A stretch of DNA of 64,000 nt, taken from NCBI GenBank assembly GCA_963824735.1, contig CAWGQH010000009.1:12142-76141 (forward strand), given 5' to 3'. The notes under the pieces are model-generated. The model saw only the letters and a list, made by a program, of their open reading frames with translations. It did no database searches and had not been told where the DNA came from. The translations under genes and the position numbers were made by a program. Origin of the DNA: an uncultured Chloroflexia bacterium. GTDB taxonomy: Bacteria; Chloroflexota; Limnocylindria; Limnocylindrales; CSP1-4. Shown here one piece after another: positions 1 through 64,000 of the stretch (positions are counted from its first letter, which is position 1; the number at the start of each line of letters is the position of its first letter).

Positions 1-609
1 GCCCTGGACTGGTACCGCACCGAGATCCTCGGCGGCACGGTGACGACCGACACGCTGCTGCGTGAGGTCGCCGAAACGCCTGCGGGCGCCGACGGGCTGG
101 TGTTCCTCCCGTACCTCGCCGGCGAACGCTCGCCGATCTGGGACCCCACGGCGCGTGGCGTGCTCGCCGGCCTGACGCTGGGGCATCGGCGTGGTCACGT
201 CGCGCGGGCGATCGTCGAGGCCTCGGCACTGGCGCTGCGCCACGTGGCCGAGCCCATGCTCGAGGCGGGCATCACGATCCGTGAGCTGCGCCTCTGCGGC
301 GGACCGGCGCGCAGCGATATCTGGAACCAGGTCAAGGCCGACGTAACCGGCTTTGACGTCGCGATCCCGCGGGTGCTCGAGACGGGCGTGGTGGGCTCGG
401 CGATCCTCGGCGCGGTCGGCATCGGCGGCTTCCGTGACCTCCGCGCGGCGATCCGCGCGATGACCACGATCGATCACCGTCTCGAACCACGCCTCGAGCA
501 CGCGGCGACGTACCACGAGCTGTACGCCGCCTATCGCGCGCTCTACCCGGCGACTGCGCCACTCCTGCGGCCGCTCGCCTCGGCCGAACACGCGGTGCTC
601 GTCCGGTGA
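1..609 (+). CDS. FGGY-family carbohydrate kinase (xylulokinase-like), C-terminal part; truncated by window start
   Basis: Frame open from base 1. FGGY_C motifs FLPYLAGERSP, RAIVEASA and GGPARSDIWNQVKADV. Stop overlaps the next start (GTGA). Confidence 0.85.
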   Translation, partial: ALDWYRTEILGGTVTTDTLLREVAETPAGADGLVFLPYLAGERSPIWDPTARGVLAGLTLGHRRGHVARAIVEASALALRHVAEPMLEAGITIRELRLCGGPARSDIWNQVKADVTGFDVAIPRVLETGVVGSAILGAVGIGGFRDLRAAIRAMTTIDHRLEPRLEHAATYHELYAAYRALYPATAPLLRPLASAEHAVLVR

Positions 610-1412
610 GCGGCACGATCGCGGTCCGGGACGTCGCCTTCGACTTCCGGACCCGCACGGGCGAGGCGCATCAGGCGCTCGACGGCGTCGACCTGACGGT
701 GCCCGGCGGCGGCATCGTCGCCCTGATCGGCCCCAACGGCTGCGGCAAGTCGACGCTCCTGCGTGTCATCGCCGGCCTCCTCGAAGCTTCACGCGGGGAG
801 GTCAGGCTGGACGGCTCCCCGGTCGCCGGCCCCGATCCGCGGATCGGGCTGGTCTTCCAGGAGCCGCGCCTGCTGCCGTGGCGGACGGCGGCCGCGAACA
901 TCACGTACCCGCTCGAGCTCGCGGGGTGGCCGCGCGAGCGACGGGACGAGCGCCTCGCCGAGCTGCTCGAATTGATCGGGCTCGATGCCACGGCGGCCGC
1001 GGCACGGCCCGCCGAGCTGTCCGGCGGTCAGCAGCAGCGCGCGGCCATCGGCCGGTCGCTCGCGCTCCAGCCGGAGGTCCTGCTGCTCGACGAGCCGTTC
1101 AGCGCCCTCGACGCGCTGACGCGCGAACGGTTCGACCTCGAACTCCTCGCGCTGTGGGAGCACGCGGCCCCGACGATCGTGCTCGTGACCCACAGCATCT
1201 CGGAGGCCATCCTGATCGCCGACCAGGTGGTCGTGATGACGCCGCGTCCCGGAAGGATCGCGGCGGTCGTCCCGGTCGAGCTGCCACGACCCCGCTCGCT
1301 CGCCTCGATGGACGAGGCCACGGTCTCGAGGACTGCCCGGCGGATCCGGGAGCTACTCGGCGAGGAAACGTCGGATGCGCAGCCGCGCCCGCGACTGGTG
1401 GCCGCGTCATGA
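606..1412 (+). CDS. ABC transporter ATP-binding protein (NitT/TauT/SsuB type)
   Basis: Walker A GPNGCGKS, signature LSGGQ, Walker B LLLDEPF, H-loop VTH. Confidence 0.95.
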   Translation: MSGTIAVRDVAFDFRTRTGEAHQALDGVDLTVPGGGIVALIGPNGCGKSTLLRVIAGLLEASRGEVRLDGSPVAGPDPRIGLVFQEPRLLPWRTAAANITYPLELAGWPRERRDERLAELLELIGLDATAAAARPAELSGGQQQRAAIGRSLALQPEVLLLDEPFSALDALTRERFDLELLALWEHAAPTIVLVTHSISEAILIADQVVVMTPRPGRIAAVVPVELPRPRSLASMDEATVSRTARRIRELLGEETSDAQPRPRLVAAS

Positions 1413-2158
1413 GGTGGCGGACGGTCGTGCCGATCGTGGCGGCCCTCGGCGTGTTCCTCGTTGCGTGGCAGCTGGCGGTGGTCCTCGGCGGCCTCCAGCC
1501 GTCGATCCTCCCGCCGCCCCTGCTCGTCGCGGAGCGCTTCGTCGAAGCGTTCGCCGAGGGGACGATCCAGCCGCACCTCGCGACCACCCTCCAGGAGATC
1601 GCGCTCGGGTTCGCGGCCGGGGCCGTGCTGGGGCTCGCTGCCGGCTACGTGATGGCGCGCTCGCCGTTCGCGGAGCGGCTGCTGTCTCCCTACATCGTTG
1701 CGGCCCAGGCGGTCCCGATCCTCGCCCTCGCCCCGCTGCTCGCCATCTGGTTCGGACCCGGCCTGCTCAGCAAGGTCGTCATCTGCGGGCTGATCGTGTT
1801 CTTCCCGGTTGCCGTCTCCACGATGGTCGGAATCCGGACCGTCGATCCGCGCCTGATCGAGCTCGGGCGCAGCCTGCGCGCCACGCGGCGACAGCTGCTG
1901 TGGACGATCGAGGTCCCGTCCGCTTTGCCGTCGATCCTCGGCGGCCTCCGCGTCGGTGTCACGCTGTCGGTGATCGGCGCAATCGTCGGGGAATGGGCGG
2001 GGGCTTCGCGCGGGCTGGGTGTGCTGATCAACCTCGCCCGCGGCTCGCTGTTCGATATCCCGCTGATGTTCGCGACGCTGCTCACGATCGCCCTCGTGGG
2101 GATCGGTCTCTATGTCGTGGTCGTCCTCGTCGAGCGCCGCCTCGTCGGCGCCCGTTGA
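1409..2158 (+). CDS. ABC transporter permease (NitT/TauT type)
   Basis: ATG at 1409 overlaps the ATPase stop (ATGA). Multiple TM segments and an EAA-like loop (IELGRSLRAT). The track's start at 878 is spurious. Confidence 0.92.
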   Translation: MRWRTVVPIVAALGVFLVAWQLAVVLGGLQPSILPPPLLVAERFVEAFAEGTIQPHLATTLQEIALGFAAGAVLGLAAGYVMARSPFAERLLSPYIVAAQAVPILALAPLLAIWFGPGLLSKVVICGLIVFFPVAVSTMVGIRTVDPRLIELGRSLRATRRQLLWTIEVPSALPSILGGLRVGVTLSVIGAIVGEWAGASRGLGVLINLARGSLFDIPLMFATLLTIALVGIGLYVVVVLVERRLVGAR

Positions 2159-2178
2159 TTTCCAATTCGGAGGTACCC

Positions 2179-3258
2179 GTGCGCGCTCGCTTCGTCGTCG
2201 GTCTCCTGGCCGTCCTCCTCGTCGTCGCCGGTTGCGGCGTCGAATCGGCCACCCCGATTGCCGCCGAGTCCGAATCGCCGGCGGCGAGCGAGCCTTCCGA
2301 GACCGAAGCCGCTACGAGCCCCAGCCCGCAGGGCAGCGTCGTCCCAGTCGATCTGTCCGTCGGGCTCGGCTACATCCCGAGCGTCCAGTTCGCGCCGTTC
2401 TACCTCGCCGCACAGAAGGGCTACTACGGCGAGGCCGGCCTGAACGTCGAGTTCCAGAACCGGATCGACCCGGACCTGATCACGCTCGTCGGTCAGGGCA
2501 CCATCGACGTCGGCATCGGTGACGGCACGAGCGTCATCCCCGCGGTCAGCCAGGGCATCCCGGTCCGCTACATGGCGACCATCTACGGGAAGTTCCCGTC
2601 GATCGTGTTCGCCAAGGCGTCATCCGGGATCGACTCGCCGGACGACCTCGCGGGCAAGAAGCTTGGGACGCCCGGGCGGTTCGGCTCCGGCTGGGTCGCG
2701 CTGCAGGCCATGCTGCAGTCGGTCGGGCTCACGCCCGAGGACCTCGAGATCGTCGAGTACCCCGACTTCGGGCAGGGCGCCGCGGTGGCCGCCGACCAGG
2801 TGGACGCCGCGACCGGCTTCGTCAACAACGAGCCGGTCCAGCTCGAGCTGAGCGGGACACCCGCGTCGGTCCTGCGTGTCGACGATGTCGTCCCGCTGCC
2901 GGGGCCGGGGCTGATCGCCGGCGTCGACACGCTCGAGGAGAACCAGGACGCGATCCAGGCGTTCATCGCGGCGACGCTCCGCGCGATGGAGGAGATCGCC
3001 GACGATCCGGAGGCCGGGCTCGAGGCGGCAATCACCGAGGTTCCGGAGCTCGGCAACGATCGGGAGACGCAGCGCGCGATCCTCGAGGCGACGATCGACA
3101 CGTGGCGCGGTCCGCTGCAGGCCGAGCGTGGCCTCGGCGCGGTCGATCGCGACGGATGGCAGGCGTCGATCGAGTTCCTCGACGACCTCGGCCTCGTGCC
3201 GAACCCGATCACGATCGAGGACGTGCTGCGCGACGACCTGCTGCCGGCGGGCGACTGA
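2179..3258 (+). CDS. ABC substrate-binding lipoprotein, NMT1/THI5-like
   Basis: GGAGG at 2169-2173, GTG at 2179, lipobox VAGC, motif LGYIPSVQFAPFYLAAQKGYY. Confidence 0.88.
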   Translation: MRARFVVGLLAVLLVVAGCGVESATPIAAESESPAASEPSETEAATSPSPQGSVVPVDLSVGLGYIPSVQFAPFYLAAQKGYYGEAGLNVEFQNRIDPDLITLVGQGTIDVGIGDGTSVIPAVSQGIPVRYMATIYGKFPSIVFAKASSGIDSPDDLAGKKLGTPGRFGSGWVALQAMLQSVGLTPEDLEIVEYPDFGQGAAVAADQVDAATGFVNNEPVQLELSGTPASVLRVDDVVPLPGPGLIAGVDTLEENQDAIQAFIAATLRAMEEIADDPEAGLEAAITEVPELGNDRETQRAILEATIDTWRGPLQAERGLGAVDRDGWQASIEFLDDLGLVPNPITIEDVLRDDLLPAGD

Positions 3259-3345
3259 GCCGTTGGCCCTCTCAGCCAGCGGGTTTGGCTGGTTTCGGGC
3301 ATAATGGGGGACCCCCGAAATGCCACCTTGCGGCAGGGTCCGCCG

Positions 3346-3546
3346 ATGGGAGTGTCAGTGAATACCCGCCCCCCCGCCAAGTCCGCCACGGCCACCGAGC
3401 CGTTCAAGCACGTGATCGACGAGTACAAGCATCGCGATCAGACGATCACCTGCACCTGCGGCTGGCACGGAAGCTCCGCACAGATCGACCGCGGACCGTC
3501 CGAGTGGACCTCCCACCTCATCGAGGTTCGCGGCAAGAAGCGCTGA
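3346..3546 (+). CDS. Small hypothetical protein with H..CxCGW..H putative Zn-binding motif
   Basis: GC3-biased 66-codon ORF preceded by CATAAT (3300-3305) and followed by a terminator. Start uncertain (3304 or 3346). Confidence 0.65.
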   Translation: MGVSVNTRPPAKSATATEPFKHVIDEYKHRDQTITCTCGWHGSSAQIDRGPSEWTSHLIEVRGKKR

Positions 3547-3577
3547 AGCGCTGATGCGCTGACGTCCTGATCGAACG

Positions 3578-3603
3578 AGCCGGCCTGCGGGCCGGCTTCT
3601 TTC
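3578..3603 (+). terminator. Rho-independent terminator
   Basis: AGCCGGCC-TGCG-GGCCGGCT 8-bp stem followed by TCTTTC, directly after the small gene. Confidence 0.7.
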
Positions 3604-3642
3604 GTTCCTCGGGCCTGGAGGGGCGTGCTAGCATCGCCGACC

Positions 3643-4987
3643 GTGGCGCCCACACCGGTCCTCCCCGAGCGACCACCCTTCTCCCTCCGTGCCAGGTTGC
3701 TGACACCGCTTGCCGACGGCGGAAGCCGCCACGAGTGCGGACGGGCTCCTGGTCGTCGACGCGGACGGGCGGATCGCCTTCGCCGGCGCCGCGGCGGATC
3801 GTCCGGCGGAAGCCGCGTCGGCGCTTGCGCTTCCCGGCTGGGTGCTGCTCCCCGGGCTGGTCGACCTCCACGCCCACCTGCCACAGCTGCCGAACGCCGG
3901 GCTGGGAGCCGGCCTGGACCTGCTGACCTGGCTGGAGCGCTACATCTTTCCGCTGGAACGCGGGTTCGACGAGGCCCGGGCCGACGTCGTGGCACCGGCC
4001 GCCTGGCGGGCCTTCGCGGCCGCCGGCACCACTACGGCACTCGTCTACGGCGCGGTGTACGAGGCGAGCCTCGACGCCACGTTCCGGGCTGCCGAGGCGC
4101 ACGGCATCCGCGCGGTCGTCGGCAAGGTGATGATGGACCGGGTCACGTACGACCAGACCATCGACCCGGCGACGATCCTCGATCGGTCCCTGCGCGAAGC
4201 CGCCGACCTCTGTTCGCGCTGGCACATGCGCGACGACGGCAGGTTGCGGTACGCGTTCACGCCACGGTTCGCGGTCTCGTGCAGCGCCGACATGCTCCGC
4301 GAATCGGCGGCGCTCGCCCGCGCCACCGGTGCGTACTGGCAGACCCATGTGTCCGAGGACCGCGGCGAGATCGCCGAGGTGGCGCGGCTCTTTCCGGAGG
4401 CGATCGACTACGTCGACGTGTACGACCGGGCCGGCGGGCTCGGGGAGCGGACCGTGCTGGCCCACGCCGTGCACCTGTCCGAGCGGGAGATCGCACGGCT
4501 CGTCGAGACCGGTACGCGGGTCGCGCACTGCCCGGCCTCGAACCTGTTCCTCGCCTCCGGCGTGATGCCGCTGGGGCGCTATCTCGAGGCCGGGATGCGG
4601 GTCGGCCTCGGGTCCGACGTGGCCGGCGGGCCCGACCTGTCGATCTTCGGCGCGATGCGAGTCGCGTTCTACTCGTGGAACGCGCTGCGAGTTGAACGAG
4701 ACGGGGTGCCGCCCGTCCCCGGCCCGCTCGACTGGCTCCGCTTGGGCTCGCTCGAAGGCGCCCGGGTCCTGGGGATCGACGACGTCACCGGCTCGCTCGA
4801 AACGGGCAAGGAGGCCGACGTCATCGCGGTCGACCCGTCGCTCGTCGGCCCGCTCGACGGCCACGCCGACGACGACCCGACCGACCTGATGAGCAGGCTC
4901 ATGTTCCGCGCCCACCCGGACATGGTCCGCGCGGCCTGGGTCCGCGGCCGCGCCCTCGACGGCCCAGGCACGATCAGAGCACGATGA
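3643..4987 (+). CDS. guaD: Guanine deaminase (one frameshift near 3736)
   Basis: PGLVDLHAHLPQ, TPRFAVSCS, QTHVSE, HCPASN and GLGSDVAGG motifs. The N-terminus (SLRARLLTPL) is in another frame and joins after an extra T at 3736. Extended -10 TGcTAGCAT lies upstream of GTG 3643. Confidence 0.88.
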
Positions 4988-5627
4988 TCGCGCTTCCGCC
5001 CGGATCGCGACCCTCGCTCAGCGCGCGGAGACAGTCACGCTGGGAGACCGGGAACGCTGTGCCGAGGTCCGGCGCGCCAAGCCTCAGGGCGAGCCGGTTG
5101 GCCCGCGTATCCGCGACGAGCAAGATGACGTGATCCAACTCGCCGTCGCGCTGCTTCAGGTTCGTGCGCCGGGCGGCGGCCTGGAGGTCCCGCAACCGCG
5201 TCTCGGCCTCGACCCCGATTACGAAGCCCAGTCCGGCGATCGTTGCGTCCCAGGCTCGAAGGTCCCCAGGAATCGGCATCGGCACCTCCGTTCGCCAGCG
5301 CAGTTGTGGGGAGATTCTCGCCCGGAACCGATGAAGCAGCGCAACATGCGCTGCGTCGCGCACCGGATCCCCGGACGGGTAGAGGCGCAAAGACGCCTCG
5401 AGTCCCACAGTGGCGGAGATGCGGGCAATAGAGCCAAGGCTCACCTCCGGCGCAATTCCCCGTTCAACCCGCCATACCTTCGTGCGGGACATGCCGGCCG
5501 CCGATCCGACCTTACGCAGACTGAGACCAGCACTGATCCGTGCCAGGCGGATGTCACGGCCCGCAGCGCCGAGTTGCTCGGCGGTTCGCCGCGTGGCGCG
5601 CTCAACAGGTCGTTCACGAGTCCCCAT
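4974..5627 (-). CDS. XRE-family HTH protein with C-terminal restriction-endonuclease-like domain
   Basis: N-terminal XRE HTH (RISAGLSLRKVG..SRTKVWRVERG). C-terminal WD..VEAET resembles a PD-(D/E)XK core. Less GC3-biased than its neighbours. Confidence 0.7.
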   Translation of the reverse strand: MGTRERPVERATRRTAEQLGAAGRDIRLARISAGLSLRKVGSAAGMSRTKVWRVERGIAPEVSLGSIARISATVGLEASLRLYPSGDPVRDAAHVALLHRFRARISPQLRWRTEVPMPIPGDLRAWDATIAGLGFVIGVEAETRLRDLQAAARRTNLKQRDGELDHVILLVADTRANRLALRLGAPDLGTAFPVSQRDCLRALSEGRDPGGSAIIVL

Positions 5628-5880
5628 GCCGTCAAGAGTCTCAAACGACGCTTACCTGGCGGATATTCGGCGCGCGTCACGTGTGACATGACAACCAGCC
5701 AAGCAGGCGTCGGCTGCAGGCTGGCGACCCTTGCTCGTCACATCAAGCGAGCCAAATGGAGGGGTGAGGAACTGATCATTCGCCGGAAGTCACGCATGCT
5801 GTGCCGATTCGCGACCGCCCGCACGCCCGACCGTTCGTTGTCACGCCGGATGAACCTCGGGCGGCTGGACGTGTTGACAC

Positions 5881-7479
5881 GTGGCTGACGTCGCCGACCT
5901 TGTCATCGTCGGGGGGACGGTCGTGGATGGGACCGGGGCACCGGGGCGGCCGGGGACGGTCGTCATTGACGGGGAGCGGCTCAGGCTCACCCCGGCCGCT
6001 GCCGAACCCCCGCGCGCCGCCCGCACGATCGACGCCACGGGCCGGGTCGTCGCCCCGGGGTTCATCGACCTGCACAGCCACGGCGGCCTCGTCATCCTCG
6101 ACGACCCGCGGCACGAGCCGAAGGTCCGCCAGGGGATCACGACCGAGGTGGTCGGCGTGGACGGGATCAGCTTTGCGCCGTTCCCGCGGCGCGAGGACCT
6201 CGACGCGATGATCGAGATGGACGCCGGCCTCGACGGCGATCCGCCGGTCGCCCATGACTGGGACTCCGTCGCGAGCCTGCTGACCCGTTACGACGGCCGG
6301 GCGAGCCTCAACGTCGCGACGCTGATCGGCAACTCGGCGCTGCGCATCGCGGCCCTCGGCTGGGACGACGTCCCCGCGGACCCGGCCGCGCTGGACCGCA
6401 TGCGGGGACTCCTCCGCGAGGGGCTGCAGGAGGGCGCGGTCGGGCTCAGCTCCGGGCTCGACTACCCGCCCGGCAGCTACGCGACCACCGAGGAGCTCGC
6501 CGCGCTGACCGAAGAGGCGGGAAGGAGCGGCGCGTTCTATCACACCCACGTCCGGTACGCGCTCGGCGACCGTTACCTGGACCCGTTCCGCGAGGCGATC
6601 GAGATCGGGCGGCGAGCCGGGGCGCCGGCCCACATCACGCACTTCTACCACCGCGAGACGCATCCCGGCGGGTACGAGCCCCTGCTCGGCCTCGTCGACG
6701 ATGCGCGCGCCGAAGGCCTCGACGTCACGTACGACTCCTACCCGTACGAGTGGGCGAGCACGCGGCTCCTCATCCAGCTCCCGGGCTGGATCCAGGCCGG
6801 CGGCCCCGGCCCGCTCAAGCAGCGCCTCGCCGAGCGGACCGCCCGCGACCGCCTCCGCGAGGAGCTTGCCGCCCGGGGCGCTGCCTACACGAGCCCGGCA
6901 GGCTGGGCCGACGTGCGCCTCGGCGCGTTCCGGAGCCCGCAGAACCTCCACTGGGAGTCGCACACGCTCGCGGACGTGATGCACGAGACGGGCCACGACG
7001 CGGTCGATGTGATCTGCGACCTGCTCCTCGAAGAGAACCTCGCGGTCAACCAGGTCACGAGCGGTCCGTGGACCGAGACCCTTCGACCGTTCGTCGTGCA
7101 CCCGGTGGGGATGGTCGGCACCGACTCCACGTTCGTCGGCGCGAAACCGAGCCCGCGCACGTACGGCTCCTTCCCGCGCATCCTCGGCCAGTTCGTCCGC
7201 GACGAAGCGCTGTTGAGCATCGAGGAGGCAGTGCGCAAGATGACCTCGGCGCCGGCGGCGCGGCTCGGCCTCAACCAGCGCGGAACCCTGCGCGACGGCG
7301 CGCTGGCCGACGTCGTGGTCTTCGACCCGGCGACGGTCCGATCGAACGCGACCTACGACGAGCCGCGCAGCTACCCGACCGGGATCGAAACCGTGATCGT
7401 CAACGGCACGCTCGTCGTGGACGGCGATGCGCACACCGGCGCGACGCCGGGACGCGGGATCCGCCTGGGGAAGGACTAA
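5881..7479 (+). CDS. N-acyl-D-amino-acid deacylase / D-aminoacylase-family amidohydrolase
   Basis: PGFIDLHSH, SSGLDYPPG, DSYPY, GTDS and PRTYGSFPR motifs. Confidence 0.88.
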   Translation: MADVADLVIVGGTVVDGTGAPGRPGTVVIDGERLRLTPAAAEPPRAARTIDATGRVVAPGFIDLHSHGGLVILDDPRHEPKVRQGITTEVVGVDGISFAPFPRREDLDAMIEMDAGLDGDPPVAHDWDSVASLLTRYDGRASLNVATLIGNSALRIAALGWDDVPADPAALDRMRGLLREGLQEGAVGLSSGLDYPPGSYATTEELAALTEEAGRSGAFYHTHVRYALGDRYLDPFREAIEIGRRAGAPAHITHFYHRETHPGGYEPLLGLVDDARAEGLDVTYDSYPYEWASTRLLIQLPGWIQAGGPGPLKQRLAERTARDRLREELAARGAAYTSPAGWADVRLGAFRSPQNLHWESHTLADVMHETGHDAVDVICDLLLEENLAVNQVTSGPWTETLRPFVVHPVGMVGTDSTFVGAKPSPRTYGSFPRILGQFVRDEALLSIEEAVRKMTSAPAARLGLNQRGTLRDGALADVVVFDPATVRSNATYDEPRSYPTGIETVIVNGTLVVDGDAHTGATPGRGIRLGKD

Positions 7480-8270
7480 GCCTCGCCCGACTCCCCGGCG
7501 TTCGCGTGCTCGGCCTCGGCAGCCTCGTCCGGGACAAGGTCGGAGCTCCGCCGCGCGTTGCGATGGACCTCGGCGTACATCCGCTCGGTGGCAATCCGGC
7601 CGGCGTCGTGCAGGCTGTCGTCGCCCGACGCGCTGGCCCAGCCTATCGCGAGCTTGAGTGCCACCGCCCCCAATTCGAGCCACAGGTCGCAGGTCCGCCG
7701 GACGCGCTCGACATAGTTGATCGCCTGGATCTCATCGGTCTCCGGCAGCAGGACCGCGAAGCGGCCGTCGCTCACGCGAGCGACGAAATCGGCCTCGCGG
7801 GCGAGGCGCCGGACGGTGTCGGCCACGGCGGGCACGAGCCGGTCGCCGGCCGCATCGCCGAGCCGGGCAGTGAGCCGATCGAGCCCATCGAGCTCGATCA
7901 TCACGATCGTCGCGGGCCGCCGGTAGCGGCGGACGCGGGCGTCCTCGTCGGCCACGACGCGGGCCCAGCGGCTCGGGCTGAGCAGGCCGGTGAGCGCGTC
8001 GCTCGTCGGGCCATCGGGGTCATCGGCGGCGCCGTTGGACCCATTCACGGGACCGGGATTGCCGTTCGCGGGGCTGGCGAGGCTCATGGCCACGCGACTC
8101 GTCGCCATGTCGGAATCGAGCAAGATCGGGCCTCCTGCGCCCGCTGTCGCAGGCGTCATCGACCCGCTCCCCCGCCGCGGCATGCGTGGGATGACCACGG
8201 CCAGGGCGATCAGGAGCGCAGTCGCGAGCAGCGCAGCGATCAGCAGATACGTGACGGTCTGTTGATCCAT
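7476..8270 (-). CDS. Membrane-anchored degenerate GGDEF-domain protein
   Basis: N-terminal TM helix, DALTGLL motif, READ (RxxD) followed five residues later by SDGRF in place of GGDEF. TATAGT -10-like hexamer at 8321-8326 on the minus strand. Confidence 0.8.
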   Translation of the reverse strand: MDQQTVTYLLIAALLATALLIALAVVIPRMPRRGSGSMTPATAGAGGPILLDSDMATSRVAMSLASPANGNPGPVNGSNGAADDPDGPTSDALTGLLSPSRWARVVADEDARVRRYRRPATIVMIELDGLDRLTARLGDAAGDRLVPAVADTVRRLAREADFVARVSDGRFAVLLPETDEIQAINYVERVRRTCDLWLELGAVALKLAIGWASASGDDSLHDAGRIATERMYAEVHRNARRSSDLVPDEAAEAEHANAGESGEA

Positions 8271-8506
8271 GGTCCGAATGACTCCAGGATGAATGCCGAA
8301 CCAGGGACGGTTGCCGCAGGACTATACGGATCGCCCGCCCGATGCGGACCCCTTTCCGGCGGCGATGGGACTCCTTTCCGGTGACCCCCGGCACCGCGCG
8401 GCGGGGTCCGGTGGGGTCCCGACGGGAACGGTGCGCACGCGTGACTCCGGGCCATCGCGGCCATCCTCGGGTGGTACCCTCACGCGCCAAGGAGGCTGCC
8501 CGCCGC

Positions 8507-10944
<2,438 letters not shown>

Positions 10945-10948
<4 letters not shown>

Positions 10949-11442
10949 GCACGGTCCGCTTCCTGGTCAACGGCGAACCGACCGAGATCGACGTCCCGGG
11001 CATGCGCCGCCTCCTCGACGTCCTGCGCGAGGACCTCGGGCTGACCGGCACGAAGGAGGGCTGTGGAGAAGGGGAGTGCGGGGCGTGCACGGTCCTGCTC
11101 GACGGTGTCGTCGTCGATTCGTGTCTTGTGCCGATCTGCCAGGTCGACGGTTCGATCGTGCGGACCGTCGAAGGACTCGCCCGTCCGGCCTCGACGCCGG
11201 GTGGTACGCCGGAGCTGGACGAGCTCCAGACCTCGTTCCTCGAGCTGGGCGGCGCGCAGTGCGGGATCTGCACGCCCGGGATGCTGATGGCGGCCCGTGC
11301 GTACCTCGACGACGGCGGCGGGCCGGACGAGGCGGCGATCCGCGAGGCGATCGCCGGCAACCTCTGCCGCTGCACGGGCTACACGAAGATCATCGACTCG
11401 ATCGCCGCCGCCGCCCACGGGCCGGAAGGACCTGCGGCGTGA
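10945..11442 (+). CDS. xdhC: Xanthine dehydrogenase 2Fe-2S subunit
   Basis: GCGEGECGAC, QCGICTPG and NLCRCTGY motifs. ATGA overlap with the upstream gene. Only the last 165 aa of the 1049-aa track ORF are real. Confidence 0.93.
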
Positions 11443-11639
11443 AGGACGGCGAGTTCGACCGGCTTCGCATCCCGATGGCCGACCCGGAGGACGCTGACGA
11501 TCCCGAGTCCGACGAGTACGCCGAGCGGATCGGCGTCGGCGCCTCACCCGCGCAGCTTGCCGCTGGTTCGGCGATCCTCGCGGGCCTCGTCCTGGTCGGC
11601 CTCGCCGCGCTGCGTCGCAGGCGCAGCCCGGAGCGCTGA
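11439..11639 (+). CDS. Small hypothetical membrane protein inside the xdh operon
   Basis: GTGA overlap with the xdhC stop and ends 2 nt before xdhB. Acidic N-terminal half, C-terminal TM helix, RRRR tail. Confidence 0.7.
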   Translation: MKDGEFDRLRIPMADPEDADDPESDEYAERIGVGASPAQLAAGSAILAGLVLVGLAALRRRRSPER

Positions 11640-11641
11640 CG

Positions 11642-12499
11642 ATGCCCGTCGAACCGCCGATCGTCACCCCGCGCTCGCTCGACGACGCCTACGCGGCCCT
11701 CGCCGAGGCGCCCCATCGGCCGATCGCGGGCGGGACCGACGTCATGGTCCAGCTCACCGGGGAGCTGGGGCCGGTCCCCGAGCGGATGGTCGACCTGTGG
11801 CGGCTCGACGAGCTGCGCGGCATCGGACTCGACGGCGACCGCCTCGTGCTCGGCGCGCTCACGACCTTCAGCGAGATCCGCCACTCCCCGTTGTGCCGCG
11901 AGGTGGTGCCGGCCCTGGTCGAGGCGGCGGCCACGATCGGCGCGGCGCAGATCCAGAACCGCGCCACGATCGGCGGCAACGCGATGAATGCCTCACCGGC
12001 CGGCGATTCGCTGCCGGTCCTGCTCGCGACCGACGCCGAGTTCGTCGCCGGCTCGCGGCGCGGTGAGCGGACGATCCCCGCAGGCGCGTTCTGGGTGGCC
12101 TACCGCACGACGGCGCTCGAGCCCGACGAGCTGCTGCTGCGAATCCGCATCCCGTTGGTGCCGGGGCGTGAGCTGCGCTTCCGCAAGGTCGGCACGCGCC
12201 GCGCCCAGGCCATCAGCAAGGTCGTGCTCGCGCTCGCCCGGCGTGAGACGGAGCCTGGCGGCCGCTGGACCGAGGTTCGCCTGGCACTCGGGTCCGTGGC
12301 GGACCGGCCCATCCGGGCGGCCGCCACCGAGGCCGTCCTCGAAGGCGCCGAGCCCGACCAGGGGACGGCCGACCGCGCGGCCGACACGCTGGCCGGCGAG
12401 CTCCGGCCGATCGACGACGTCCGTTCGACGGCCGACTACCGTCGGACGGTCGCCGCGCGCGTGCTCCATCGGCTCGTGCGCGAGGCCGGCGGCTGGTGA
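11642..12499 (+). CDS. xdhB: Xanthine dehydrogenase FAD-binding subunit
   Basis: IAGGTD, QIQNRATIGGN, ASPAGD and DDVRSTADYR motifs. Confidence 0.93.
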   Translation: MPVEPPIVTPRSLDDAYAALAEAPHRPIAGGTDVMVQLTGELGPVPERMVDLWRLDELRGIGLDGDRLVLGALTTFSEIRHSPLCREVVPALVEAAATIGAAQIQNRATIGGNAMNASPAGDSLPVLLATDAEFVAGSRRGERTIPAGAFWVAYRTTALEPDELLLRIRIPLVPGRELRFRKVGTRRAQAISKVVLALARRETEPGGRWTEVRLALGSVADRPIRAAATEAVLEGAEPDQGTADRAADTLAGELRPIDDVRSTADYRRTVAARVLHRLVREAGGW

Positions 12500-13014
12500 T
12501 CGACCTCGAGGTCGGGCCCGCCGACGAATTCGAGGCCGCTGTCGCGCCGCTGTTCGAGGGTGCGCCGCAGTTCCTCGCGCGGCTCGCGGCGGCGCGGCCG
12601 TTCGCCACGCCGGACCAGTTGTTCGCCACCGCCCGATCGATCGCCCATGCCATGCCCGAGGCGGACCAGATCGAGCTGATCGATGCGCATCCGCGCCTTG
12701 GCGCTCCACCCGGATCGGTGTCGGCGCTGTCGTTCGTCGAGCAGGGTTACGACCGCGACGCCGCAGACGCGGCGGCCGAGACCGAGCGTGCCCGCGTCGC
12801 CGCGCAGCTGGAGCGCCTCAACGCCGCGTACGAGGCACGGTTCGGCTTCCGCTACTGCGTGTTCGTGGCCGGCCGGCCGCGCGCGGCGCTGATCCCCGGG
12901 TTCGAGGCCGCGCTGGAACGGCCGCGCGACGACGAACTGCACCGGGCACTCGATGCGGTGGTGGACATCGCGATCGACCGGCATGCGAAGCTGTCAGCGG
13001 AGGGAGCGCGATGA
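12496..13014 (+). CDS. uraD: OHCU decarboxylase
   Basis: HPRLG and LNAAYEARFGFRYCVFV motifs. Directly upstream of uricase. Confidence 0.9.
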   Translation: MIDLEVGPADEFEAAVAPLFEGAPQFLARLAAARPFATPDQLFATARSIAHAMPEADQIELIDAHPRLGAPPGSVSALSFVEQGYDRDAADAAAETERARVAAQLERLNAAYEARFGFRYCVFVAGRPRAALIPGFEAALERPRDDELHRALDAVVDIAIDRHAKLSAEGAR

Positions 13015-13856
13015 TCGAGCTCGGCGCGAACCGCTACGGCAAGGCGCAGATCCGCCTGGTGCGCGTGGTCCGCGGGCCGGGTGCCCACCGGCTGCGCGAC
13101 CTCACCGTGGCGATCGCGCTCGAAGGCGAGTTCACGGCCGCGCACGTCGACGGCGACAACGAGCTGGTCGTGGCGACCGACACGATGAAGAACACCGCCT
13201 ACGCGTTCGCCAAGGAACACCTCGACGGGTCGCTCGAAGCCTACGGCCGCGCGCTCGCCGACCACTTCCTCGCGTTCGAGCAGGTCGACCGGGCGAGCGT
13301 CTCGATCCGCGAGCACGGCTGGTCGCCGATCGCCACGCCGAACGGGCCGGCGCCCGATGCCTTCGTCCGCGCCGGCAGCGGAACGCGCGTCGCGACCGTG
13401 GTCGCCGCCCTCGGCGGGACGACGATCGAGGCCGGCGTCGAGGATCTCGTCGTCATGAAGACCGCGCGCTCGGCGTTCAGCGGTTTCCCGCGCGACCAGT
13501 ACACAACTCTGCGCGACACCGACGACCGGATCATGGCCACCAAGGTCACCGCGATCTGGCGCTACGGCTCGCCGGACCTCGCCTCGGACGCGCTCCACGC
13601 TGCGGTCCAGGCGACGCTGCTCGAGGTCTTCGCCGACCATGACAGCCCGTCGGTCCAGACCTCTATCTGGCTGATGGCGCGCGCGATCCTCGAACGGCAC
13701 GAGGAGGTGGCCGAGGTGCGCATGGCGCTGCCAAACCTGCACCACTGGCTCGCCGACCTGTCGCCGTTCGGGCTCGAGAACGACAACGAGATCTTCATCG
13801 CCACGACCGAGCCGCACGGGCTCATCGAGGCGACCGTCCGCCGCGGGGAGGGCTGA
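13011..13856 (+). CDS. pucL: Factor-independent urate oxidase (uricase)
   Basis: NRYGKA, ATDTMKNT, SPSVQ and LPNLHH motifs. ATGA overlap with uraD. Confidence 0.95.
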   Translation: MIELGANRYGKAQIRLVRVVRGPGAHRLRDLTVAIALEGEFTAAHVDGDNELVVATDTMKNTAYAFAKEHLDGSLEAYGRALADHFLAFEQVDRASVSIREHGWSPIATPNGPAPDAFVRAGSGTRVATVVAALGGTTIEAGVEDLVVMKTARSAFSGFPRDQYTTLRDTDDRIMATKVTAIWRYGSPDLASDALHAAVQATLLEVFADHDSPSVQTSIWLMARAILERHEEVAEVRMALPNLHHWLADLSPFGLENDNEIFIATTEPHGLIEATVRRGEG

Positions 13857-13859
13857 ACG

Positions 13860-15433
<1,574 letters not shown>

Positions 15434-15437
<4 letters not shown>

Positions 15438-16268
15438 GCAGGCCGGCCGAAGTCGCCGAGCGGGCGGACGAGGTCGAGGACAAGGCGAGCGATCTCAGCC
15501 GGCGCCTCGACCGCGACCAGGTGCGCGACGCCCGGCACGACCACGAAACGAGCGCCTGGAACGTTCGCCTCGAGATGGCGCCCGAACAGTTCGACGTACG
15601 AGAAATCGAGCGCGCCGTGGACGAACAGGATCGGCATCGTCAGGCGGTCGAGCCGTTCGGCGGCGGGCGGGTCGAGCGGCGCCTTGCGACCGAAGACGCG
15701 GCCCGCATCGTTCGTCGCGCGGACCATCGGTCGGAGGAACGCGCGCACCTCCCCGGGTAGCCGCTCCACCGGCTGGTCGACCCCCGCGCCCCACAGCGCA
15801 AGCTCGAAATCGGTCAGGGCCTCGATGTCACCAGCCTGGTCGATCTCCTCATAGCGCTGCTCGACTGCCTCGTCGCGCGGCGACATCTGGACGTCGAGGC
15901 CGCCGATGCCCGAGGCGAGCTGGACCAGCGCCGCGACGCGATCGGGGTGACTCACCGCGAGGTCGAGCGCGATCTGACCGCCCTGCGAGTTGCCCACGAG
16001 GGCCGCTCGCTCGATAGCCGAACGCGTCCAGCACGGCGAGCAGGTCGTCGACGCGGCTGAACTCGACGTCCTCGGTTGCCGAGCGGCCGAACCCCCGGGC
16101 GTCGTAGCGGATCGTGCGATAGCCGGCGTCCGTCAGCAGCGGAACGAACGGTTCCCACACGCGCGAATCGACGACGCCTGCGTGCAGCAGCACGATCGGC
16201 GGTCCGTCGCCCTCTCCGACGGCGTACAGGCGGCCACCGGGCACCGGGATCATCCGTTCGTCGCGCAT
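15434..16268 (-). CDS. Alpha/beta hydrolase (frameshift near 16016)
   Basis: [14 protein letters not shown], nucleophile elbow GNSQGG, HGALD and VAH. The two track ORFs join after removing one base. Confidence 0.85.
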
Positions 16269-16290
16269 CGTCCTCCCTGTCGCTCCCCGG

Positions 16291-17760
16291 TCAGGGTATG
16301 CGGTACAGCTTGTAGAAGCCGCCGACGCCGAGCTCCTCGCATGGTGTGCAGTCGGTGACGCTGCTCAGGACGACCGCGCCGGACGGTGCGCGCGTGTCGC
16401 GTGGCAGGTGGACGAACCGCTCCGGCCCAACGCCGCGCAAGGCGCCGTACCAGTAGCCGTGGACATAGGTCGGCACGATGCCGTCCTCGAGGTAGATCGG
16501 GTCGGCCCCGGTCGCCAGCGCGGCGTCCAGCAGCCGCGGGTACTCGGCGTCGAACCAGCCGCCCCGGTTGCGCGCGATCTCGTCGTAGCGGACCTGGAAC
16601 CAGATGCCCTGCACGACGACCGCGACGGCGAGGACGGCGAACGCCCCTTTTCGCGCGGCGCCGGAGGTGCCTGCGCCGCCCAGCAGCCACTCCTGCGCCG
16701 GGATCGTGAGGGCGATCGCGAAGATCGGGACGGCGATGAGGCGATGGACGTGGAACGGGTCGAGCGTCAGCGATGCCGGGATGAACGAGGCCACGAGCCC
16801 GAACAGCAGATAGCGCAGGAATGGTTCGGCGGTGAAGCGGCGAATCGCCACGACGATGCCGATGAGCGCGAAGCCGAGGACCCCGAGAAGCATGCTTCCA
16901 CCGATCCCCAGGACATGGTGCCGTTCGTTCGGGTCGCCGGTCACCAGCAGGCGGTAGGGATCGAGGTTGCCGAGCAACTGGGTGACGAACGTGCCGGCCA
17001 CCTCGGGCAGCGGCCGTCCGAGGTACCCGGCTTCGGTCAGGCGGACGAGCAGCGCGTCCGGCGCAAACAGGTTGAACAACAGGAACGGGATGAGGAGTAG
17101 GCCAAAGACGAGCCAGGTGCCCGCGACCGCGCGCCAGCGGTCGCGGCTCACGTAGACGAGCAGGCCAAGCGCGAGCAGCGGGCCGAGCAGCCGGCCAAGC
17201 GTGTACGTGTAGGTGAGCAGCGCGAGGATCGCGGCGAGCAGCACGATCGACCAGCGCGAGGAGCCCGGCGGGCGCGCCTGGAGCGCGAGCAGGAATCCCC
17301 CGACGAGGGCGGGCATCAGGGCGACCTCCATGGCCAGCCGCGTCGGTTCGAACGTCCATGGCAGGAGGAGCGTCATCGCAGCAGTCAGGACGGCGACGAG
17401 CGGACGCCCGGTCATGCGGAATGCCAGCGCGCCCATGAATACGATGGCCGCAACCCCGGCGGAGGCCGAAACGACGCGTGCGGCGAGGATGCTCGGGCCG
17501 GTGACGGCGAAGACCGCGGCAAGCAGGTAGATGTACGGGGCGGTCTTCCAGTCGCCGAACGACTCGAAGAAGATCGGCCACGGCCGGCCGTGCTCGTCGG
17601 CGCCCGTGGTGACAAGCGACCAGGCATTCCACGAGAACGACGACTCGTCGAGGTAGTAGCCGCTCGGGCGGTCGGTAAGGCCGGTCAACTGGACGACCAG
17701 CACCACGAGCGCGAACGCAACGAGGGCGAGCGGCAGCCCGCGTCCCCTCAGGCGGTCCAT
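16291..17760 (-). CDS. GT-C glycosyltransferase (family 39/ArnT-like) membrane protein
   Basis: N-terminal TM helix, then the DE motif loop (YYLDESSFSWNAWSL..DEHG) and many TM helices. Confidence 0.8.
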   Translation of the reverse strand: MDRLRGRGLPLALVAFALVVLVVQLTGLTDRPSGYYLDESSFSWNAWSLVTTGADEHGRPWPIFFESFGDWKTAPYIYLLAAVFAVTGPSILAARVVSASAGVAAIVFMGALAFRMTGRPLVAVLTAAMTLLLPWTFEPTRLAMEVALMPALVGGFLLALQARPPGSSRWSIVLLAAILALLTYTYTLGRLLGPLLALGLLVYVSRDRWRAVAGTWLVFGLLLIPFLLFNLFAPDALLVRLTEAGYLGRPLPEVAGTFVTQLLGNLDPYRLLVTGDPNERHHVLGIGGSMLLGVLGFALIGIVVAIRRFTAEPFLRYLLFGLVASFIPASLTLDPFHVHRLIAVPIFAIALTIPAQEWLLGGAGTSGAARKGAFAVLAVAVVVQGIWFQVRYDEIARNRGGWFDAEYPRLLDAALATGADPIYLEDGIVPTYVHGYWYGALRGVGPERFVHLPRDTRAPSGAVVLSSVTDCTPCEELGVGGFYKLYRIP

Positions 17761-17763
17761 GCT

Positions 17764-19188
17764 TTAGCCGTCCCCGGCGTGACCACGCTCGACGAACCGT
17801 CCGAACCCCCGGCGGCCGACGAATGCGCCGTCGCGGATGACCGCCCGGCCTCGCACGAACACGCTGCGAACCGCGCCGACCGCATCGAGTCCTTCGTACG
17901 GGGTGTAGTCACTGGTGTGATGCAGGTCGGCGGCGCGGACCGTCCGTCGCGCCGCGGGGTCGAACAGAACGAGGTCTGCGTCCCGTCCCGGCTCGATGGC
18001 GCCCTTCCGCTCGAACCCGAAGAGCCGCGCGGGGGTCGTGGCCAGGAGATCGACCATGCGCTCGATCGTGAGCCGGCCAGGTGCGACGCCGCGGCTGTGG
18101 ACCACGGTCAGCAGTGTCTCGATCCCCGGCGCCCCGTTGCTGATGCCGTCGAAGGTGATCCCCGAGACGGCACCGGCCTTCTCCACCGAACGGCGGTCCG
18201 GGACGTGGTCGGTCGCCACCAGGTCGAGGTCGCCGCTCGCGAGGCCGTCCCACAGGACGTCGCAGTTGGCCCGCTCGCGAAGGGGCGGCGAGATGATCGC
18301 GCAGGCCACGTCGAGCTCGTCCGGCTGGTCGTAACGGGTCGCATCCAGCGCCAGGTAGTGGGGGCACGTCTCGGCGAACGCGCGCACCCCGGCCGCCTTC
18401 GCCTCGCGGACGTGGCGAAGCGCTGCGGCGGACGAGAGGTGCACGACGTAGACGGGCGCGCCATTGGCGCCGGCGAAGGCCATCGCGCGGTGGGTTGCGA
18501 CCGCCTCGGCCTCGGGTGATCGCGTGGCAGCGTGGTAGCGCGCTGCCGTGTTACCACGCTGAAGCGCCGCGTCGACGGCGGCGTCGATCAGGACCGGGTC
18601 CTCGCAGTGGACCTGGAGCATGCCGCCACGCTCGCCGAGCACCCGCATCGCCTCGAAGATGCGGTCCGGGTCGAGCCGGAAGTCGAACACCATGAACGCC
18701 TTGCACGTCGCGACGCCGGCATCGACGACGGCCGGCAGCTCGGCGATCGGGTCGTCCATCCGGCCCGAGATCGCCAGGCTCAGCCCGAAGTCGACGGCCG
18801 CGTCCGACTCGGTGGCGGTCCGCCACTCGCGCATCCCCGCCACGAGCGACCGTTCCGCGGCCGGTGACGACCCGGTTCCCGGGTTGTTGAACGCCAGGAA
18901 CGTCGTCGTGCCACCGAACGCTGCGGCCACGGAGTCCTGGAAGAAGCGGTCGGGCTCGGCGTCCGTGGCGACCCGCGTGTGGGTGTGCACGTCGACGGCG
19001 CCCGGCAGGACGAGGAGATCGGTCGCGTCGACGACCTCCCGGGCGGACGCGGTCAGCCCATCGAGATCGGGTTCGACTTGTTCGATCCGTCCGCCGGTCA
19101 CGAGCACGTCGGCACGGCGAGAACCGGCCGCGGCGACAACGGTTCCGCCGCGGACGAGCAGGTCAGCCCCGCCAGGTTCGATCGTCAC
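17764..19188 (-). CDS. hydA: Cyclic amidohydrolase, dihydropyrimidinase/hydantoinase type
   Basis: PGAVDVHTH, KAFM, VHCED, VVHLSS, ETCPHYL, SPPLR and TDH motifs. Confidence 0.85.
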   Translation of the reverse strand: MTIEPGGADLLVRGGTVVAAAGSRRADVLVTGGRIEQVEPDLDGLTASAREVVDATDLLVLPGAVDVHTHTRVATDAEPDRFFQDSVAAAFGGTTTFLAFNNPGTGSSPAAERSLVAGMREWRTATESDAAVDFGLSLAISGRMDDPIAELPAVVDAGVATCKAFMVFDFRLDPDRIFEAMRVLGERGGMLQVHCEDPVLIDAAVDAALQRGNTAARYHAATRSPEAEAVATHRAMAFAGANGAPVYVVHLSSAAALRHVREAKAAGVRAFAETCPHYLALDATRYDQPDELDVACAIISPPLRERANCDVLWDGLASGDLDLVATDHVPDRRSVEKAGAVSGITFDGISNGAPGIETLLTVVHSRGVAPGRLTIERMVDLLATTPARLFGFERKGAIEPGRDADLVLFDPAARRTVRAADLHHTSDYTPYEGLDAVGAVRSVFVRGRAVIRDGAFVGRRGFGRFVERGHAGDG

Positions 19189-19230
19189 CCCGCGAGAATA
19201 GCGATCCCGGGCATCACCCCGGGCAGGATG

Positions 19231-20571
19231 TCAGTCCGAATTCGACGACGCGGCGAGGATCGCCTCGAGCACCGGATCGCGCCCGGCGAAGTAGTCGTCC
19301 GCCGTCAGCTCGGCGCGGATTTCCGGTTCGATCGTGATCCGCATGTCGTCGGGCGTGCTGCGCTCCCAGTAGCGGGCCGCCATCCGCAGGATCTGGCCGC
19401 TGTCGGGAAGCGTGACGGGACGCGTGTCGCCGAACAGGTTCGGGCTCCCGCCCATGTCCTCGCCGGCGAACGTGACCGAGGTGGCCCCCTCGAGATCGGT
19501 CGCGAAGTTCGCTGCGGCCGAGAACGTCACGCGGCCGATGATCGCGTACAGCTTCCCGGGCCGGTCGATCGCCGGGTCGCGGAGCGCCAGCTCGAGCGGA
19601 GCCAGCGTCGTGTTGTCGCCGCCGCTGTTGTGGCGCAGGTCGATCACCACGCGCTCGACGTCGTCGGCCTGTGCGCGCTCGCGAATCTCGGCAATGACGT
19701 CGGTTGCGTCGCCGCGCACGGCGTTGAACTGCGCGAACAGCGTCCCGGAATCCTCGAGGAACGTCCACCACAGCGTCTCGTCCTGGTCGCGCAGCCAGGG
19801 CGCGTCGGTTGGGGCGAGCCGGTGGGGCAGCCCGGAATCCCACGCGTCCTCGATGGCCGGAGTGACCGGCTCGATCGTCACGTCGCGCCGGACGCCGTCC
19901 CGCCCGACCACCGTGAACGCCGTCGGGCCTGCTTCGTCGATCACGCCGAGCCCCGCCAGCAGCTCGCTGACCCGCAGGAAGAGCGTGCTGAACGCCAGCA
20001 GGTTCGACGGATTGTCGCGGGGCGCAAGCGGCTCGACGAGCCCGAGCACCTCATCGATCGGTCGCCCGCCGATCGCCTCCACGCGAGCGCCCACGAGGTC
20101 CTCGTACGGCGCCCGAGCCGCGGTGATGACCAGGCCCTCGGGGAAGCGCCACCAGCGGACCGGGTAGAGGTGCGTTCCGTCGTCGGGCGTGAACGGCCAG
20201 ATGCCGCTGTGGCCGTCGCGCCCGTTCCAGGTCGGCATCGCGGCGAGACGGATCAGCTCGACGAGGCGCTGGTCGTCGGACAGGGTATCGGCTCGAGCGG
20301 CGACCTCGTCGGCGGCCGCGATCCACTCGGATCGATCCATGCCGAACCAGCCGTCGGGGTGGATGGTGTCCCGGGCCTCCAACATCGCCTCGACGTCGGC
20401 CCGGAATCCGCCGGCGGCCATCGCGCTCGGCGTCGCCGTCGCACGTTGCGGCGTCGCGGCGGCGGACGGGGCGGACGGTGCTGACGAACCGCACGCAACC
20501 CCAAGGAGCCCGATCACCACGAAGACGATACTGCCAGATGGTACTTTCCTGCGGGCGGCGTGCACCGGCAT
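19231..20571 (-). CDS. Lipoprotein with S41 peptidase-like domain
   Basis: Lipobox GVACG, IDLRHNSGGD and VTFSAA (S41-type nucleophile region). Start approximate. Confidence 0.7.
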   Translation of the reverse strand: MPVHAARRKVPSGSIVFVVIGLLGVACGSSAPSAPSAAATPQRATATPSAMAAGGFRADVEAMLEARDTIHPDGWFGMDRSEWIAAADEVAARADTLSDDQRLVELIRLAAMPTWNGRDGHSGIWPFTPDDGTHLYPVRWWRFPEGLVITAARAPYEDLVGARVEAIGGRPIDEVLGLVEPLAPRDNPSNLLAFSTLFLRVSELLAGLGVIDEAGPTAFTVVGRDGVRRDVTIEPVTPAIEDAWDSGLPHRLAPTDAPWLRDQDETLWWTFLEDSGTLFAQFNAVRGDATDVIAEIRERAQADDVERVVIDLRHNSGGDNTTLAPLELALRDPAIDRPGKLYAIIGRVTFSAAANFATDLEGATSVTFAGEDMGGSPNLFGDTRPVTLPDSGQILRMAARYWERSTPDDMRITIEPEIRAELTADDYFAGRDPVLEAILAASSNSD

Positions 20572-20588
20572 CTCCTACGTGGCTGGCG

Positions 20589-21062
20589 TCAGGCGGTCTG
20601 ATCGGCGGAATCGGCGGACAGGCGTTCCCGCGCGACAGTCGCTGCGCGCCCGATCCCGCGGAGGACGGCGCGAGTCTCCTCCTCGTCGGTCGCCAGGGCG
20701 CCCATGAACCGTGCGTCGGCCTCGCTGAATGCGGCGCTCGCGGCTGCCTGGGCATCCAGGCCCGCATCGGTCAGCACGATCCGGTAGGAGCGGCGGTCCG
20801 CGGGTGACAGGGCGCGCTCCGCATGGCCCCGCTCGAACATCGCGCGCACGAAATGCGACATCGACGTCGGCGGCATGCCCGTACGCCGGGCCAGCTCCGT
20901 CGGAGCATGCGGGCCCTCGTCGAACAGGACGCTGTAGACCGCGTACTCCTCGGGCGTCAGCGGCGAATCGATCATCGCCTCGCGAACCAGCTCACCGGCG
21001 GAACGCGACGCCGCGTACAGCTCGAAGAGCAGGGAAAGTCGAGATCCAGGCCGGCGTCGCAC
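20589..21062 (-). CDS. MarR-family transcriptional regulator
   Basis: LTPEEYAVYSVL, ELARRTGM and wing DRRSYRIVLTDAG motifs. GTG at 21062 lies 7 nt after TAGCAT. Confidence 0.88.
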   Translation of the reverse strand: MRRRPGSRLSLLFELYAASRSAGELVREAMIDSPLTPEEYAVYSVLFDEGPHAPTELARRTGMPPTSMSHFVRAMFERGHAERALSPADRRSYRIVLTDAGLDAQAAASAAFSEADARFMGALATDEEETRAVLRGIGRAATVARERLSADSADQTA

Positions 21063-21072
21063 GAGCGAGATG

Positions 21073-21086
21073 CTACCACATGGTAG
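21073..21086. promoter_or_regulatory. Palindromic candidate MarR operator overlapping the -10 box
   Basis: CTACCA-CA-TGGTAG inverted repeat, overlapping the minus-strand TAGCAT (21070-21075). Confidence 0.55.
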
Positions 21087-21094
21087 GACCGTGG

Positions 21095-21298
21095 CTAATG
21101 CGGTGCGGCGTGGTCGTCCTGCCCGGTCGGCCGCTCCGGGTCCTCCAGGGTGCTCGTCTCGGCGGGCGCGTCGGCCCGTCGTTCGCGTTCGCGCGCGCGC
21201 TGCTCGGCTCGCTGACGACGTTGCCACCAGCGGGCGAACACGATCGTGATCACGATGATGAAGATGGTGTCGAACAGCGGCCGAAGGTTCGGATCCAC
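21095..21298 (-). CDS. Small single-pass membrane protein
   Basis: One hydrophobic helix followed by an Arg-rich stretch. Starts 3 nt after the DUF3830 stop. Confidence 0.65.
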   Translation of the reverse strand: MDPNLRPLFDTIFIIVITIVFARWWQRRQRAEQRARERERRADAPAETSTLEDPERPTGQDDHAAPH

Positions 21299-21301
21299 CG
21301 C

Positions 21302-21724
21302 CTAGCCGACCTCCTCGATCCGGATCGGCTGGGCGCCTTCCCACAGCGTGCGGCGTCCCATCTCGCGGAGGCGGTCCTGCCAGCCGTCGTCGGGAACGAT
21401 CGACGCGAAATGGTTGGCGGCCAGCTGGCCCACCTTCGACGACGTCGTGCACGCCCCGTACGGGAAGAAGATCTCGCACTCGCTGATGCCGCCCGGGTAC
21501 ATCGCGAGCATCCCGGGGGCGGGGTGCGAGGTGTGGTTCTCGTAGTCGATGCCCGGCCGGAAGTCGCCGTACGGGATCCACACCGACTCGCCCGACCAGC
21601 GGCAGTGGATCACCTTCGACTCGATGGGCAGCATCCGTCGGATGGCCTCGATCGTCTGCGGCGCGGCCGCCTCCCAGCGGGCGCTAAAGTGCAGGTCGCC
21701 GACCTCGATTTGCAACGTACCCAT
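21302..21724 (-). CDS. DUF3830-family protein (cyclophilin-like fold)
   Basis: IHCRWSGE, ENHTSHPAPG and YPGGISECEI motifs recalled for DUF3830. Leaderless TATCCT-N6-ATG start. Confidence 0.82.
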   Translation of the reverse strand: MGTLQIEVGDLHFSARWEAAAPQTIEAIRRMLPIESKVIHCRWSGESVWIPYGDFRPGIDYENHTSHPAPGMLAMYPGGISECEIFFPYGACTTSSKVGQLAANHFASIVPDDGWQDRLREMGRRTLWEGAQPIRIEEVG

Positions 21725-21738
21725 GCGCGGAGGATAGC

Positions 21739-22089
21739 GTGGCCAACCCACAGGCTCCCGGCGCACCGACGATCTCGACCCACGTTCTCGACACCGAACG
21801 GGGTGCGCCTGCGCAAGGGGTCCACGTGACCCTGTATCGCCTCGATGTCGGCGTGGGGGCCCCGATCCGCATGACCCAGGCGTTGACCGACGGAGACGGG
21901 CGCATCCACGACCTGCTCGAGCGCCCCCTCGTTGCCGGGGACTATCGCCTGGAGTTCGACATCGCCCACGAGGATGGGTCGTTCTTCACACGCCTCGCGA
22001 TCGACCTGCGCATCACCGACACGGGCCGCAGCTACCACGTCCCGCTGCTGCTGGCGCCCTACGCCATGACGACCTACCGGGGCAGCTGA
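21739..22089 (+). CDS. uraH: 5-hydroxyisourate hydrolase (transthyretin-like)
   Basis: STHVLDT..G.PA, YHVPLLL and C-terminal YRGS. GGAGG at 21729-21733. Confidence 0.95.
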   Translation: MANPQAPGAPTISTHVLDTERGAPAQGVHVTLYRLDVGVGAPIRMTQALTDGDGRIHDLLERPLVAGDYRLEFDIAHEDGSFFTRLAIDLRITDTGRSYHVPLLLAPYAMTTYRGS

Positions 22090-22095
22090 CGCCGG

Positions 22096-24159
22096 CTACT
22101 GCAGGTAGGCGAACGCGTCGATGTCGAAGCGTGGATGGCCGGCCGTGCCGGTGAGGACGAGCTTGACCTTGTGGCTGCCCGACGTGCCCCAGTTCCGGGC
22201 GAACAACACGATCTTGGACTGCGACGAGCTGCGGTAGGCGCTGGTGGTCCCGACGTAGGTCCCGTCGACGTAGACCTTCGCGCCGCCGCGACCGGTGCTC
22301 TTCGGTACGATCGCCGCAACGGCACGTCCGGTGAAGCTGAACTGGACCCACGCCCCGGACTTCGTTGCGTAGCGCGTGCTGCCACCTGACGCCGACGAGG
22401 AGCTCGCGGTGGTCCATGTGCCGCCGTACGTCACCCCCGTCCCGTTCTGCTGGGTCAGCTTCGAGCGGACCTGGGGACCGTCGACATATTCGCCGGTGTT
22501 GCCTGCCCGGTCTTGCGCACGCACCCGGTAGCGGTAGGCGGTCGAGAACGTGAGCGAGCGGTCGGAGTACAGGCCCGAGGTCGAGGCGGTGACGGTGGTC
22601 CAGCCGGCACCGTTGACCGACTGGCGCAGCGCGTAGGAGGCGACGCCGCTGAGGTCGTCGGTGCCCGCCGGCCAGCGGACCCGCGTCGAGATCGCGCTGC
22701 CGATCGCGATGCCGGTGACGAATGAGTAACTGTTCGGCGCTGATGCCGTCGGATCGGTGTGGTCGATCGCCGCGGCGGCGCTCGCGACGCGACCCGTCAG
22801 CGTCATGCCGCCCGTGTCGCCCACGTTCTTGGCGGTGTCGAGGATCCGCTTCTTGAGGTCGGTCGGGGTCGTGAGGATGGACGGCGTCAGGGAGCCGACC
22901 ACCGCCGCGATCGCCGAGACGTGCGGCGCGGCCATCGACGTCCCGTCGAGATAGTAGTAGCCGGCTTCGTTGCCGTCGTAAGCGGGGACGAGCGAGGCGA
23001 TGCTCACTCCGGGTGCCGACACGTCGACGCTCGTCTCGCCATAGTTCGAGAACGACGCGAGCTGCCCGGTGTTGTCGACTGCCGCGACGCTCAGGATGTT
23101 CGGCAGGTCGAAGGACGCCGGAATGCTCGGCCTGCTGACGCTGTCGAGGTCCTGACCGCTGTTGCCGGCTGCCGCGACGAACAGCATCCCCGAGTCCTCG
23201 ATCGCGTTGCGCAGCGGAACGTCGTCGGCGGGATCACCGAACGGCGGCGAGCTCGCCGGGCGAGCCCAGGAGTTGTTCGAGATCCGCACGCCGAAGGACG
23301 TCGCGTATTCGATGGCCGCGATCGCCTGATCGTCCCAGCCGCAGGCCGGGTCGTCGCCGAGGAACTTGAGCGCCATGATCTTCACGCCCGGCGCAAGGCC
23401 GACGATGCCCGCCCCGTCGAGCTTCGCCGCGATCGTTCCCGAGACGTGCGTTCCGTGGAAGTCGTCGCCGGGGTCGTGGAGGGTCTTGTCGTCGTGGCAG
23501 AAGTCCCAGCCGTTGACGTCGTCGATGTAGCCGTTCGCATCGTCGTCGACGTTGTTCGTCTCCTTGCCGCCGCCGGATTCCCCGGGGTTGACCCACGCCT
23601 GGCCGGCGAGATCGGGCTGGCTGAAGTCGACGCCGTCGTCGATGACCGCGACGACGACCCCGGTACCGGTCGACACGCCCAGCGATTCGCGGCCGTCGAC
23701 GTCGACATTCGCGAGACCCGCAAATGCCTCGATGGTCTGGCCCGTGTTGTGCAGGCCCCACAGCTCATCCCAGAACTGCTCGTCCTCCGGATCCGCTGCC
23801 CGATACAGACGGTGGCTGACCTGCACCGTGCGGACGGACGGATCGCGCTCGAGGCGGCGCTTCTCGGAGCGCAGCGCGGTCCGGGTCGTCTGATAGATCG
23901 CCCGCCTGGCGCCGCGCTCGAACGTCACGAGCGAGACGGCTGAGCCCTCGAACGCCTGGGCGTCGGAGCGAGAGGCGTTGTCCCTGAACGTGACGACGAG
24001 CCGGACCGCATCGTCGGTGCGCCGGTCCCACGCAGGGCGGCCGGCGGACTGGACGCCGCTCCGATCAGCGGCGAGTGCTGTCCCCGTCGATGCGACCGTG
24101 AGCGCCGCCAGGATGACGAAGGCGGCGATGCGGACGCGAGCGCGGCGAGCCGGTTGCAC
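22096..24159 (-). CDS. Secreted S8 subtilase with C-terminal FN3-like and beta-sandwich domains
   Basis: Catalytic triad motifs VIDDG, HGTHVSG and GTSMAAPH, plus a signal peptide. Start uncertain (GTG 24159 with AGAGG upstream). Confidence 0.9.
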   Translation of the reverse strand: MQPARRARVRIAAFVILAALTVASTGTALAADRSGVQSAGRPAWDRRTDDAVRLVVTFRDNASRSDAQAFEGSAVSLVTFERGARRAIYQTTRTALRSEKRRLERDPSVRTVQVSHRLYRAADPEDEQFWDELWGLHNTGQTIEAFAGLANVDVDGRESLGVSTGTGVVVAVIDDGVDFSQPDLAGQAWVNPGESGGGKETNNVDDDANGYIDDVNGWDFCHDDKTLHDPGDDFHGTHVSGTIAAKLDGAGIVGLAPGVKIMALKFLGDDPACGWDDQAIAAIEYATSFGVRISNNSWARPASSPPFGDPADDVPLRNAIEDSGMLFVAAAGNSGQDLDSVSRPSIPASFDLPNILSVAAVDNTGQLASFSNYGETSVDVSAPGVSIASLVPAYDGNEAGYYYLDGTSMAAPHVSAIAAVVGSLTPSILTTPTDLKKRILDTAKNVGDTGGMTLTGRVASAAAAIDHTDPTASAPNSYSFVTGIAIGSAISTRVRWPAGTDDLSGVASYALRQSVNGAGWTTVTASTSGLYSDRSLTFSTAYRYRVRAQDRAGNTGEYVDGPQVRSKLTQQNGTGVTYGGTWTTASSSSASGGSTRYATKSGAWVQFSFTGRAVAAIVPKSTGRGGAKVYVDGTYVGTTSAYRSSSQSKIVLFARNWGTSGSHKVKLVLTGTAGHPRFDIDAFAYLQ

Positions 24160-24277
24160 GGTGGGGTGACCTCTGGACGGTGCCGCGACGGGAAGCGGCT
24201 GTAGCGCGCATCGTACGCGGCAATTCAATAACGCCGTGACAGCCTAGATGTCACGGGACGCGCGCACCGTTCGGGCC

Positions 24278-25570
24278 ATGGAAGCCAGAACGCTCGTGCC
24301 GCTGCCGTCGACCGCCGATGGAACCCCCGCGTCGGCCCGCGTCCAGGTGCAGGGCGACCGGATCGTCGTGGACCGCCTGGTCCTCCACGACCCGTCGCTC
24401 GCCGCGTCGCTCGGCGATCGCCCGGCCGAAGAGCGGCCGGCATTCGTCGAACGCGCCCTGCGCATCGGGCTGATTGCGCTCCAGGACGCGGGCGTGAGCG
24501 TCAACGTCGACGTCGTCCGGTCCGAGTTCGAACGCGTCCTGCGCCAGACCGAGCAGGTCAACGAGCGCGCCGCCGTGGCGCTCGAGGAGACGCTGCGCAC
24601 GAACTTCGCCGACGGGGACGGGCGCCTGCCGCGAACGCTCGAGCGGTTCCTCGGGGATCGCGGTGCCCTGCGCGCCATGGTCGATGAGCTGTTCGACGAG
24701 TCGAAGCGCGACAGCGCGATCGGCCGGATCGGCCGGATGCTCGAGCGCTACTTCGACGGCGACGCCTCGAAGCTGGCGGTACTGCTCGATCCGACGCGCC
24801 TGAACTCGCCGATGTACCAGTTCCGCGAGGAGATCAGCGGTGGGTTCAAGGCGATCGAGGAGCGCCTGGTGGCGATCGAGGCGGCTGCCGCAGCCCGTGG
24901 CGCCGAACGTGCCCGATCCGCGGCGAAGGGCGCGGACTTCGAGGAAGCGCTCGACGCGCTCCTGGGCGAGCTCGCGCGCGGAGCCGGCGACCTGCTCGAT
25001 CGGACGGGAACCGAGACGGGTGCGCTCCTGAAGTCGAAGAAGGGCGACTTCGTGATCACGATCGATTCGCGGGTTGCACGGGGCGCGGACCTGCGCGTCG
25101 TCGTCGAGGCGAAGGACCGCCCGATGTCCATGCGCGCGATCCGCGAGGAGCTGCGGGAGGCTCGCGAGAACCGAGGGGCGGCGGTCGGCCTTGTCGTCTT
25201 CAGCGCGGCACACGCTCCCAGCGGGATCGCGCCGTTCGCCATCGTCGGGACGGACGTGTACTGCGTCGTCGATCCGGAGGCGCCCGACGCCGCCACGGTC
25301 GAGGCGGCGGTCCGACTGGCGCGCCTGCTCGCCCTCGCCACGCTCGACGAGCACGAGGTCGAAGTCGATGCGGCGGCGATCGGAGCGGCGCTGACCGCGA
25401 TCCGGGAGCAGCTGGACACGGTCCGGACGCTGAAGTCGCAGCTCACCTCGATCTCGACCGCCACCAAACAGATCTGGTCTGGTCTGGACGTGATGCGCTC
25501 GAACATCCTGGCTCGTGTCGCAGAGGCAGAGACCGAGATCCAGCCGGGAACTAGCCACCTTCGAACCTGA
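24278..25570 (+). CDS. Coiled-coil protein with PD-(D/E)XK-like domain (RmuC/DUF2130-like)
   Basis: Helical N-terminal half, then KGADFEE..KGDFV..VVEAK, then a C-terminal coiled coil. Confidence 0.65.
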   Translation: MEARTLVPLPSTADGTPASARVQVQGDRIVVDRLVLHDPSLAASLGDRPAEERPAFVERALRIGLIALQDAGVSVNVDVVRSEFERVLRQTEQVNERAAVALEETLRTNFADGDGRLPRTLERFLGDRGALRAMVDELFDESKRDSAIGRIGRMLERYFDGDASKLAVLLDPTRLNSPMYQFREEISGGFKAIEERLVAIEAAAAARGAERARSAAKGADFEEALDALLGELARGAGDLLDRTGTETGALLKSKKGDFVITIDSRVARGADLRVVVEAKDRPMSMRAIREELREARENRGAAVGLVVFSAAHAPSGIAPFAIVGTDVYCVVDPEAPDAATVEAAVRLARLLALATLDEHEVEVDAAAIGAALTAIREQLDTVRTLKSQLTSISTATKQIWSGLDVMRSNILARVAEAETEIQPGTSHLRT

Positions 25571-25807
25571 CTAACCGTCTCGGAGCTCTCCGAGGGCTGA
25601 GGCGACGCGGCGCTAGCCATCAGCCCGAGGATCGCGCGAATGAGCGCGCTCGCTCGGGTGCTCAGCGGCGCCTTCGCCTGAACCGTCCGCGACCGATCTG
25701 AAATGGCGTCTTTGCTGACCTATCGGTACCGAACCATCTAGGACCGCATCACTAGCGTTGACCGGGACCACCGGGTCCTAGGCCCGCCGGGCATCCGCCG
25801 CGAGGCT

Positions 25808-25851
25808 GGCGACGAACACCTTCCGCTCACCGGACGTGTTCCTCCGTCGCC
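25808..25851 (+). other. Long hairpin in the 5' leader of the second subtilase gene
   Basis: GGCGACG/CGTCGCC, AACAC/GTGTT and TCCG/CGGA nested arms ending about 20 nt before ATG 25873. Confidence 0.45.
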
Positions 25852-25872
25852 CCACTCGAAGCGGAGACCCTG

Positions 25873-28361
25873 ATGCGTCGCCGGATCAGCCTGATTTTCC
25901 TTGCCGCCCTGATGGTCGTGCCGGCCGTCGCGCCCGTACGGGCCGCGAAGCCGGCCCCGACCGAGCCTCCCGTGGCCTCCGCCGAGCCCGTCGCGACCCC
26001 CGACACCGACACCCGAGGCGACCGCGGAACCGACGCCCGAGGCAACTCCCGACCCGACCGAGCCGGTCGAGCCCGCGCCTCCGGACGCGTCGCCCGAGCC
26101 CGAGCCAAGCGATCCGCCGGCCGTGGAACCGACATCGTCCCCCGAGGCGACTCCCGCCGCGGATGAGACGCCCGCAACGGGCGGCGACGATTCACGCGGC
26201 CGCCCGGATGTGGCCGGCCGCTACATCGTCATCCTCGACGCGGGGACAAACACGAGCGCAACCGTCGAGCGGATGGGCCGCCAGAAGGGCATCAAGGCCG
26301 AGCGCACCTTCGGCAAGACGATCCGCGGCTTCAGCGCCCGACTTGATTCGAAGCAGCGCAAGGCACTCGAGTCCGACCCGAGCGTCGTTGTGGTCGTCCC
26401 CGATGAAGTCATCGAGGTCGAATCGCAGCACACGCCCATGGGCATCCGGCGCGTGTTCACCAAGAGCAACACGATCGCGAAGCTCAACGGCGTCGACGAG
26501 CGGGTGGACGCCGACGTGGCGATCGTCGACACGGGGATCCAGACCAGCCACCCCGACCTCAACGTCGTTGGCGGCTACAACTGCTCGACGACCAACAGGA
26601 GCGCATGGCGCGACGTGCAGGGCCACGGTACGCATGTCGCCGGCACCGTCGGGGCAAAGGACAACACGACTGGCGTCGTCGGCGTTGCGCCGGGCGTCCG
26701 GCTGTGGGCCGTCAAGATCCTGAATGACGACGGGTACGGCCTGCTGTCCTGGTATGTCTGCGGCCTGGACTGGATGCTCGCCCAGCGCGATCCGGCCGAC
26801 CCGGCCCGACCGTTGATCGAGGCCGCGAACATGAGCGTCGCGAAGAGCGGCGACGACAAATCCGATTGTGGAGCTTCCGAGAGGGACATCCTGCACCTGG
26901 CGATCTGCCGCGTGGTCAACGGCGGGATCACCGTCGTTGCCGCCGCCGGCAACGACAGGATGAGCGCCGCTCGCTGGGTTCCTGCTGCGTACAACGAAGT
27001 CATCACCGTCTCGGCCCTGGCCGACACCGACGGCAAGCCGGGTGCCCTCGGCGGGAACCTGTGCTACTCGTGGGGCTCCTACGACAGCGACGACACGTAC
27101 GCAAACTTCAGCAACTACGGGGGCGACGTCGACATCATCGCCCCCGGAAAGTGCATCTGGTCAACCAAGCCCGGCTCGACGTACGGCTACTCGTCCGGGA
27201 CGTCGATGGCGACGCCACACGTGACGGGCGCCGCGGCGCTCTACAAGGCAAGCAGGCCGCTGGCAACGCCGGGCGAGGTCAAGGAAGCCCTCCAGTACCT
27301 GGGCAACTCGAACTGGAAGACGTACACCGACCCCGATTCGACCCACGAGAAGCTGCTCGACCTGTCGAAGCTCGGGCCGCTCGGGACGTTCTCGCTGAGC
27401 GCCCCGACCACGGGCGCCGTGCCCGAGTCCGGCGGGGCTGCCTCCATTCCGATCACGATCAATCGCAGCTCGACGTTCTTCGAGCGCGTCCGGCTGTATG
27501 TGTCGGGGATCCCGGCAGGCTGGACGGCAAGCCTGGACCGCGCGAGTGTGTTCGGCTGGTCGGCGAAGTCGGCGCTGCTCAACGTGACTGCGCCCGACTC
27601 GGTGGCGGCCGGCACGTACGAGATCACCGTCAAGGGCCGGAACCAGGGACGCATCAGCGAGGTCGTCGCCACGGTTACCGTTGGCCAGGACCTGCCGACC
27701 GCGCTTGCGCCGACCTCGGCCCAGGTGAAGACGAACGTCGCCCTGAACGCCGATTCCGCACCCGCGGTCATCACCTGGCCCAGCTGCCAATGACCTGTCG
27801 AGCTCGATCTCGGGCTACGAGAGCCAGTGGAGTCGTGACGGCGGCGACTGGACCGGCACGATCGCGACGTCCGGCTCGGTCCGGACCGTGGTCCGCAACC
27901 TGGCCTTCAACAGCTCATACCAGTTCCGCGTCCGCGCGCACGACGCGGCCGGCAACTGGAGCACGTGGGCCACGACGAGCGTGCCGTACAAGTTGACCCA
28001 TACCAGCGACCGAAGTCCATCAGTGCACTACAGCGCGTCATGGAAGAAGGACTCGTCATCCTCCGCCACGTCGGACACGTTGATGAGCACGACGAGCAAC
28101 GGTGCGAAGGCGCGCTACACGTTCACCGGGAAGGGAATCGCGGTGGTCATGCCTCGCAGCCCGTCCCGTGCCTGGGTCGAGGTGCGCATCGATGGCGCGT
28201 ACGTCGGCAAGATCAGCTTGTGGGCCTCCAGCCTCAAGGCGCGTCAGACGGTGTTCTCGCGGGCCTGGTCGTCCAGCGCGACCCGGACCATCGAGCTCCG
28301 CACGGTCACCAGCAGCGCGCGCAAGGCTGTCGGCCTCGACGCCTTCGTGGTCAGCCGCTAG
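25873..28361 (+). CDS. Secreted S8 subtilase with I9-like prodomain and FN3-like C-terminus (frameshifts at ~26000 and ~27780)
   Basis: Signal peptide, PT/PE linker, and IVDTG, HGTHVAG, GTSMATPH motifs. Three track ORFs join on removing one C from each of two C runs. Confidence 0.88.
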
Positions 28362-28505
28362 CGATCGCGACTGCGAGACACCCGTCACGTCCGGCGCGGG
28401 CCGGGCAGCGGCCCCGCTTGCCCGCGTGCGCTATCGTGACCGTCCCGGCTCCAGCGGCCCGGGTTGTCGCTGGTTGCGTCGGGTGCATCGACGAGGTTCA
28501 GTGCC

Positions 28506-29456
28506 GTGGCGCGAGCGATGTGGAAGGGGGCCATCCAGTTCGGACTGGTCACCATCCCGGTGAAGCTTTATCTCGCGACCGAGTCCAAGGGCATCAGCTT
28601 CAACATGCTCCACAAGGACGACCTGTCGCGCATCCAGATGAAGATCTTCTGCCCGGTCGAGGACGAGGTCATCTCACGCTCGGACACGGTCAAGGGCTAC
28701 GAGTACTCGCCCGGCGAGTACGTCGTCGTGACCGACGAGGACCTCGAACGGGTGCCGCTCAAGACCGTCCGCTCGATCGAGATCGAGCAGTTCACCAAGG
28801 CGGAGCGCACCGACTCGAACGTCCGCTTCGTGAAGAGCGCCTACTACATCGAGCCCGACAAGGTCGGCCGCAAGGCGTTCTACCTGCTCAGGCAGGTCCT
28901 CGAGGACGAGGACCTGACGGCGATCTGCAAGGTGGTCATCAAGGACCGTGAGGCCCTGGCCGCGATCGACCCGTTCGGCGACACGATGCTGATGACGACC
29001 CTCCACTGGCCGGACGAGATCCGCTCGACCGGAGAGCTGGACCTTCCGGAGGACGGGGTCGATTTCAAGCCGGCCGAGGTCGCCATGGCCAAGCAGCTCG
29101 TGTCCGCGATGACCGGCGAATTCCGGCCCGAGGACTACAAGGACGAGTACCGCGAGGCGCTCGAGAAGATCATCGAAGCGAAGGTCGACGGCCGCGAGAC
29201 GGTCGAGGTCGAGGAGCCCGAACCCGAGGGCAAGCTGATCGACCTGATGGCCGCGCTGGAGGCGTCGGTCAGCGCCGCCACGGCGTCGCGCAAGGAACCG
29301 GTCTCGGTGTCGGAGGCGAAGGCGGCCCGCGAGCAGCGCGCGCAGAAGGGCGAGAAGGCCAAGCCCGCGGCTCGCCGAAGCGCCGCGAAGGCGAAGAGCG
29401 ACGAGGACGAAGAGGCCGCGGCATCAGGGTCGCGCCGCAAGCGCAAGTCCGCGTAG
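28506..29456 (+). CDS. ku: Ku protein (NHEJ DNA end-binding)
   Basis: MARAMWKGAIQFGLVTIPVKLY, YKDEYRE and IDLMAALEAS motifs, with a basic C-terminal tail. Confidence 0.96.
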   Translation: MARAMWKGAIQFGLVTIPVKLYLATESKGISFNMLHKDDLSRIQMKIFCPVEDEVISRSDTVKGYEYSPGEYVVVTDEDLERVPLKTVRSIEIEQFTKAERTDSNVRFVKSAYYIEPDKVGRKAFYLLRQVLEDEDLTAICKVVIKDREALAAIDPFGDTMLMTTLHWPDEIRSTGELDLPEDGVDFKPAEVAMAKQLVSAMTGEFRPEDYKDEYREALEKIIEAKVDGRETVEVEEPEPEGKLIDLMAALEASVSAATASRKEPVSVSEAKAAREQRAQKGEKAKPAARRSAAKAKSDEDEEAAASGSRRKRKSA

Positions 29457-29607
29457 CGGCGTCAACCAGGCCTTCGGGGATTTCTGCCAGATACGCATCC
29501 CACGCGTGCTAGACGAGCCTGCCGCCCCAAATACGGCCGCGAGTTAGCTGAATCAGGCTAATCGCAGGTCGCATTTCCGTCGGATTCCACGCCGAGTACG
29601 CAGCTGT

Positions 29608-29635
29608 CGTACGTGGCAGAACCGTAGGTGGCAGA
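29608..29635 (+). repeat. 13-bp direct repeat upstream of ligD
   Basis: CGTACGTGGCAGA (29608) and CGTAGGTGGCAGA (29623), period 15. Confidence 0.55.
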
Positions 29636-29707
29636 GATCGCCATCGCTGCGACTTCGGCCCGGCCGACCCTTTGCCGCTCCGCGTGCTCTTCGGCACACT
29701 TGATCCC

Positions 29708-32435
29708 GTGCCGCTGAAGGACTACCACCGCAAGCGCGACTTCACCAGGACGCCCGAGCCCGCGGGCGACGCCCGGGACGCGGATGAACGTGATGGCACC
29801 GGGCCCTCACGATCCGGCCAATTCGTTGTCCAGCGCCACCGTGCCACGCGCCTGCACTATGACTTCCGGCTCGAGATCGAGGGCGTCCTGGTCTCGTGGG
29901 CGGTCCCCAAGGGCCCGACCCTCGATTCGACCCAGCGGCGCATGGCGGTCCACGTCGAGGACCACCCGATCGAGTACTTCGACTTCGAAGGCGTCATCCC
30001 CGCGCGGCAATACGGCGCCGGCGACGTGATCGTCTGGGACTGGGGCACCTGGGAAGGGGAGGCGCCCACGCTCGACGGGCGCAAGGCGATCGCGGACGGC
30101 GAGCTCAAGTTCGTGCTCAAGGGCGAGAAGCTGCGTGGCCGGTTCACGATCGTCCGGACCGGCGGCCGCCGCGGCGCGGAGACCGGCCGGCCATTCGAGG
30201 ACGATTCCGAGCAATGGCTGCTCATCCACAAGCGCGGGCCCGAGTCCCTCGAGGGTTGGGACGCCGAGGACTTCCCGACGAGCGTCAAGACCGGTCGCAC
30301 GAACGACGAGGTCAAGGTCAACAAGGACGCGATCTGGATCAGCCAGGCGCCCGCCGGCGAGGCCGAGATCGACCTGTCGCGGGCACGCGAGGCGCGGATG
30401 CCAAACCACGTCGAACCGATGCTCGCCACCCTCGCCAGCAAGGCCTTCGACGACGCCGACTGGCTGTTCGAGATCAAGTGGGACGGCTTTCGCGTGCAGG
30501 CCGTGGTCCGCGCCGGCGACGTGCGGCTGTTCACCCGGAACCTCAAGGACGCCGAGACGTATTTCGGGCGGCTGCTGTCACCCCCGAGCTGGATCGACGC
30601 CCGCGAGGCCATCGTCGACGGGGAGGTGGTCGCGCTCGACGAGAACGGCGCGCCGGATTTCGGCCTCCTCCAGGAGCGGATCAGCGAGCTGCGCGCGGGC
30701 GGGCGGCGCACGTCGGGGCCGCTCGTCTACCAGCCCTTCGATCTGCTCTACCACGACGGGCGGTCGCTGCTCGAGGTGCCGCTCGAATCGCGCAAGCGCC
30801 TGCTCAAGACCGTCCTGCGCGAGCATCCCCGTGTCCGCTTCGCGTCGCACGTGGACACCAACGGGCTGGCCTTCCATGCGGCCGCCCAGGAGCGTGGTCT
30901 CGAGGGGATCGTGGCCAAGCTGCGGACCTCGCGCTACGAGCCCGGCCGTCGCTCGAGCGCGTGGCTCAAGATCAAGATCCGGCCCGAGCAGGAGCTCGTC
31001 GTCGGCGGCTGGACGCCCGGAGAAGGGAATGCCCGCGATCTCGGCGCGCTTGCGATCGGTGTCTACGAGGACGGGGCGCTGCGCTATGCCGGCAAGGTGG
31101 GCTCCGGGTTCACGGGCGCGACCCGCAAGCGCCTCATTGAGCGCCTGGCTCCGCTTGCAACCGACGACCCGCCGTTCGACCCCGCACCCGAGCGCAAGGG
31201 CGAGTTGCGCAACGTGACGTGGGTCAGGCCCGAGCTCGTGATCCGTGCCGAGCTCGGCGGCTGGTCCCGCGACAACCTCGTTCGGCAGACCTCGTTCAAG
31301 GGGATCGAGGAAGGCCGCGACCCGACGACCGTGCTTCGTGAGCGGGCGGTCGAGACCGGCGAGGCGGTGCAGGCCGCCGAAGCGTCGGCGGTCCCGCAGG
31401 CAGACGATGGAGGTCCCCCGATGCCCAGGTCCCCCGCCACACCGAAGACAGGCTCGCCCGAGCACCCGTGGGTCGCGACGAAGGAGGAGCTCGAGGCGCT
31501 CGACGGGCTCGGCAAGGAGGGCATATGGCGGGTTGGCGGCGAGGACCTCAAGCTCACCAACCTCGACAAGCAGCTGTTCCCGCCGCTCGAAGGCTCGGGC
31601 GAGGAGCCGATCACGAAGCGGGAGCTGATCCGCTACTTCGCCCGGATCGCCCCGACGATCCTCCCGCACCTCGCTGACCGCCCGCTGAACCTGAACCGCT
31701 TTCCGAACGGCGTGGGCGGCCCCGGCTTCTGGCAGAAAGACCTGCCGGACACGGTACCGGGCTGGCTGAACCGCTGGGTCGAGACCGGGGTCGAGGAGCG
31801 CGAGGATCGCAAGCCGAACACCCACCTGCTCGCCGATCGGGTCGCCACGATGTGCTGGCTCGGCAACCAGGCGGCGTTCGAGATCCACGCCTGGACGTCG
31901 AAGAAGGAAGACCCGTGGCGGCCCGACCTTCGCGCTGGTCGACATCGACCCGGGCGACAAGACGACCTGGGAAGAGACCGTCACCCTCGCGCGGCTGTAC
32001 CGGACCGCGTTCGAACACCTCGGCGTCCGTGCCTACCCGAAGCTCACCGGCAAGCGCGGCATCCAGGCCTGGATCCCGGTCGTGCCCGGCAAGTACGAGT
32101 ACGCGGACACGAGCGCGTGGGTGGAGAAGGTGTCGAAGGCGGTCGGCGCGATGGTCCCCGACCTCGTCTCGTGGGAGTGGGCGAAGGCCGGCCGGAAGGG
32201 ACGAGCCCGCCTCGACTACACCCAGAACGCGTCGATCAAGACGCTGGTGGCGCCGTACGCGGTGCGGCCGGCGGCCGGTGCGCCGGTGTCGGCGCCGATC
32301 ACCTGGGAGGAGCTGGACGACCCCGACCTGCGACCGAACCGCTGGACGATCCGCGACGTCGTCGAGCGGGTCGAGCAGGTCGGCGACCTGTTCGCCGCCG
32401 CACAGACGGACCTCCAGGAGCTTCCGAAGGTCTAG
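29708..32435 (+). CDS. ligD: LigD, domain order phosphoesterase-ligase-polymerase (frameshift near 31924)
   Basis: PE: FVVQRHRATRLHYDFRLE. LIG: EIKWDG, EGIVAK, WLKIK. POL: DIDP and LDYTQN in the shifted frame ending at 32435. Confidence 0.93.
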
Positions 32436-32439
32436 CTGG

Positions 32440-33453
32440 CTAGCCGGCGCGCGTCTCGATCTCGGCCACCCACTTCACCCAGTCGAGCCCGCGGTGACCG
32501 GGTACGACGAGTCGGAGCGGCGCGCCGTTGCCGGCCGGGAGGTCGGCCCCGGCACAGCCCCACGCAAGCAGGCAGTCCGCCGCTTCGCCGGGCGGCACGA
32601 GCGTGGCCCAGCCGGTCGCCGAGCGGACGACGACGTCGCCGTCGACCGGGACGCCCGCGGCCTGGAGGACCGTGACCAGCGGCACGCCCTGCCAGTCGGT
32701 CTCGAGCGCCCAGCCCGAGGTGCAGTCGAGCACGGCCGTCCGGGTGGTCGAGCCCAGGCCGCGCAGCTCGTCGAGGGCGAACGCGCGATCGCCGACTCGC
32801 AGGCGCCAGCGGGCAGCGTCAATCGATGGGGCGGGCTCGCCGAAGAACGTGGTCTGCGGCGGTATGCCGCCGGGCGGCAGCCAGCGCGAGCCGGTGAACC
32901 GGCGCTCGCCGCCGCGGACCAGCTCGACACCGTCGGCAGCGCCGCGGATCCCGACCGCCGCGACCAGCAGGCCGCCGCCGACGAGCACGGATCGGCGCGT
33001 CAGGAGCCGCGCCCGCTGTCTGTCGATCGCACCGGACGCGGGCCGCAGGAGCCGCCAGCGGCGGGGGAGCAGATGGAGGACGACGAGCGGCACCAGGACC
33101 AGCCCGATCCATGCGTGCACCGTCAGCAGCGTCCAGCGCATGAACCCCGCGACATCAAGCCAGACGATCTCGCCGAGCGCGACCCACAGGTAGCCGGCGG
33201 CGAGCGCCGCAGCGGCGCCGATCGTGATCACGAGTCCCAGCCCGAGTCGCCACCAGTGCCGCCCCCTGACCGCACGCGGCACGCTCCGGCGGACCTTGAG
33301 CACGAGTGCGACGACGAGCAGCCCGGCCAGGACGCCATGCGCGACGAACAGCCACGCACCGCCCGGGTCCCCGGTGCGCAGCGAGACCAGTCCCGTCGTG
33401 GCAAGCAGCACGACGAGCACCGCCAGGAATCGGTCGAGGGACGCGCTGGACAT
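32440..33453 (-). CDS. Membrane-anchored molybdopterin oxidoreductase (sulfite oxidase/MsrP-like)
   Basis: Four N-terminal TM helices, DCTSGW and GAPLRLVVPG..WVKWV motifs. Confidence 0.85.
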   Translation of the reverse strand: MSSASLDRFLAVLVVLLATTGLVSLRTGDPGGAWLFVAHGVLAGLLVVALVLKVRRSVPRAVRGRHWWRLGLGLVITIGAAAALAAGYLWVALGEIVWLDVAGFMRWTLLTVHAWIGLVLVPLVVLHLLPRRWRLLRPASGAIDRQRARLLTRRSVLVGGGLLVAAVGIRGAADGVELVRGGERRFTGSRWLPPGGIPPQTTFFGEPAPSIDAARWRLRVGDRAFALDELRGLGSTTRTAVLDCTSGWALETDWQGVPLVTVLQAAGVPVDGDVVVRSATGWATLVPPGEAADCLLAWGCAGADLPAGNGAPLRLVVPGHRGLDWVKWVAEIETRAG

Positions 33454-33485
33454 CGTCGGTCCGGGCTATCGTCCCACGGCGAGGC

Positions 33486-34103
33486 TCAGTCCAGGGCCAC
33501 CACGCCGAGGACCGGCTCGCCCGTCGACTGCTTGCCCGCTCCGCCGATCGGGACCCACACGTCATCCTTGTTGGGGTGGTTCGGATCGTAGACGCGGACA
33601 CGGATCGAGCCGTCGTCGCCGATCTCGTATCCGTAGGCCAGGACCTGGTGGTTGCCGGTCAGCTTGAACGGGTTGGTACCCGCCACCCGGATCAGGCCGA
33701 TCGCCGTCAGCTTGTTGTCGTCCAGGGCCTGCTTGATCTGAGGCCACTCCCGGTCGCGCGTGCGGGCCGCTCGATCCGCGGCGTTCATCGACGCCAGTCG
33801 CCAGAAGCGCATCGGCACGACCCCGAGGCGCAGGGAACGGACCTGCTCGCGGACGAGCTGCTGGAACAGGTCGGAGCCGTTGCCGGGGACGGTCGTCATT
33901 GCCGGCACGGGGCCGCCGGTGGCGAACCGCCGCCGGACGAAGAAGCTCATCCCGCCGCACAACCCGCTCGAGGCATCTCCGATGCCGACGATGCGCGGAT
34001 CCAGCGGGCCGAGGCGAATCGTCGGTCCGGACGGGAAGTTGTTCGGGAAGTGGAGGGCATCATCGCTGGGCCGGAAACCGGGAACGAAGTGGGACTCTGC
34101 CAT
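33486..34103 (-). CDS. Hypothetical protein with papain-like Cys-His-Asp pattern
   Basis: GLCGGMS..NHQVLAYG..VYDPN. Leaderless TATCCT-N6-ATG start. Confidence 0.7.
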   Translation of the reverse strand: MAESHFVPGFRPSDDALHFPNNFPSGPTIRLGPLDPRIVGIGDASSGLCGGMSFFVRRRFATGGPVPAMTTVPGNGSDLFQQLVREQVRSLRLGVVPMRFWRLASMNAADRAARTRDREWPQIKQALDDNKLTAIGLIRVAGTNPFKLTGNHQVLAYGYEIGDDGSIRVRVYDPNHPNKDDVWVPIGGAGKQSTGEPVLGVVALD

Positions 34104-34162
34104 GAGGGCAGGATAGCGACGGATCGTGAGGCGCCGTCTCGCAGCAATGCGAAACCGGACGG

Positions 34163-35188
34163 TCAGGCCTGCTCGGCAGCCTCCAGGTCGAGAAGCATCT
34201 GGGCAAACTCGATGGCGTTCGTCGCGCCGTAGTTGGCGTAGCAGTTGTTGAACAGGACGTGCATGTCCTTCGACTGCGCGGCCGCCTCGCGCACCTTCGG
34301 CGCCCAGTCCCCCAACTCGTCGTCGTCGTACAGGTAGCGGAACCGCTCCACGGTCTTGAGGTTCTGCTTCTCCCAGGTCTCGGTGCGCCGGCCGTGGAAG
34401 CGGATGAGCGCCAGGTCGGGCGAGGTCGTCGCGACGATCGGTGGCACGCTCGACTTGAAGCCCTGCGGGCCGTCGACCATGACGATCGGGATCGCTCGGT
34501 CGCCGAGGAAGCGCATCGTGCGGTCGAGGTTCTTCTCGTTGAACCAGGTCGCGTTGCGGAACTCGACCGAGCCGGTCAGCCCGACCGCCCGAAGGCGTTC
34601 GACGGCACCCTCGATCTCGTCCCGGTTCTCCGACGAGGTGAAGAACCAGCGCGGGTACTGGAGCAGGATCGAGCCGAGCTGGCCGGCCTCCCTGAGCGGT
34701 TCGAGCCCGTCGGCGAACCACGCCCACACGTCGTCGCGCAGCTCGTCCGGGAGGTCCTTGGCGTAGATGCGCGGCTTCTCGGCGACCTCGGCGGGGAGCG
34801 CGGCGCGGAGGTCCTTCGGCAGCCGCTTCGTCTCGGTCGGCTGGCCGGTCATCAGCGCGTGGGCCTTGATGTCGAACACGAAGTCCGGCGGCGTGCGTTC
34901 GACCCACAGCTCGGCGGTGCGCCGCACGGGCAGGGCGTAGTAGGTCGAGTCGACTTCGACCACTGGGAACCTGCTCGCGTAGTAGTTCAGGCGCTCCTCG
35001 GCATTGTCGGCGCCCTCCGGGTAGAAGACGCCGGCCGCGGTCATCGTCGGGTCGGTCCAGGACGCGGTGCCGATGCGGATCGTGGCGCTGTCGCCGATCC
35101 GGAGGGGCGACGCGGCGATGTCGGGTGACACGCCGTCGAGCCGCTCGCTTGCGGCGTCCGGTCCGGGATCGTGGATGGTGTCGCTCAT
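34163..35188 (-). CDS. DUF72 (YecE-like) protein
   Basis: RIGTASW, VEVDSTYYALP, RFHGR and FNNCY motifs. Leaderless TACGAT-N6-ATG start. Confidence 0.9.
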   Translation of the reverse strand: MSDTIHDPGPDAASERLDGVSPDIAASPLRIGDSATIRIGTASWTDPTMTAAGVFYPEGADNAEERLNYYASRFPVVEVDSTYYALPVRRTAELWVERTPPDFVFDIKAHALMTGQPTETKRLPKDLRAALPAEVAEKPRIYAKDLPDELRDDVWAWFADGLEPLREAGQLGSILLQYPRWFFTSSENRDEIEGAVERLRAVGLTGSVEFRNATWFNEKNLDRTMRFLGDRAIPIVMVDGPQGFKSSVPPIVATTSPDLALIRFHGRRTETWEKQNLKTVERFRYLYDDDELGDWAPKVREAAAQSKDMHVLFNNCYANYGATNAIEFAQMLLDLEAAEQA

Positions 35189-35229
35189 GCCCGAATCGTA
35201 CCGCCGATACCTGCCAGTTCCCGTCCGGT

Positions 35230-36327
35230 TCAGGCCGCGGTCGGCGTGCGCTCGCGCTCCGCGATGACGCGGCGGTAGATGGCCTCGTAGTCCTCGGCCA
35301 TGCGGGTCGGCGAGAAGCGCTCGAGCGCCCGCTCGCGGATCAGCCGGCGGTCCAACTCGGCAACCCGCTGCACGGCCAGCTCCGCTTCGATCACGTCGTC
35401 CACCAGGAAGCCGTCCACGCCGTGCTCGATCGTCTCGGTCAGCCCGCCGGCTCGGCGTGCGATCACGGGGGTGCCGGTCGCCAGCGACTCGATCGCGACG
35501 AGGCCGAACGGCTCGGGCCACGCGCCCAGCATGATCGTGGCCAGGGCGCCCGCGTAGAGCGGGTCGCGGGCCTTCGGATCGACCTCGCCGAGGAACTCGA
35601 GATCGACGTCCGGATCCTCCAGCGCGGGCTCGACGACATCCGCGAAGTGCGCCTGCTCGTGCTCGTCGTAGACCTTCGCAGCCATGCGCAGCTTGCGGCC
35701 GGTGCGGCGGGCGAGTTCGATGGCTTCTTCGATGCCCTTCTCCGGGGTGATCCGCCCGACGACCGCGAGGTAGTCGCCGGGCTCCGCGCTGAACGGGGCC
35801 GATTCCAACGGCAGCCCGTGGTGGATCGTCGCGACCCAGTTCGACTCGGGACTGAACCGGCGCTGGCTGTCGCTGATCGACACGAGCGGGATGTCGCGGA
35901 ACTCGTCCAGGAGTTCCGGCGCGCCTGCCTGGTCGAGCCGCCCGTGGAGCGTGCTCACGACCGGGGTTGGACAATGCCGCGCGAACAGGAACCCCATCGT
36001 CTCGATGTGGGAATGGATGATGTCGTAGCGCTCGTGATCGGCCCATGCCTTGGCCAGGCTGATCGACACGTGCGCCGAGATGTCGCCGCGGTACTCGGTC
36101 GACCAGAGGCTGCGCTCGATCGTGGGCACGAGCGTGCCACCGCTGATCTCGGAATCGCCGGGCGCGTAGAGGGTGACTTCGTGGCCACGCTCGATCAGCA
36201 CGTCGCCAAGCGCGGCGACCACCCGTTCCGTGCCCGCGTAGGTGGGCGGTGGAACGGGCAGCATCGGCGTCGAGACCAGGGCAATCCGAAGCGGACGGTC
36301 AGGGGTGTGGTTTTCCATCCCGCTCAT
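35230..36327 (-). CDS. Glycosyltransferase family 4
   Basis: PPPTYAGTERVV, GRITPEKG and WPEPFGLVAIESLATGTPV motifs. Confidence 0.92.
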   Translation of the reverse strand: MSGMENHTPDRPLRIALVSTPMLPVPPPTYAGTERVVAALGDVLIERGHEVTLYAPGDSEISGGTLVPTIERSLWSTEYRGDISAHVSISLAKAWADHERYDIIHSHIETMGFLFARHCPTPVVSTLHGRLDQAGAPELLDEFRDIPLVSISDSQRRFSPESNWVATIHHGLPLESAPFSAEPGDYLAVVGRITPEKGIEEAIELARRTGRKLRMAAKVYDEHEQAHFADVVEPALEDPDVDLEFLGEVDPKARDPLYAGALATIMLGAWPEPFGLVAIESLATGTPVIARRAGGLTETIEHGVDGFLVDDVIEAELAVQRVAELDRRLIRERALERFSPTRMAEDYEAIYRRVIAERERTPTAA

Positions 36328-36392
36328 CGAACCAGAACGGCACACGGCCCGGTGCATCGGCAAGCCCCGTGCTCGTTGCGAACTGCTCGCGT

Positions 36393-38258
36393 TCAGTGCG
36401 CAGGCAGCGCCGATCGCTCGAGCTCGATCAGGGAGATTCCGGGCATCGGCAGCGGGAAATCGAGGCTCGCCTGACCGTCCGGGCCGACCTCGAGCGAGGC
36501 CGGCGGCTCGAAGTCCTCGAGGTAGTCCCGCTCCTTCAGCCGCTCCCAACCGAAGTCGTCGGGCCAGTCGTCGTCACCGAACTCCTGCCACAACCCGTAG
36601 ATGTTCGAATGGTCCGCGTCGAGACGCCGGTGACGAAGCAGGTACGTCCCGGGTTCGAGGCCGCCGATCGACAGCGCGACGTCGCGGCCGAGGTCGGGGT
36701 CGCCGTCCGTCTTGCCCTGGTCGAGCGTTCCGTTCCAGACGGCGATCGCGATGCGGTCGTTGTCGCGCGACGCCCATACCTCGACGAGGCTGCCCGCGCC
36801 GTCGCCCTCGAGCTCGCAGGAGACCTCGCGGGTGCCGAGCTGCTCGAGGACCCAGATGGCCCAGAAGCGCGGCTTGCGCAGGTTTCCGACCGTGAGCAGG
36901 CCGAACCCGCCATGGAACAGGCGCTGTGGCGCACCGAGCTCGACGAACTGGTCGGACGCGACCCAGTACGAGAGCGAATGCAGCCGGCCGGCAGCCGAGC
37001 GCATCCCGCGGGCGACGAGTGGCGCGCCCCATACGCTGTCGTTGACGGGTGCGCCATGACTCGGGCTGACGCCCCATTCGGTCCACCAGATCGGCAGGTC
37101 GGGCCGGCCGGCCCGAGCCAGCACCGGGCGCAGATCCAGCGGGGGAGCCCCGTAGGTGTGGGTCGACACGAAGTCGAGCGGGACCACCCGTTGCCGCGCG
37201 TGCTCCAGCAGGTCGTCGACCCAGCCCACGGCCGAGGTGGATGGTCCTCCGACCTCGAAGGCTGGATCGACCGCCTTGACCGCCTCTGCGGAGGCGTCGT
37301 ACAGGTCGAAATAGTCGGTCTCCGTGCCGGTCCAGAACACCTGCAGGTTCGGCTCGTTCCAGACCTCGAACAGCCAGCGGGCGACCTCGTCACGGCCGTG
37401 GCGATCGACGAGATGCCGGACCAGCGCCTCGACCAGGTCGCGCCACCGGCCGAGATCGCGCGGCGGCGAGATGATCCCGCGGTAGTCGAAGACCGTGCGG
37501 TTCGGGTCGGACGCCAGGTCGGCCGGCGTGAACGACAACTCGATGATCGGGCGCAGCCCGGTCTCGAGCAGCCGATCCAATGCGGCGTCGATCCGGCTGA
37601 AGTCGTGCACCGGCCGGCCGTCCTCCTCGCGGTAGACGCCCAACCGGTCATGAAGGATGCCGTGAGCACGAACCATCTCCGCGCCGAGCTCGGCCCGGAC
37701 GATCCGGAACGCCTCGAGGAGGTCGTCGCCGATCGACAGGTTGCCCGGCCCCGGTCCATCGAGCAGCAGCGCCAGGTGCTCCGAGCCGATGCACGGTCGC
37801 CACGGCCGGGCGACCGGGCCGACGTCGGCGGCCGCGTCCACCCGGATCGCGACTCGTCCGAGCTGCTTCGTCGCCAGTGGCACCGGCGCCGCCGGGGTCG
37901 ACGTCTCGCCGACCGGCGCGTCGATCGTGGCAAGGCTCGCCACCGCGTAGGCGGTCGCAGCATCGAGGTCGCCGGTCGTGTCCACGTACGGCCCGTGCGG
38001 GACCGCAAGGACGTCCCCGCCCCCGTGATCGATCGGGACCATCTCTGTCCCGCGGTCCGCGCGGCACACGAGGTAGCCGGCGGCACCTTCGACCGGCGTC
38101 CAGTGGATCGTGACCTGGCCGCGACCTCGCTCGGCACGCACCTCGTCGGGCGGCGGCAGCACGACGTCCGGCGCCGGTCGGTCGCGCTCGGTCTGCGCGC
38201 CGAGGGTCTCGAACCAGGCGATCCGCGGGTTTGCCGCGCGCCGCCGCGTTTCCGTCAC
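36393..38258 (-). CDS. GH39 glycoside hydrolase with N-terminal FN3-like domain
   Basis: VRAHGIL, acid/base FEVWNEPN and nucleophile WWTEW motifs. GTGA overlap with the upstream gene; no signal peptide. Confidence 0.85.
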   Translation of the reverse strand: MTETRRRAANPRIAWFETLGAQTERDRPAPDVVLPPPDEVRAERGRGQVTIHWTPVEGAAGYLVCRADRGTEMVPIDHGGGDVLAVPHGPYVDTTGDLDAATAYAVASLATIDAPVGETSTPAAPVPLATKQLGRVAIRVDAAADVGPVARPWRPCIGSEHLALLLDGPGPGNLSIGDDLLEAFRIVRAELGAEMVRAHGILHDRLGVYREEDGRPVHDFSRIDAALDRLLETGLRPIIELSFTPADLASDPNRTVFDYRGIISPPRDLGRWRDLVEALVRHLVDRHGRDEVARWLFEVWNEPNLQVFWTGTETDYFDLYDASAEAVKAVDPAFEVGGPSTSAVGWVDDLLEHARQRVVPLDFVSTHTYGAPPLDLRPVLARAGRPDLPIWWTEWGVSPSHGAPVNDSVWGAPLVARGMRSAAGRLHSLSYWVASDQFVELGAPQRLFHGGFGLLTVGNLRKPRFWAIWVLEQLGTREVSCELEGDGAGSLVEVWASRDNDRIAIAVWNGTLDQGKTDGDPDLGRDVALSIGGLEPGTYLLRHRRLDADHSNIYGLWQEFGDDDWPDDFGWERLKERDYLEDFEPPASLEVGPDGQASLDFPLPMPGISLIELERSALPAH

Positions 38259-39768
38259 GGCGCGGGGTCGTAATCCACTGCGCTCCGCGGGCCGGAATTG
38301 AACCGTTCGATGCCGATCACGGGCTTGAGCGCCTTGCGGAACTCCTTCGTGGCAAATGCATCTCGCAGCAGGTCGCCCGCGAGCGCATTCCCGATGGCGG
38401 CCATCACGATGCCCTGGTCGAGCGACAGGTAGAAGCCTGCGATACCGTCGCCGGTGTCGACGTTGACGGAGTCGCGGAACCCCCACTGGTCGTAGATGTC
38501 GAAGTCGGCCTCGAGGTTGGCGAGGTTCTCCATCACCGCGTCGGGCGCCCAGCGCAGGGCGAGGAACGCGGCGTGCGGGGTCACCACGCCGTTCGTATAC
38601 GCGGATGGCGGCGGGTCGGGCTTCGGCTCGCGTCCCGGGCAGCCCTCGAACCCGCGATCGACGTAGGTCGCATCGTTGTTCGACTTGTAGCCCTCGGGGT
38701 TCATGCCGATCGCGTCGACGCCGTACTCGGTGTAGCCGCCCTCGGGGACGTTGGCGGGGGAGAAGCCCCAGTAGCCGTATTCGGCCTCGACGAGGCCGTG
38801 GTGGATCTGCGCCGTGATCGTCAGCGGATGGTTGATCGCCCAGCTGCGCGGCGCCCACTTCTCCTCGGGGACGAAGAGCGCCGGCATCAGCGCCTCGAAC
38901 ATGCTGCCGCCCCAGCCGGGCACGACCAGGAAGTCCTCGTACGGGTAGGCGCCCTCGAACACGTTGACGCCGAGGTACGTGGTGTTGAAGCCGACGGGCT
39001 TCGTCTCGGGCCAGCTCCAGTCACAGGTTTCCGGGAAGGTCCGCCACGCACCGAAGTACTCCTTCGGCGGCAGCTCACCCTTGGCGATCCCGATGTAGCT
39101 CGCGATCCGGCTCTCGCTGACGATCGTGTCGTAGCAGCACGGCGATGCGCCCGTGCTCGGCGCGACGTGGAAGGCGATCCGGTTGACCTCGGGCCGGTAG
39201 TAGAAGCCGAAGTCCATGCTGTCGAACAGCGCGGCGGCCCGCTCGGACACCTCCGGGACCGAGTTCGTCACGACCTGCAGGCCCGTCGCCAGCCAGCCGT
39301 TGTCGACCGACGACAGGATCGGCGTCAGCGGGTCGCCTGTCGGTGGCCAGGCCGTCAGCTTCTCGCCCGTCGTGTGGTCGTACCAGTTGTAGTACTGGCC
39401 GCTCGGCTCGTGGCGCTCCATCGTCTCGAGCGTCGAGATCGTCGTCGCGAGCCGCTCGACCGCCTCGTCGTGGCTCGATGATGCCGAGCGCCTCGGCGAC
39501 GACCGTGCTCCACATGTACGCGCCGATGTTCGTCGTCGAGGTCTGCACGCTCGGCGTGCCGTCGGCGGCGAGGCTGTCGGCGGGCAGGCCGGTTTCGGGA
39601 TCGGTCATGGCGACGAATCCCGCCCACGTGTCGGTGGCGTAGCGCAGGAGCGTCTCGCGCTGCGGCGCTCGACAGGCCTGCCGAGTCGTCGGCGGCAGTG
39701 CACGGCGACGGGCGCGCGCGAGGCTGCAGGGCAAGGGCGATGAGCAGTGCGGCGGGTCGGCGGGGCAT
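38255..39768 (-). CDS. Secreted glucoamylase-like/DUF3131 (alpha/alpha)6 enzyme, beta-1,2-glucanase/GH189-like (several frameshifts)
   Basis: TSTTNIGAY, YYNWY, SSVDNGWL, ESRIASY, WGGSMFEALMP, YLSLDQG motifs. GGAGG and ATG at 39768. Pieces lie in three frames. Confidence 0.72.
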
Positions 39769-39818
39769 CAGCCGTCCTCCAGGGTTCGCGGGGTTGGGGA
39801 TCGCGGTGGTCGCTTGGG

Positions 39819-40721
39819 TCAGCCCTTCAGGCCGGTGGTGGCGATGCCCTCGGTGATCCAGCGCTGCATCAGGACGAAGACGATCAGCACCGGCACGACG
39901 AGGATCACCGAGCCGGCCATGAGCATCCCGTGATCGGCCTGGTTCTGGCCGATGGCGAACGTCGCGAGCGCGACCGGGAGCGTGTACATCTCCGGCGACG
40001 TCGCCATCACCAGCGGGTAGATGAAGCCGTTCCACGAGCCGAGGAACGTCAGGATCCCGAGCGTTGCGAGCACCGGGGCCGCGAGCGGCATCGCGATCCT
40101 GAAGAAGATGCGGAACTCACCGGCGCCGTCGATCCGCGCCGCTTCGAGGAGCTCGTCCGGGAGCCCCTGGAAGAACTGGCGTGTCAGGAAGACCCCGAAT
40201 GCCCCGGCCAGGAACGGCAGGAAAAGCCCGGGGTACGTGTTGACGAGCTCGAGCTTGCTCATGAGCACGAAGAGCGGCACGAGGGTGGCTGCCGCGGGAA
40301 GCATGAGCGTGGACAGCACGAGCCCCATGAGCAGGCCCTTGCCGCGGAAGCGCAGCTTCGCGAGGGCGTAGCCGAGCATCGGCGCGAACACCAGGTTCGC
40401 GGCCGTGACAACGCCTGCAACGAGGATCGAGTTGAAGAAGTAGCGCGGGAAGCTCAGCCGGTCGAGGAGGCGCTGGTAGTTATCGAGCGTTGGGTTCTCG
40501 GGGAGCCACGTCGGCGGGGTGCGGAGGAACTCGCTCTGCTCCTTGAACGAGCCGAGGAGCATCCACAGGAACGGGCCGATCATCGCGAGCAGCCCAAAGA
40601 AGAGCAGCACGTAGACCACGATGCTCTTCGGCGTCAGCCCGCCGCGCGGCTCTCCTCGGACGGCGCTTGCGAGAACGGTCGGATCCGGGTCGGGATGGCG
40701 CCCGGGTGCTTGAGCAGTCAT
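39819..40721 (-). CDS. Carbohydrate ABC transporter permease (MalG-like)
   Basis: LPDELLEAARIDGAG EAA motif and TM helices. Confidence 0.93.
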   Translation of the reverse strand: MTAQAPGRHPDPDPTVLASAVRGEPRGGLTPKSIVVYVLLFFGLLAMIGPFLWMLLGSFKEQSEFLRTPPTWLPENPTLDNYQRLLDRLSFPRYFFNSILVAGVVTAANLVFAPMLGYALAKLRFRGKGLLMGLVLSTLMLPAAATLVPLFVLMSKLELVNTYPGLFLPFLAGAFGVFLTRQFFQGLPDELLEAARIDGAGEFRIFFRIAMPLAAPVLATLGILTFLGSWNGFIYPLVMATSPEMYTLPVALATFAIGQNQADHGMLMAGSVILVVPVLIVFVLMQRWITEGIATTGLKG

Positions 40722-40725
40722 CTCG

Positions 40726-41712
40726 CTACGCCTCCGACCGCAGCAGGCGGATCTGGACCACGGCCACGATCGCGACGAGGATGAACAGGATCCACGCGAT
40801 GGCGGCGGCATAGCCCTGGTTGAAGAACTCGAAGCCCTGCTGGTACATGTACATCGAGATCGACAGGGTCTGGTCGAGCGGGCCGCCTTCGGTCATGACG
40901 AACGGCTCCTCGAACAGCTGGAGGTAGCCGATCGTCGTGATCACGACCAGGAAGAGGATCGTCGGGCGCAGCAGCGGCAGCGTCACGTTGCGGAACGCCT
41001 GCCAGCGCCCGGCGCCGTCGATCGCGGCCGCCTCGTAGAGCTGGGCCGGGATCGTCTGGAGGCCGGCGAGGAACACGATCATCGCCAGACCAAGGTTGCG
41101 CCACACGGCCATCGCGATGATGGACGGCATGGCCAGCATCGGATCGGCCAGCCAGCTCGGGCCGTCGATGCCGACTTGCGCGAGCAGCAGGTTGATCAGG
41201 CCCTGGTCGGGATTGAGCACGAACCGCCACACCACGGCGATGGCCACGATGCTGGTCACGACCGGCAGGTAGTACCCGACGCGGAAGAGTGTCCGGAATT
41301 TCTTGATCCCGCGGTCCAGCGCGAGGGCGACGGCCAAGCCGATGACCAGCGTCAGCGGCACGCCCACGATCACGAAATAGACGGTGTTGATCATCGCCTT
41401 GTGGAACTTCGGATCCTCGAGCAGCGCCTGGTAGTTGGCCAGCCCGACAAAGTCGGTGCCGAGCGGGTTGCGCAGGTCGCGCAGGCCGAAGTCGGTGAAC
41501 GACAGCACCAGCGACGCCACGATCGGCCCGGCCAGGAAGATCGTGAAGACGAGCACGAACGGGAGCGCGAAGCCCCAGCCGATGAGCTGCTCGCGGAGCC
41601 GTCGGCGCGAAAGGGGCGAGCCGAGCCCCGCGCCGGCAGGCCGGCTGCCGAGGCGACCGATGCCGGTCGCCCCCGGAACGGCCGAGCCTGCCGCGTCGCT
41701 GCGCTGGGCCAT
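40726..41712 (-). CDS. Carbohydrate ABC transporter permease (MalF-like)
   Basis: LAGLQTIPAQLYEAAAIDGA EAA motif. Confidence 0.93.
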   Translation of the reverse strand: MAQRSDAAGSAVPGATGIGRLGSRPAGAGLGSPLSRRRLREQLIGWGFALPFVLVFTIFLAGPIVASLVLSFTDFGLRDLRNPLGTDFVGLANYQALLEDPKFHKAMINTVYFVIVGVPLTLVIGLAVALALDRGIKKFRTLFRVGYYLPVVTSIVAIAVVWRFVLNPDQGLINLLLAQVGIDGPSWLADPMLAMPSIIAMAVWRNLGLAMIVFLAGLQTIPAQLYEAAAIDGAGRWQAFRNVTLPLLRPTILFLVVITTIGYLQLFEEPFVMTEGGPLDQTLSISMYMYQQGFEFFNQGYAAAIAWILFILVAIVAVVQIRLLRSEA

Positions 41713-41715
41713 GGG

Positions 41716-43044
41716 TCAGTTCCCGGTGCCGATCGAGGTCGCCGCCTCCTGCATCGCGCTGCGCAGCTTCCTCCGGCGTCGCGTCGCCGACGGTCATCCG
41801 CTCGAGCTGGTCGTTCATCGCGGTCGCGATCTCGCTCCAGGTCGAGATGGCCGGCGGGGTCTTGCCGTCCTTGAGCTGCTCGCCGAAGACAGCCACGTTC
41901 GGGTCGTCGGCAAGCTTCGGATCGTTCCACGCTTCCTGGACGGCCGGGAGGACCGGTGGCCTCCTCGTACCAGCGCACCTGGATGTCGGGCCGCGTCAGG
42001 AAGTTCACGAACGCCCACGCGGCGTCCTTGTTGTCGCAGTCCGTGTACGACGACGAGGTTGGCGCCGCCGACGAACGACGTCGCCGAGTCCTTGGCCGGG
42101 ATCGTCGAGACGCCCCACTTGCCTTCGATGTCGGCGCCGCCTGCCTCGGTGATCAGGCCGACGTGCCACGGGCCGGAGAACATCATCGGGTGGCGTGCCG
42201 CTGACGAAGGCCGGCGTGATGTCGAAGCCCTCGGGGACTTCGCTCGGGGCGAGGCCCTCCTCGAAGAACGAGTCGTAGAACGTCAGCGCCTCGATCGCCT
42301 CGGGGCTGTCGAGGGTGAACTCGCCGGCCTCGTTCATGATGTCGCCGCCGTTCGACCACAGGAACGGCACGTACTCCTGGTAGTTCTTGGTGCCGAGGCC
42401 GATGCCCCACTCGGCGCCGCCCTGCTCCTTCATCGCCTGTGGCGGTCGCCGTGAGGTCGTCCCACGTCGCGGGCGGCTCGGTGATGCCGGCCTGCCTCGG
42501 CGATGTCGGTGCGCTCGTAGAGCACGCGCGTCTCGACGTACCACGGCACGCCGTAGGCGGTGCCGTCAACGACGTTCGAGTTCCAGGCGCCTTCGAAGAA
42601 CGCCGACGGGTCGATGCCCTCGCCAACCGGCTCGATGGCGCCGGTCGCCACGAACTGGCCCATCATGTCGGTGCCCATCTGGCTGACGCACGGGGTCTGC
42701 CCGCCGCCGATCGCGGTCTGCAGCCGGGTCACCGCCTGGTCCCACGCGATCGGCGTGACCTCGACGGTCACGTTCGGGTTCTCCTCCATGAACAGGTCGG
42801 CCATCGTGCTGAGGAGCTCGCCCTCATTGCCCATGGCCCAGACCTGGAGCTCGCCCGAGGCCTCGCCCGCTGGGCTGGCTCCTGCGCTGCCGGGTGCTCC
42901 CGTCTCCCCTCCGACCGCTCCAGGCTGGCTTGCGCCGGGGCTGCCCCCGCCCTGTCCGGCATCGTTCCCGCCGCACGCCGCCGCCATGACGGCGATCGCC
43001 GCGACGAGCAGGAACGTCATCGGGTGACGTCGCATCCGCTGCAT
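41716..43044 (-). CDS. Sugar ABC substrate-binding lipoprotein (multiple frameshifts)
   Basis: Lipobox AAAC, VWAMGNEGE, YGVPWYVETR, SFVGGANL and PPAISTWSEI spread over several frames. Stop at 41716. Confidence 0.8.
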
Positions 43045-43196
43045 ATCGACCTCCTCCGGGGTCCGCGTGCGGGACCCGGAATCGGAGCGTTACGCGGTGA
43101 GCTCGTGCCGCCGCCACCGTCAGCAGGGCACACGACTTGCACTGTCGTTGCAGTGCGCTGGACTCCCGGGCCCGGGCGGCGCGTCGCGCCGCGTCG

Positions 43197-45179
43197 TTAC
43201 GAGGCGGGGAGGACGGTGACGCGGACCATCGTCGGCGGAACGCCGATGGAGGCCAGTGAGCCGTTGCCCGGCGTGACGACGTCGAGGATGAGCAGGTACT
43301 GGCCGGGCGCCGCCGGCACCGCGAGGCCGAGGGTGGCGTCGACGGTCGTCCCGGGCTCGAGCTTCGTCGGCAACGACGCGTCGACCGGGGCGAGGTTGCT
43401 GGTGCCGCCATCGAGCGCGACCCAGTGGCCGACGACCTGTGCATACGTGGCCGGGGAGCCACCGCCGCGCCGGCCGTGATCGACGACCGCCGCCTCGCCC
43501 CACGTCGCCGTTCCGAGGTTGGCGACGCGGACCGCCAGGTCGACGTTCGTGCCCGCGTCCAGGGTCGCGGCATCGGTCGCGAGCACCTTGGCGTCGAACG
43601 GCCCGACGATCCGAACGAGCATCGGCGACAGCAGGGCCTGGGTCGCCGCATCGTAGGCGACGCCATCGGGATCATGGAGCGTCACGGTGAGTCGGTACAG
43701 GCCGGCCGCCTTCGGCATCGTGACCTTGAAATCGACGCCGTACTTCTTGTAGTAGCCCTTGACCGGCTGCACCACGTCGCCAGTCCGCTCCGGCTGGACA
43801 AGCAGGACGTCGGCCGGCGGTGCGGCCGGCTCGGGGATCGCCTCCTCCGGCGTCGGTTGGGGCTGTTCGCGAGCCATGCGTGGGGAGTCGCCCGCGGGCT
43901 CTTCCGACGGAGCCGGCGCTCCGGCATCGTTTACCGCCGGGGCTGTCTCGTCGACCGCAGGGCTCGCCTGGGCGTCCTCCGGCGCGGATGACGGCTCGGC
44001 GGATGCCGCTGGCTCTTCGGCCGGTGCGGCCTCCGGCTCGGCGGACGCCTCCGGCTCGGTCGTGGGGGACGCCTCCGGTGCGGCCTCCGGTTCGGCGGAT
44101 GCCCCGGGTTCGGCAGTCTCCTCGTCCGGGACCTCTTCCTCGGGATCGGCCGGGACGACCGAGACGTCGATCGGATCCCAGCGGACACTCGCCTTGAGCT
44201 TTTCCGGCAGCTTGTCCCGGTCCTTGACCTTGAGCGGGATCCGCAGCAGCTGCTCGGATGCGGCGGTCGTCATGCCCCGGACCTTGGGCGCCTTGACCTT
44301 GATGCCCTGGCCGATCAGGGTCGGCTCGGCGGCTTCCGCCTCCTCCGCCGGGGTTGCCACGGTTGACGCAGCGCCGCGGCCGCTGGCGAGAACGTCCCTG
44401 GACGCCAGGCCCTTGCGAAGCACGATCGAGCGATGGAACCCGACGCGCCCCCGATCGGGGTCCATCTGTGCGACGTAACCCGGGCTGCGCTTGCTCTTGA
44501 AGGCGAAGGTGTTGCCGTGCGCCGTCGGAGCCGCGCGCCAGATCCGGTCGATGGAGCGGGAGCCCTGGAGCACCGAGCGGATCATGTAGGCCGGACTCGA
44601 GTAGGCATCCGCTGAAACCGCGGCAGCGCCGGCACGAATGAACCCGGCCGCGTAGTTGTCGACTCGCAGCTTCGCCTGCGCGAGCGTCCCCTCGGACAGC
44701 CCCGGCTCGGTATTGCCGCTGGCGTAACACAGGTGGTGGAGCAGGACGATGGCGTTCTTGGCGAGCTTGATCTGGTCGCCGACATACTTCTCGCCGAAGT
44801 ACTGGTGCCGGCTGTCGCTGACGCCGGCCACCGGGTTCAGGCCGAAGCCGTTCTGCGTGGGCGGGAAGGGGGAATCGCGGTAGCGGCTCGGAAAGCCGTT
44901 GCCGTGACCCATGTAGACCACGACCGACGCGTCCTGCAGGGCGGCCCGGACCTTCGGCCAGGTCGCGTTGGGCGACGCGATCACGGTGACGTCGGACGTG
45001 TAGCGCCGGGCGATCCGGGCGGCCTCGTCGGCCTGCGCGCGGAAGCGGTCGGTCATGCCGGGCCCAACCGGGCCAACGACGATGACGACCTTTGCAGGGC
45101 GTGCGGCGGCGGAGACGACGGGAACCCAAAGTCCCGCCACCAGGAACGCCGCGAATAGGCAGGCTAGCAGGCGTTTCAC
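43197..45179 (-). CDS. Secreted multidomain protein with caspase/gingipain-like (clan CD) His-Cys motifs, acidic linker and C-terminal Ig-like domain
   Basis: Signal peptide from GTG 45179, VVYMGHGNG..LLHHLCYASG motifs, and an E/P/A-rich linker. Confidence 0.6.
   Translation of the reverse strand: MKRLLACLFAAFLVAGLWVPVVSAAARPAKVVIVVGPVGPGMTDRFRAQADEAARIARRYTSDVTVIASPNATWPKVRAALQDASVVVYMGHGNGFPSRYRDSPFPPTQNGFGLNPVAGVSDSRHQYFGEKYVGDQIKLAKNAIVLLHHLCYASGNTEPGLSEGTLAQAKLRVDNYAAGFIRAGAAAVSADAYSSPAYMIRSVLQGSRSIDRIWRAAPTAHGNTFAFKSKRSPGYVAQMDPDRGRVGFHRSIVLRKGLASRDVLASGRGAASTVATPAEEAEAAEPTLIGQGIKVKAPKVRGMTTAASEQLLRIPLKVKDRDKLPEKLKASVRWDPIDVSVVPADPEEEVPDEETAEPGASAEPEAAPEASPTTEPEASAEPEAAPAEEPAASAEPSSAPEDAQASPAVDETAPAVNDAGAPAPSEEPAGDSPRMAREQPQPTPEEAIPEPAAPPADVLLVQPERTGDVVQPVKGYYKKYGVDFKVTMPKAAGLYRLTVTLHDPDGVAYDAATQALLSPMLVRIVGPFDAKVLATDAATLDAGTNVDLAVRVANLGTATWGEAAVVDHGRRGGGSPATYAQVVGHWVALDGGTSNLAPVDASLPTKLEPGTTVDATLGLAVPAAPGQYLLILDVVTPGNGSLASIGVPPTMVRVTVLPAS
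44023..44103 (-). repeat. Imperfect coding repeat (ASAEPEAAP) in the linker
   Basis: 27-bp units at 44023 and 44077 (period 54) on the + strand, GGTGCGGCCTCCGGyTCGGCGGAyGCC. Confidence 0.65.
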
Positions 45180-45396
45180 GACAGGTAGACACAACCCCTG
45201 TTCGATGGCATGGCGAGCGTAACCCAACTCATGGCCCTACGACCATACCTATGTGCGGTTATCTCACCCTTATGGACGCCGCCGGGTGAGCCCAGCGTTG
45301 ACAAAACGCCCCACCCGGGCCGATTGACCCATAGCGCGGGACGTGGGAGGAGCAGATCTCCCGGCCGCCGGGCTCCGCTGGGGACAAGTCGGGGCG

Positions 45397-46950
45397 TCAC
45401 TCCATCCCCTCCATGATGTGCCAGACGCCCATCATGCCGATGTCCTCGTGCTCGATGATGTGGCAGTGGATCATCGCCATCCCGGCGTAGTCCATGACCG
45501 GCATCAGCAGCTCCACGGTGCCCATGCGCGGGACGATCGTGACGTCCTTCCATGCCGGGGCCGTCGTGTAGAGACTGCGGTAGCCGGCGTCGCCGCCCGA
45601 GATCGAGAGCACCTGGGCCGAGTTGGTGTGGTGGTGGAATGGGTGGTCCATCCCGCTCGCGTTGGTGATTTCCCAGATTTCCCACGTCCCGGTTTCCGAA
45701 TGGGTCATGAAGCAGTTCTCGTGGTCGACGTAGGTGATGCCGTTGATCGCCACGCCGCCGTGACCCATCTCGAGGCTGATCCGCTTTCGCGGGAGGGCGC
45801 CCAAGTCCATGGACACGCGCGCGGCCGACGGGTCGACCGCCGCCGGGATCGACTGGTTCTGCTTGCTGCCGCTGTAGGTCAGCGTCATGAGCGTGACCTG
45901 CTGCTGGCCGCTCATCCCGCCACGGGCATACGGCATCGAGAACCACTTGTACGAACCGGACTTGCGCGACGCCTTGACAAGGATGTCGACGCGCTCGCCG
46001 GGTGACAGAAGGAGCTCGCTGACCTGGTACGGCTTGTCGAGCAGGCCGCCGTCAGTCCCGACGAGGTGCATGGCGTGGTCCTGGAGCGACAGGCGGTAGA
46101 ACCGGGCGGTCGACGCGTTGACGACCCGCCAGCGCTGGACCTGTCCGGGCGCGATCGAGAGCCGCGGATTGACCTGCCCGTTGACCATGACGGTTCCGCC
46201 CTCGAGCCCGTGCATGTAGTCCATGTGCGAGTCGTGGGCGGCGGGCTCCGAGCCGGAAAGCGTGATGTCCTTGAGGACGATGACCTTCTCGCTGAAGGCG
46301 GACAGCGCCGGCACCTCGTCCTCGACGACGAGCGGGGCCGACAGGCCGCCCCACATCTGATCTGACACGTTGCCGTGGATGTGGGGGTGGTAGAAGTTGA
46401 GATTACCCGCCGGATGCTTCGACAGGTCGTACTCGTAGACCGTGTTTTCGCCGGGAGCGAGCATGACCATCATGTTGTCCGCGTGCGTGCCGTTGGCGTT
46501 GTCGCCCGGCGACACGTGCAGGCCGTGGGTGTGGAGGTTCGTCATCCGGACGGGGTGACCGAGGTAGTTGATGGCGTCGTCGTCCGGAAGTCCGTTGCGG
46601 AAGTTGATCCGCAGGAGACGATCCCGTCGGGCGCGGATCAGTGGTCCGGGATGCGCGCCGTTGTAGGTGATGAGGTTGGCGGATGCACCGTTGACGTCGA
46701 CGGCGGCACGCCGGGCCTCGAGGGCCACCTCGACGATGCCAGGATCCGTCGACTGGTTCGCGATGAGTGCTGGCTGCCGGAAGGCCTGGCCGACCGGTGG
46801 ATCGATGATGGTGACGCCGCCTCCCATGCCTCCGCCGCCCATCCCGCCGCCGCCTGGACCGCGGGCGATCGGAGCGGCTCCCGGCAGGAGAGCTGCGGCT
46901 CCAGCCAGGGCGGCCCCGCGGATGAAAGTGCGCCTGCTGATGGCGGTCAC
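45397..46950 (-). CDS. Tat-exported three-domain multicopper oxidase (CueO/laccase-like)
   Basis: SRRTFI twin-arginine signal and Cu motifs HTHGLH, YHPHIH, HPFHHH, HCHIIEHEDIGM. Confidence 0.92.
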   Translation of the reverse strand: MTAISRRTFIRGAALAGAAALLPGAAPIARGPGGGGMGGGGMGGGVTIIDPPVGQAFRQPALIANQSTDPGIVEVALEARRAAVDVNGASANLITYNGAHPGPLIRARRDRLLRINFRNGLPDDDAINYLGHPVRMTNLHTHGLHVSPGDNANGTHADNMMVMLAPGENTVYEYDLSKHPAGNLNFYHPHIHGNVSDQMWGGLSAPLVVEDEVPALSAFSEKVIVLKDITLSGSEPAAHDSHMDYMHGLEGGTVMVNGQVNPRLSIAPGQVQRWRVVNASTARFYRLSLQDHAMHLVGTDGGLLDKPYQVSELLLSPGERVDILVKASRKSGSYKWFSMPYARGGMSGQQQVTLMTLTYSGSKQNQSIPAAVDPSAARVSMDLGALPRKRISLEMGHGGVAINGITYVDHENCFMTHSETGTWEIWEITNASGMDHPFHHHTNSAQVLSISGGDAGYRSLYTTAPAWKDVTIVPRMGTVELLMPVMDYAGMAMIHCHIIEHEDIGMMGVWHIMEGME

Positions 46951-47020
46951 GGTGTTCTCCCTCTGGGGGACGCCGATGTGGGCCTGGGCGCCGGCGGGGC
47001 CGGCGCCCGGTCGAGGGTGG

Positions 47021-50000
47021 CTACGGAAGGGTCAGGATCGGGGACGGGGTCGCATCCACCTGGGCCGAGGGCCCGAGGGCGTTGGTCGACCAGACCCTGA
47101 ACCAGTAGTTGGTGTTCCGACTCAGACCGCCGATCGTGGCGCCGGTGGCATTCGCTGCGACGTTCGTGCTGGCGACGCCGGTCGTGAAGGCGGCGTCCCT
47201 CGCTCGCTGGACGACGAAGCCGGACTCGTTGGTGGAGTTGTCGGTCCAACTGAGGACGATGCTCCGGTTGCCGCCCTGGCTCGGTCCGACGACCGCCGAG
47301 ACGCTGGACGGCGCGGACGGGATCGACACGTTCGCCATGGCGATATTGGACCAGCCCGACTTCCCGGCGACGACGGAGTTGACGGCCGCCACGCGGTACG
47401 TGTAGGTGGTGCCGAGAGCGACCGTCAGATCGGTGAACGACGTCGAGCCCGTGTTGCTGCGGGCCGGCGCCGTCGCGAGCTGGGTGAAGCTCACGCCGTC
47501 GAGCGAGCGCTCGATGACGAAGCCGGTCTCGTTGGCGGCGTTGTCCGTCCACGTCAGGTTGACCCGAACGGGGCCGCCGATGATGCCGGCGGTAAGGCCG
47601 GTCGGGGCACGGAGCACGGCGACCTCGGGCGAGATCGACTGGGCGGTCATGGACGGATACTGCCCGCCGTAGCCGATGGTGTTCTGGGCCACGACGCGGT
47701 AGGCGAGGTGCTTGAGTTCCAGCGGAACGTCGCGTCCGTGTAGGAGCGTGTCTCGTGGATGTTCGGCTGGTCGAGCGGCGAGAGCACCGGGTTGGGCAGG
47801 TTGGCCCACGCTCCGGCTCCGGCCTTTCGCTGGACGACGAACGACGTCTCGTTGATCGAGTTGTCGTTCCAGCGTGAACGTGAACCGGCGGTTGTTGCCG
47901 CTGCCGGTGATGACCCACGTGAGCCTGTCCGCCTTGAGCGGCGGCGAGCGCGACCGAGCCACGGGCCGCATCATGTCCATCTCTTCATGGCTCAGGATGT
48001 GGCAGTGCTAGACGTACTCCCAGCCGAAGTTGACGAGCTGCGTTGGTGATCGGCGCCGTCGGGTTGCCTGGCCGGATCGAAGTTGTTGAAGCCCATCGCG
48101 TCGCGCCGATCGGCATCATCGGGTTGAGCGGCCGGATCGCTGTTCGGGACTTCGAACGGGACCTCGGGGATGATCGGCCGGAGGGCAACGATGGTGTCCT
48201 GCGAGCGGACTGATCGCGGACGGTGTCCTTCCAGCCGAGCTCGGTCTTGTCGGGTCGGGATGATGATGTTGTCCCAGGTGACCCGGTTGAGCACCTGCAC
48301 GTCGAACAGGTGGAAGTGGATCGGGTGGGTGTCCACGCCGTTGTGCGTGATCTTCCAGACCTGGGTGCCGTCCGAGCCGACGTGATCGGCGAGACTTGAC
48401 GTCGCGACGTGCGCCGTTGGCGTCGTAGGCGACGTTCTGCTTCGGCAGGTTCGTCGCGTCGATGAGCTCCGTCGGCGGGTTCACGAACGGGTACGAGCGT
48501 GACGTTCTGCTGACCCGGGTGTCGGCGGCTGGGCCTCGAGCCCGAGGTTCGCCATCATCCGCCCGAACTCGTCGAAGGTCGTCGAGTTCATCTCGTCGTG
48601 CATGCGCCTTCGGCTCGACGGGGATCGCCAGTCTTGTGCGTTCGGTTGCGCCAGGGTGTTGAAGCCGAAGTTCTGGTGTCGTTGATCCGAGACCAGGCCC
48701 GTCGCAGCGCGTGCAGGGTTGCTGTCGGGCGGTGTTGCAGTTGCTGCTGGCGACGAAGTTGGTGCCGTAGGCCGAGTTGTACGGCGGCCTGCCCGACGAT
48801 GATCGGGTGCTGACGCTCGACTCGAACACGCCGGTACCGTCGGCGTGATGCCTGAACGCGTTCTGCAGCTTCGACAGGTTGAAGCCGGCAGCCGGGGCGG
48901 TGTCGGCGATCTTGACCTGCATGATCGGTCCGGGTGTTCGGGCCGTAGCCGGGCAGGATCGTCGGCGCGCCGACCGGGCTGAGGTCCGGGGCGCCCGTGT
49001 AGTAGTCGTAGGACGGGACGCGGGCCGGGAACGCAGCCGGCGCGTCGTTGTACAGGATCAGCGTCTTGCCGGCGAACTTCGAGAAGTCGACGATCGCGTC
49101 GGCCCGCTCGGCGGGCGCCAACAGCAGCGAGTGCTGGTCGACGTTGCCGACGTCGAACCGGGTCGGATCGGTGATCCAGGTGGTCGGCTGCTGGCCGTCC
49201 ACGATCACCGGGGCCGGCAGGAAGCCGCCCTCGGTGCCGATCTGGATCCAGTCCGGTCCGGCGGTCGCGACTCCTGGACCGGGTCGGGAAGACCACCGGA
49301 TCGGTCTGGGCCGCGGCGAGCTCGGCGGGGTTCGAGCGCGACCTCGGTCGCCCGATCAGCGTCGCCGTTGGCGTTGAGCCCGGTGCTGGCCGTGGTCGGA
49401 TCGCCGACGTACCACTGGAAGTTGAAGAAGCGGTCGTTCGCCGCGTTGAGCATGCGGAGGCGATAGGCCTTCGGCTCCAGGGTCACGGTCGGGTAGGCCG
49501 TCCCGTTGACGATCGGCGTGTCGTTGAACTGTTCCATCCCCGCCGAGATGTTCGGCGTTCCGGGGATCTGCTGCGGCTCGCAGAACGGGTCGGTCTGGTA
49601 CTGCCACGTCGCCGGGTCGTCCAGGTTGCAGGGGCGTCGGCGTCGTCAGTGCGCGGCGTTGTCGGGCCCTCGGGTCCTTGCCGTAGTACGGGTTCGGATC
49701 GTCCGTCGGCCGGCGGCCAGAACCACGGCCCGTACATCCAGCGCCCGAAGGCGCTCATGCCGCCCGGGTCGCCGGGGTTCTGGGCGGGCATGTACACGTG
49801 GTGGTACCAGAAGGTTCCCGAGGCCACCCCAGCGGCTCGTGTCCCAGGTCGGATCCTGCGCCGCGAGCTGGGCATCGTCCGGAACGAAGGTGCGGTCCTG
49901 GACGATGAGCGGGATGCTGTCGGCCGGGCCGGGGATGGTCGCCGGTGTCGATGAGCTTCTTCTCGGTCGGCGTCCCTGAGCACGTAGCCGGCGGCCTCGC

Positions 50001-53000
50001 CGGCGTACACGTTGAGGCGGGTGATGCCCCACGAGTGGTCGTGGTAGAACATCAGCCGGGCGCTCTGCTGATTGGTGTAGTAGAAGGTCTGCGCATCCGT
50101 CATCGGCCGCCGTGCAGATCGGGCATGTCGGGCACGTTGCGCACGCTCACGCCCTGCGGCCACGGCGGTCGTCTCGTTGGCCGGGGTGATCCACTGGTGG
50201 GGCGTGCCGTCGCTGATCCACGGGGTGTTGCCACCGTGCAGGTGCACTTCGGCCCGGTTGTCACTTGAAGCAGCTCTCCGGCTTCGGGTAGTCGCTGCAG
50301 GCCGGATTGCGGATCGTCATCCATGACGGTGCTGTCGTCGAGTCGGCTCGGCCATGTTCATCGGGCCCATGCCCGAACCCATCGAGCGTCGAGTCGGTCG
50401 GCAGGAACAGGTCGCCCTCCGTGCCCGTCGGCAGCAGGTTGTAGAAGACGATCCGGACCGGCTGGTCCTTCGGGGCGACGATCGTCGGTCCGAGGTAGTG
50501 CGGCGGTGTCGACGCCGAGCCCCTGGGTGACCCCGTCGGGCATGAGGACCGGGGTCGTCGTCCCATCAGAGCAGTGTTGGCACCGGCCAGGGATGGCTGC
50601 TCGCCTGGGACGCGGCCGTCGAGAGCTGGACGTAGCCGCGGACCAGCGTCGGCGGCAGATCGCTGTGAATCTGACGTCGCGGTGCTGCACCACGGCCGAT
50701 GACGTAGTAGTCGGCAGCGATGCCGCGGAACGTCGTCGTGTCCGGCTCGGCCGAGCGGGATGTACTGGCCGAGGTTGTTCGCGCAGGCTCGGTGGCAGGC
50801 CAACCGGGCAGGGTGTCGACGAACTTGCGGATGCCCGGCCGGTGAGGTAGCCGGACCCGCCGGCCGCGTGTGGTCGAGTCCCGATGACCGCGCCGAAGTC
50901 GGTCGTGGCCGTCGCCGCTCGCGCCCGTGCCCGCGCCGCGTGTCACCGAAGGTCGACGGTCGGAGCGGACGTGTAGCCGGCGCCGAACGTGTCGAGGGCG
51001 ACGGTCGGCGATCTCCAGGGTCGTCGTTCCGGCCGTGACCGTGCGACGGGCGTGGTTGACCGGGTCGAACAGCGTCCCGTCGCGGATCACGACTTCGGGG
51101 CCGAGGTGTAGCCGGAGCCCGGGTCGGTGACGGTCACGCCGGCGACGTGAGCGGGTCGTCCGGGTCGGGTGCAGGTTGCAGTCAGGGATGGGTCGGCGCA
51201 GCACCGCCACCCGTGCGCCTGACGTCCCGTTCGGGTCGTCAGGCAGGTCGAAGTCGACGGTCGGGAACTGTGTAGCCGCTTCCCGGGTCGGTGACCGTGA
51301 CCGCATCCACGCCGCCGTTGACCGTGCCCGTGGCCTGGGTTGCGCCGGCGGTGACCGCGACGCTGGCGCCGAACCCGTAGGTCCGCGCTTGGCCGAAGTC
51401 GGGGAAGCCTGCGCTGCCGAAGGTCACCGTGTCGCCCTGGGCCGGAGCGGCCGGGGCGGGATAGCTGAAGCGGTCGAGGCCGACGAGCGTGTCGACCGGG
51501 ATGCCGGCCCCGTAGAAGCCGAGGACGTCGCCAGCCTGGACCGCCACCGGTCGAACGGGATAGGTCGCCAGCTCGGATGCGACCCCGGAGAGCGCCGGGA
51601 CCGTGAGCTCGCCGCTGTCGAAGACGACGTCGTACTCGTCCGCGACTCCGGTCGGCCGGAGGACATACGCGTGGAACTTCTGGTCGGCCGACGGCACGGG
51701 CGCACCGCCCGGCGTGGCCTGGTTCCACGACTGGAACTCGGTGAGGTTCCCGGCTGGAAGTGCCGTCGGAACGACGACGAAGACCGGGACGAGCGGTGCC
51801 GCCGGCTGCGTCAGGTTGGCGTCGTCGAGGGTGACCGTCATGGGCGGGTTCGCGAAGACGATGACCCACGGCGTCGAACCGGAGACGCTCGCGCCGGGTC
51901 AGCCCGGCCTCGACCTCGGCCGCGGTCGTGTCCAGGCGATCGCCGCGGAGGTAGTGCCGTCGACCGTCAGGGTGAAGGTGCCACCAGTGGCACTTCCGAC
52001 TGTTGCCTCATAGGTGGCCGCGGGGCTGACACTTTCGCCCGTCGCGGCCCGGGTAAGGCCAGCGAAGCTGGCGTCGACGGCCGTCGGGGCCGCTGTGAAG
52101 GTCATGACCCAGGGATCGCCGGTCGCACCGGAGCCCGTTACGGTTGCGGCGCTGAGCGCGGAGAGGGCGGCCTCCACCTCGAGGGCCGTCGCGTTCCAGG
52201 CAATCGGTGCGGTTAGGGTCCCGTCGATGTCGAGCGTGAAGCTGCCGCCGGAGGCGCTGCCGACGTCGACGTTCCAAACATCAGGCGTCGCGCCGACTGG
52301 AGCACTCGCATCCGCCACACCGCGGGTCGACGCGGCGCCGTCGATGGAGACGACAGGGTCGTTGGCGTTGAACACGATGGTCGACGGGCCATTGCCCGTG
52401 ACGGTGGCGCCCGCGAGCTCCGCCTCGATGGCAGCCGCCGACGCGTCGAATGCGATCGGTCCGCTCGTGGAGCCGTCGACCGTCAGGGTGAAGTTGCCGC
52501 CGGTCGCATTGCCGGCGGTGACAAAGAACGTATGGTTGGCGACCTGCGTCACCGCGGCGGGAACAACCGCGGGCGGCGCCACGTAGTCGGTGGCGAAGGC
52601 GCGGTCGATCATCGGGTTCCCGACGACGGTGTTCGTGACGACGCCGCCCCCCCCCGAGAACGTGACCGTCGGCGCGGTGTAGCCGCTGCCGCCCGCCGTG
52701 ACGTTGACGGAGGTCACGGCGCTTGACGCGGTGACGACCGCGCTCGCGGTCGCGCCCGTGCCGGCGCCGGTGATGTTCACGGTGGCGTTCGTGTAACCGC
52801 TCCCTGGGTCGGTGATCGTGATGCCGGTGACCTCACCGTTGGCGCCCACCGTGGCCGTCGCGGTGGCGCCGAGGCCGTCGCCGACGATTTCGACATCAAC
52901 GTCGGCGGTCGTCAGGGGACTCAGCGCCCAGTTCGGGTACGGCCCGAAGTAGTGGGGTACCTTCGATTTATCGGTCGGTCCGGCCGGCAGGCTCACCGCA

Positions 53001-53104
53001 GGGGCATCGTCCCCTGGAGTGGGAGCTACCTGCGCCGCCGCCGAGCCCACCGTCGTGAGCCCGAGCACCAGTGCGGCCACAAAAGCCGCGAGCTTCCTTG
53101 CCAT
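47021..53104 (-). CDS. Giant secreted multicopper oxidase with beta-rich repeat stalk and C-terminal FN3 domains; heavily frameshifted, with one in-frame TAG
   Basis: Signal peptide, HYFGPYPNWALSP, GSGYT repeats, RKFVDTLPG, HLHGG, FYHDH, HPIHFH, EYV*HCHILSHEEMDM (TAG at 48008-48010) and two FN3-like modules. Pieces lie in many frames. Confidence 0.75.
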
Positions 53105-53397
53105 GGGATCCCTCACTCCATCTGGACCGCATCCAGCGGACCTGCGCCGAACTGACCTGTTCTCGTCGTGCCGCGCTCGAGAGGCGCGCACGGCCCGGGA
53201 ATCCGCGGAGACGCGCGGACCCGTCGAACGTACGCAGGCAGCTGCCAGACGTAACCGGGGATGACCCGGAGCCGGGTACGGGATCCAAGGTCCGGGCCGG
53301 GCCACGGATTTACCGTAGGCCCACTGAGTCGCGACCGGTATTGGGATCGGTACATCCACGGGTCCCGGGTCGGACGAATTGGTCCTACAGTCGAGCG

Positions 53398-53780
53398 ATG
53401 GGTCGCCGCGATGAACTCGATAGCGCGGCCGCGGGGGTCGACATCGGCCGCTGCTGCCGGGAGAGCGGCTGGTCGCGCATCGCGGGGCCGCGACCTTCGA
53501 TCGCCGCCAGACGCGACGCCAGCGCCGGCCCGTCGGTGAGCTCTACCTGACGTCAGCCAGGCTGCTCTTCGTCAGCTCGCCGATGGCATCGATCCCGCTC
53601 GATTCGATCGAGGATTCCATCCTGATCGGGGATCGGATCCAGCTCATGGTCCGCGGCGGCGTCGGCGTATTGATCGACGCCGACCGAGCGCGCCTCCTCC
53701 GCGAGCAGATCGCCGCCGCCAGGGCCATCCGAAGGAAAACGCGGAACGATCCGCCGAAGGATCAGCCCTCGCCCCGATAG
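53398..53780 (+). CDS. Small PH/GRAM-like domain protein (frameshift near 53435-53450)
   Basis: TACAGT-N6-ATG at 53398. Downstream frame reads PLLPGERLV..GELYLTSARLLF..IPLDSI. The track's 53583 ORF is the C-terminal half. Confidence 0.55.
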
Positions 53781-54426
53781 TGCTGCGACGCCTCGACCCT
53801 GTTCCGGACACCGAGCTTGTGGAGCACGCTGCTGACGTGCGTTTCGACCGTTCGGGTCGAGATCGTGAGCGCCCCGGCGATCTCGCGATCGGTCATGCCT
53901 TCGGACAGCAGGCGCAGGACCTCCCGCTCGCGTGAGCTCAGGCCGTGGTCAGTCAAGGGATCGTGCCCGGAGGGAGCGTGGCGGGCGCGATCGGCGAGGT
54001 GCCGGACCAGACGTGCGGCCATCCGCCGCGGGATTGCCAGATCGCCGGCATACGCACCTCGCACCGCGCGGAGCAGCGCATCCGGCGTCAGGTCCTTGGT
54101 GAGGTACCCGCTCGCGCCGAACTCGATGGCGTCCAGCACGTCGTCGTCTGCGCTCGACACGGTGAGCATGACGAAGCGTGTCTCAGGCAGTCGGGGCACG
54201 AGCTCCCGAACCAGCTGCACGCCCGAGGCACCCGGCAGCCCGATGTCCACGAGCATCACGTCCGGTCGCGTCCTGAATCGCGATCTGCGTGCGCGTCCTC
54301 GGCCGATCCTGCTTCGCCCACGAGCTCGATATCGGGCGCGTCGATTGCCTGGCGAACCGCCGATCGGACCAGCGGATGGTCATCGACGAGCATGACGCGG
54401 ATGCGTCGTTGCGTGGAGGGCGTCAA
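53762..54426 (-). CDS. NarL/LuxR-family response regulator (frameshift at ~54270-54290)
   Basis: GGAGG then TTG 54426, VMLVDDH, VDIGLPG, GYLTKD and LSSREREVL..STRTVETHV motifs. Confidence 0.88.
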
Positions 54427-56034
54427 CGCAGCGCCTCCAAAGGCCTTGATTCGGCTTTGGGCGCTTCCTTCGACGAGTCCGGCATGGGCTGCAACGGCGT
54501 CGCGCGGGCGCCGGCACGACCGGCGCCCGTACCTCGACGCGGGTACCTCCGCCGGGGCGGGAGTCGATGCTGCAGCTCACCACCGATCATCGCCGCCCGC
54601 TCGCGCATCGCGAGCAGCCCGAAGTCCGACTGCCCCGGGCTCGGCCACCTCGAAGCCGCGGCCGTCGTCCTGGATCACCAGGACGAACCAGCCATCCTCC
54701 ATCCGCGCTCGGATCCGGGCGATCCTGGCGTCAGCGTGCCGGTGGACATTGGCGAGGGCCTCCTGGGCGATCCGCAGCAGCTCAGCCTGGGTGCGGACGG
54801 GCAGCTCGGGCAGGTCCGGATCGCACTCGACCCGGACGCGCTGCCCGAAGCGGTCCTCGAAGTCCTCGGTGTATCTGGTCAGCAAGTGGCCGAATGAGCC
54901 GTCCTCCGCCGCGGCGATCCGCATCGCCATGACTGCCTGGTGCGCCTCGGCCAAGCCCTGGTCGATCGCATCGCTCGCATCGGAGATGAGCGCACGCGCT
55001 TCCGGATTCTTCCCCACCGCGGCGGACAGCCGCCCGATCTTGAGCTTGGCCAACCAGAGGTCCTGCGTGAGTCCGTCGTGGAGCTCGCGCGAGAGACGAG
55101 CTCGCTCCTCAAGCGCAGCCCGGGACATCTCGACCGCGTGCAGCTCCTCCAGCGTCGCGTTTGCCTGGCGGAGGGCACGCAAGAGTGCGCGGGCCTCGGC
55201 CTCGATGGCCAGCAGCAGGGTGACATCGAAGGCGAGCCACAGTGCGTCGGCGATCGTCACCGGGCCGGGATGGCTTCCCGCGGTGCTCGCACCGATCGCC
55301 ATCGCGAATGCGGCGAAGAGCAGCCCGACGGTCACGAAGGCGTCCGCGACCGATCGATCGCGTCGCCAGAGGCGCCGGTAGACCACGACCGCGCCCAGGA
55401 ACAGGGCCGCACCGACCAGTTGCAGCGCGGAGCCGAGCGGCGTGATGTCCGCACCACCTGCCCCGGTTTCGACGTGCTCGAGGAGCGGCGGGAGAAGGCT
55501 CGAAGCGGGATGGGCGAAGACAGCGATGGCGACCGCGGCCGCGATCCCCAGGATCGACGACCCGGGCTTGGGTGAGTCTCCTGCCGGCCGCGGAGCGCGA
55601 AGACGCCACCGATGACCAGCAGGGCCGCCGCAACGAGCCGTCCCGCGATGAAGACATAGCAGCTGTTCGTAGCCGGGCTCCGAGGAGGTCAGCGGGGCGG
55701 TCGGATCGATGCCCACCGTGTCGATGACTGCTCGGAGATAGGTGATCGCCAGGACCAGGAACGCAGTCGCCTGATACAGCGCAAAGGGATGCTGGCCCTC
55801 CCGGAACCGGATCCATGAGAGCGTGGCAACGAGGCTGGTGACGACGAGCGCGATGGAATCGAGGGCGAGATCGAGGGACGGGGCCACGATCCGTTCCGGC
55901 AAAAACGGGAACGCGACGAATGTCATGGAAACGCCGCTCAGGCCGACCAGCGTGGCCAGCAACGCACCGTCGAGTTTGTCGATGGCGCGCCGAGCCGTCC
56001 GCGATGATTTGCGCGGCCGTTGACTGGCGCTCAC
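54423..56034 (-). CDS. Membrane sensor histidine kinase, HisKA_3 type (frameshifts at ~54570-54610 and ~55580-55660)
   Basis: About seven TM helices, [35 protein letters not shown] and GGGTRV motifs. Last frame ends at the TTGA overlap with the regulator. Confidence 0.85.
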
Positions 56035-56163
56035 TTGGCCCCCCCCACGGTGACCCCGGTCCTAGTACCCTACCAACACGTCGGAGTTGCGCAAGGGGCA
56101 ACATGGCCTGCCCGGTACAGGCCGAAACGCACGCTCCCGGGATGCCACGCGTACCATCGGGCG

Positions 56164-58188
56164 ATGCCCAACCGCCTCGCCGGGGAGACCAGTCCGTACC
56201 TCCTCCAGCACGCGCACAACCCGGTGGACTGGTTCCCGTGGGGTCCTGACGCGCTGGCTCGGGCGAAGCTGCTCGATCGGCCGATCTTCCTGAGCATCGG
56301 CTACGCGGCCTGTCACTGGTGTCACGTCATGGAGCACGAATCGTTCGAAGACGCGGTGACCGCGGCATACCTCAACGGTCAATTCGTCTCCGTCAAGGTC
56401 GACCGCGAGGAACGGCCGGACCTCGACCAGGTCTACATGGCCGCGGTCCAGGCCATGACGGGCGGTGGCGGCTGGCCGATGTCCGTCTTCCTGACGCCGG
56501 AGGGCCGGCCGTTCTACGGCGGGACGTACTTCCCGAACGAACCTCGCCACGGCATGCCGTCCTTCGTCCAGGTGCTGGAGGGCGTCGACCGGGCGTGGCG
56601 CGAGCAACGGGGTGAGGTCGAGGGTGCCGGTCAGCGCCTGGTCGAGGCGCTCGTCGCCCAGAACCGCGTGGCCGCCGTCGCGGCGGACCCGACACCCGCC
56701 CTGCTCGAAGCGGCGATGGCCGGGATCGAGGCGTCGTTCGACGCCCGCAACGGCGGGTGGGGGAGCGCCCCGAAGTTCCCCCAGCCGATGACGATCGAGT
56801 TCCTGCTCCGTCGTCACGTCGCGACCCGGGATGCCCGGCCGCTGGCGATCGCCCGGCGCTCCCTCGACGCGATGGCGGACGGGGGCGTCCGCGACCAGCT
56901 CGGCGGCGGCTTCCACCGCTACTCGACCGACGCCGAGTGGCTGGTCCCGCATTTCGAGCAGATGCTCTACGACAACGCCCAACTGGCGCGGGTCTACGTC
57001 CACGCCTGGGCCCTGACCGGCGACGCCCGCTACCGGGCGGTGGGCGAGGCGACGCTGGACTACGTGATCCGCGAGCTGACGACGTCCAACGGAGCGTTCG
57101 CCGCCAGCCAGGATGCCGATACCGAAGGCGAGGAAGGCGCGACGTTCGTGTGGACCGCCGACGAGATCGGCGAGGTGCTCGGCGACGACGCGGCGTTCTT
57201 CGCGCAGCACTACGAGGTGTCGCCGCTCGGCAACTGGGAGGGCAGGACGATCCTGCGCCGGACGTCTCCGCCCGCCGGCGAGGAGGTCGAAGCGCGCCTG
57301 GCCGACGCCTGCCGTCGCCTGTTCGAACGGCGTCGAAGCCGGCCCCAGCCGGCGCGCGACGACAAGGCGCTCGCGGCCTGGAACGGCCTCGCAATCGCGG
57401 CCTTTGCCGACGCCGGCCGCGTGCTCGACGACGCGCGATACGTGGAAGCGGCGGTTCGAGCCGCCGAGTCGATCGTCGGCGGACTCCTCGCTGACGACGG
57501 CCGGCTCGGCCGGTCGTGGAAGGACGGCCGGGCCGTCGGGCAAGGCGTGCTCGAAGACTCGGCGCAGCTCGCCGAGGGCCTGCTGGCACTCTACGAGGCG
57601 ACGTTCGACGAGCGGTGGTTCATGACTGCGCGGACCCTCATGGACCGCGTGCTGACGCGCTTCGAGGACCCGGCGGGCGGCTTCTTCGATACCGCGGACG
57701 ACCACGAGCGACTCGTCACCCGACCCAAGGACCTGCAGGACAACGCAACGCCATCCGGCAATGCGATGGCCGCCCTCGTCCTGCTGCGTCTTGCGGCATG
57801 GACCGGCGAGGGACGCTACCGGACGGCGGCCGAGCGGGCGATCCGGACCGTCGCTCCGTTCGCCGAGCGGTACCCCACGGCGTTCGCCCAGTGGCTGTCC
57901 GCGATCGATTTCGCCTTGTCGGACGCGGTTGAGGTCGCGATCATCGGCGATCCGCGGGACGCTGCCACTCGGGCGCTCCTCGAACCGGTTGCGACCGGCT
58001 ACCGCCCGAACCAGGTGCTGGCCGTTGCCGCTGACCCGGAGGGGAGCTCGATCCCGCTCCTGCACGGTCGGGCAGCGCTGGGTGGGGCGGCAACCGCCTA
58101 CGTCTGTCGTGGCTTCGCGTGCAGGATGCCGGTGACCGACGCGGACGGCCTGCGCGCCCAGCTCGAGGAACCGGCGCGTGTCGCCTGA
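56164..58188 (+). CDS. yyaL: YyaL/SSP411 thioredoxin-domain plus (alpha/alpha)6 protein
   Basis: [30 protein letters not shown] and [10 protein letters not shown] motifs. Leaderless start. Confidence 0.92.
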
Positions 58189-58702
58189 TCCGGCCGCGGC
58201 GCCATCCCGCGCCTCCTTCACCATCCGCCTGGTTGAACCCGCCGACTACGACGGGCTGGGCCGGATCACGCTCGAGGCATACGAGGGCAACCGCGACGAC
58301 CTTGGCGACGACTACCGCGACGAGCTGCGTGACGTCGCCGGACGGGCGGCGGCGTGCCCTGTGCTCGTTGCGGTCACTGCCGATGGCGGGCTGCTTGGCG
58401 GCGTTGCCTACGTCCCCGGGCCGGACAACGCGATGTCGGAGCTCGAGCGGGACGGCGAGGCCGGCATCCGCATGCTGGCGGTCGATCCGGGGGCGCAGGG
58501 TCTCGGCGTCGGTCGCGCCCTGACCGTGGCGTGCATGGACCGGGCGCGCGAGGAGGGTTGCTCCGGGATGGCCCTTTACACGCGGCCAGCCAACCTCCCG
58601 GCGCAACGCCTGTACGAGTCCCTTGGGTTCGTCCGCGACCCGGACCGGGACTGGCAGTACGCACGCGGCCGCTGGCTGTGGGCATTCCGGCTGACCTTCT
58701 GA
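58178..58702 (+). CDS. GNAT acetyltransferase
   Basis: [14 protein letters not shown] acetyl-CoA motif and [10 protein letters not shown]. Confidence 0.9.
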
Positions 58703-58707
58703 GCGTC

Positions 58708-59926
58708 ATGCCGCCCGAACCGGCCGTCCCGATCCCGGCGGCGACGGTGGTCGTGCTGCGGGAGACGGCACATGGCCCGGAGGTGCTGCTCACGCATCGC
58801 CCTGCCACGATGGCCTTCGCCGCGGGCATGCACGTGTTTCCCGGTGGACGCGTGGACGCGGCCGATGCGGCACCGGCGCTCGCCGCCCGCGCCGTCGCCG
58901 GCGCCACGGAGCCAGCCCATGTCGCGGCAATCCGGGAGCTGTGGGAGGAGAGCGGCGTTCTCCTGGCGGATTCCGCGGCGCCGGCCGCGGAGCGGGAGGC
59001 GGCCAGAGCCGCGCTCGTCGCCGCGTCGGCGACGTTCGAGTCGGTCGCCGATGCCCTGGACCTCCGCCTCCGGACCGACCTGCTCGCGCCGCTGTCGCGG
59101 TGGGTCACGCCTCCCGGCTACCCGCGACGCTTCGACGCGCAGTTCTTCGCTGCGGTGCTGCCCGAAGACGCCGCCACGCCCTCGATCGCCAGCGACGAGG
59201 TCGTCGCGCTGGAGTGGTTCCGGCCCGGGGACGCGCTCGACGCCATGGCGGACGGCCGGATCGGCCTGTGGCTGCCAACGAGCTCGACGCTCCAGCAACT
59301 GGAGTCCGTCGCCGACGTCGGCCGACCTGGCGGGGCTCGCCCCTGGTCCGCTTGGCCCGATCGTCGTCGACGAACCCGCTCCGGACGTCGTCCGGATCGT
59401 CATGCCGGCTGGGGGCGGCGTTGCGGGCCAACCGGTCTGCGCGTACCTCGTCGGTCGCCGCCGGTTCGTGCTGGTCGATCCCGGAGATCCCACCGGACCG
59501 GCTCTCGAGCGGTGCCTCGACGAGGCCGCTCGGCGAGGCGGCGAGATCAGCGCCATCGCACTGACGCACGTCGATCCCGACCACCACGGCGGCGCCGAAG
59601 GCCTCGCCGAACGACTCGACATCCCCGTCTTCGCCGGCCCGGGCGCGTCGCGCCGGCTTCCATACCAGGTTCGCGAGTTGGCCGACGGCGAGACCATCGG
59701 CAACGGGGACGTCGCCATTCGCGTGCTTGCGACGCCGGGTCCACGGCCCGACCATCTCGCATATGTGGTTGGTGACCTGGCGGCCGTGCTGACCGGCGAT
59801 CTCGACGGCACGCGCGGGGCCCGAATGCTGCCTGGACCGGCCGACGACCGGGCATGGGCTGTGTCCCGCGACCGGCTCGACGCCCTCGGTTCAGTGCTCC
59901 GACTCGGCGGACACCCCGAGCCATGA
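58708..59926 (+). CDS. NUDIX + metallo-beta-lactamase-fold fusion (frameshift near 59320)
   Basis: FPGGRVD..AIRELWEESG and WVTP..RRFD, then THVDPDH, TPGPRPDH, TGD and GGH. Confidence 0.82.
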
Positions 59927-60843
59927 GCGACTTGCCCGAGGCTCGCGGCCCGCACCTGCCGGACACGCTGACCCGGATCCCACTCGGCGTGTGGCCCTTC
60001 CTCGCCCTCGCCGTCCTGGCCGCGTATGGCCGCTGGGTGGTCCTCAGCACGGGCGGGTTCGAGAATCCGGTCGATGTCGTCTGGCGAGTCATCGGGAGCG
60101 TGGAGACGCTCGCGGCGCCGTTGTTGGGCGCCGCCCTGTTCTACCGGCATCCGAACGCCCATCGACTGTTCCCGGCCCTCACATTGGGCACAGCCCTCTT
60201 CGCAATCGCCATCGTCGCGGACGCCGTGCGGCGCCCGGTAATGGACGGCATCCTCGGCTCGGATCTCGAGTTCGATGCAACGATCCTCGCCAGCGCGGGC
60301 TACAGCGTGATCGAGGCACTCTTCCGGGTGTTCGCCCTCACCTACATGGCAATCGGGCTCGCCGACGCACGCAGGTTCGAGGACCGCGACGCGAACGGGC
60401 GAGGTTGGGTCGTACTCGTCGCCGCGGCGCTCGGATCGTCCGCGCTCAGCGCAGTCTTCAACCTGGCGTCCGTCCCCGAGCAGGCGGTCGTCGTGGTGCT
60501 CCTGGTGACCGCCCAGCTCCTCATCAGTCTTGCCTGGGCGTACCTGGGATGGACGGCGTATCGAGGCTGGACGGCAAGCGAGGAGCCGCGCAACGCCTGG
60601 GGCCTCGTTGCCGCGGCCGGGATCGGCTTCCTGGTCGCGGGCGTCGTCATCGCCCTGCTCAATGTCGTGCTGTGGATCATCGGCCCGACCGAACCGCCAG
60701 TCCCCATCGTGTTCGAGGTGTTCCAGGTGCTGACTGCGGTGTTTGCCGGGCTGTGGCTCGCCCTGCTCGCGGCGTTCTGGCTCGGGCTCCCGGCCGAGCC
60801 CGTGCCGCTCGAAGTCGACCCGGACACACCCGAACCCGTCTAG
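59923..60843 (+). CDS. Hypothetical polytopic membrane protein
   Basis: About eight hydrophobic segments, ATGA overlap with the upstream gene, coding-like GC3. Confidence 0.75.
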   Translation: MSDLPEARGPHLPDTLTRIPLGVWPFLALAVLAAYGRWVVLSTGGFENPVDVVWRVIGSVETLAAPLLGAALFYRHPNAHRLFPALTLGTALFAIAIVADAVRRPVMDGILGSDLEFDATILASAGYSVIEALFRVFALTYMAIGLADARRFEDRDANGRGWVVLVAAALGSSALSAVFNLASVPEQAVVVVLLVTAQLLISLAWAYLGWTAYRGWTASEEPRNAWGLVAAAGIGFLVAGVVIALLNVVLWIIGPTEPPVPIVFEVFQVLTAVFAGLWLALLAAFWLGLPAEPVPLEVDPDTPEPV

Positions 60844-61442
60844 GCGCGATCGCGCGGCAAGGCCGCCGTCAGGTTGCGCAGGAAGTTGAGGCCCTCGTCA
60901 ACCTCCTCGGTCGGTGCGTACGGGCCGGGCATCAGGAAGCACGGCCGCCCGGCAAGGGCCACGTCCGGCAGGTGTCCCCACGACTCCGCCAGCGGCCGTC
61001 CCGCGCAGGCCGCGGCGGCCCGCTTGTACACGAAGACGATGGCGGCGGGTCGCCAGATCGCGACCTTCTGCCAGAGCGGCCCAACGCCCGTCCGGAGCTG
61101 TGCGTCGGTCGCCTCGTCGCGCGCGCTCGGACCCTTGAGGAGGTCGGTGATCCCGTGGCCGGCCTCGACCAGCGCGTCGTCGGCGGTTTCGACCGGCGTC
61201 GCGGGAGGAAGGACCGTCGCCAGCATCAGGCGCCGCCAGAACGTCCTGCCGAGGCGACCCTGGTGATAGTGGCCGGCCTCGACGCTGACCGGCGACGGGT
61301 TGAGGCCGACGAACAGGAGATGGTCGCGGAGCGGTGGCAGATCGGCCAGCGTGGCGGTGGCGATGCCGTCGATCTCGACGGTGACGCGGTGTTCCCCGGG
61401 CCCAGGGCGGTGGGTGAGCGCCGCGAGCTCGTCCGGCGTCAC
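60840..61442 (-). CDS. mug: G/U mismatch-specific uracil-DNA glycosylase family protein
   Basis: LLFVGLNP..S...GHY and GITDL motifs. Confidence 0.78.
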   Translation of the reverse strand: MTPDELAALTHRPGPGEHRVTVEIDGIATATLADLPPLRDHLLFVGLNPSPVSVEAGHYHQGRLGRTFWRRLMLATVLPPATPVETADDALVEAGHGITDLLKGPSARDEATDAQLRTGVGPLWQKVAIWRPAAIVFVYKRAAAACAGRPLAESWGHLPDVALAGRPCFLMPGPYAPTEEVDEGLNFLRNLTAALPRDRA

Positions 61443-61448
61443 GGCCGA

Positions 61449-62480
61449 TCAGGCAAGCAGCGCACGGACCTCCTCGCCGAACAGGCGCAGGGTCTCGCGC
61501 TGGACGCCCGGGTCGAGGCCCGGGAAGTACGAGCGCGCGATGAAGTGCCCGCCCGGGCCGAGCGCGTCGCGGTAGGCGGCGATCTCCTCGGCGACCTGGT
61601 CGGGCGTGCCCACGAGGGCGCGTCCTCGCACGGCGGCTTCCTGTTCGGGCGTCAGCGCCGGCGGCAGCCGCCGCTCGAGCGAGCCGTACGCCTCGTCCAT
61701 GTCCTCGTACTTCCAGCTCATGTAGTGGGCGTAGTCGCGGATCGTGGCCCACGGGTCGCCGTCGCGCCAGACGAAGGTCGGCCGGTGGACGGCGATCGTC
61801 ACCGTGGCCGGATCCCGGCCGGCGGCCTCAGCGCCCTGGCGGACCAGGGCGGCTCGCTCCGCCATCCTGGCCGCGGTCGCTCCGCTCGAGATGTAGCCAT
61901 TCGCGACCCGACCGGCCCGCTCGACCGCGACGGGCGCGCCGGCGCCGATCCAGATCGGCGGTCCGCCGGACCGCGCGGGCTTCGGGGTCACGTTGAAGCC
62001 TGGCTCGGGATAGCGATAGATCCCCTGGCTGTCGCCGCGCGCGAGGTCGTCACCCCACGCCTGTCGAAGGACCTCGATGATCGCCTCGAGTCGGCGTCCC
62101 TTGTGACCCTCGGTGCCGCCGAGCGCCACGAATTCCTCCTGCCGCCAACCGATGCCAAGCCCGAGGATCAGCCGCCCGTTCGACAGCACGTCGACCGTCG
62201 CCGCGTCCTCGGCGAGGTGGAGCGGGTCGAACATCGGCGCGAGGAGCACGCCCGTGCCGAGCGCGATGCGCTCCGTGCGTGCCGCGATCGCCGCGAGGAC
62301 CGGGAGCTGCGACGGCATGTAGCCGTCGTCGACGAAATGGTGCTCGCTCGTCCAGACCGACTCGAGCCCGATCCGCTCGGCCTCGACCGCGAGCTCGACG
62401 ATCTCGCGGTAGATCTCGACGTCGGAGCGCTGGTCGTTCGGGTGGTGCTGGGCGGTGAAGAGGCCGTAGCCGAGATGCAT
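61449..62480 (-). CDS. LLM-class flavin-dependent oxidoreductase
   Basis: WTSEHHF, AEDAATVD and GRLILGLGIGW motifs. Confidence 0.92.
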   Translation of the reverse strand: MHLGYGLFTAQHHPNDQRSDVEIYREIVELAVEAERIGLESVWTSEHHFVDDGYMPSQLPVLAAIAARTERIALGTGVLLAPMFDPLHLAEDAATVDVLSNGRLILGLGIGWRQEEFVALGGTEGHKGRRLEAIIEVLRQAWGDDLARGDSQGIYRYPEPGFNVTPKPARSGGPPIWIGAGAPVAVERAGRVANGYISSGATAARMAERAALVRQGAEAAGRDPATVTIAVHRPTFVWRDGDPWATIRDYAHYMSWKYEDMDEAYGSLERRLPPALTPEQEAAVRGRALVGTPDQVAEEIAAYRDALGPGGHFIARSYFPGLDPGVQRETLRLFGEEVRALLA

Positions 62481-62505
62481 CGCTCGCGGTCCTGGCAGCG
62501 CGGCG

Positions 62506-62715
62506 TCAGGCCGGCGGCCGGGTGTCGTCGTCGGCGTGGTTCGGCTCGTCGTCGAGTCGTTTCTGGATCTCGCTCTGGGCCTTCGTGGCCTCCGTCCGCG
62601 CCCCGCGGACGGCCTGGCCGACGGCCTCGCCCCATTTCGGCAGCGTCTTCGGACCCCGCCAGATGAGGACGGCGCCGAGGATGACGATGAGGACGATGAT
62701 GATGTCGACCGGCAT
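62506..62715 (-). CDS. tatA: Twin-arginine translocase TatA/E subunit
   Basis: N-terminal TM helix, GPKTLPKWGEAVG amphipathic helix and acidic tail. Leaderless TACCAT-N6-ATG start. Confidence 0.8.
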   Translation of the reverse strand: MPVDIIIVLIVILGAVLIWRGPKTLPKWGEAVGQAVRGARTEATKAQSEIQKRLDDEPNHADDDTRPPA

Positions 62716-62767
62716 GCGCTGATGGTAGCGCCTCCCGTGCTCGGCCAAGCCCGGCTATCGTGCCTCG

Positions 62768-64000
62768 ATGCTCCTCGTGTACGGGCCGCGCTCCCCGTCG
62801 TACGACTTCGGCCCGGGCCACCCGTTGACGCCTCGCCGGTTCGGACCGGGGATCGATCTGCTCCGGGCGGTCGGTGCGACGCCCGGGCTGGCGCCTGAGC
62901 CGGTCGTGGACGAAGAGCTCCTGGCCTGCCACTCCGCGGGGTTCGTCGGCGTCGTCCGGGGCTTCTCCTCGGACCCCTTCGGGCTGCCCAGCGCGGGGAT
63001 TGCCGAGGGCGGCGACGTGCCCCCGTTCCGCGACATGCACGAGGCCGGTTCGATGGTGGCGGGCGGATCGCTGCGGGCGATGGAGGCGATCCTGCGCGGT
63101 GAGGTCGAGCACGCCTTCCACCCCGGCGGCGGGCTGCACCACGCGATGCGTGACCGCGCTTCGGGCTTCTGCATCTACAACGACGTGGCGTTGGCCGTCG
63201 CCCGCGCCCGCCGCGACGGACTGCGGGTCATGTATCTCGATTTCGACGTGCATCACGGGGACGGCGTCCAGGCGCTGTTCCGGGACGACCCCGGCGTCCT
63301 GACCGTGTCCTTCCACGAGACCGGGCGCTACCTCTTCCCGGGGACGGGCTTCGCCGACGAGATCGGGGAGGGAAGTGCGGCCGGGACGTCGATCAACGTG
63401 CCGCTCGAGCCGGGGACGGGTGAGGGACCGTGGCTGGATGCGGTCCGGCTGCTCGTGCCGTCGCTGGCGGCGGCCTTCCGGCCCGACGTCGTGGTGTCGC
63501 AGCATGGCGCCGACTCGCACGCGTTCGATCCGCTGGCGCACCTCCGGGTCACGACGACCGCGATGGGGGCGGCGGCACGGATCGTCGACGCGGTCGCGCA
63601 CCGTTGGGCGGGCGGCCGCTGGCTGGCGACGGGTGGCGGGGGCTACGACGCGTACCGGGTCGTGCCCCGGTCGTGGTCGCTCGTGTGGCTCGCAGGAGCG
63701 CACCGGGATGTGCCTCTTGCGACGCCGGAGGCATGGCGGGAGCGGTGGGCCGAGGAGGCGGCACGGTACGGGCAGGCGCCACTCCCCGAGACGTTCGACG
63801 ATCCCCCGAATGCCGGCCTTCGCTTCGAGCCGGCCCAGGCCGGTGCCGAGGAGCTGTCCAACGCGACGAGCGCTCTCGTCGCCTCCGTCGTTGTTCCTGC
63901 GCTCGTGCGGACGGCGGTCCGGCGTGGGTGGTGGGACCCGCTCGCTCCTGCAGGCGATGAGGCCTTCACCCCGGTCCCGGGAGGTGCGCCAACCGTGCAT
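62768..64000 (+). CDS. acuC: AcuC/histone-deacetylase-family protein; truncated by window end and absent from the ORF track
   Basis: YDFGPGHP, GGLHHA, SGFCIYND, DFDVHHGDG, HETGRYLFPGTG and GGGGY motifs, with an open frame to base 64000. Confidence 0.92.
   Translation, partial: MLLVYGPRSPSYDFGPGHPLTPRRFGPGIDLLRAVGATPGLAPEPVVDEELLACHSAGFVGVVRGFSSDPFGLPSAGIAEGGDVPPFRDMHEAGSMVAGGSLRAMEAILRGEVEHAFHPGGGLHHAMRDRASGFCIYNDVALAVARARRDGLRVMYLDFDVHHGDGVQALFRDDPGVLTVSFHETGRYLFPGTGFADEIGEGSAAGTSINVPLEPGTGEGPWLDAVRLLVPSLAAAFRPDVVVSQHGADSHAFDPLAHLRVTTTAMGAAARIVDAVAHRWAGGRWLATGGGGYDAYRVVPRSWSLVWLAGAHRDVPLATPEAWRERWAEEAARYGQAPLPETFDDPPNAGLRFEPAQAGAEELSNATSALVASVVVPALVRTAVRRGWWDPLAPAGDEAFTPVPGGAPTVH

Follow-up and report, generated by a model that had tools for sequence, protein, structure and literature searches.

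How does a bacterium pass from allantoin to glyoxylate when the enzymes that usually do so are not to be found? The question is raised by a gene island in a soil Chloroflexota (Limnocylindria) genome, lying within a stretch of 64,000 nucleotides that was analysed as a whole (the window). The assembly of this genome comprises 3.35 Mb in 19 contigs, and its completeness is estimated at 80%. The island explanation developed here starts from gene content, conservation, synteny, the absence of canonical genes and fold, all of which are observed.

Genes of the island

Gene calls and Pfam/NCBIfam matches place in the window all the genes first reported there, namely guaD, xdhABC, uricase, uraH, uraD and malate synthase. 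The HydA-like, D-aminoacylase-family and DUF3830 neighbours are likewise real genes. In order, the features are:

3710-4987, plus strand: guanine-deaminase-like amidohydrolase (guaD-like; PF01979, 192 bits)
4974-5627, minus strand: HTH_31 transcriptional regulator (PF13560, 33 bits)
5881-7479, plus strand: D-aminoacylase-family Amidohydro_3 enzyme (PF07969, 102 bits, cut-off 29.7)
7476-8270, minus strand: GGDEF-domain protein, variable insert (PF00990, 59 bits)
8342-10948, plus strand: xanthine-dehydrogenase-type (XDH) molybdopterin subunit (PF02738, PF20256, PF01315)
10948-11442, plus strand: XDH 2Fe-2S subunit (TIGR03198 pucE, 160 bits; XdhC_XDHase, 151 bits; both under their cut-offs)
11642-12499, plus strand: XDH FAD-binding subunit (PF00941, 151 bits; PF03450, 74 bits)
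12496-13014, plus strand: OHCU decarboxylase, uraD (PF09349, 114 bits)
13011-13856, plus strand: cofactor-less uricase (PF01014, 172 bits over two repeats)
13860-15437, plus strand: malate synthase A (TIGR01344, 720.1 bits, over the cut-off of 594.5)
15434-16132, minus strand: alpha/beta hydrolase, lineage-specific insert (PF12697, 38 bits)
16291-17760, minus strand: 489-residue polytopic membrane protein, GT-C/PMT-like at best, lineage-specific insert
17764-19188, minus strand: HydA-like cyclic amidohydrolase of the D-hydantoinase clade (TIGR02033, 403 bits, over the cut-off of 393.25)
19231-20571, minus strand: S41-like secreted protein or lipoprotein, lineage-specific insert (weak PF03572 match, 30 bits)
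20589-21020, minus strand: MarR-type regulator, lineage-specific insert (PF12802, PF01047)
21302-21724, minus strand: DUF3830 cyclophilin-like protein (PF12903, 92.3 bits, cut-off 26)
21739-22089, plus strand: 5-hydroxyisourate (HIU) hydrolase, uraH (PF00576, 88 bits)

The upper route would be run by ordinary enzymes: a guanine-deaminase-like enzyme, an XDH-type Mo/FeS/FAD enzyme, uricase, HIU hydrolase and OHCU decarboxylase. The guaD-like protein scores 332.9 bits against TIGR02967 (cut-off 375.4), a full-length match to its top-scoring family, and in relatives its gene forms the far end of the island. The HTH_31 regulator adjoins guaD and the Amidohydro_3 gene in related loci L014 and L018 too. 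The three-subunit Mo/FeS/FAD architecture of XDH is present, and the best NCBIfam match of the Mo subunit is pucD (500 bits, against an equivalog cut-off of 784); since all the equivalog scores fall below their cut-offs, the assignment as XDH rests on context. uraD overlaps both the stop of the FAD-binding subunit and the start of uricase. The uricase ATG at 13011 shares nucleotides with the stop codon of uraD (ATGA) and has a GGAGGGAG motif ahead of it. Malate synthase begins 3 nt past the uricase stop, as had been noticed initially and as the coordinates of both genes agree. The uraH GTG at 21739 has a GGAGGA motif upstream.

Absence of the canonical ureide enzymes

The initial annotation had seen no canonical allantoinase, allantoicase/allantoate amidohydrolase or ureidoglycolate lyase in the window, and profile searches there found no canonical lower-pathway gene. 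Extending the search to the whole genome found none elsewhere: no protein exceeded the AllB cut-off, the best match being the window's own HydA, there was no profile match to PuuE, AllC or PF04115 (AllA), and the AllC models TIGR03176 and NF006771 detected no M20 homologue at E ≤ 1e-5. Local tblastn of the same genome with proteins from other organisms (one AllC, two other M20 enzymes, one AllE and a polysaccharide-deacetylase of the PuuE family) gave no match.

Class-wide profile searches drew on a sample of 60 Limnocylindria genomes, each at least 90% complete. Among 61 genomes, the window's own and relatives, AllE (TIGR03214) exceeded its cut-off in none, with E. coli and D. radiodurans positive as controls; PF04115 was found in one of the 61, with E. 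coli again positive. Allantoicase (PF03561) was found in none of the 61, a count to be read with the silence of all 14 control genomes.

A conserved core and its inserts

Gene neighbourhoods were compared in 80 related loci, many of them incomplete and 36 with full flanks. The conserved core consists of uraH divergent from DUF3830 and HydA, beside a malate synthase-uricase-uraD-XDH block. DUF3830 occurs in 73 of the 80 loci, uraH in 72, malate synthase in 60 and uricase in 59; for the fully flanked loci, the counts are 35, 36, 33 and 36, respectively. All 73 pairs of DUF3830 and HydA are co-oriented, frequently overlapping and at most 150 nt apart in 45 of them. The uraH gene is transcribed away from DUF3830 in 71 of 71 pairs, across a gap whose median is 47 nt. 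The co-occurrence check that had been suggested found the three candidate neighbours conserved with the uricase cluster in related loci and genomes. As for the proposal that these neighbours may supply ureide steps, it stands in that the gap is real, that HydA, Amidohydro_3 and DUF3830 are all conserved parts of the island, and that HydA occupies the AllB slot; the roles given to Amidohydro_3 and DUF3830, like every lower-pathway substrate assignment below, are ones that we infer.

Other genes interrupt the core. The GGDEF gene is present in 8 of the 80 related loci. The alpha/beta hydrolase (2 of 80), the membrane protein (1 of 80), the S41-like protein and the MarR-type regulator (3 of 80 each) were rejected as pathway candidates because they recur in so few loci. 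The membrane protein has no significant Pfam match (PMT, E-value 0.56), and the N-terminus of the S41-like protein resembles a signal peptide.

A hydantoinase-type enzyme in the allantoinase slot

What follows DUF3830 in families f3 and f5 is the gene for a true AllB, scoring 487 and 478 bits where the cut-off is 358; in two genera, an M20 allantoate amidohydrolase comes after AllB (NF006771, 403 bits, cut-off 399). HydA sits in the same syntenic slot as this sister-family AllB, so it is probably an allantoinase, predicted to replace AllB. It would open the hydantoin ring of allantoin to yield allantoate, having taken over both the job and the chromosomal position of AllB.

The protein itself scores 273.9 bits against the AllB model TIGR03178, under the equivalog cut-off of 357.85. 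Its closest PDB chains are D-hydantoinases (4KQN, 1YNY and 1K1D, 331 bits), with allantoinase 3HM7 at 190 bits. The binuclear metal centre is kept (HxH, carbamylated Lys, two His and Asp), with the motifs DVHTH, CKAF, QVHCE, VVHLS and TDH falling on the ligand positions of 4KQN and 1K1D. In the segment KAFMVFD, a Phe stands where D-hydantoinases have a conserved Tyr after the carbamylated Lys, which we take to be Tyr155 of 1K1D. Locus L014 likewise has Phe, and the equivalent residue is Tyr in the f4 HydA orthologue and in the proteobacterial and haloarchaeal partners. By CIP reasoning, done by hand, (S)-allantoin corresponds spatially to a D-5-substituted hydantoin, an arrangement that suits a D-hydantoinase-type enzyme. 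Because HydA exceeds the dihydropyrimidinase equivalog cut-off, it may instead serve pyrimidine or hydantoin breakdown.

A candidate allantoate decarbamoylase

The solved structures closest to the Amidohydro_3 enzyme are N-acyl-D-Glu deacylase 3GIP (235 bits) and D-aminoacylase 1M7J (221 bits). The metal ligands of the latter are presumably His67, His69, Cys96, His220, His250 and Asp366; the HxH, both His and the Asp are kept, and Cys96 is replaced by Asp (GNCGIS reads GVDGIS). An insertion of about 50 residues appears in the alignment with 1M7J.

Orthologues (64-78% identity) are present in all 26 sampled f1 and f4 genomes that have DUF3830, always on the same contig, though 10-26 kb from DUF3830 and in a separate operon, and in none of 15 sampled f1, f2 and f4 genomes that lack it. 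Families f3 and f5 have only paralogues, at 36-43% identity and on other contigs. The window's own family, sampled with 18 genomes, shows no AllC-type M20 enzyme, and AllC-like M20 is absent from 18 of 20 f4 genomes, or from 17 of 19 when those carrying the cluster are counted. The two distributions are complementary across the class, a pattern that tracks family boundaries and so represents roughly two evolutionary events instead of 44 independent observations. Given orthologues in all 26 cluster genomes and the near absence of M20 AllC, Amidohydro_3 is the best candidate for an allantoate decarbamoylase. It would hydrolyse a carbamoyl group on allantoate, perhaps also one on ureidoglycolate, freeing CO2 and NH3 and replacing M20 AllC; we regard this predicted step as quite possible, if somewhat short of even odds.

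DUF3830 as a candidate for the ureidoglycine/ureidoglycolate steps

The AF2 model of the DUF3830 protein (pLDDT 94.9) finds 3KOP as its top Foldseek match (E = 4e-9, TM 0.81), followed by the Pictet-Spenglerases KslB and McbB (TM 0.71-0.79). These two, which have a cyclophilin-like fold, are its best functionally characterised structural neighbours. The likeness is one of predicted fold: McbB and KslB have no detectable sequence similarity to DUF3830, are about twice its length, and differ in direction and substrates from the bond breaking proposed here. In bacterial Pictet-Spenglerases, an amine reacts with either an aldehyde or a 2-oxo acid by acid-base catalysed carbinolamine/iminium chemistry. 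In DUF3830, the polar residues E60, T63, Y74, E82, N102 and H103 are invariant, with R40 and S42 nearly so. DUF3830 is tentatively predicted, at rather poorer than even odds, to act at the glyoxylate-derived aminal/carbinolamide carbon. Its reaction would be the elimination of NH3 from ureidoglycine, of urea from ureidoglycolate, or both, in place of AllE and/or AllA. Urease occurs only in family f1, so that a urea-releasing step would be wasteful of nitrogen in most cluster genomes, unless urea carboxylase is present.

DUF3830 lies with a cyclic amidohydrolase or carbamoylase gene in lineages as far apart as Proteobacteria and haloarchaea. Halorubrum has the order amidohydrolase-M20-DUF3830-2-hydroxyacid dehydrogenase; in Paracoccus, a pair of DUF3830 genes lies next to canonical allE and an M20 gene; in Azospirillum, Paraburkholderia and Rhizobium, DUF3830 accompanies hydA in clusters without purine genes, and in Rhizobium an Asp/Glu-type racemase stands beside it. 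The allE neighbourhood and the non-purine clusters indicate that DUF3830 is not simply an AllE replacement everywhere.

Those same contexts would fit an accessory protein. HydA would still be the allantoinase and one amidohydrolase would decarbamoylate, with DUF3830 serving as an allantoin/hydantoin racemase or isomerase, a substrate-binding or channelling partner, or an assembly factor, and not catalysing the missing step; ureidoglycine, which is chemically labile, and ureidoglycolate would decay largely spontaneously. The tightest linkage of DUF3830 is indeed to a cyclic amidohydrolase or M20 gene of any subfamily, adjacent and often overlapping, and isomerases are the most familiar proteins with a cyclophilin fold. 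However, the racemase already present in the Rhizobium cluster speaks against such a function, as does OHCU decarboxylase, whose product is already a single enantiomer. The invariant Glu, Glu and Asn-His residues point to an active site, and the closest functionally characterised folds belong to enzymes that make and break C-N bonds at a carbonyl carbon. We therefore consider an accessory role unlikely and keep to DUF3830 as a candidate catalyst.

Malate synthase and the source of glyoxylate

Malate synthase A would be the glyoxylate sink of the island. The six-frame translation of this genome contains no isocitrate-lyase signature, which makes a role in the glyoxylate shunt unlikely. The same result weighs on the idea that purine breakdown ends at allantoin or allantoate, in which case malate synthase would use other glyoxylate (e.g., derived from glycolate), and HydA, DUF3830 and Amidohydro_3 would serve dihydropyrimidines, other 5-substituted hydantoins or N-acyl-D-amino acids. 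Such substrates would accord with the HydA score over the dihydropyrimidinase cut-off, with the N-acyl-D-amino-acid deacylases as closest relatives of Amidohydro_3, and with DUF3830-hydA pairs in non-purine contexts of Proteobacteria. But an M20 enzyme of the beta-ureidopropionase type, as needed for pyrimidine breakdown, is found neither in this genome nor in the sampled genomes of the window's family, and a true AllB fills the identical slot in the sister family. The divergent promoter region shared by DUF3830-HydA and uraH in all 71 pairs, and the retention of malate synthase behind uricase in 33 of 36 fully flanked loci, also tie these genes to urate. An early end to the pathway is thus distinctly improbable, and we favour a route continuing to malate.

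Completeness of the genome

It is very improbable that canonical genes (allB/puuE, alc/allC, allE or allA) sit in the unassembled or unbinned 20% or so of this genome, as its completeness estimate and the allantoicase search without a positive control might suggest, since among the 25 genomes with the same cluster type that are at least 90% complete (6 f1 and 19 f4, several assembled into 2-10 contigs) there is no AllE, AllA occurs in G041 only, and AllC-like matches are confined to G030, where one on another contig scores 238 bits, and to G045, where they are fragments. Because nearly the same absence is seen in these more complete genomes of the class, it does not stem from incomplete assembly: the break in the pathway from allantoin to glyoxylate is genuine, and the missing 20% does not account for it.

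Comparison with known systems

The canonical ureide pathway is known as AllB-AllC-AllE-AllA/AllD in E. coli, PuuE-Alc-AllA in Pseudomonas and PucH-PucF in B. subtilis. The island has in common with it an XDH-type enzyme, uricase, HIU hydrolase, OHCU decarboxylase and glyoxylate as expected end product, and it also clusters a cyclic amidohydrolase of the AllB superfamily with the urate genes. It differs in that this amidohydrolase is of the D-hydantoinase clade, that the genome has no AllB, PuuE, AllC, AllE or AllA over cut-off (allantoicase being unmatched, with a silent control), that a D-aminoacylase-type enzyme and DUF3830 are conserved instead, and that the uricase operon includes malate synthase.

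The sister-family Limnocylindria cluster reads uricase or PuuD, uraD and uraH, then, divergently, DUF3830, AllB, sometimes an AllC-type M20 allantoate amidohydrolase, a deaminase and XDH. It shares with the island the divergent uraH and DUF3830, the cyclic amidohydrolase directly after DUF3830, and the absence of AllE and AllA. Its AllB is genuine (about 480 bits vs. 358) and 31-35% identical to the window's HydA, and neither malate synthase nor an Amidohydro_3 orthologue lies inside the cluster.

A further parallel is archaeal. On Haloferax volcanii pHV3 (HVO_B0299-B0310), an XDH-type enzyme stands next to M20-DUF3830-permease-amidohydrolase-uraD-pucL-uraH, so that the cluster shares with the island an XDH-type enzyme, uricase, uraH, uraD, a hydantoinase-like amidohydrolase and DUF3830; profile searches found neither AllE nor AllA in H. 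volcanii. Here malate synthase is absent from the cluster, and the place of the D-aminoacylase-type enzyme is taken by an M20 "Zn-dependent hydrolase" (amaB4), whose gene lies immediately upstream of that for DUF3830. The amidohydrolase was predicted from context to be an allantoinase, and the conversion of allantoate to ureidoglycolate was listed as unassigned (Pfeiffer and Dyall-Smith, 2021, PMC8305020, Suppl. S9.g); DUF3830 is not discussed in that paper.

The hydantoinase process combines a D-hydantoinase, a carbamoylase and a hydantoin racemase. The proposed opening of a 5-substituted hydantoin ring, followed by decarbamoylation of the N-carbamoyl product, would resemble it, but the island has no Asp/Glu-type racemase and its context implies allantoin as substrate. 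The carbamoylases known so far belong to the nitrilase superfamily or to M20, and not to the amidohydrolases of the D-aminoacylase type.

We put the probability at roughly 55% that this conserved Limnocylindria island takes purines through urate and (S)-allantoin to glyoxylate, and on to malate, with HydA, Amidohydro_3 and DUF3830 supplying the lower steps.

Organization and conservation of the purine island

The window has a G+C content of about 70%, and its genes were picked by third-position GC and then profile-searched against Pfam and NCBIfam. Every gene listed in the initial annotation proved to be real and correctly placed, as judged by the gene calls and the matches in the two databases. 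The genes of the island are as follows:

3710-4987, plus strand: guanine-deaminase-like amidohydrolase (guaD)
5881-7479, plus strand: Amidohydro_3, an enzyme of the D-aminoacylase family
8342-10948, plus strand: xanthine-dehydrogenase-type Mo subunit
10948-11442, plus strand: xanthine-dehydrogenase-type 2Fe-2S subunit
11642-12499, plus strand: xanthine-dehydrogenase-type FAD subunit
12496-13014, plus strand: OHCU decarboxylase (uraD)
13011-13856, plus strand: uricase, whose ATG overlaps the uraD stop
13860-15437, plus strand: malate synthase A, 3 nt past the uricase stop
17764-19188, minus strand: HydA-like cyclic amidohydrolase
21302-21724, minus strand: DUF3830
21739-22089, plus strand: HIU hydrolase (uraH), divergent from DUF3830

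The minus strand of this region also encodes an alpha/beta hydrolase, a 489-aa polytopic membrane protein, an S41-like secreted protein, and a MarR regulator. The start codons of uraH and DUF3830 lie only 14 nt apart (21724-21739), with the GGAGGA motif of uraH between them. Each promoter must therefore lie within the opposite gene or that gene's leader, unless DUF3830 is translated leaderless. Directly downstream of DUF3830, a 68-codon open frame (21095-21301, minus strand) has a high third-position GC and no family match, and it encodes a single hydrophobic helix and then a tail rich in Arg and Glu. Just upstream of guaD there is an ABC transporter (606-3258, plus strand), made up of an ATPase and of a long frame whose substrate-binding domain is of the NMT1/THI5 type; this transporter is not kept with the island in relatives. 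The profile search of the window found no pathway-relevant ureide, urea or transporter genes in the remainder.

Conservation was followed in 80 related loci, each comprising HydA and 10 kb on either side, onto which the window proteins were mapped by tblastn. The conserved order is uraH divergent from DUF3830, which is followed by HydA, then malate synthase-uricase-uraD and the FAD, 2Fe-2S and Mo subunits, and finally Amidohydro_3 and guaD. DUF3830 and HydA share a strand in all 73 pairs, often overlapping and at most 150 nt apart in 45 of them, and DUF3830 is divergent from uraH in 71/71 pairs (median gap 47 nt). In this genome DUF3830 is separated from HydA, and HydA from malate synthase, by the four minus-strand inserts; the arrangement is otherwise contiguous. 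The initial annotation had proposed that unassigned neighbors might supply the missing ureide steps. This is partly supported: HydA, Amidohydro_3 and DUF3830 are conserved with the island and are the right candidates, but not the membrane protein, the S41-like protein, the MarR regulator or the alpha/beta hydrolase, which are present in only 1-3 of the 80 loci and were rejected. The gaps in the relatives' clusters hold variable transporters, GNAT proteins and regulators only, with no additional ureide enzymes.

A 440-aa protein (24248-25570, plus strand) has no Pfam or NCBIfam match, and lies 11-40 nt after uraH or uricase in 58/80 loci. It was rejected as a hidden pathway enzyme because family f4, with the same type of cluster, lacks it in this neighborhood, because a PD-(D/E)xK-like motif (GDFVITID...VVVEAKDR) is present in its C-terminal part, and because it always lies ahead of Ku and LigD. 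Its place is probably with the DNA-repair genes, by lineage synteny, and not with purine catabolism. Non-homologous end joining is represented by Ku (28464-29456, plus strand) and a multidomain LigD (29672-32443, plus strand), the latter combining phosphoesterase, ligase and primase-polymerase domains; synteny between this pair and the purine island is seen in 37-48 of the 80 loci. The 440-aa protein has a protease of the subtilisin family (S8) on either side (22096-24228, minus strand, and 26123-27793, plus strand), and the first of these sits between uraH and the 440-aa protein in 16/80 related loci.

Canonical lower-pathway genes across the class

The window corresponds to C9:12142-76141 of a 3.35-Mb, 19-contig assembly that is about 80% complete. 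Judged by the relatives that HydA retrieves, it belongs to Chloroflexota, Candidatus Limnocylindrales/Limnocylindria. The initial annotation had seen no canonical enzyme for the steps from allantoin to glyoxylate in the window, and the same is true of profile and tblastn searches of the whole genome. The best match to allantoinase (AllB) is the window's own HydA, at 274 bits against a cut-off of 358, and profile searches found no PuuE, no allantoate amidohydrolase of the M20 type (AllC), and no ureidoglycolate lyase. By local tblastn, there was no match in this genome to a sister-family AllC, to two further M20 enzymes, to the ureidoglycine aminohydrolase (AllE) of Paracoccus, or to a polysaccharide deacetylase. 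A second, dihydroorotase-like cyclic amidohydrolase on another contig (C6:75050-76407) is matched by the AllB profile in three consecutive pieces in different frames, which suggests frameshifts, a pseudogene or assembly errors.

Since the assembly is incomplete, the searches were repeated on 60 genomes of the class, each at least 90% complete. AllE was above cut-off in none of the 60, with a control that did respond, and ureidoglycolate lyase (AllA, PF04115) was found in one. Allantoicase was found in 0/60, by a profile whose control was silent. AllC-like M20 enzymes were absent from all 17 genomes of the window's own family (f1), as from the window's own genome, and in f4 were limited to G030 (238 bits) and G045 (fragments). 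From these counts, the gap belongs to the lineage and not to the bin.

Three candidate enzymes

Comparison with twenty more DUF3830 loci from other families of the class shows which enzyme occupies the position of HydA. In f3 and f5, where uraH and DUF3830 are divergent as well, the gene after DUF3830 encodes a cyclic amidohydrolase that shares only 31-35% identity with HydA and is a bona fide AllB (487 and 478 bits; cut-off 358). In two genera, an M20 allantoate amidohydrolase comes next (NF006771, 403 bits; cut-off 399). The enzyme in this slot in f1 and f4 is of the D-hydantoinase clade, and it scores 403-417 bits with TIGR02033 (cut-off 393) and 274-281 bits with the AllB model. HydA retains all metal ligands and the carbamylated lysine, and its nearest solved structures are D-hydantoinases. 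At residue ~168 (KAFMVFD) it has Phe where D-hydantoinases have a conserved Tyr after the carbamylated Lys; this Phe is shared with locus L014, and the f4 orthologue has Tyr. Under the CIP rules, the configuration of (S)-allantoin corresponds in space to that of a D-5-substituted hydantoin, and this would be compatible with a D-hydantoinase-type enzyme. In Haloferax volcanii, the hydantoinase-like HVO_B0302 was likewise predicted from gene context to be an allantoinase (Pfeiffer and Dyall-Smith, PMC8305020, Suppl. S9.g). From its position, HydA is probably the allantoinase of the island.

The distribution of Amidohydro_3 is complementary to that of AllC-like M20 enzymes, counted at E <= 1e-10. 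Among 26 sampled f1 and f4 genomes with DUF3830, an Amidohydro_3 orthologue (64-78% identity) is on the same contig in all 26, and an AllC-like M20 in two. Neither enzyme occurs in any of 15 sampled f1, f2 and f4 genomes that lack DUF3830. The 20 sampled genomes of f3 and f5, 18 of which have DUF3830, all have an AllC-like M20 and no Amidohydro_3 orthologue; relatives there are only paralogues of 36-43% identity on other contigs. This pattern, which is family-bound and represents about two evolutionary events, would fit a non-orthologous replacement of AllC by a D-aminoacylase-type enzyme. Amidohydro_3 retains the HxH, the two His and the Asp of D-aminoacylase. At residues ~92-98 it reads GVDGIS where D-aminoacylases read GNCGIS, placing an Asp at the metal ligand Cys96 of 1M7J, and it carries ~50 inserted residues within the stretch from 297 to 403. 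These two features set it apart as a distinct subfamily. Amidohydro_3 could be an allantoate decarbamoylase, an assignment that we put at a little under even odds.

The AlphaFold2 model of DUF3830 has a pLDDT of 94.9, and Foldseek returns first 3KOP (a DUF3830 structure), then the Pictet-Spenglerases KslB and McbB (TM 0.71-0.79), then cyclophilins. A profile built from the DUF3830 alignment finds only 3KOP in the PDB, with no sequence-level tie to Pictet-Spenglerases. The polar residues E60, T63, Y74, E82, N102 and H103 are invariant across bacteria and archaea, and R40 and S42 nearly so. In Pictet-Spenglerases, acid-base catalysis drives the formation of a carbinolamine and an iminium from an amine plus an aldehyde or 2-oxo acid. 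Ureidoglycolate, ureidoglycine and allantoate are the carbinolamide and aminal adducts that urea and ammonia form with glyoxylate. On the basis of this fold and this chemistry, we propose that DUF3830 would cleave the C-N bond at the glyoxylate-derived carbon of ureides. It is a tentative candidate for a ureidoglycine or ureidoglycolate C-N cleaving enzyme.

A full-text literature search found no mention of DUF3830, and no paper tying allantoinase to "cyclophilin-like." On Haloferax volcanii pHV3 and in Halorubrum lacusprofundi, an M20 "Zn-dependent hydrolase" precedes DUF3830, with a cyclic amidohydrolase alongside, and the Haloferax DUF3830 is located within an XDH-uricase-uraH-uraD cluster. 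On Halorubrum lacusprofundi pHLAC01 (L114:7139-8056), the operon amidohydrolase-M20-DUF3830 continues, with an overlap of 4 nt, into a gene for a D-2-hydroxyacid dehydrogenase. This is a hint that DUF3830 activity in that operon yields a 2-hydroxy or 2-oxo acid, for instance ureidoglycolate or glyoxylate. Two copies of DUF3830 adjoin allE and an M20 gene in Paracoccus pantotrophus, DUF3830 occurs together with hydA in Azospirillum and Paraburkholderia, and with two amidohydrolases and an Asp/Glu racemase on Rhizobium pRL10. H. volcanii is the sole DUF3830 carrier among 14 control genomes, and has an AllC-like M20 and neither AllE nor AllA. Its step from allantoate to ureidoglycolate is recorded as an unassigned, open issue (Pfeiffer and Dyall-Smith, PMC8305020).

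A proposed route from allantoin to glyoxylate

The best joint reading, to which we give a probability of roughly 0.55, is that HydA acts as allantoinase, Amidohydro_3 as decarbamoylase, and DUF3830 in C-N cleavage. The isocitrate-lyase signature K-[KR]-C-G-H-[LMQR] is absent from every frame of the window's own assembly, so that a glyoxylate shunt is an unlikely role for the malate synthase in the uricase operon. Of the high-quality f1 genomes with the cluster, 5/6 carry urease alpha, as against none of f3, f4 and f5; judged on urease alone, this argues mildly against urea release as a general outcome and in favor of ammonia-releasing steps. In some f3 clusters (L097:8049-9257, genus g11), the cofactor-less uricase gives way to a membrane urate oxidase of the PuuD type (PF06181, 386 bits), indicating that the urate oxidation step is likewise interchangeable within the class.

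A more far-reaching version is doubtful as a whole. Here DUF3830 would be a new cyclophilin-like enzyme family related to bacterial Pictet-Spenglerases, acting as ureidoglycine deaminase and/or ureidoglycolate/allantoate urea-lyase by C-N cleavage at the aminal/carbinolamide carbon. Its partners would be an allantoinase of the D-hydantoinase clade and an allantoate decarbamoylase of the D-aminoacylase type, and the three would make up a third, wholly non-canonical route from allantoin to glyoxylate, in abundant soil Chloroflexota and, as M20 variants, in haloarchaea.

Limnocylindria are abundant in soil, where purines and ureides are a major organic nitrogen pool. Automated annotation would make HydA a dihydropyrimidinase and leave the pathway open-ended, and as a result metabolic reconstructions would wrongly count these organisms among those that cannot use allantoin. 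KEGG labels the Haloferax homologue of HydA in the same way (Pfeiffer and Dyall-Smith, PMC8305020). The comparative data single out three concrete proteins, and Haloferax volcanii, which has the same gap, is genetically tractable. The island is a candidate variant of the known purine pathway, including a possible new enzyme family in DUF3830. If this is true, DUF3830 would acquire a function, and there would be a new physiological substrate for the cyclic amidohydrolase family and another for the D-aminoacylase family.

Follow-up and report, generated by a model that had tools for sequence, protein, structure and literature searches.

In a xanthine dehydrogenase (XDH) operon from an uncultured soil Chloroflexota bacterium, a short interval separates the gene of the Fe-S subunit from that of the FAD subunit. 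Does it encode a protein, and, if so, what could such a protein do beside an enzyme of this kind? The operon lies in a 64,000-nucleotide stretch of DNA (referred to here as the window) from a metagenome-assembled genome (MAG) of the class Limnocylindria. We know of no characterised xdh operon with such a small gene. A preliminary description of the locus had placed an unannotated, tail-anchored protein of 66 residues in the interval and had proposed that it is a membrane anchor or an assembly factor for XDH.

The small gene and its operon

The positions of the genes, and of the parts of the small protein (P0001), are given in Table 1. The best solved relative of the large subunit is chain B of Rhodobacter capsulatus XDH (1jro_B, E = 1e-76). 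The mechanical open reading frame (ORF) of this subunit begins at position 8342; the likelier start is the GTG at 8507, which excludes 8342-8506, because a Shine-Dalgarno sequence (AAGGAGG) lies ahead of it and the resulting protein agrees with homologues of 818-819 aa. The Fe-S subunit gene follows with an ATG that overlaps the large-subunit stop (ATGA), and the same gene order as in the window was observed in the operons of relatives.

The small gene is joined to its neighbours at both ends. Its GTG (11439-11441) overlaps the TGA of the Fe-S gene (11440-11442), its own TGA occupies 11637-11639, and only 2 nt separate this stop from the ATG of the FAD subunit gene (11642), which is preceded at 6-9 nt by a GGAG word within the last small-gene codons. 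These junctions and coordinates are as first described. GGAGG-like words (for example, GGAGGG, AGGAG or GGGAG) were also found upstream of several orthologous small-gene starts. The earlier remark that the gene is missing from the ORF track was likewise correct: the mechanical list gives a single open frame of 364 codons (10545-11639) in this 70% GC DNA, and the small gene has no entry of its own because it is hidden within this longer, spurious frame.

Table 1. Positions of the genes of the xdh operon and of the segments of the small protein within the window
Feature	Position	Strand	Basis or remark
Molybdopterin (large, L) subunit, XDH-type	8507..10948	+	Pfam Ald_Xan_dh_C, MoCoBD_1, MoCoBD_2
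2Fe-2S (small, S) subunit	10945..11442	+	Pfam Fer2, Fer2_2
Shine-Dalgarno-like GGAAGGA	11424..11430	+	8 nt upstream of the GTG of the small gene, within the 3' end of the Fe-S gene
Small gene, 66 codons, single-pass small membrane protein P0001	11439..11639	+	Sequence, homologues, dN/dS, AlphaFold2
P0001 residues 1-12, conserved N-terminal motif (here KDGEFDRLRIP)	11439..11474	+	Near-invariant in 31 close homologues
P0001 residues 13-35, variable acidic linker, predicted disordered	11475..11543	+	In-frame indels; AlphaFold2 pLDDT ~60
P0001 residues 36-58, S-P-A-Q helix cap and Gly/Ala-rich transmembrane helix	11544..11612	+	Alignment, AlphaFold2
P0001 residues 59-66, RRRR cluster (59-62) and short tail SPER	11613..11636	+	R59-R62 near-invariant
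FAD (medium, M) subunit	11642..12499	+	Pfam FAD_binding_5, CO_deh_flav_C
Rest of the tightly coupled operon	12496..15437	+	Pfam matches
OHCU decarboxylase	12496-13014	+	Pfam
Uricase	13011-13856	+	Pfam
Malate synthase	13860-15437	+	Pfam

The small gene encodes a protein under purifying selection

The small gene has a GC content of 0.81, 0.52 and 0.88 at codon positions 1, 2 and 3, a profile resembling that of the flanking genes. Within the genus, its pairwise dN/dS values were 0.20-0.50, compared with 0.12-0.34 for the FAD subunit and 0.07-0.12 for the Fe-S subunit, the last range being taken from three cleanly aligned pairs since the copy from one genome was misaligned and gave values above 1.

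Homologues were readily found. A word-seeded search returned ~100 clusters whose proteins are 60-95 residues long, with E values down to 1e-27, and a profile built from diverse members added ~70 further clusters, giving ~170 homologue clusters overall. These proteins are 49-119 aa long, together with forms of 44-50 codons read at genome loci, and all of them stand alone. When 1.84 billion representative proteins were screened with a profile HMM (filter stage only, no restriction on length), just 11 clusters at 50% identity were recovered, all of 58-85 residues and none of them fused to a subunit or to any other protein. The alignment of 31 close homologues consists of two near-invariant blocks separated by a stretch that differs by whole codons, and the indels of the small gene are confined to this linker and are in frame.

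The alternative that the interval is a non-coding spacer or an RNA element draws on the long chance open frames that arise in 70% GC DNA, and three other spurious ORFs do overlap the interval. This conservation at the protein level, with in-frame indels and dN/dS below 1, rules it out; the GC profile is of coding type, and neither an Rfam match (E up to 1) nor a terminator or promoter was found in 11439-11639; we consider its probability negligible. The small gene is thus a protein-coding gene under purifying selection. Conservation in related operons was the check on which the preliminary description had staked its proposal, and the interval proved to be coding, with homologues kept in the same slot wherever their neighbours were examined, although their occurrence is patchy.

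Architecture of the small protein

P0001 was first described as having an acidic N-terminal half, a C-terminal transmembrane helix and an RRRR cluster, all of which are present, with 12 D/E against 4 K/R before residue 39. Its N-terminus is charged and acidic with no hydrophobic leader, indicating that there is no signal peptide. The N-terminal motif takes the form KDGEFDRLRIP in the genus of the window and DTERIPVPTNG in many other members, including distant ones; it can be written as DR[LI]x[IV]P or, in its general form, as [DEG]R[LIV]x[LIV]P, which occurs in 134 of the 171 members compared (78%). The linker that follows is mostly acidic or Pro-rich across the members.

The most widely shared part of the protein is the helix and its surroundings. 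An S/T-P-x-Q cap ahead of ~20 Gly/Ala-rich hydrophobic residues was found in 166 of the 171 members, often preceded by alternating hydrophobics (for example, FTVAVTP or ITLALTP), and 3-8 K/R directly follow the helix in every member, within a tail of 6-30 residues. The S/T-P-x-Q sequence corresponds to a classical N-capping box, in which proline takes the N1 position, and the cap probably just fixes the beginning of the helix. P37, L40, A41, A42, G43, A45, A48, G49 and L50 are invariant in the 31 close homologues. Residues 40-58 form the sole hydrophobic run of P0001, and AlphaFold2, given a 125-sequence alignment, modelled residues 37-61 as a helix with pLDDT 90-97, the sole part of the protein modelled with confidence. 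The unusually short SPER ending of the copy in the window recurs in three independent metagenome proteins in the alignment and therefore does not stem from faulty assembly. The short members (44-50 aa) have no N-terminal motif and keep only the cap, the helix and the basic tail, indicating that the helix region is the core of the family.

No match to Pfam or NCBIfam (E up to 10) was obtained for P0001 outside its C-terminal helix. The helix itself resembles C-terminal sorting domains (PF00746/TIGR01167, TIGR03382/TIGR03901 and NF033465), in which a helix is followed by an Arg-rich cluster and preceded by a short conserved motif, and we therefore considered whether it could be a sorting signal of the LPXTG, MYXO-CTERM or PTPA-CTERM type on a secreted peptide subject to sortase-like processing. 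Some sources label relatives TIGR03382 or MYXO-CTERM, several CTERM models match weakly, and the cut-off of PF00746 (20) or TIGR03382 (15.85) is marginally exceeded by a few relatives, with scores of 24.6 and 17.7, respectively. P0001 itself scores below every curated cut-off (NF033465, 16.5 against 29; TIGR03901, 15.5 against 20; TIGR03382, 14.4 against 15.85; PF00746, 13 against 20), and the matches span only the helix and the Arg cluster. Moreover, unlike proteins with sorting domains, it lacks both an N-terminal signal peptide and a large exported passenger domain, and neither the LPXTG nor the Gly-Cys signature motif is present. The sorting-signal reading is therefore largely refuted, and we regard it as highly improbable; the automatic names of the relatives reflect their helix-plus-Arg composition. 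Taken together, these proteins constitute an undescribed small-protein family within known general kinds, namely, small single-pass membrane proteins that lack a signal peptide, and accessories of enzymes in the xanthine-oxidase family.

Distribution, gene slot and losses

The relatives belong to Chloroflexota and carry the NCBI name Candidatus Limnocylindrales, and the homologues are annotated as hypothetical proteins, apart from a few labels driven by composition. A genome-locus search with the close alignment gave matches in same-genus MAGs only. Within the reach of sequence searches, the family appears to be confined to one class of uncultured Chloroflexota; unrelated analogues in other phyla would lie beyond detection.

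Wherever the neighbours of the small gene were examined, it lay in the slot between the Fe-S and FAD subunit genes, namely, on two long same-genus metagenome contigs, on two short contigs with distant members and at every inspected genome locus that carries it. In nearly all loci its start codon shares nucleotides with the stop of the Fe-S gene (ATGA or GTGA), with a 2-nt gap at one, and its stop usually lies 0-6 nt ahead of the FAD start or overlaps it, with a spacer of ~35 nt at one locus. In the family of the window, 14 of the 45 loci in which the Fe-S gene precedes the FAD gene carry the small gene, and these span 10 genera; 15 further loci of the family with the FAD gene first are not comparable and stand outside the 45. 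A second family of the same class has a 45-codon version at the same place in 2 of 12 genomes (one genus), and hhalign comparison of these members with the family profile gave 86-91% probability over the segment comprising the cap, the helix and the basic tail.

The 14 carriers include L071 (genome G025), where the Fe-S/FAD spacer holds a mini-version of ~35 codons with the helix and RRR and no ATG, GTG or TTG start after the upstream stop; this copy is perhaps in decay, or perhaps read from an unusual start. Other material was seen in the slot elsewhere. L055 (genome G103) has an insert of 714 nt that by eye encodes an AbrB/MazE-like antitoxin and a PIN-domain (VapC-like) toxin, L060 (genome G024) has an insert of 701 nt with no evident plus-strand gene, and the 119-nt spacer of L076 (genome G016) consists of short direct repeats encoding MRRS/PxAP-like units. 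The 15 loci with the FAD gene before the Fe-S gene (L077, L078, L080 and L082-L093) represent a second operon type, whose FAD subunit is 54-64% identical to that of the window and whose open frames reach 1288 codons, maybe as fused subunits or just as GC-rich open frames.

Carriers of the small gene are scattered in the FAD-subunit tree, and four pairs of same-genus sister genomes differ in its presence (G084 versus G018, G029 versus G090, G015 versus G082 and G025 versus G088). In the non-carrier sisters, the Fe-S and FAD genes directly abut. Since these sisters have the same operon with no small gene, XDH evidently works in its absence, and the small protein is dispensable. A search for paralogues or a relocated copy in the genomes lacking the small gene gave noise-level matches only. 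Most simply, the gene would have arisen once, long ago, in the class and then been lost cleanly many times. Because it shares an S/T-P-R-x-L helix start with the FAD gene, we asked whether it could be a duplicate of the 5' part of that gene; this was not supported, as profile comparison aligned the two segments with a probability of only 12%.

The large subunit of the window also has a 62-residue acidic, Pro-rich C-terminal extension (10760-10945) with a conserved motif of its own (APIE.G.DP.PD..TDP.P.R), which is found in some lineages only and recurs at L034, L035, L038, L043, L044, L048, L056, L068, L094 and L095. The extension is present at 7 of the 14 loci with the small gene and at 4 of the 31 loci lacking it; at the level of lineages the counts become ~3 versus 4, and the co-occurrence is then unconvincing, with no strict tie between the two.

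The patchy distribution raises the question of whether the gene is a young, weakly selected ORF that arose from the Fe-S/FAD spacer and is kept mainly for ribosome hand-over, its peptide having little or no function. Such an origin would suit the restriction to one class, with 11 representative clusters among 1.84 billion proteins, as well as the many clean losses, the mini-version with no canonical start codon at one locus, the unrelated inserts that fill the same slot in other genomes and a composition (Ala, Gly, Leu, Val, Arg and Pro) typical of GC-rich DNA. However, dN/dS is well below 1, three separate elements are conserved at the amino-acid level in two families of the class, and loci lacking the small gene abut directly, so that coupling needs no spacer ORF. 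We consider this explanation rather improbable.

Membrane topology

K/R residues are more numerous in the 15 residues after the helix than in the 15 before it in all 171 members (median 5 versus 1), and the N-tail is net negative in 156 of them; a few members have long basic N-tails, with up to 93 residues and a net charge of up to +8. Under the positive-inside rule, this charge bias predicts a cytoplasmic Arg cluster and an external acidic N-tail, which suggests that the Arg tail of P0001 lies inside and its acidic half outside the cell, a topology based on the rule and on precedents in other proteins. Because the helix is near the C-terminus, with only 6-30 residues to follow, insertion would have to take place after translation ends, whichever way the protein is oriented.

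The Pf3 coat protein and ProW have acidic N-tails that cross the membrane without a signal peptide. P0001 has a Pf3-coat-like layout, with a short, signal-less, acidic N-tail, one helix and a basic C-flank; proteins of the Pf3 type are N-out/C-in substrates of the insertase YidC and are inserted independently of Sec. Both the Pf3 coat protein and YohP, a small Escherichia coli protein, share with the family a short signal-less N-tail (acidic in Pf3), one helix, a basic C-flank and post-translational insertion, but they are unrelated in sequence and serve a different biology (phage coat and stress peptide), and some members of the family have N-tails of up to 93 residues. The topology of YohP has been mapped as Cin-Nout (PMC7549839). 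SCO2900 of Streptomyces coelicolor, a signal-less protein whose C-terminal helix is followed by four positive residues, is predicted to be N-out (Craney et al., PMC3087755); on protoplasts it was more protease-sensitive than N-in controls, and the N-out assignment is preliminary (PMC3087755). Compared by description, SCO2900 and P0001 both lack a signal peptide, have a single C-terminal helix with about four positive residues after it, and are small and lineage-restricted, whereas SCO2900 is not described as embedded in a dehydrogenase operon.

As in tail-anchored proteins in the classical sense, there is no signal peptide, and the single helix lies within ~30 residues of the C-terminus. The N-terminus, cytoplasmic in the classical case, would lie outside according to the charge bias of all 171 members, whereas the few long basic N-tails argue for the cytoplasm. 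The proposal of a membrane anchor therefore stands only in part: the gene encodes a real, signal-less protein with one C-terminal helix that is specific to this type of xdh operon, but the idea that its acidic half acts as a cytosolic anchor for XDH is undercut by a charge bias that would put this half outside.

Comparison with CoxG and XdhC

The XDH subunits carry no export signal, so that any direct contact with the enzyme must be cytoplasmic. An accessory with such a contact is known for a related enzyme: in CoxG of Mycobacterium smegmatis, a flexible linker joins a membrane helix at the C-terminus to a cytosolic domain that contacts Mo-CO dehydrogenase (10.1101/2024.01.09.574806). By analogy, and as a refinement of the anchor first proposed, the small protein could be a minimal tether, whose cytosolic N-terminal motif docks XDH, whose acidic linker serves as a leash and whose C-terminal helix holds the enzyme at the membrane, where FAD could then pass its electrons on to quinones. 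Several observations would suit such a tether. The succession of docking element, linker and helix parallels that of the tail-anchored CoxG of Mo-CO dehydrogenase (10.1101/2024.01.09.574806), the gene has a fixed slot between the Fe-S and FAD genes and is coupled at both ends, the N-terminal motif is kept by 134 of 171 members, the partner domain of an enzyme with no exported subunit would have to be cytosolic, and the long basic N-tails of some members favour a cytosolic N-terminus. Against these stands the topology, as in all members the 3-8 K/R after the helix would need to be translocated against the membrane potential. The small protein also has no SRPBCC or other lipid- or quinone-binding domain, the short members have no N-terminal motif with which to dock, no residues of the Fe-S or FAD subunit co-vary with the gene, and same-genus sisters manage in its absence. 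We regard the tether as the main rival to the reading favoured below, possible but doubtful.

The likeness to CoxG (COXG, PF06240) is one of arrangement: each is encoded beside the genes of a xanthine-oxidase-family enzyme, and each has a flexible linker leading to a membrane helix at the C-terminus. The ~150-residue SRPBCC domain of CoxG is folded and binds menaquinone, whereas the small protein has ~35 disordered residues with no Pfam match, and there is no sequence relationship between the two. A literature search for tail-anchored partners of XDH found nothing relevant. That the small protein is a domain-less counterpart of CoxG and docks cytoplasmic XDH as a fourth subunit, with purine oxidation in Limnocylindria feeding the quinone pool, seems to us unlikely. 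The genome of the window has a CoxG of its own elsewhere, which carries no C-terminal membrane helix; its tail was considered as a yardstick for topology and was dropped for this reason.

The second function proposed at the outset was that of an XDH maturation or assembly factor standing in for XdhC. The underlying observation was accurate, as no XdhC/CoxF-type chaperone is encoded in the window, and there is no XdhC/CoxI match on the contig of the window. However, three such matches lie on another contig of the same genome (C18), the small protein has neither an XdhC_CoxI domain (PF02625, PF13478) nor any other, its N-terminal 35 residues are predicted to be disordered, and two thirds of the related operons have no small gene. 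The assembly-factor claim was therefore not borne out, and we hold it to be very improbable. The XdhC/CoxI-type genes of contig C18 (genome G000, ~105-120 kb; L096-L098 and L116) were found together with CoxG, and this is probably a locus of the CO-dehydrogenase type.

A possible mode of action

The cap, the Gly/Ala-rich helix and the basic cluster are the only elements common to every member, which argues that the protein acts within the membrane. We tentatively favour, at somewhat less than even confidence, a dispensable small membrane protein that acts through its capped small-residue helix, paired with itself or with a membrane partner. In this reading, the small gene is a fourth cistron that xdh operons of Limnocylindria may or may not carry, presumably coupled in translation to the Fe-S gene upstream and to the FAD gene downstream. 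Its product would be inserted post-translationally, with the Arg cluster staying in the cytoplasm and the mostly acidic N-tail moved outside, as in the Pf3 coat protein and SCO2900. The small-residue helix would bind either a second copy of itself or a membrane protein relevant to purine oxidation, for example, a transporter or a respiratory enzyme, and the protein would act as a dispensable modulator rather than hold XDH through its acidic half.

This membrane modulator is preferred because it fits the universal helix, the predicted N-out topology, the repeated losses and the absence of co-varying residues; no residue of the Fe-S or FAD subunit was found to track the presence of the small gene, either across all loci or in the four sister pairs. 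Some observations sit less well with it. The fixed slot and the coupling at both ends are what one would expect of a stoichiometric subunit, and 78% of the members keep an N-terminal motif that resembles a docking peptide and would necessarily be cytosolic if XDH were its target. In addition, the few basic N-tails of up to 93 residues, with a net charge of up to +8, would be hard to translocate without a signal peptide, and CoxG provides a precedent for a tail-anchored accessory in this enzyme family.

In size, in having a single helix and in being embedded in the operon of the system that they serve, AcrZ, KdpF, CydX and MgtS are comparable to the proposed modulator, and such proteins are often dispensable and poorly conserved. 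They sit in operons for membrane complexes, whereas the small gene sits in the operon of a soluble cytoplasmic enzyme.

Implications

For annotation, the family calls for a correction, as relatives have been labelled MYXO-CTERM or LPXTG on composition alone. The ~170 sequences, together with the matched pairs of genomes with and without the gene, should help in studies of the birth, persistence and loss of such genes. More broadly, little is known of where three-subunit bacterial XDHs reside in the cell and of the electron acceptor they naturally use; for the related CO dehydrogenase, the link to the respiratory chain through the membrane-anchored CoxG was demonstrated only recently. A conserved membrane protein encoded within the xdh operon therefore gives a concrete starting point for asking whether there are XDHs that operate at the membrane. 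If the small protein makes no contact with the enzyme, it would still be a clean natural example of a repeatedly lost small membrane protein in the operon of a soluble enzyme.

What the first reader, a model, noticed from the sequence alone, without database searches (positions are those of the whole stretch)
47021..53104. Giant (~2000-codon) surface multicopper oxidase with a repeat stalk, hidden by frameshifts
Seen: all four Cu-binding signatures (HLH ~50240, HDH ~50040, HPIHFH ~48315, HCHILSHEEMDM ~47990). An insertion of roughly 700 codons of beta-rich repeats lies between the N-terminal PNWA.SP motif and the oxidase core, and two FN3-like domains end the protein. Knowledge: large FN3-bearing multicopper proteins such as Geobacter OmpB are linked to extracellular metal-oxide redox, and CotA/MnxG-type enzymes oxidise Mn(II). 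Inference: a stalked extracellular metal or organic oxidase, the most system-like novelty in the window.
Basis: partly seen in the sequence, partly recalled or inferred. Interest (0 to 1): 0.72.

Follow-up and report, generated by a model that had tools for sequence, protein, structure and literature searches.

The report
OmpB-like giant copper oxidase, misassembled
This is a real gene of about 2000 codons for a secreted copper oxidase of a widespread, already annotated family related to Geobacter OmpB, and its many frameshifts are almost certainly errors of a rough long-read assembly, not decay.

Summary
One gene lies on the minus strand from 53104 to 47021. It has a Sec signal peptide, an invariant PHYFGPYPNWALSP motif and a spacer of about 700 codons. 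A CotA-type three-domain multicopper oxidase core follows, with all four copper motifs at the stated places. Three FN3 domains end it, not two. The reading frame changes at least 45 times between 51930 and 47706, and there is one in-frame TAG.

Intact orthologs exist in the same genus: 1926 aa in G005 and a contig-cut copy in G004. The family holds thousands of proteins of 1.3 to 2.4 kaa from Chloroflexota, Actinomycetota and Geobacterales. A 1305-aa Geobacter protein, probably OmpB, is 44% identical over the core.

I read the lesions as assembly errors. rpoB and ileS of this genome are also split. Dense patches of frameshifts occur genome-wide and cross gene borders. The damaged stretch shows no excess substitutions. 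270 of 272 invariant core columns are kept.

Verdict: an ordinary new member of a known but biochemically unstudied family. The substrate is unknown. Interest is low to moderate.

The parts
47021..53104 (-). Whole gene for the giant multicopper oxidase, about 2000 codons. As assembled it is broken by at least 45 frame changes and one TAG.
   Evidence: Collinear with the intact 1926-aa ortholog P0001 (G005) and with the contig-cut P0002 (G004).
53030..53104 (-). Sec-type signal peptide MARKLAAFVAALVLGLTTVGSAAAQ. It has no lipobox and no twin arginine.
   Evidence: Read from the translation. The cleavage site is inferred.
52916..52963 (-). Invariant N-terminal motif KVPHYFGPYPNWALSP.
   Evidence: P, H, Y, G, P, P, N, W, A and S are invariant in 63 family members. 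Coordinates.
52560..52915 (-). First block of roughly 35-aa 'GSGY' beta repeats (ITITDPGSGYTNATVNI, VNVTAGGSGYTAPTVTF).
   Evidence: Confident beta structure in the ortholog model, pLDDT above 88. Conserved in the family consensus. No Pfam match.
51816..52500 (-). Three repeats of about 85 aa of the type FTL(T/D)(V/I)DG..IA(F/W)....A..(I/V)EA.L. The ortholog in G005 has two. Approximate limits.
   Evidence: Read from the translation. The window has 249 extra bases here relative to G005. Low model confidence. No Pfam match.
51350..51815 (-). Beta-sandwich (jelly-roll) domain of about 155 aa that resembles lectins, CBMs and adhesin domains. Approximate limits.
   Evidence: pLDDT mostly above 90 in the ortholog model. 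Only weak Foldseek matches: CBM4, gingipain adhesin, the Cwp84 lectin-like domain and TNF-like folds, with E 0.1-1.
50830..51349 (-). Second block of 'GSGY' repeats (about four units), heavily frameshifted in the window.
   Evidence: Confident beta structure in the ortholog model.
47969..50829 (-). CotA-type three-cupredoxin-domain oxidase core of about 950 aa, running from RKFVDTLP to HCHILSHEEMDMM. It holds all copper ligands and an axial Met.
   Evidence: Motif coordinates. PDB sequence hits to CotA at E 3e-27. Foldseek to CotA at E 1.6e-26, TM 0.68-0.71 normalised by CotA length. 270 of 272 invariant columns are kept.
48008..48010 (-). In-frame TAG at the Tyr codon directly before HCH.
   Evidence: The window reads GAG TAC GTC TAG CAC TGC CAC. 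The orthologs have Tyr here.
47024..47930 (-). Three FN3-like domains, each with W.DN..NE.GF.V.R. The first is frameshifted and the last two are intact.
   Evidence: Pfam fn3 at E 6e-10 with 2 stretches on 47024-47704. The repeat pattern is seen. The C-terminal tail is about 320 aa in most of the 80 loci.
53765..56034 (-). Upstream NarL-type two-component system. The multi-TM HisKA_3 kinase lies at 56034-54577 as the ORF is called. The response regulator lies at about 54390-53765. Both also carry frameshifts.
   Evidence: Pfam HisKA_3 and HATPase. Response regulator read. Indels relative to G005. A response regulator lies upstream of the oxidase in 36 of 80 loci and a kinase in 20 of 80. A terminator-like hairpin lies at 53754-53741.
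45397..46950 (-). Second oxidase, intact: a 517-aa Tat-exported three-domain multicopper oxidase with a Gly/Met-rich stretch after the signal. It starts 71 nt downstream of the giant gene.
   Evidence: Pfam Cu-oxidase 1, 2 and 3 plus TAT_signal. Nearest NCBIfam model is CueO, below its cut-off. Present in G004 at 91% identity, absent in G005.
43197..45227 (-). Secreted protein of about 660 aa with no family match. It is conserved downstream of the oxidase in the closest relatives.
   Evidence: No Pfam or NCBIfam match. Homologs lie downstream in G004, G005, L014 and L021.

Best explanation
The stretch encodes a single Sec-exported multicopper oxidase of about 2000 residues. It belongs to the OmpB/MofA-like branch of CotA-type three-domain oxidases.

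Shown:
- All ligands of the type-1 copper (His, Cys, His and an axial Met) and of the trinuclear cluster are present.
- The core of the intact ortholog is predicted to fold like CotA.
- Intact full-length orthologs exist in the same genus.

Inferred mechanism. A substrate gives one electron at a time to the type-1 copper. Electrons pass through the Cys-His bridge to the trinuclear cluster, where O2 is reduced to water. The N-terminal GSGY beta repeats, the lectin-like jelly roll and the three C-terminal FN3 domains hold the enzyme on a solid or polymeric partner: a mineral, the cell envelope or extracellular polymer. The NarL-type two-component system directly upstream probably controls expression.

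My best guess for the substrate is mineral-associated Fe or Mn redox, as proposed for OmpB and MofA (about 0.5). Phenolic or humic polymers come second (about 0.3).

The 45 or more frame changes and the TAG are errors of a patchily unpolished long-read metagenome assembly, not decay (about 0.88). The organism most likely carries an intact gene.
For: Identity:
- Orthologs at 71-77% identity are open over 1926 aa (G005) and 1083 aa up to a contig end (G004).
- CotA is the best solved relative by sequence and by fold.
- All copper ligands are invariant in 72 family cores and present in the window.
- The core is 44% identical over 1254 columns to the 1305-aa Geobacter ORF.
- Family size: 4303 and 6369 hits and 536 genome stretches.

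Artefact:
- rpoB and ileS of the same assembly are each split over two frames.
- There are about 980 frameshift-like junctions genome-wide. More than 15 patches are as dense as this one, in kdp, ABC-transporter and dehydrogenase genes.
- In this window a binding-protein gene, a hydrolase, LigD and the adjacent kinase and regulator genes are also shifted.
- Codon-position divergence in the shifted core (0.108/0.089/0.239) equals that in the clean tail (0.101/0.105/0.259). The window is as far from G005 as G004 is.
- 270 of 272 invariant and 474 of 488 near-invariant core columns survive in a read-through.
- The assembly has 19 contigs but only 80% marker completeness.

Context:
- The two-component system is the most conserved neighbour.
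Against: - The artefact reading is therefore indirect.
- The indel density here, about 11 per kb over 4.2 kb, is far above the window's background.
- The indel signature is odd for a plain long-read error. It is insertion-biased and mostly not in homopolymers, and 14 of 23 single-base insertions turn C into CG.
- The function rests on homology alone. No member with this N-terminal architecture has been characterised, and no anchoring motif (LPXTG, CWB2, lipobox) is present.
- The identity of the Geobacter ORF as GSU1394 rests on my recollection of the genome's length and on the gene's position.
Confidence: 0.85

Rival explanations
1. The lesions are real. The gene is a recently inactivated pseudogene in this lineage.
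For: At least 45 frame changes and one premature stop. The gene is accessory: it was found in only 3 of 6 genomes of the genus and, apart from one marginal hit (G007, E 5.6e-4), in no other genus of the family. No reads were available to contradict it.
Against: There is no excess of substitutions at codon positions 1 and 2, and no acceleration relative to G004. 270 of 272 invariant residues are kept. A decay that produced about 50 indels should have added hundreds of substitutions. The same kind of lesion hits rpoB, ileS and many housekeeping operons. It also runs across gene borders into the two-component genes.
Confidence: 0.07
2. The enzyme is intact in vivo but works on organic substrates (phenolics, humic or lignin-like polymers, pigments) and not on metals. 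The accessory domains would bind polysaccharide or plant or soil polymer.
For: The closest solved relatives are CotA and bilirubin oxidases, which oxidise organic substrates. The jelly-roll domain weakly resembles CBM4 and lectin-like modules. The family is common in soil Actinomycetota such as Cellulomonas, Streptomyces and Terrabacter. There are no cytochrome c or MofB/MofC-like neighbours and only one EXXE motif.
Against: The only genetically studied relatives (OmpB/OmpC, and MofA by association) are tied to Fe and Mn (PMC5566968). The family also occurs in Geobacter, Geomonas and Desulfobulbales. The Foldseek matches of the accessory domain are not significant.
Confidence: 0.3
3. The pieces come from a chimeric assembly of several genes.
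For: The pieces lie in many frames in a metagenome assembly.
Against: The order and spacing of all segments match one intact ortholog from residue 1 to 1926. The flanks are syntenic on both sides: kinase and regulator upstream, the 660-aa secreted protein downstream.
Confidence: 0.01
4. The frame changes are read through by programmed recoding.
For: None beyond the preserved coding sequence.
Against: More than 45 events share no slippery motif or structure and go in both directions. The same lesions occur in unrelated genes. The orthologs need no recoding.
Confidence: 0.005

Closest known systems
OmpB (GSU1394) and OmpC of Geobacter sulfurreducens: outer-surface multicopper proteins needed for reduction of insoluble Fe(III) oxide (Mehta 2006 and Holmes 2008, as cited in PMC5566968 and PMC3495685)
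   Same: A CotA-type core of about 950 aa with the same four copper motifs, 44% identical over 1254 aligned columns. An FN3-like domain follows the core. The protein is secreted. A NarL-type two-component system sits next to the gene in Geobacter hydrogenophilus, as it does here.
   Different: The 1305-aa Geobacter protein starts directly with MRKFVDTLP. It lacks the PHYFGPxPNWAxSP motif, the GSGY repeats, the FTLTVDG repeats and the jelly roll. It ends in one FN3 plus an ASH/HYDIN-type Ig domain and not in three FN3 domains. The host here is a probable monoderm Chloroflexota without an outer membrane. Only one EXXE motif is present. A closer subfamily, 63-78% identical in the core, exists in G. 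hydrogenophilus and Geomonas with a short N-terminal spacer.
MofA of Leptothrix discophora (putative Mn(II) oxidase, mofABC operon)
   Same: The literature reports it as homologous to OmpB and as a very large secreted multicopper oxidase (PMC5566968).
   Different: It was not compared here because no sequence was available. No MofB-like (peptidyl-prolyl isomerase) or MofC-like (cytochrome c) gene lies next to this gene: there is no CXXCH in the flanking ORFs, and their Pfam matches are those.
CotA laccase / bilirubin oxidase of Bacillus (PDB 1GSK and relatives)
   Same: The three-cupredoxin-domain fold, the copper ligands, the HCHIL.HE...MM signature with axial Met, and an N-terminal KFVD.LP start.
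   Different: CotA has 513 aa. This core is about 440 aa longer through insertions. About 760 N-terminal and 320 C-terminal residues of accessory domains are added. Sequence identity is about 18% in the structural alignment.
MnxG / MoxA-type Mn oxidases
   Same: They are multicopper oxidases linked to metal oxidation.
   Different: MnxG has six cupredoxin domains (established knowledge). This protein has one CotA-like set of three. I did not file it there.

Membership tests
Three-domain multicopper oxidase, CotA / bilirubin-oxidase type | Four copper-binding motifs: HxH, HxH, HxxHxH and HCHxxxHxxxxM | tested here: met
   HLH 50244-50236, HDH 50043-50035, HPIHFH 48327-48310 and HCHILSHEEMDM 48007-47972. 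All are invariant in 72 relatives.
Three-domain multicopper oxidase, CotA / bilirubin-oxidase type | Three cupredoxin domains arranged as in CotA | tested here: met
   The model of the intact ortholog's core (pTM 0.76, mean pLDDT 66) matches CotA at Foldseek E 1.6e-26, with TM 0.68-0.71 over the CotA length. This was tested on the ortholog, not on the window's broken copy.
Three-domain multicopper oxidase, CotA / bilirubin-oxidase type | An open reading frame that can give the protein | tested here: inconclusive
   The frame is broken at least 45 times as assembled. The evidence points to assembly error, but no reads could be checked.
Three-domain multicopper oxidase, CotA / bilirubin-oxidase type | Copper binding and O2-dependent oxidase activity | not testable with these tools
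   This needs expression and assay.
OmpB/OmpC-type large multicopper proteins (Geobacter) | Full-core sequence homology to GSU1394 | tested here: met
   44% identity, E = 0, over P0001 residues 682-1825 against the 1305-aa ORF at 1.53 Mb of a 3,814,128-bp Geobacter genome. That this ORF is GSU1394 rests on the genome length and gene position as I recall them.
OmpB/OmpC-type large multicopper proteins (Geobacter) | FN3 domain after the oxidase core | tested here: met
   Pfam fn3 at E 6e-10. Three repeats are visible.
OmpB/OmpC-type large multicopper proteins (Geobacter) | EXXE 'Fe(III)-binding' motifs, as stressed in the literature | tested here: not met
   There is one EXXE in the read-through and one in P0001. 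The motif is weak as a criterion.
OmpB/OmpC-type large multicopper proteins (Geobacter) | Outer-surface location and need for Fe(III) oxide reduction | not testable with these tools
   Only a Sec signal peptide is seen.
MofA (mofABC) type | Neighbouring mofB (PPIase) and mofC (cytochrome c) genes | tested here: not met
   The flanks hold a two-component system, a Tat multicopper oxidase and an unknown secreted protein. No CXXCH occurs in ORFs between 43000 and 56200.
MnxG-type six-domain Mn oxidase | Six cupredoxin domains | tested here: not met
   There is a single CotA-like set of three domains. The rest is FN3 and other beta modules.
Pseudogene (true decay) | Relaxed constraint: excess changes at codon positions 1 and 2, and loss of invariant residues | tested here: not met
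Pseudogene (true decay) | Lesions supported by the reads | not testable with these tools

The most novel reading that the evidence does not exclude
The subfamily with the invariant N-terminal PHYFGPxPNWAxSP motif and a modular spacer of 45 to 700 residues is functionally distinct from Geobacter OmpB. The motif may dock onto the oxidase core, for example near the substrate site. The spacer modules would then loop out as binding arms. This would make a cell-surface metal oxidase or electron-exchange enzyme of monoderm soil bacteria (Chloroflexota, Actinomycetota), switched by a dedicated membrane-sensing NarL-type system.
Probability: 0.2. Interest if true: 0.5.

Novelty: new member of a known kind. 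Interest (0 to 1): 0.25.

Why it matters
There are two practical lessons.

First, this assembly carries patchy, dense indel errors, even in rpoB and ileS. Any 'pseudogene', 'split gene' or 'missing start' finding from this genome should therefore be distrusted until reads are checked.

Second, the family itself deserves a bench study. It has thousands of members across soil and sediment phyla, a core conserved at about 62% mean column identity between phyla, and several cultured hosts (Cellulomonas, Terrabacter, Streptomyces, Georgenia, Geomonas). It still has no known substrate. Its only studied relatives, OmpB and OmpC, are tied to Fe(III) oxide reduction by an unknown mechanism. This particular copy adds nothing new beyond a long variant of the N-terminal spacer.

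Tried and rejected
- Gapped tblastn ran through the frame changes and was useless for locating them. Ungapped HSPs, a DNA alignment and my own frameshift-aware alignment were used instead.
- A GC3 hidden Markov model under-counts frame changes in dense patches. It calls them non-coding, so its genome-wide numbers are rough.
- Pfam and NCBIfam give nothing for the N-terminal modules, even at E below 1.
- Foldseek against the PDB gave no significant match for the N-terminal model. The FTLTVDG repeats were modelled with low confidence.
- Rfam found nothing in the window, and no sigma-70-like promoter was found.
- I considered that the +1 insertions are both alleles of third-position C/G polymorphisms written into the consensus of two co-assembled strains. 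The codon-phase bias and the C/G spectrum fit this. The TAC-to-TAG stop does not, so the cause of the error signature stays open.
- No source names G. sulfurreducens OmpB among the best hits. The link was therefore made through an unnamed Geobacter genome.
- gyrA was not found in the assembly.
Full report
**What is there.**
The window has about 70% G+C, so long spurious ORFs abound. On the minus strand between 53104 and 47021, the three frames together spell one long protein. The order of its parts is:
- a Sec-type signal peptide;
- KVPHYFGPYPNWALSP;
- short 'GSGY' beta repeats;
- three FTLTVDG-type repeats of about 85 residues;
- a domain of about 155 residues;
- more GSGY repeats;
- RKFVDTLP and a long oxidase core;
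- three W.DN..NE.GF.V.R modules.

Pfam recognises only part of the third cupredoxin domain and one FN3.

**The breaks.**
Two genomes of the same genus carry the gene intact. G005 has an open frame of 1926 aa (P0001, 71% identity over the oxidase-core query). G004 has the last 1083 aa up to a contig end (P0002, 77% identity).

Against these guides, a frameshift-aware alignment finds 45 frame changes between 51265 and 47706: 33 of +1, 3 of +2 and 9 of -1. It misses several compensating pairs that are visible, so the true number is about 50 to 55.

One TAG replaces a Tyr codon directly before HCH. The first 1.17 kb and the last 0.68 kb of the gene are clean. So are the next two genes downstream.

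**Artefact or decay.**
Four lines of evidence point to assembly error.
1. Essential genes of the same assembly are broken in the same way. rpoB is split over two frames and so is ileS. rpoC is intact.
2. A rough scan finds about 980 frameshift-like junctions in 3.35 Mb. More than 15 patches are at least as dense as this one, and they lie in kdpABC, ABC transporters, an aldehyde dehydrogenase and glycosyltransferases. Inside this window a sugar-binding protein gene (41.7-42.4 kb), a hydrolase, LigD, and the kinase and regulator just upstream of the oxidase are also shifted. The patches ignore gene borders.
3. There is no sign of relaxed constraint. Divergence from G004 at codon positions 1/2/3 is 0.108/0.089/0.239 in the shifted core and 0.101/0.105/0.259 in the clean tail. 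The window is no further from G005 than G004 is.
4. A read-through keeps 270 of 272 columns that are invariant in 72 family cores, and 474 of 488 columns conserved at 90% or more. The two losses lie in a stretch that is still out of frame.

The assembly has 19 contigs but only 80% marker completeness, which fits broken marker genes. An earlier first-stage note on another piece of this genome also reports pervasive frameshifts; I tested that claim genome-wide myself. I put the artefact reading at about 0.88 and true decay at about 0.07.

**An unexplained detail.**
The indels are insertion-biased and mostly not in homopolymers. Against G004, 15 of 23 single-base insertions are G. Fourteen of them turn C into CG, nearly always right after a codon's third position. 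The same is seen in the two-component genes.

One could read this as both alleles of C/G third-position polymorphisms written into a mixed-strain consensus. C/G is 61% of third-position differences. The TAC-to-TAG stop does not fit that reading, so I leave the cause open.

**What the protein is.**
By sequence the nearest solved structures are CotA and bilirubin oxidases. An AlphaFold model of the intact ortholog's core (pTM 0.76) matches CotA over the whole CotA length at Foldseek E 1.6e-26 and TM 0.68-0.71. It is therefore a three-domain oxidase with about 440 residues of insertions, not an MnxG-like six-domain enzyme.

The family is very large:
- 4303 proteins at E of 1e-10 or better among the 8000 candidates scored;
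- 6369 proteins at E of 1e-30 or better with a Geobacter member as query;
- 536 stretches in species-representative genomes.

Hosts include Chloroflexota, many Actinomycetota (Cellulomonas, Terrabacter, Streptomyces, Kribbella, Georgenia), Geobacter and Geomonas, Desulfobulbales and others. Sources call these proteins 'multicopper oxidase domain-containing protein' or 'FtsP/CotA-like multicopper oxidase'. No curated NCBIfam model covers them.

**Family anatomy.**
In 80 loci the core from KFxDxLP to HCH is constant at 900-950 aa, and the C-terminal tail is usually about 320 aa. The distance from the PNWA motif to the core falls into discrete classes of about 45, 96, 260, 440, 550 and 625 residues. 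The window's spacer, about 700 codons, is the longest. It has one FTLTVDG repeat more than G005.

The basic 260-residue spacer is made only of GSGY repeats. The 440 class appears to add the jelly-roll domain, inferred from the depth of the alignment there. The longest classes add the FTLTVDG repeats.

The model of the spacer is confident for the GSGY repeats and the jelly roll, and poor for the FTLTVDG repeats. Its PDB matches are weak and point to lectin, CBM or adhesin-like sandwiches. 'Stalk' is therefore not shown; 'modular binding arm' is as good a description. One relative ends in six TIG and three CWB2 cell-wall-binding domains, which supports surface display in the family. This protein has no recognisable anchor.

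**Relation to OmpB.**
The literature describes OmpB (GSU1394) as an outer-surface multicopper protein with an FN3 domain that is needed for Fe(III) oxide reduction and is homologous to MofA (PMC5566968; PMC3495685). OmpB/OmpC homologs have already been reported in Microbacterium genomes (PMC12227724).

Nine of 12 species of the Geobacter genus have a relative of 1224-1326 aa. The 1305-aa ORF at 1.53 Mb of a 3,814,128-bp single-contig genome is 44% identical to P0001 over the whole core. That length, and a position fitting locus tag 1394, are what I recall for G. sulfurreducens PCA. This ORF lacks the PNWA/GSGY N-terminus and ends in one FN3 plus an Ig-like domain.

G. hydrogenophilus and Geomonas also carry a closer subfamily, 63-78% identical in the core, with the PNWA motif and a short spacer. 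Shared function is not shown.

**Surroundings.**
All of these genes lie on the minus strand:
- a multi-TM HisKA_3 kinase and a NarL-type regulator, followed by a terminator-like hairpin;
- a 660-nt gap;
- the giant oxidase;
- 71 nt later, an intact Tat-exported 517-aa multicopper oxidase with a Gly/Met-rich stretch, nearest to CueO and therefore perhaps a cuprous oxidase;
- a secreted protein of about 660 aa with no family match.

The regulator is the most conserved neighbour of the oxidase across the family, in 36 of 80 loci, and it is also present in G. hydrogenophilus. The Tat oxidase is present in G004 but absent in G005, while the unknown secreted protein is kept in both. No cytochrome c, PPIase or SCO1-like gene is nearby.

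The gene is accessory. It was found in 3 of 6 genomes of the genus and, apart from one marginal hit (G007, E 5.6e-4), in no other genus of the family. A same-genus genome is labelled 'Chloroflexota bacterium'.

**Verdict.**
The feature is an ordinary member of a large, already annotated family, and its only unusual trait is a long variant of a modular N-terminal spacer. Interest is 0.25.

Noticed in passing
G000 C11:94784-98066 and C2:168388-171088 (outside the window): rpoB and ileS of this assembly are each split over two reading frames. gyrA was not found at all. The assembly has many sharp-edged patches of dense indels.
   Followed up: partly
window 41700-42440, minus strand: An ABC-transporter sugar-binding protein gene is read across three or four frames within about 700 nt (…MMFSGPWHVGLI… / …DKDAAWAFVNFLT… / …LPAVQEAWNDPKL…). 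A hydrolase near 16015 and a LigD-like gene near 31930 are shifted in the same way.
   Followed up: partly
window 47706-51930 and 54270-54630: The indel signature is insertion-biased, mostly not in homopolymers, and mostly turns C into CG just after codon third positions. Several insertions create GATC from ATC or GTC. The one stop is TAC to TAG. The cause is unknown (mixed-strain consensus or a context-specific read error).
   Followed up: partly
window 49632-49707: There is a 37-nt insertion and an 8-nt deletion relative to G004, inside the otherwise invariant YGPI.NPYY stretch of the core. The insert is not a local duplication.
   Followed up: partly
window 45397-46950, minus strand: An intact Tat-exported 517-aa multicopper oxidase with GGGGMGGGGMGGG after the signal peptide, nearest to CueO. 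It is present in G004 (91% identity) but absent at this place in G005.
   Followed up: partly
window 43197-45227, minus strand: A secreted protein of about 660 aa with no Pfam or NCBIfam match and a long Pro/Glu/Ala-rich linker. It is conserved directly downstream of the oxidase in G004, G005 and two further Chloroflexota loci. Another first-stage note suggests a clan CD peptidase dyad; I did not test this.
   Followed up: no
L068 and G031 (Geobacter hydrogenophilus): This genome carries two paralogs: a 1386-aa one with the PNWA motif and a short spacer, next to a HisKA_3/NarL system and a di-haem cytochrome c peroxidase-like gene, and a second one of about 1262 aa on another contig.
   Followed up: partly
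Alignment A1 (63 N-terminal regions), positions 6-18 of the first sequence: The motif PHYxGPxPNWAxS is invariant, although the spacer behind it varies from 45 to 700 residues. It is absent from the probable G. sulfurreducens OmpB. Its role is unknown.
   Followed up: no
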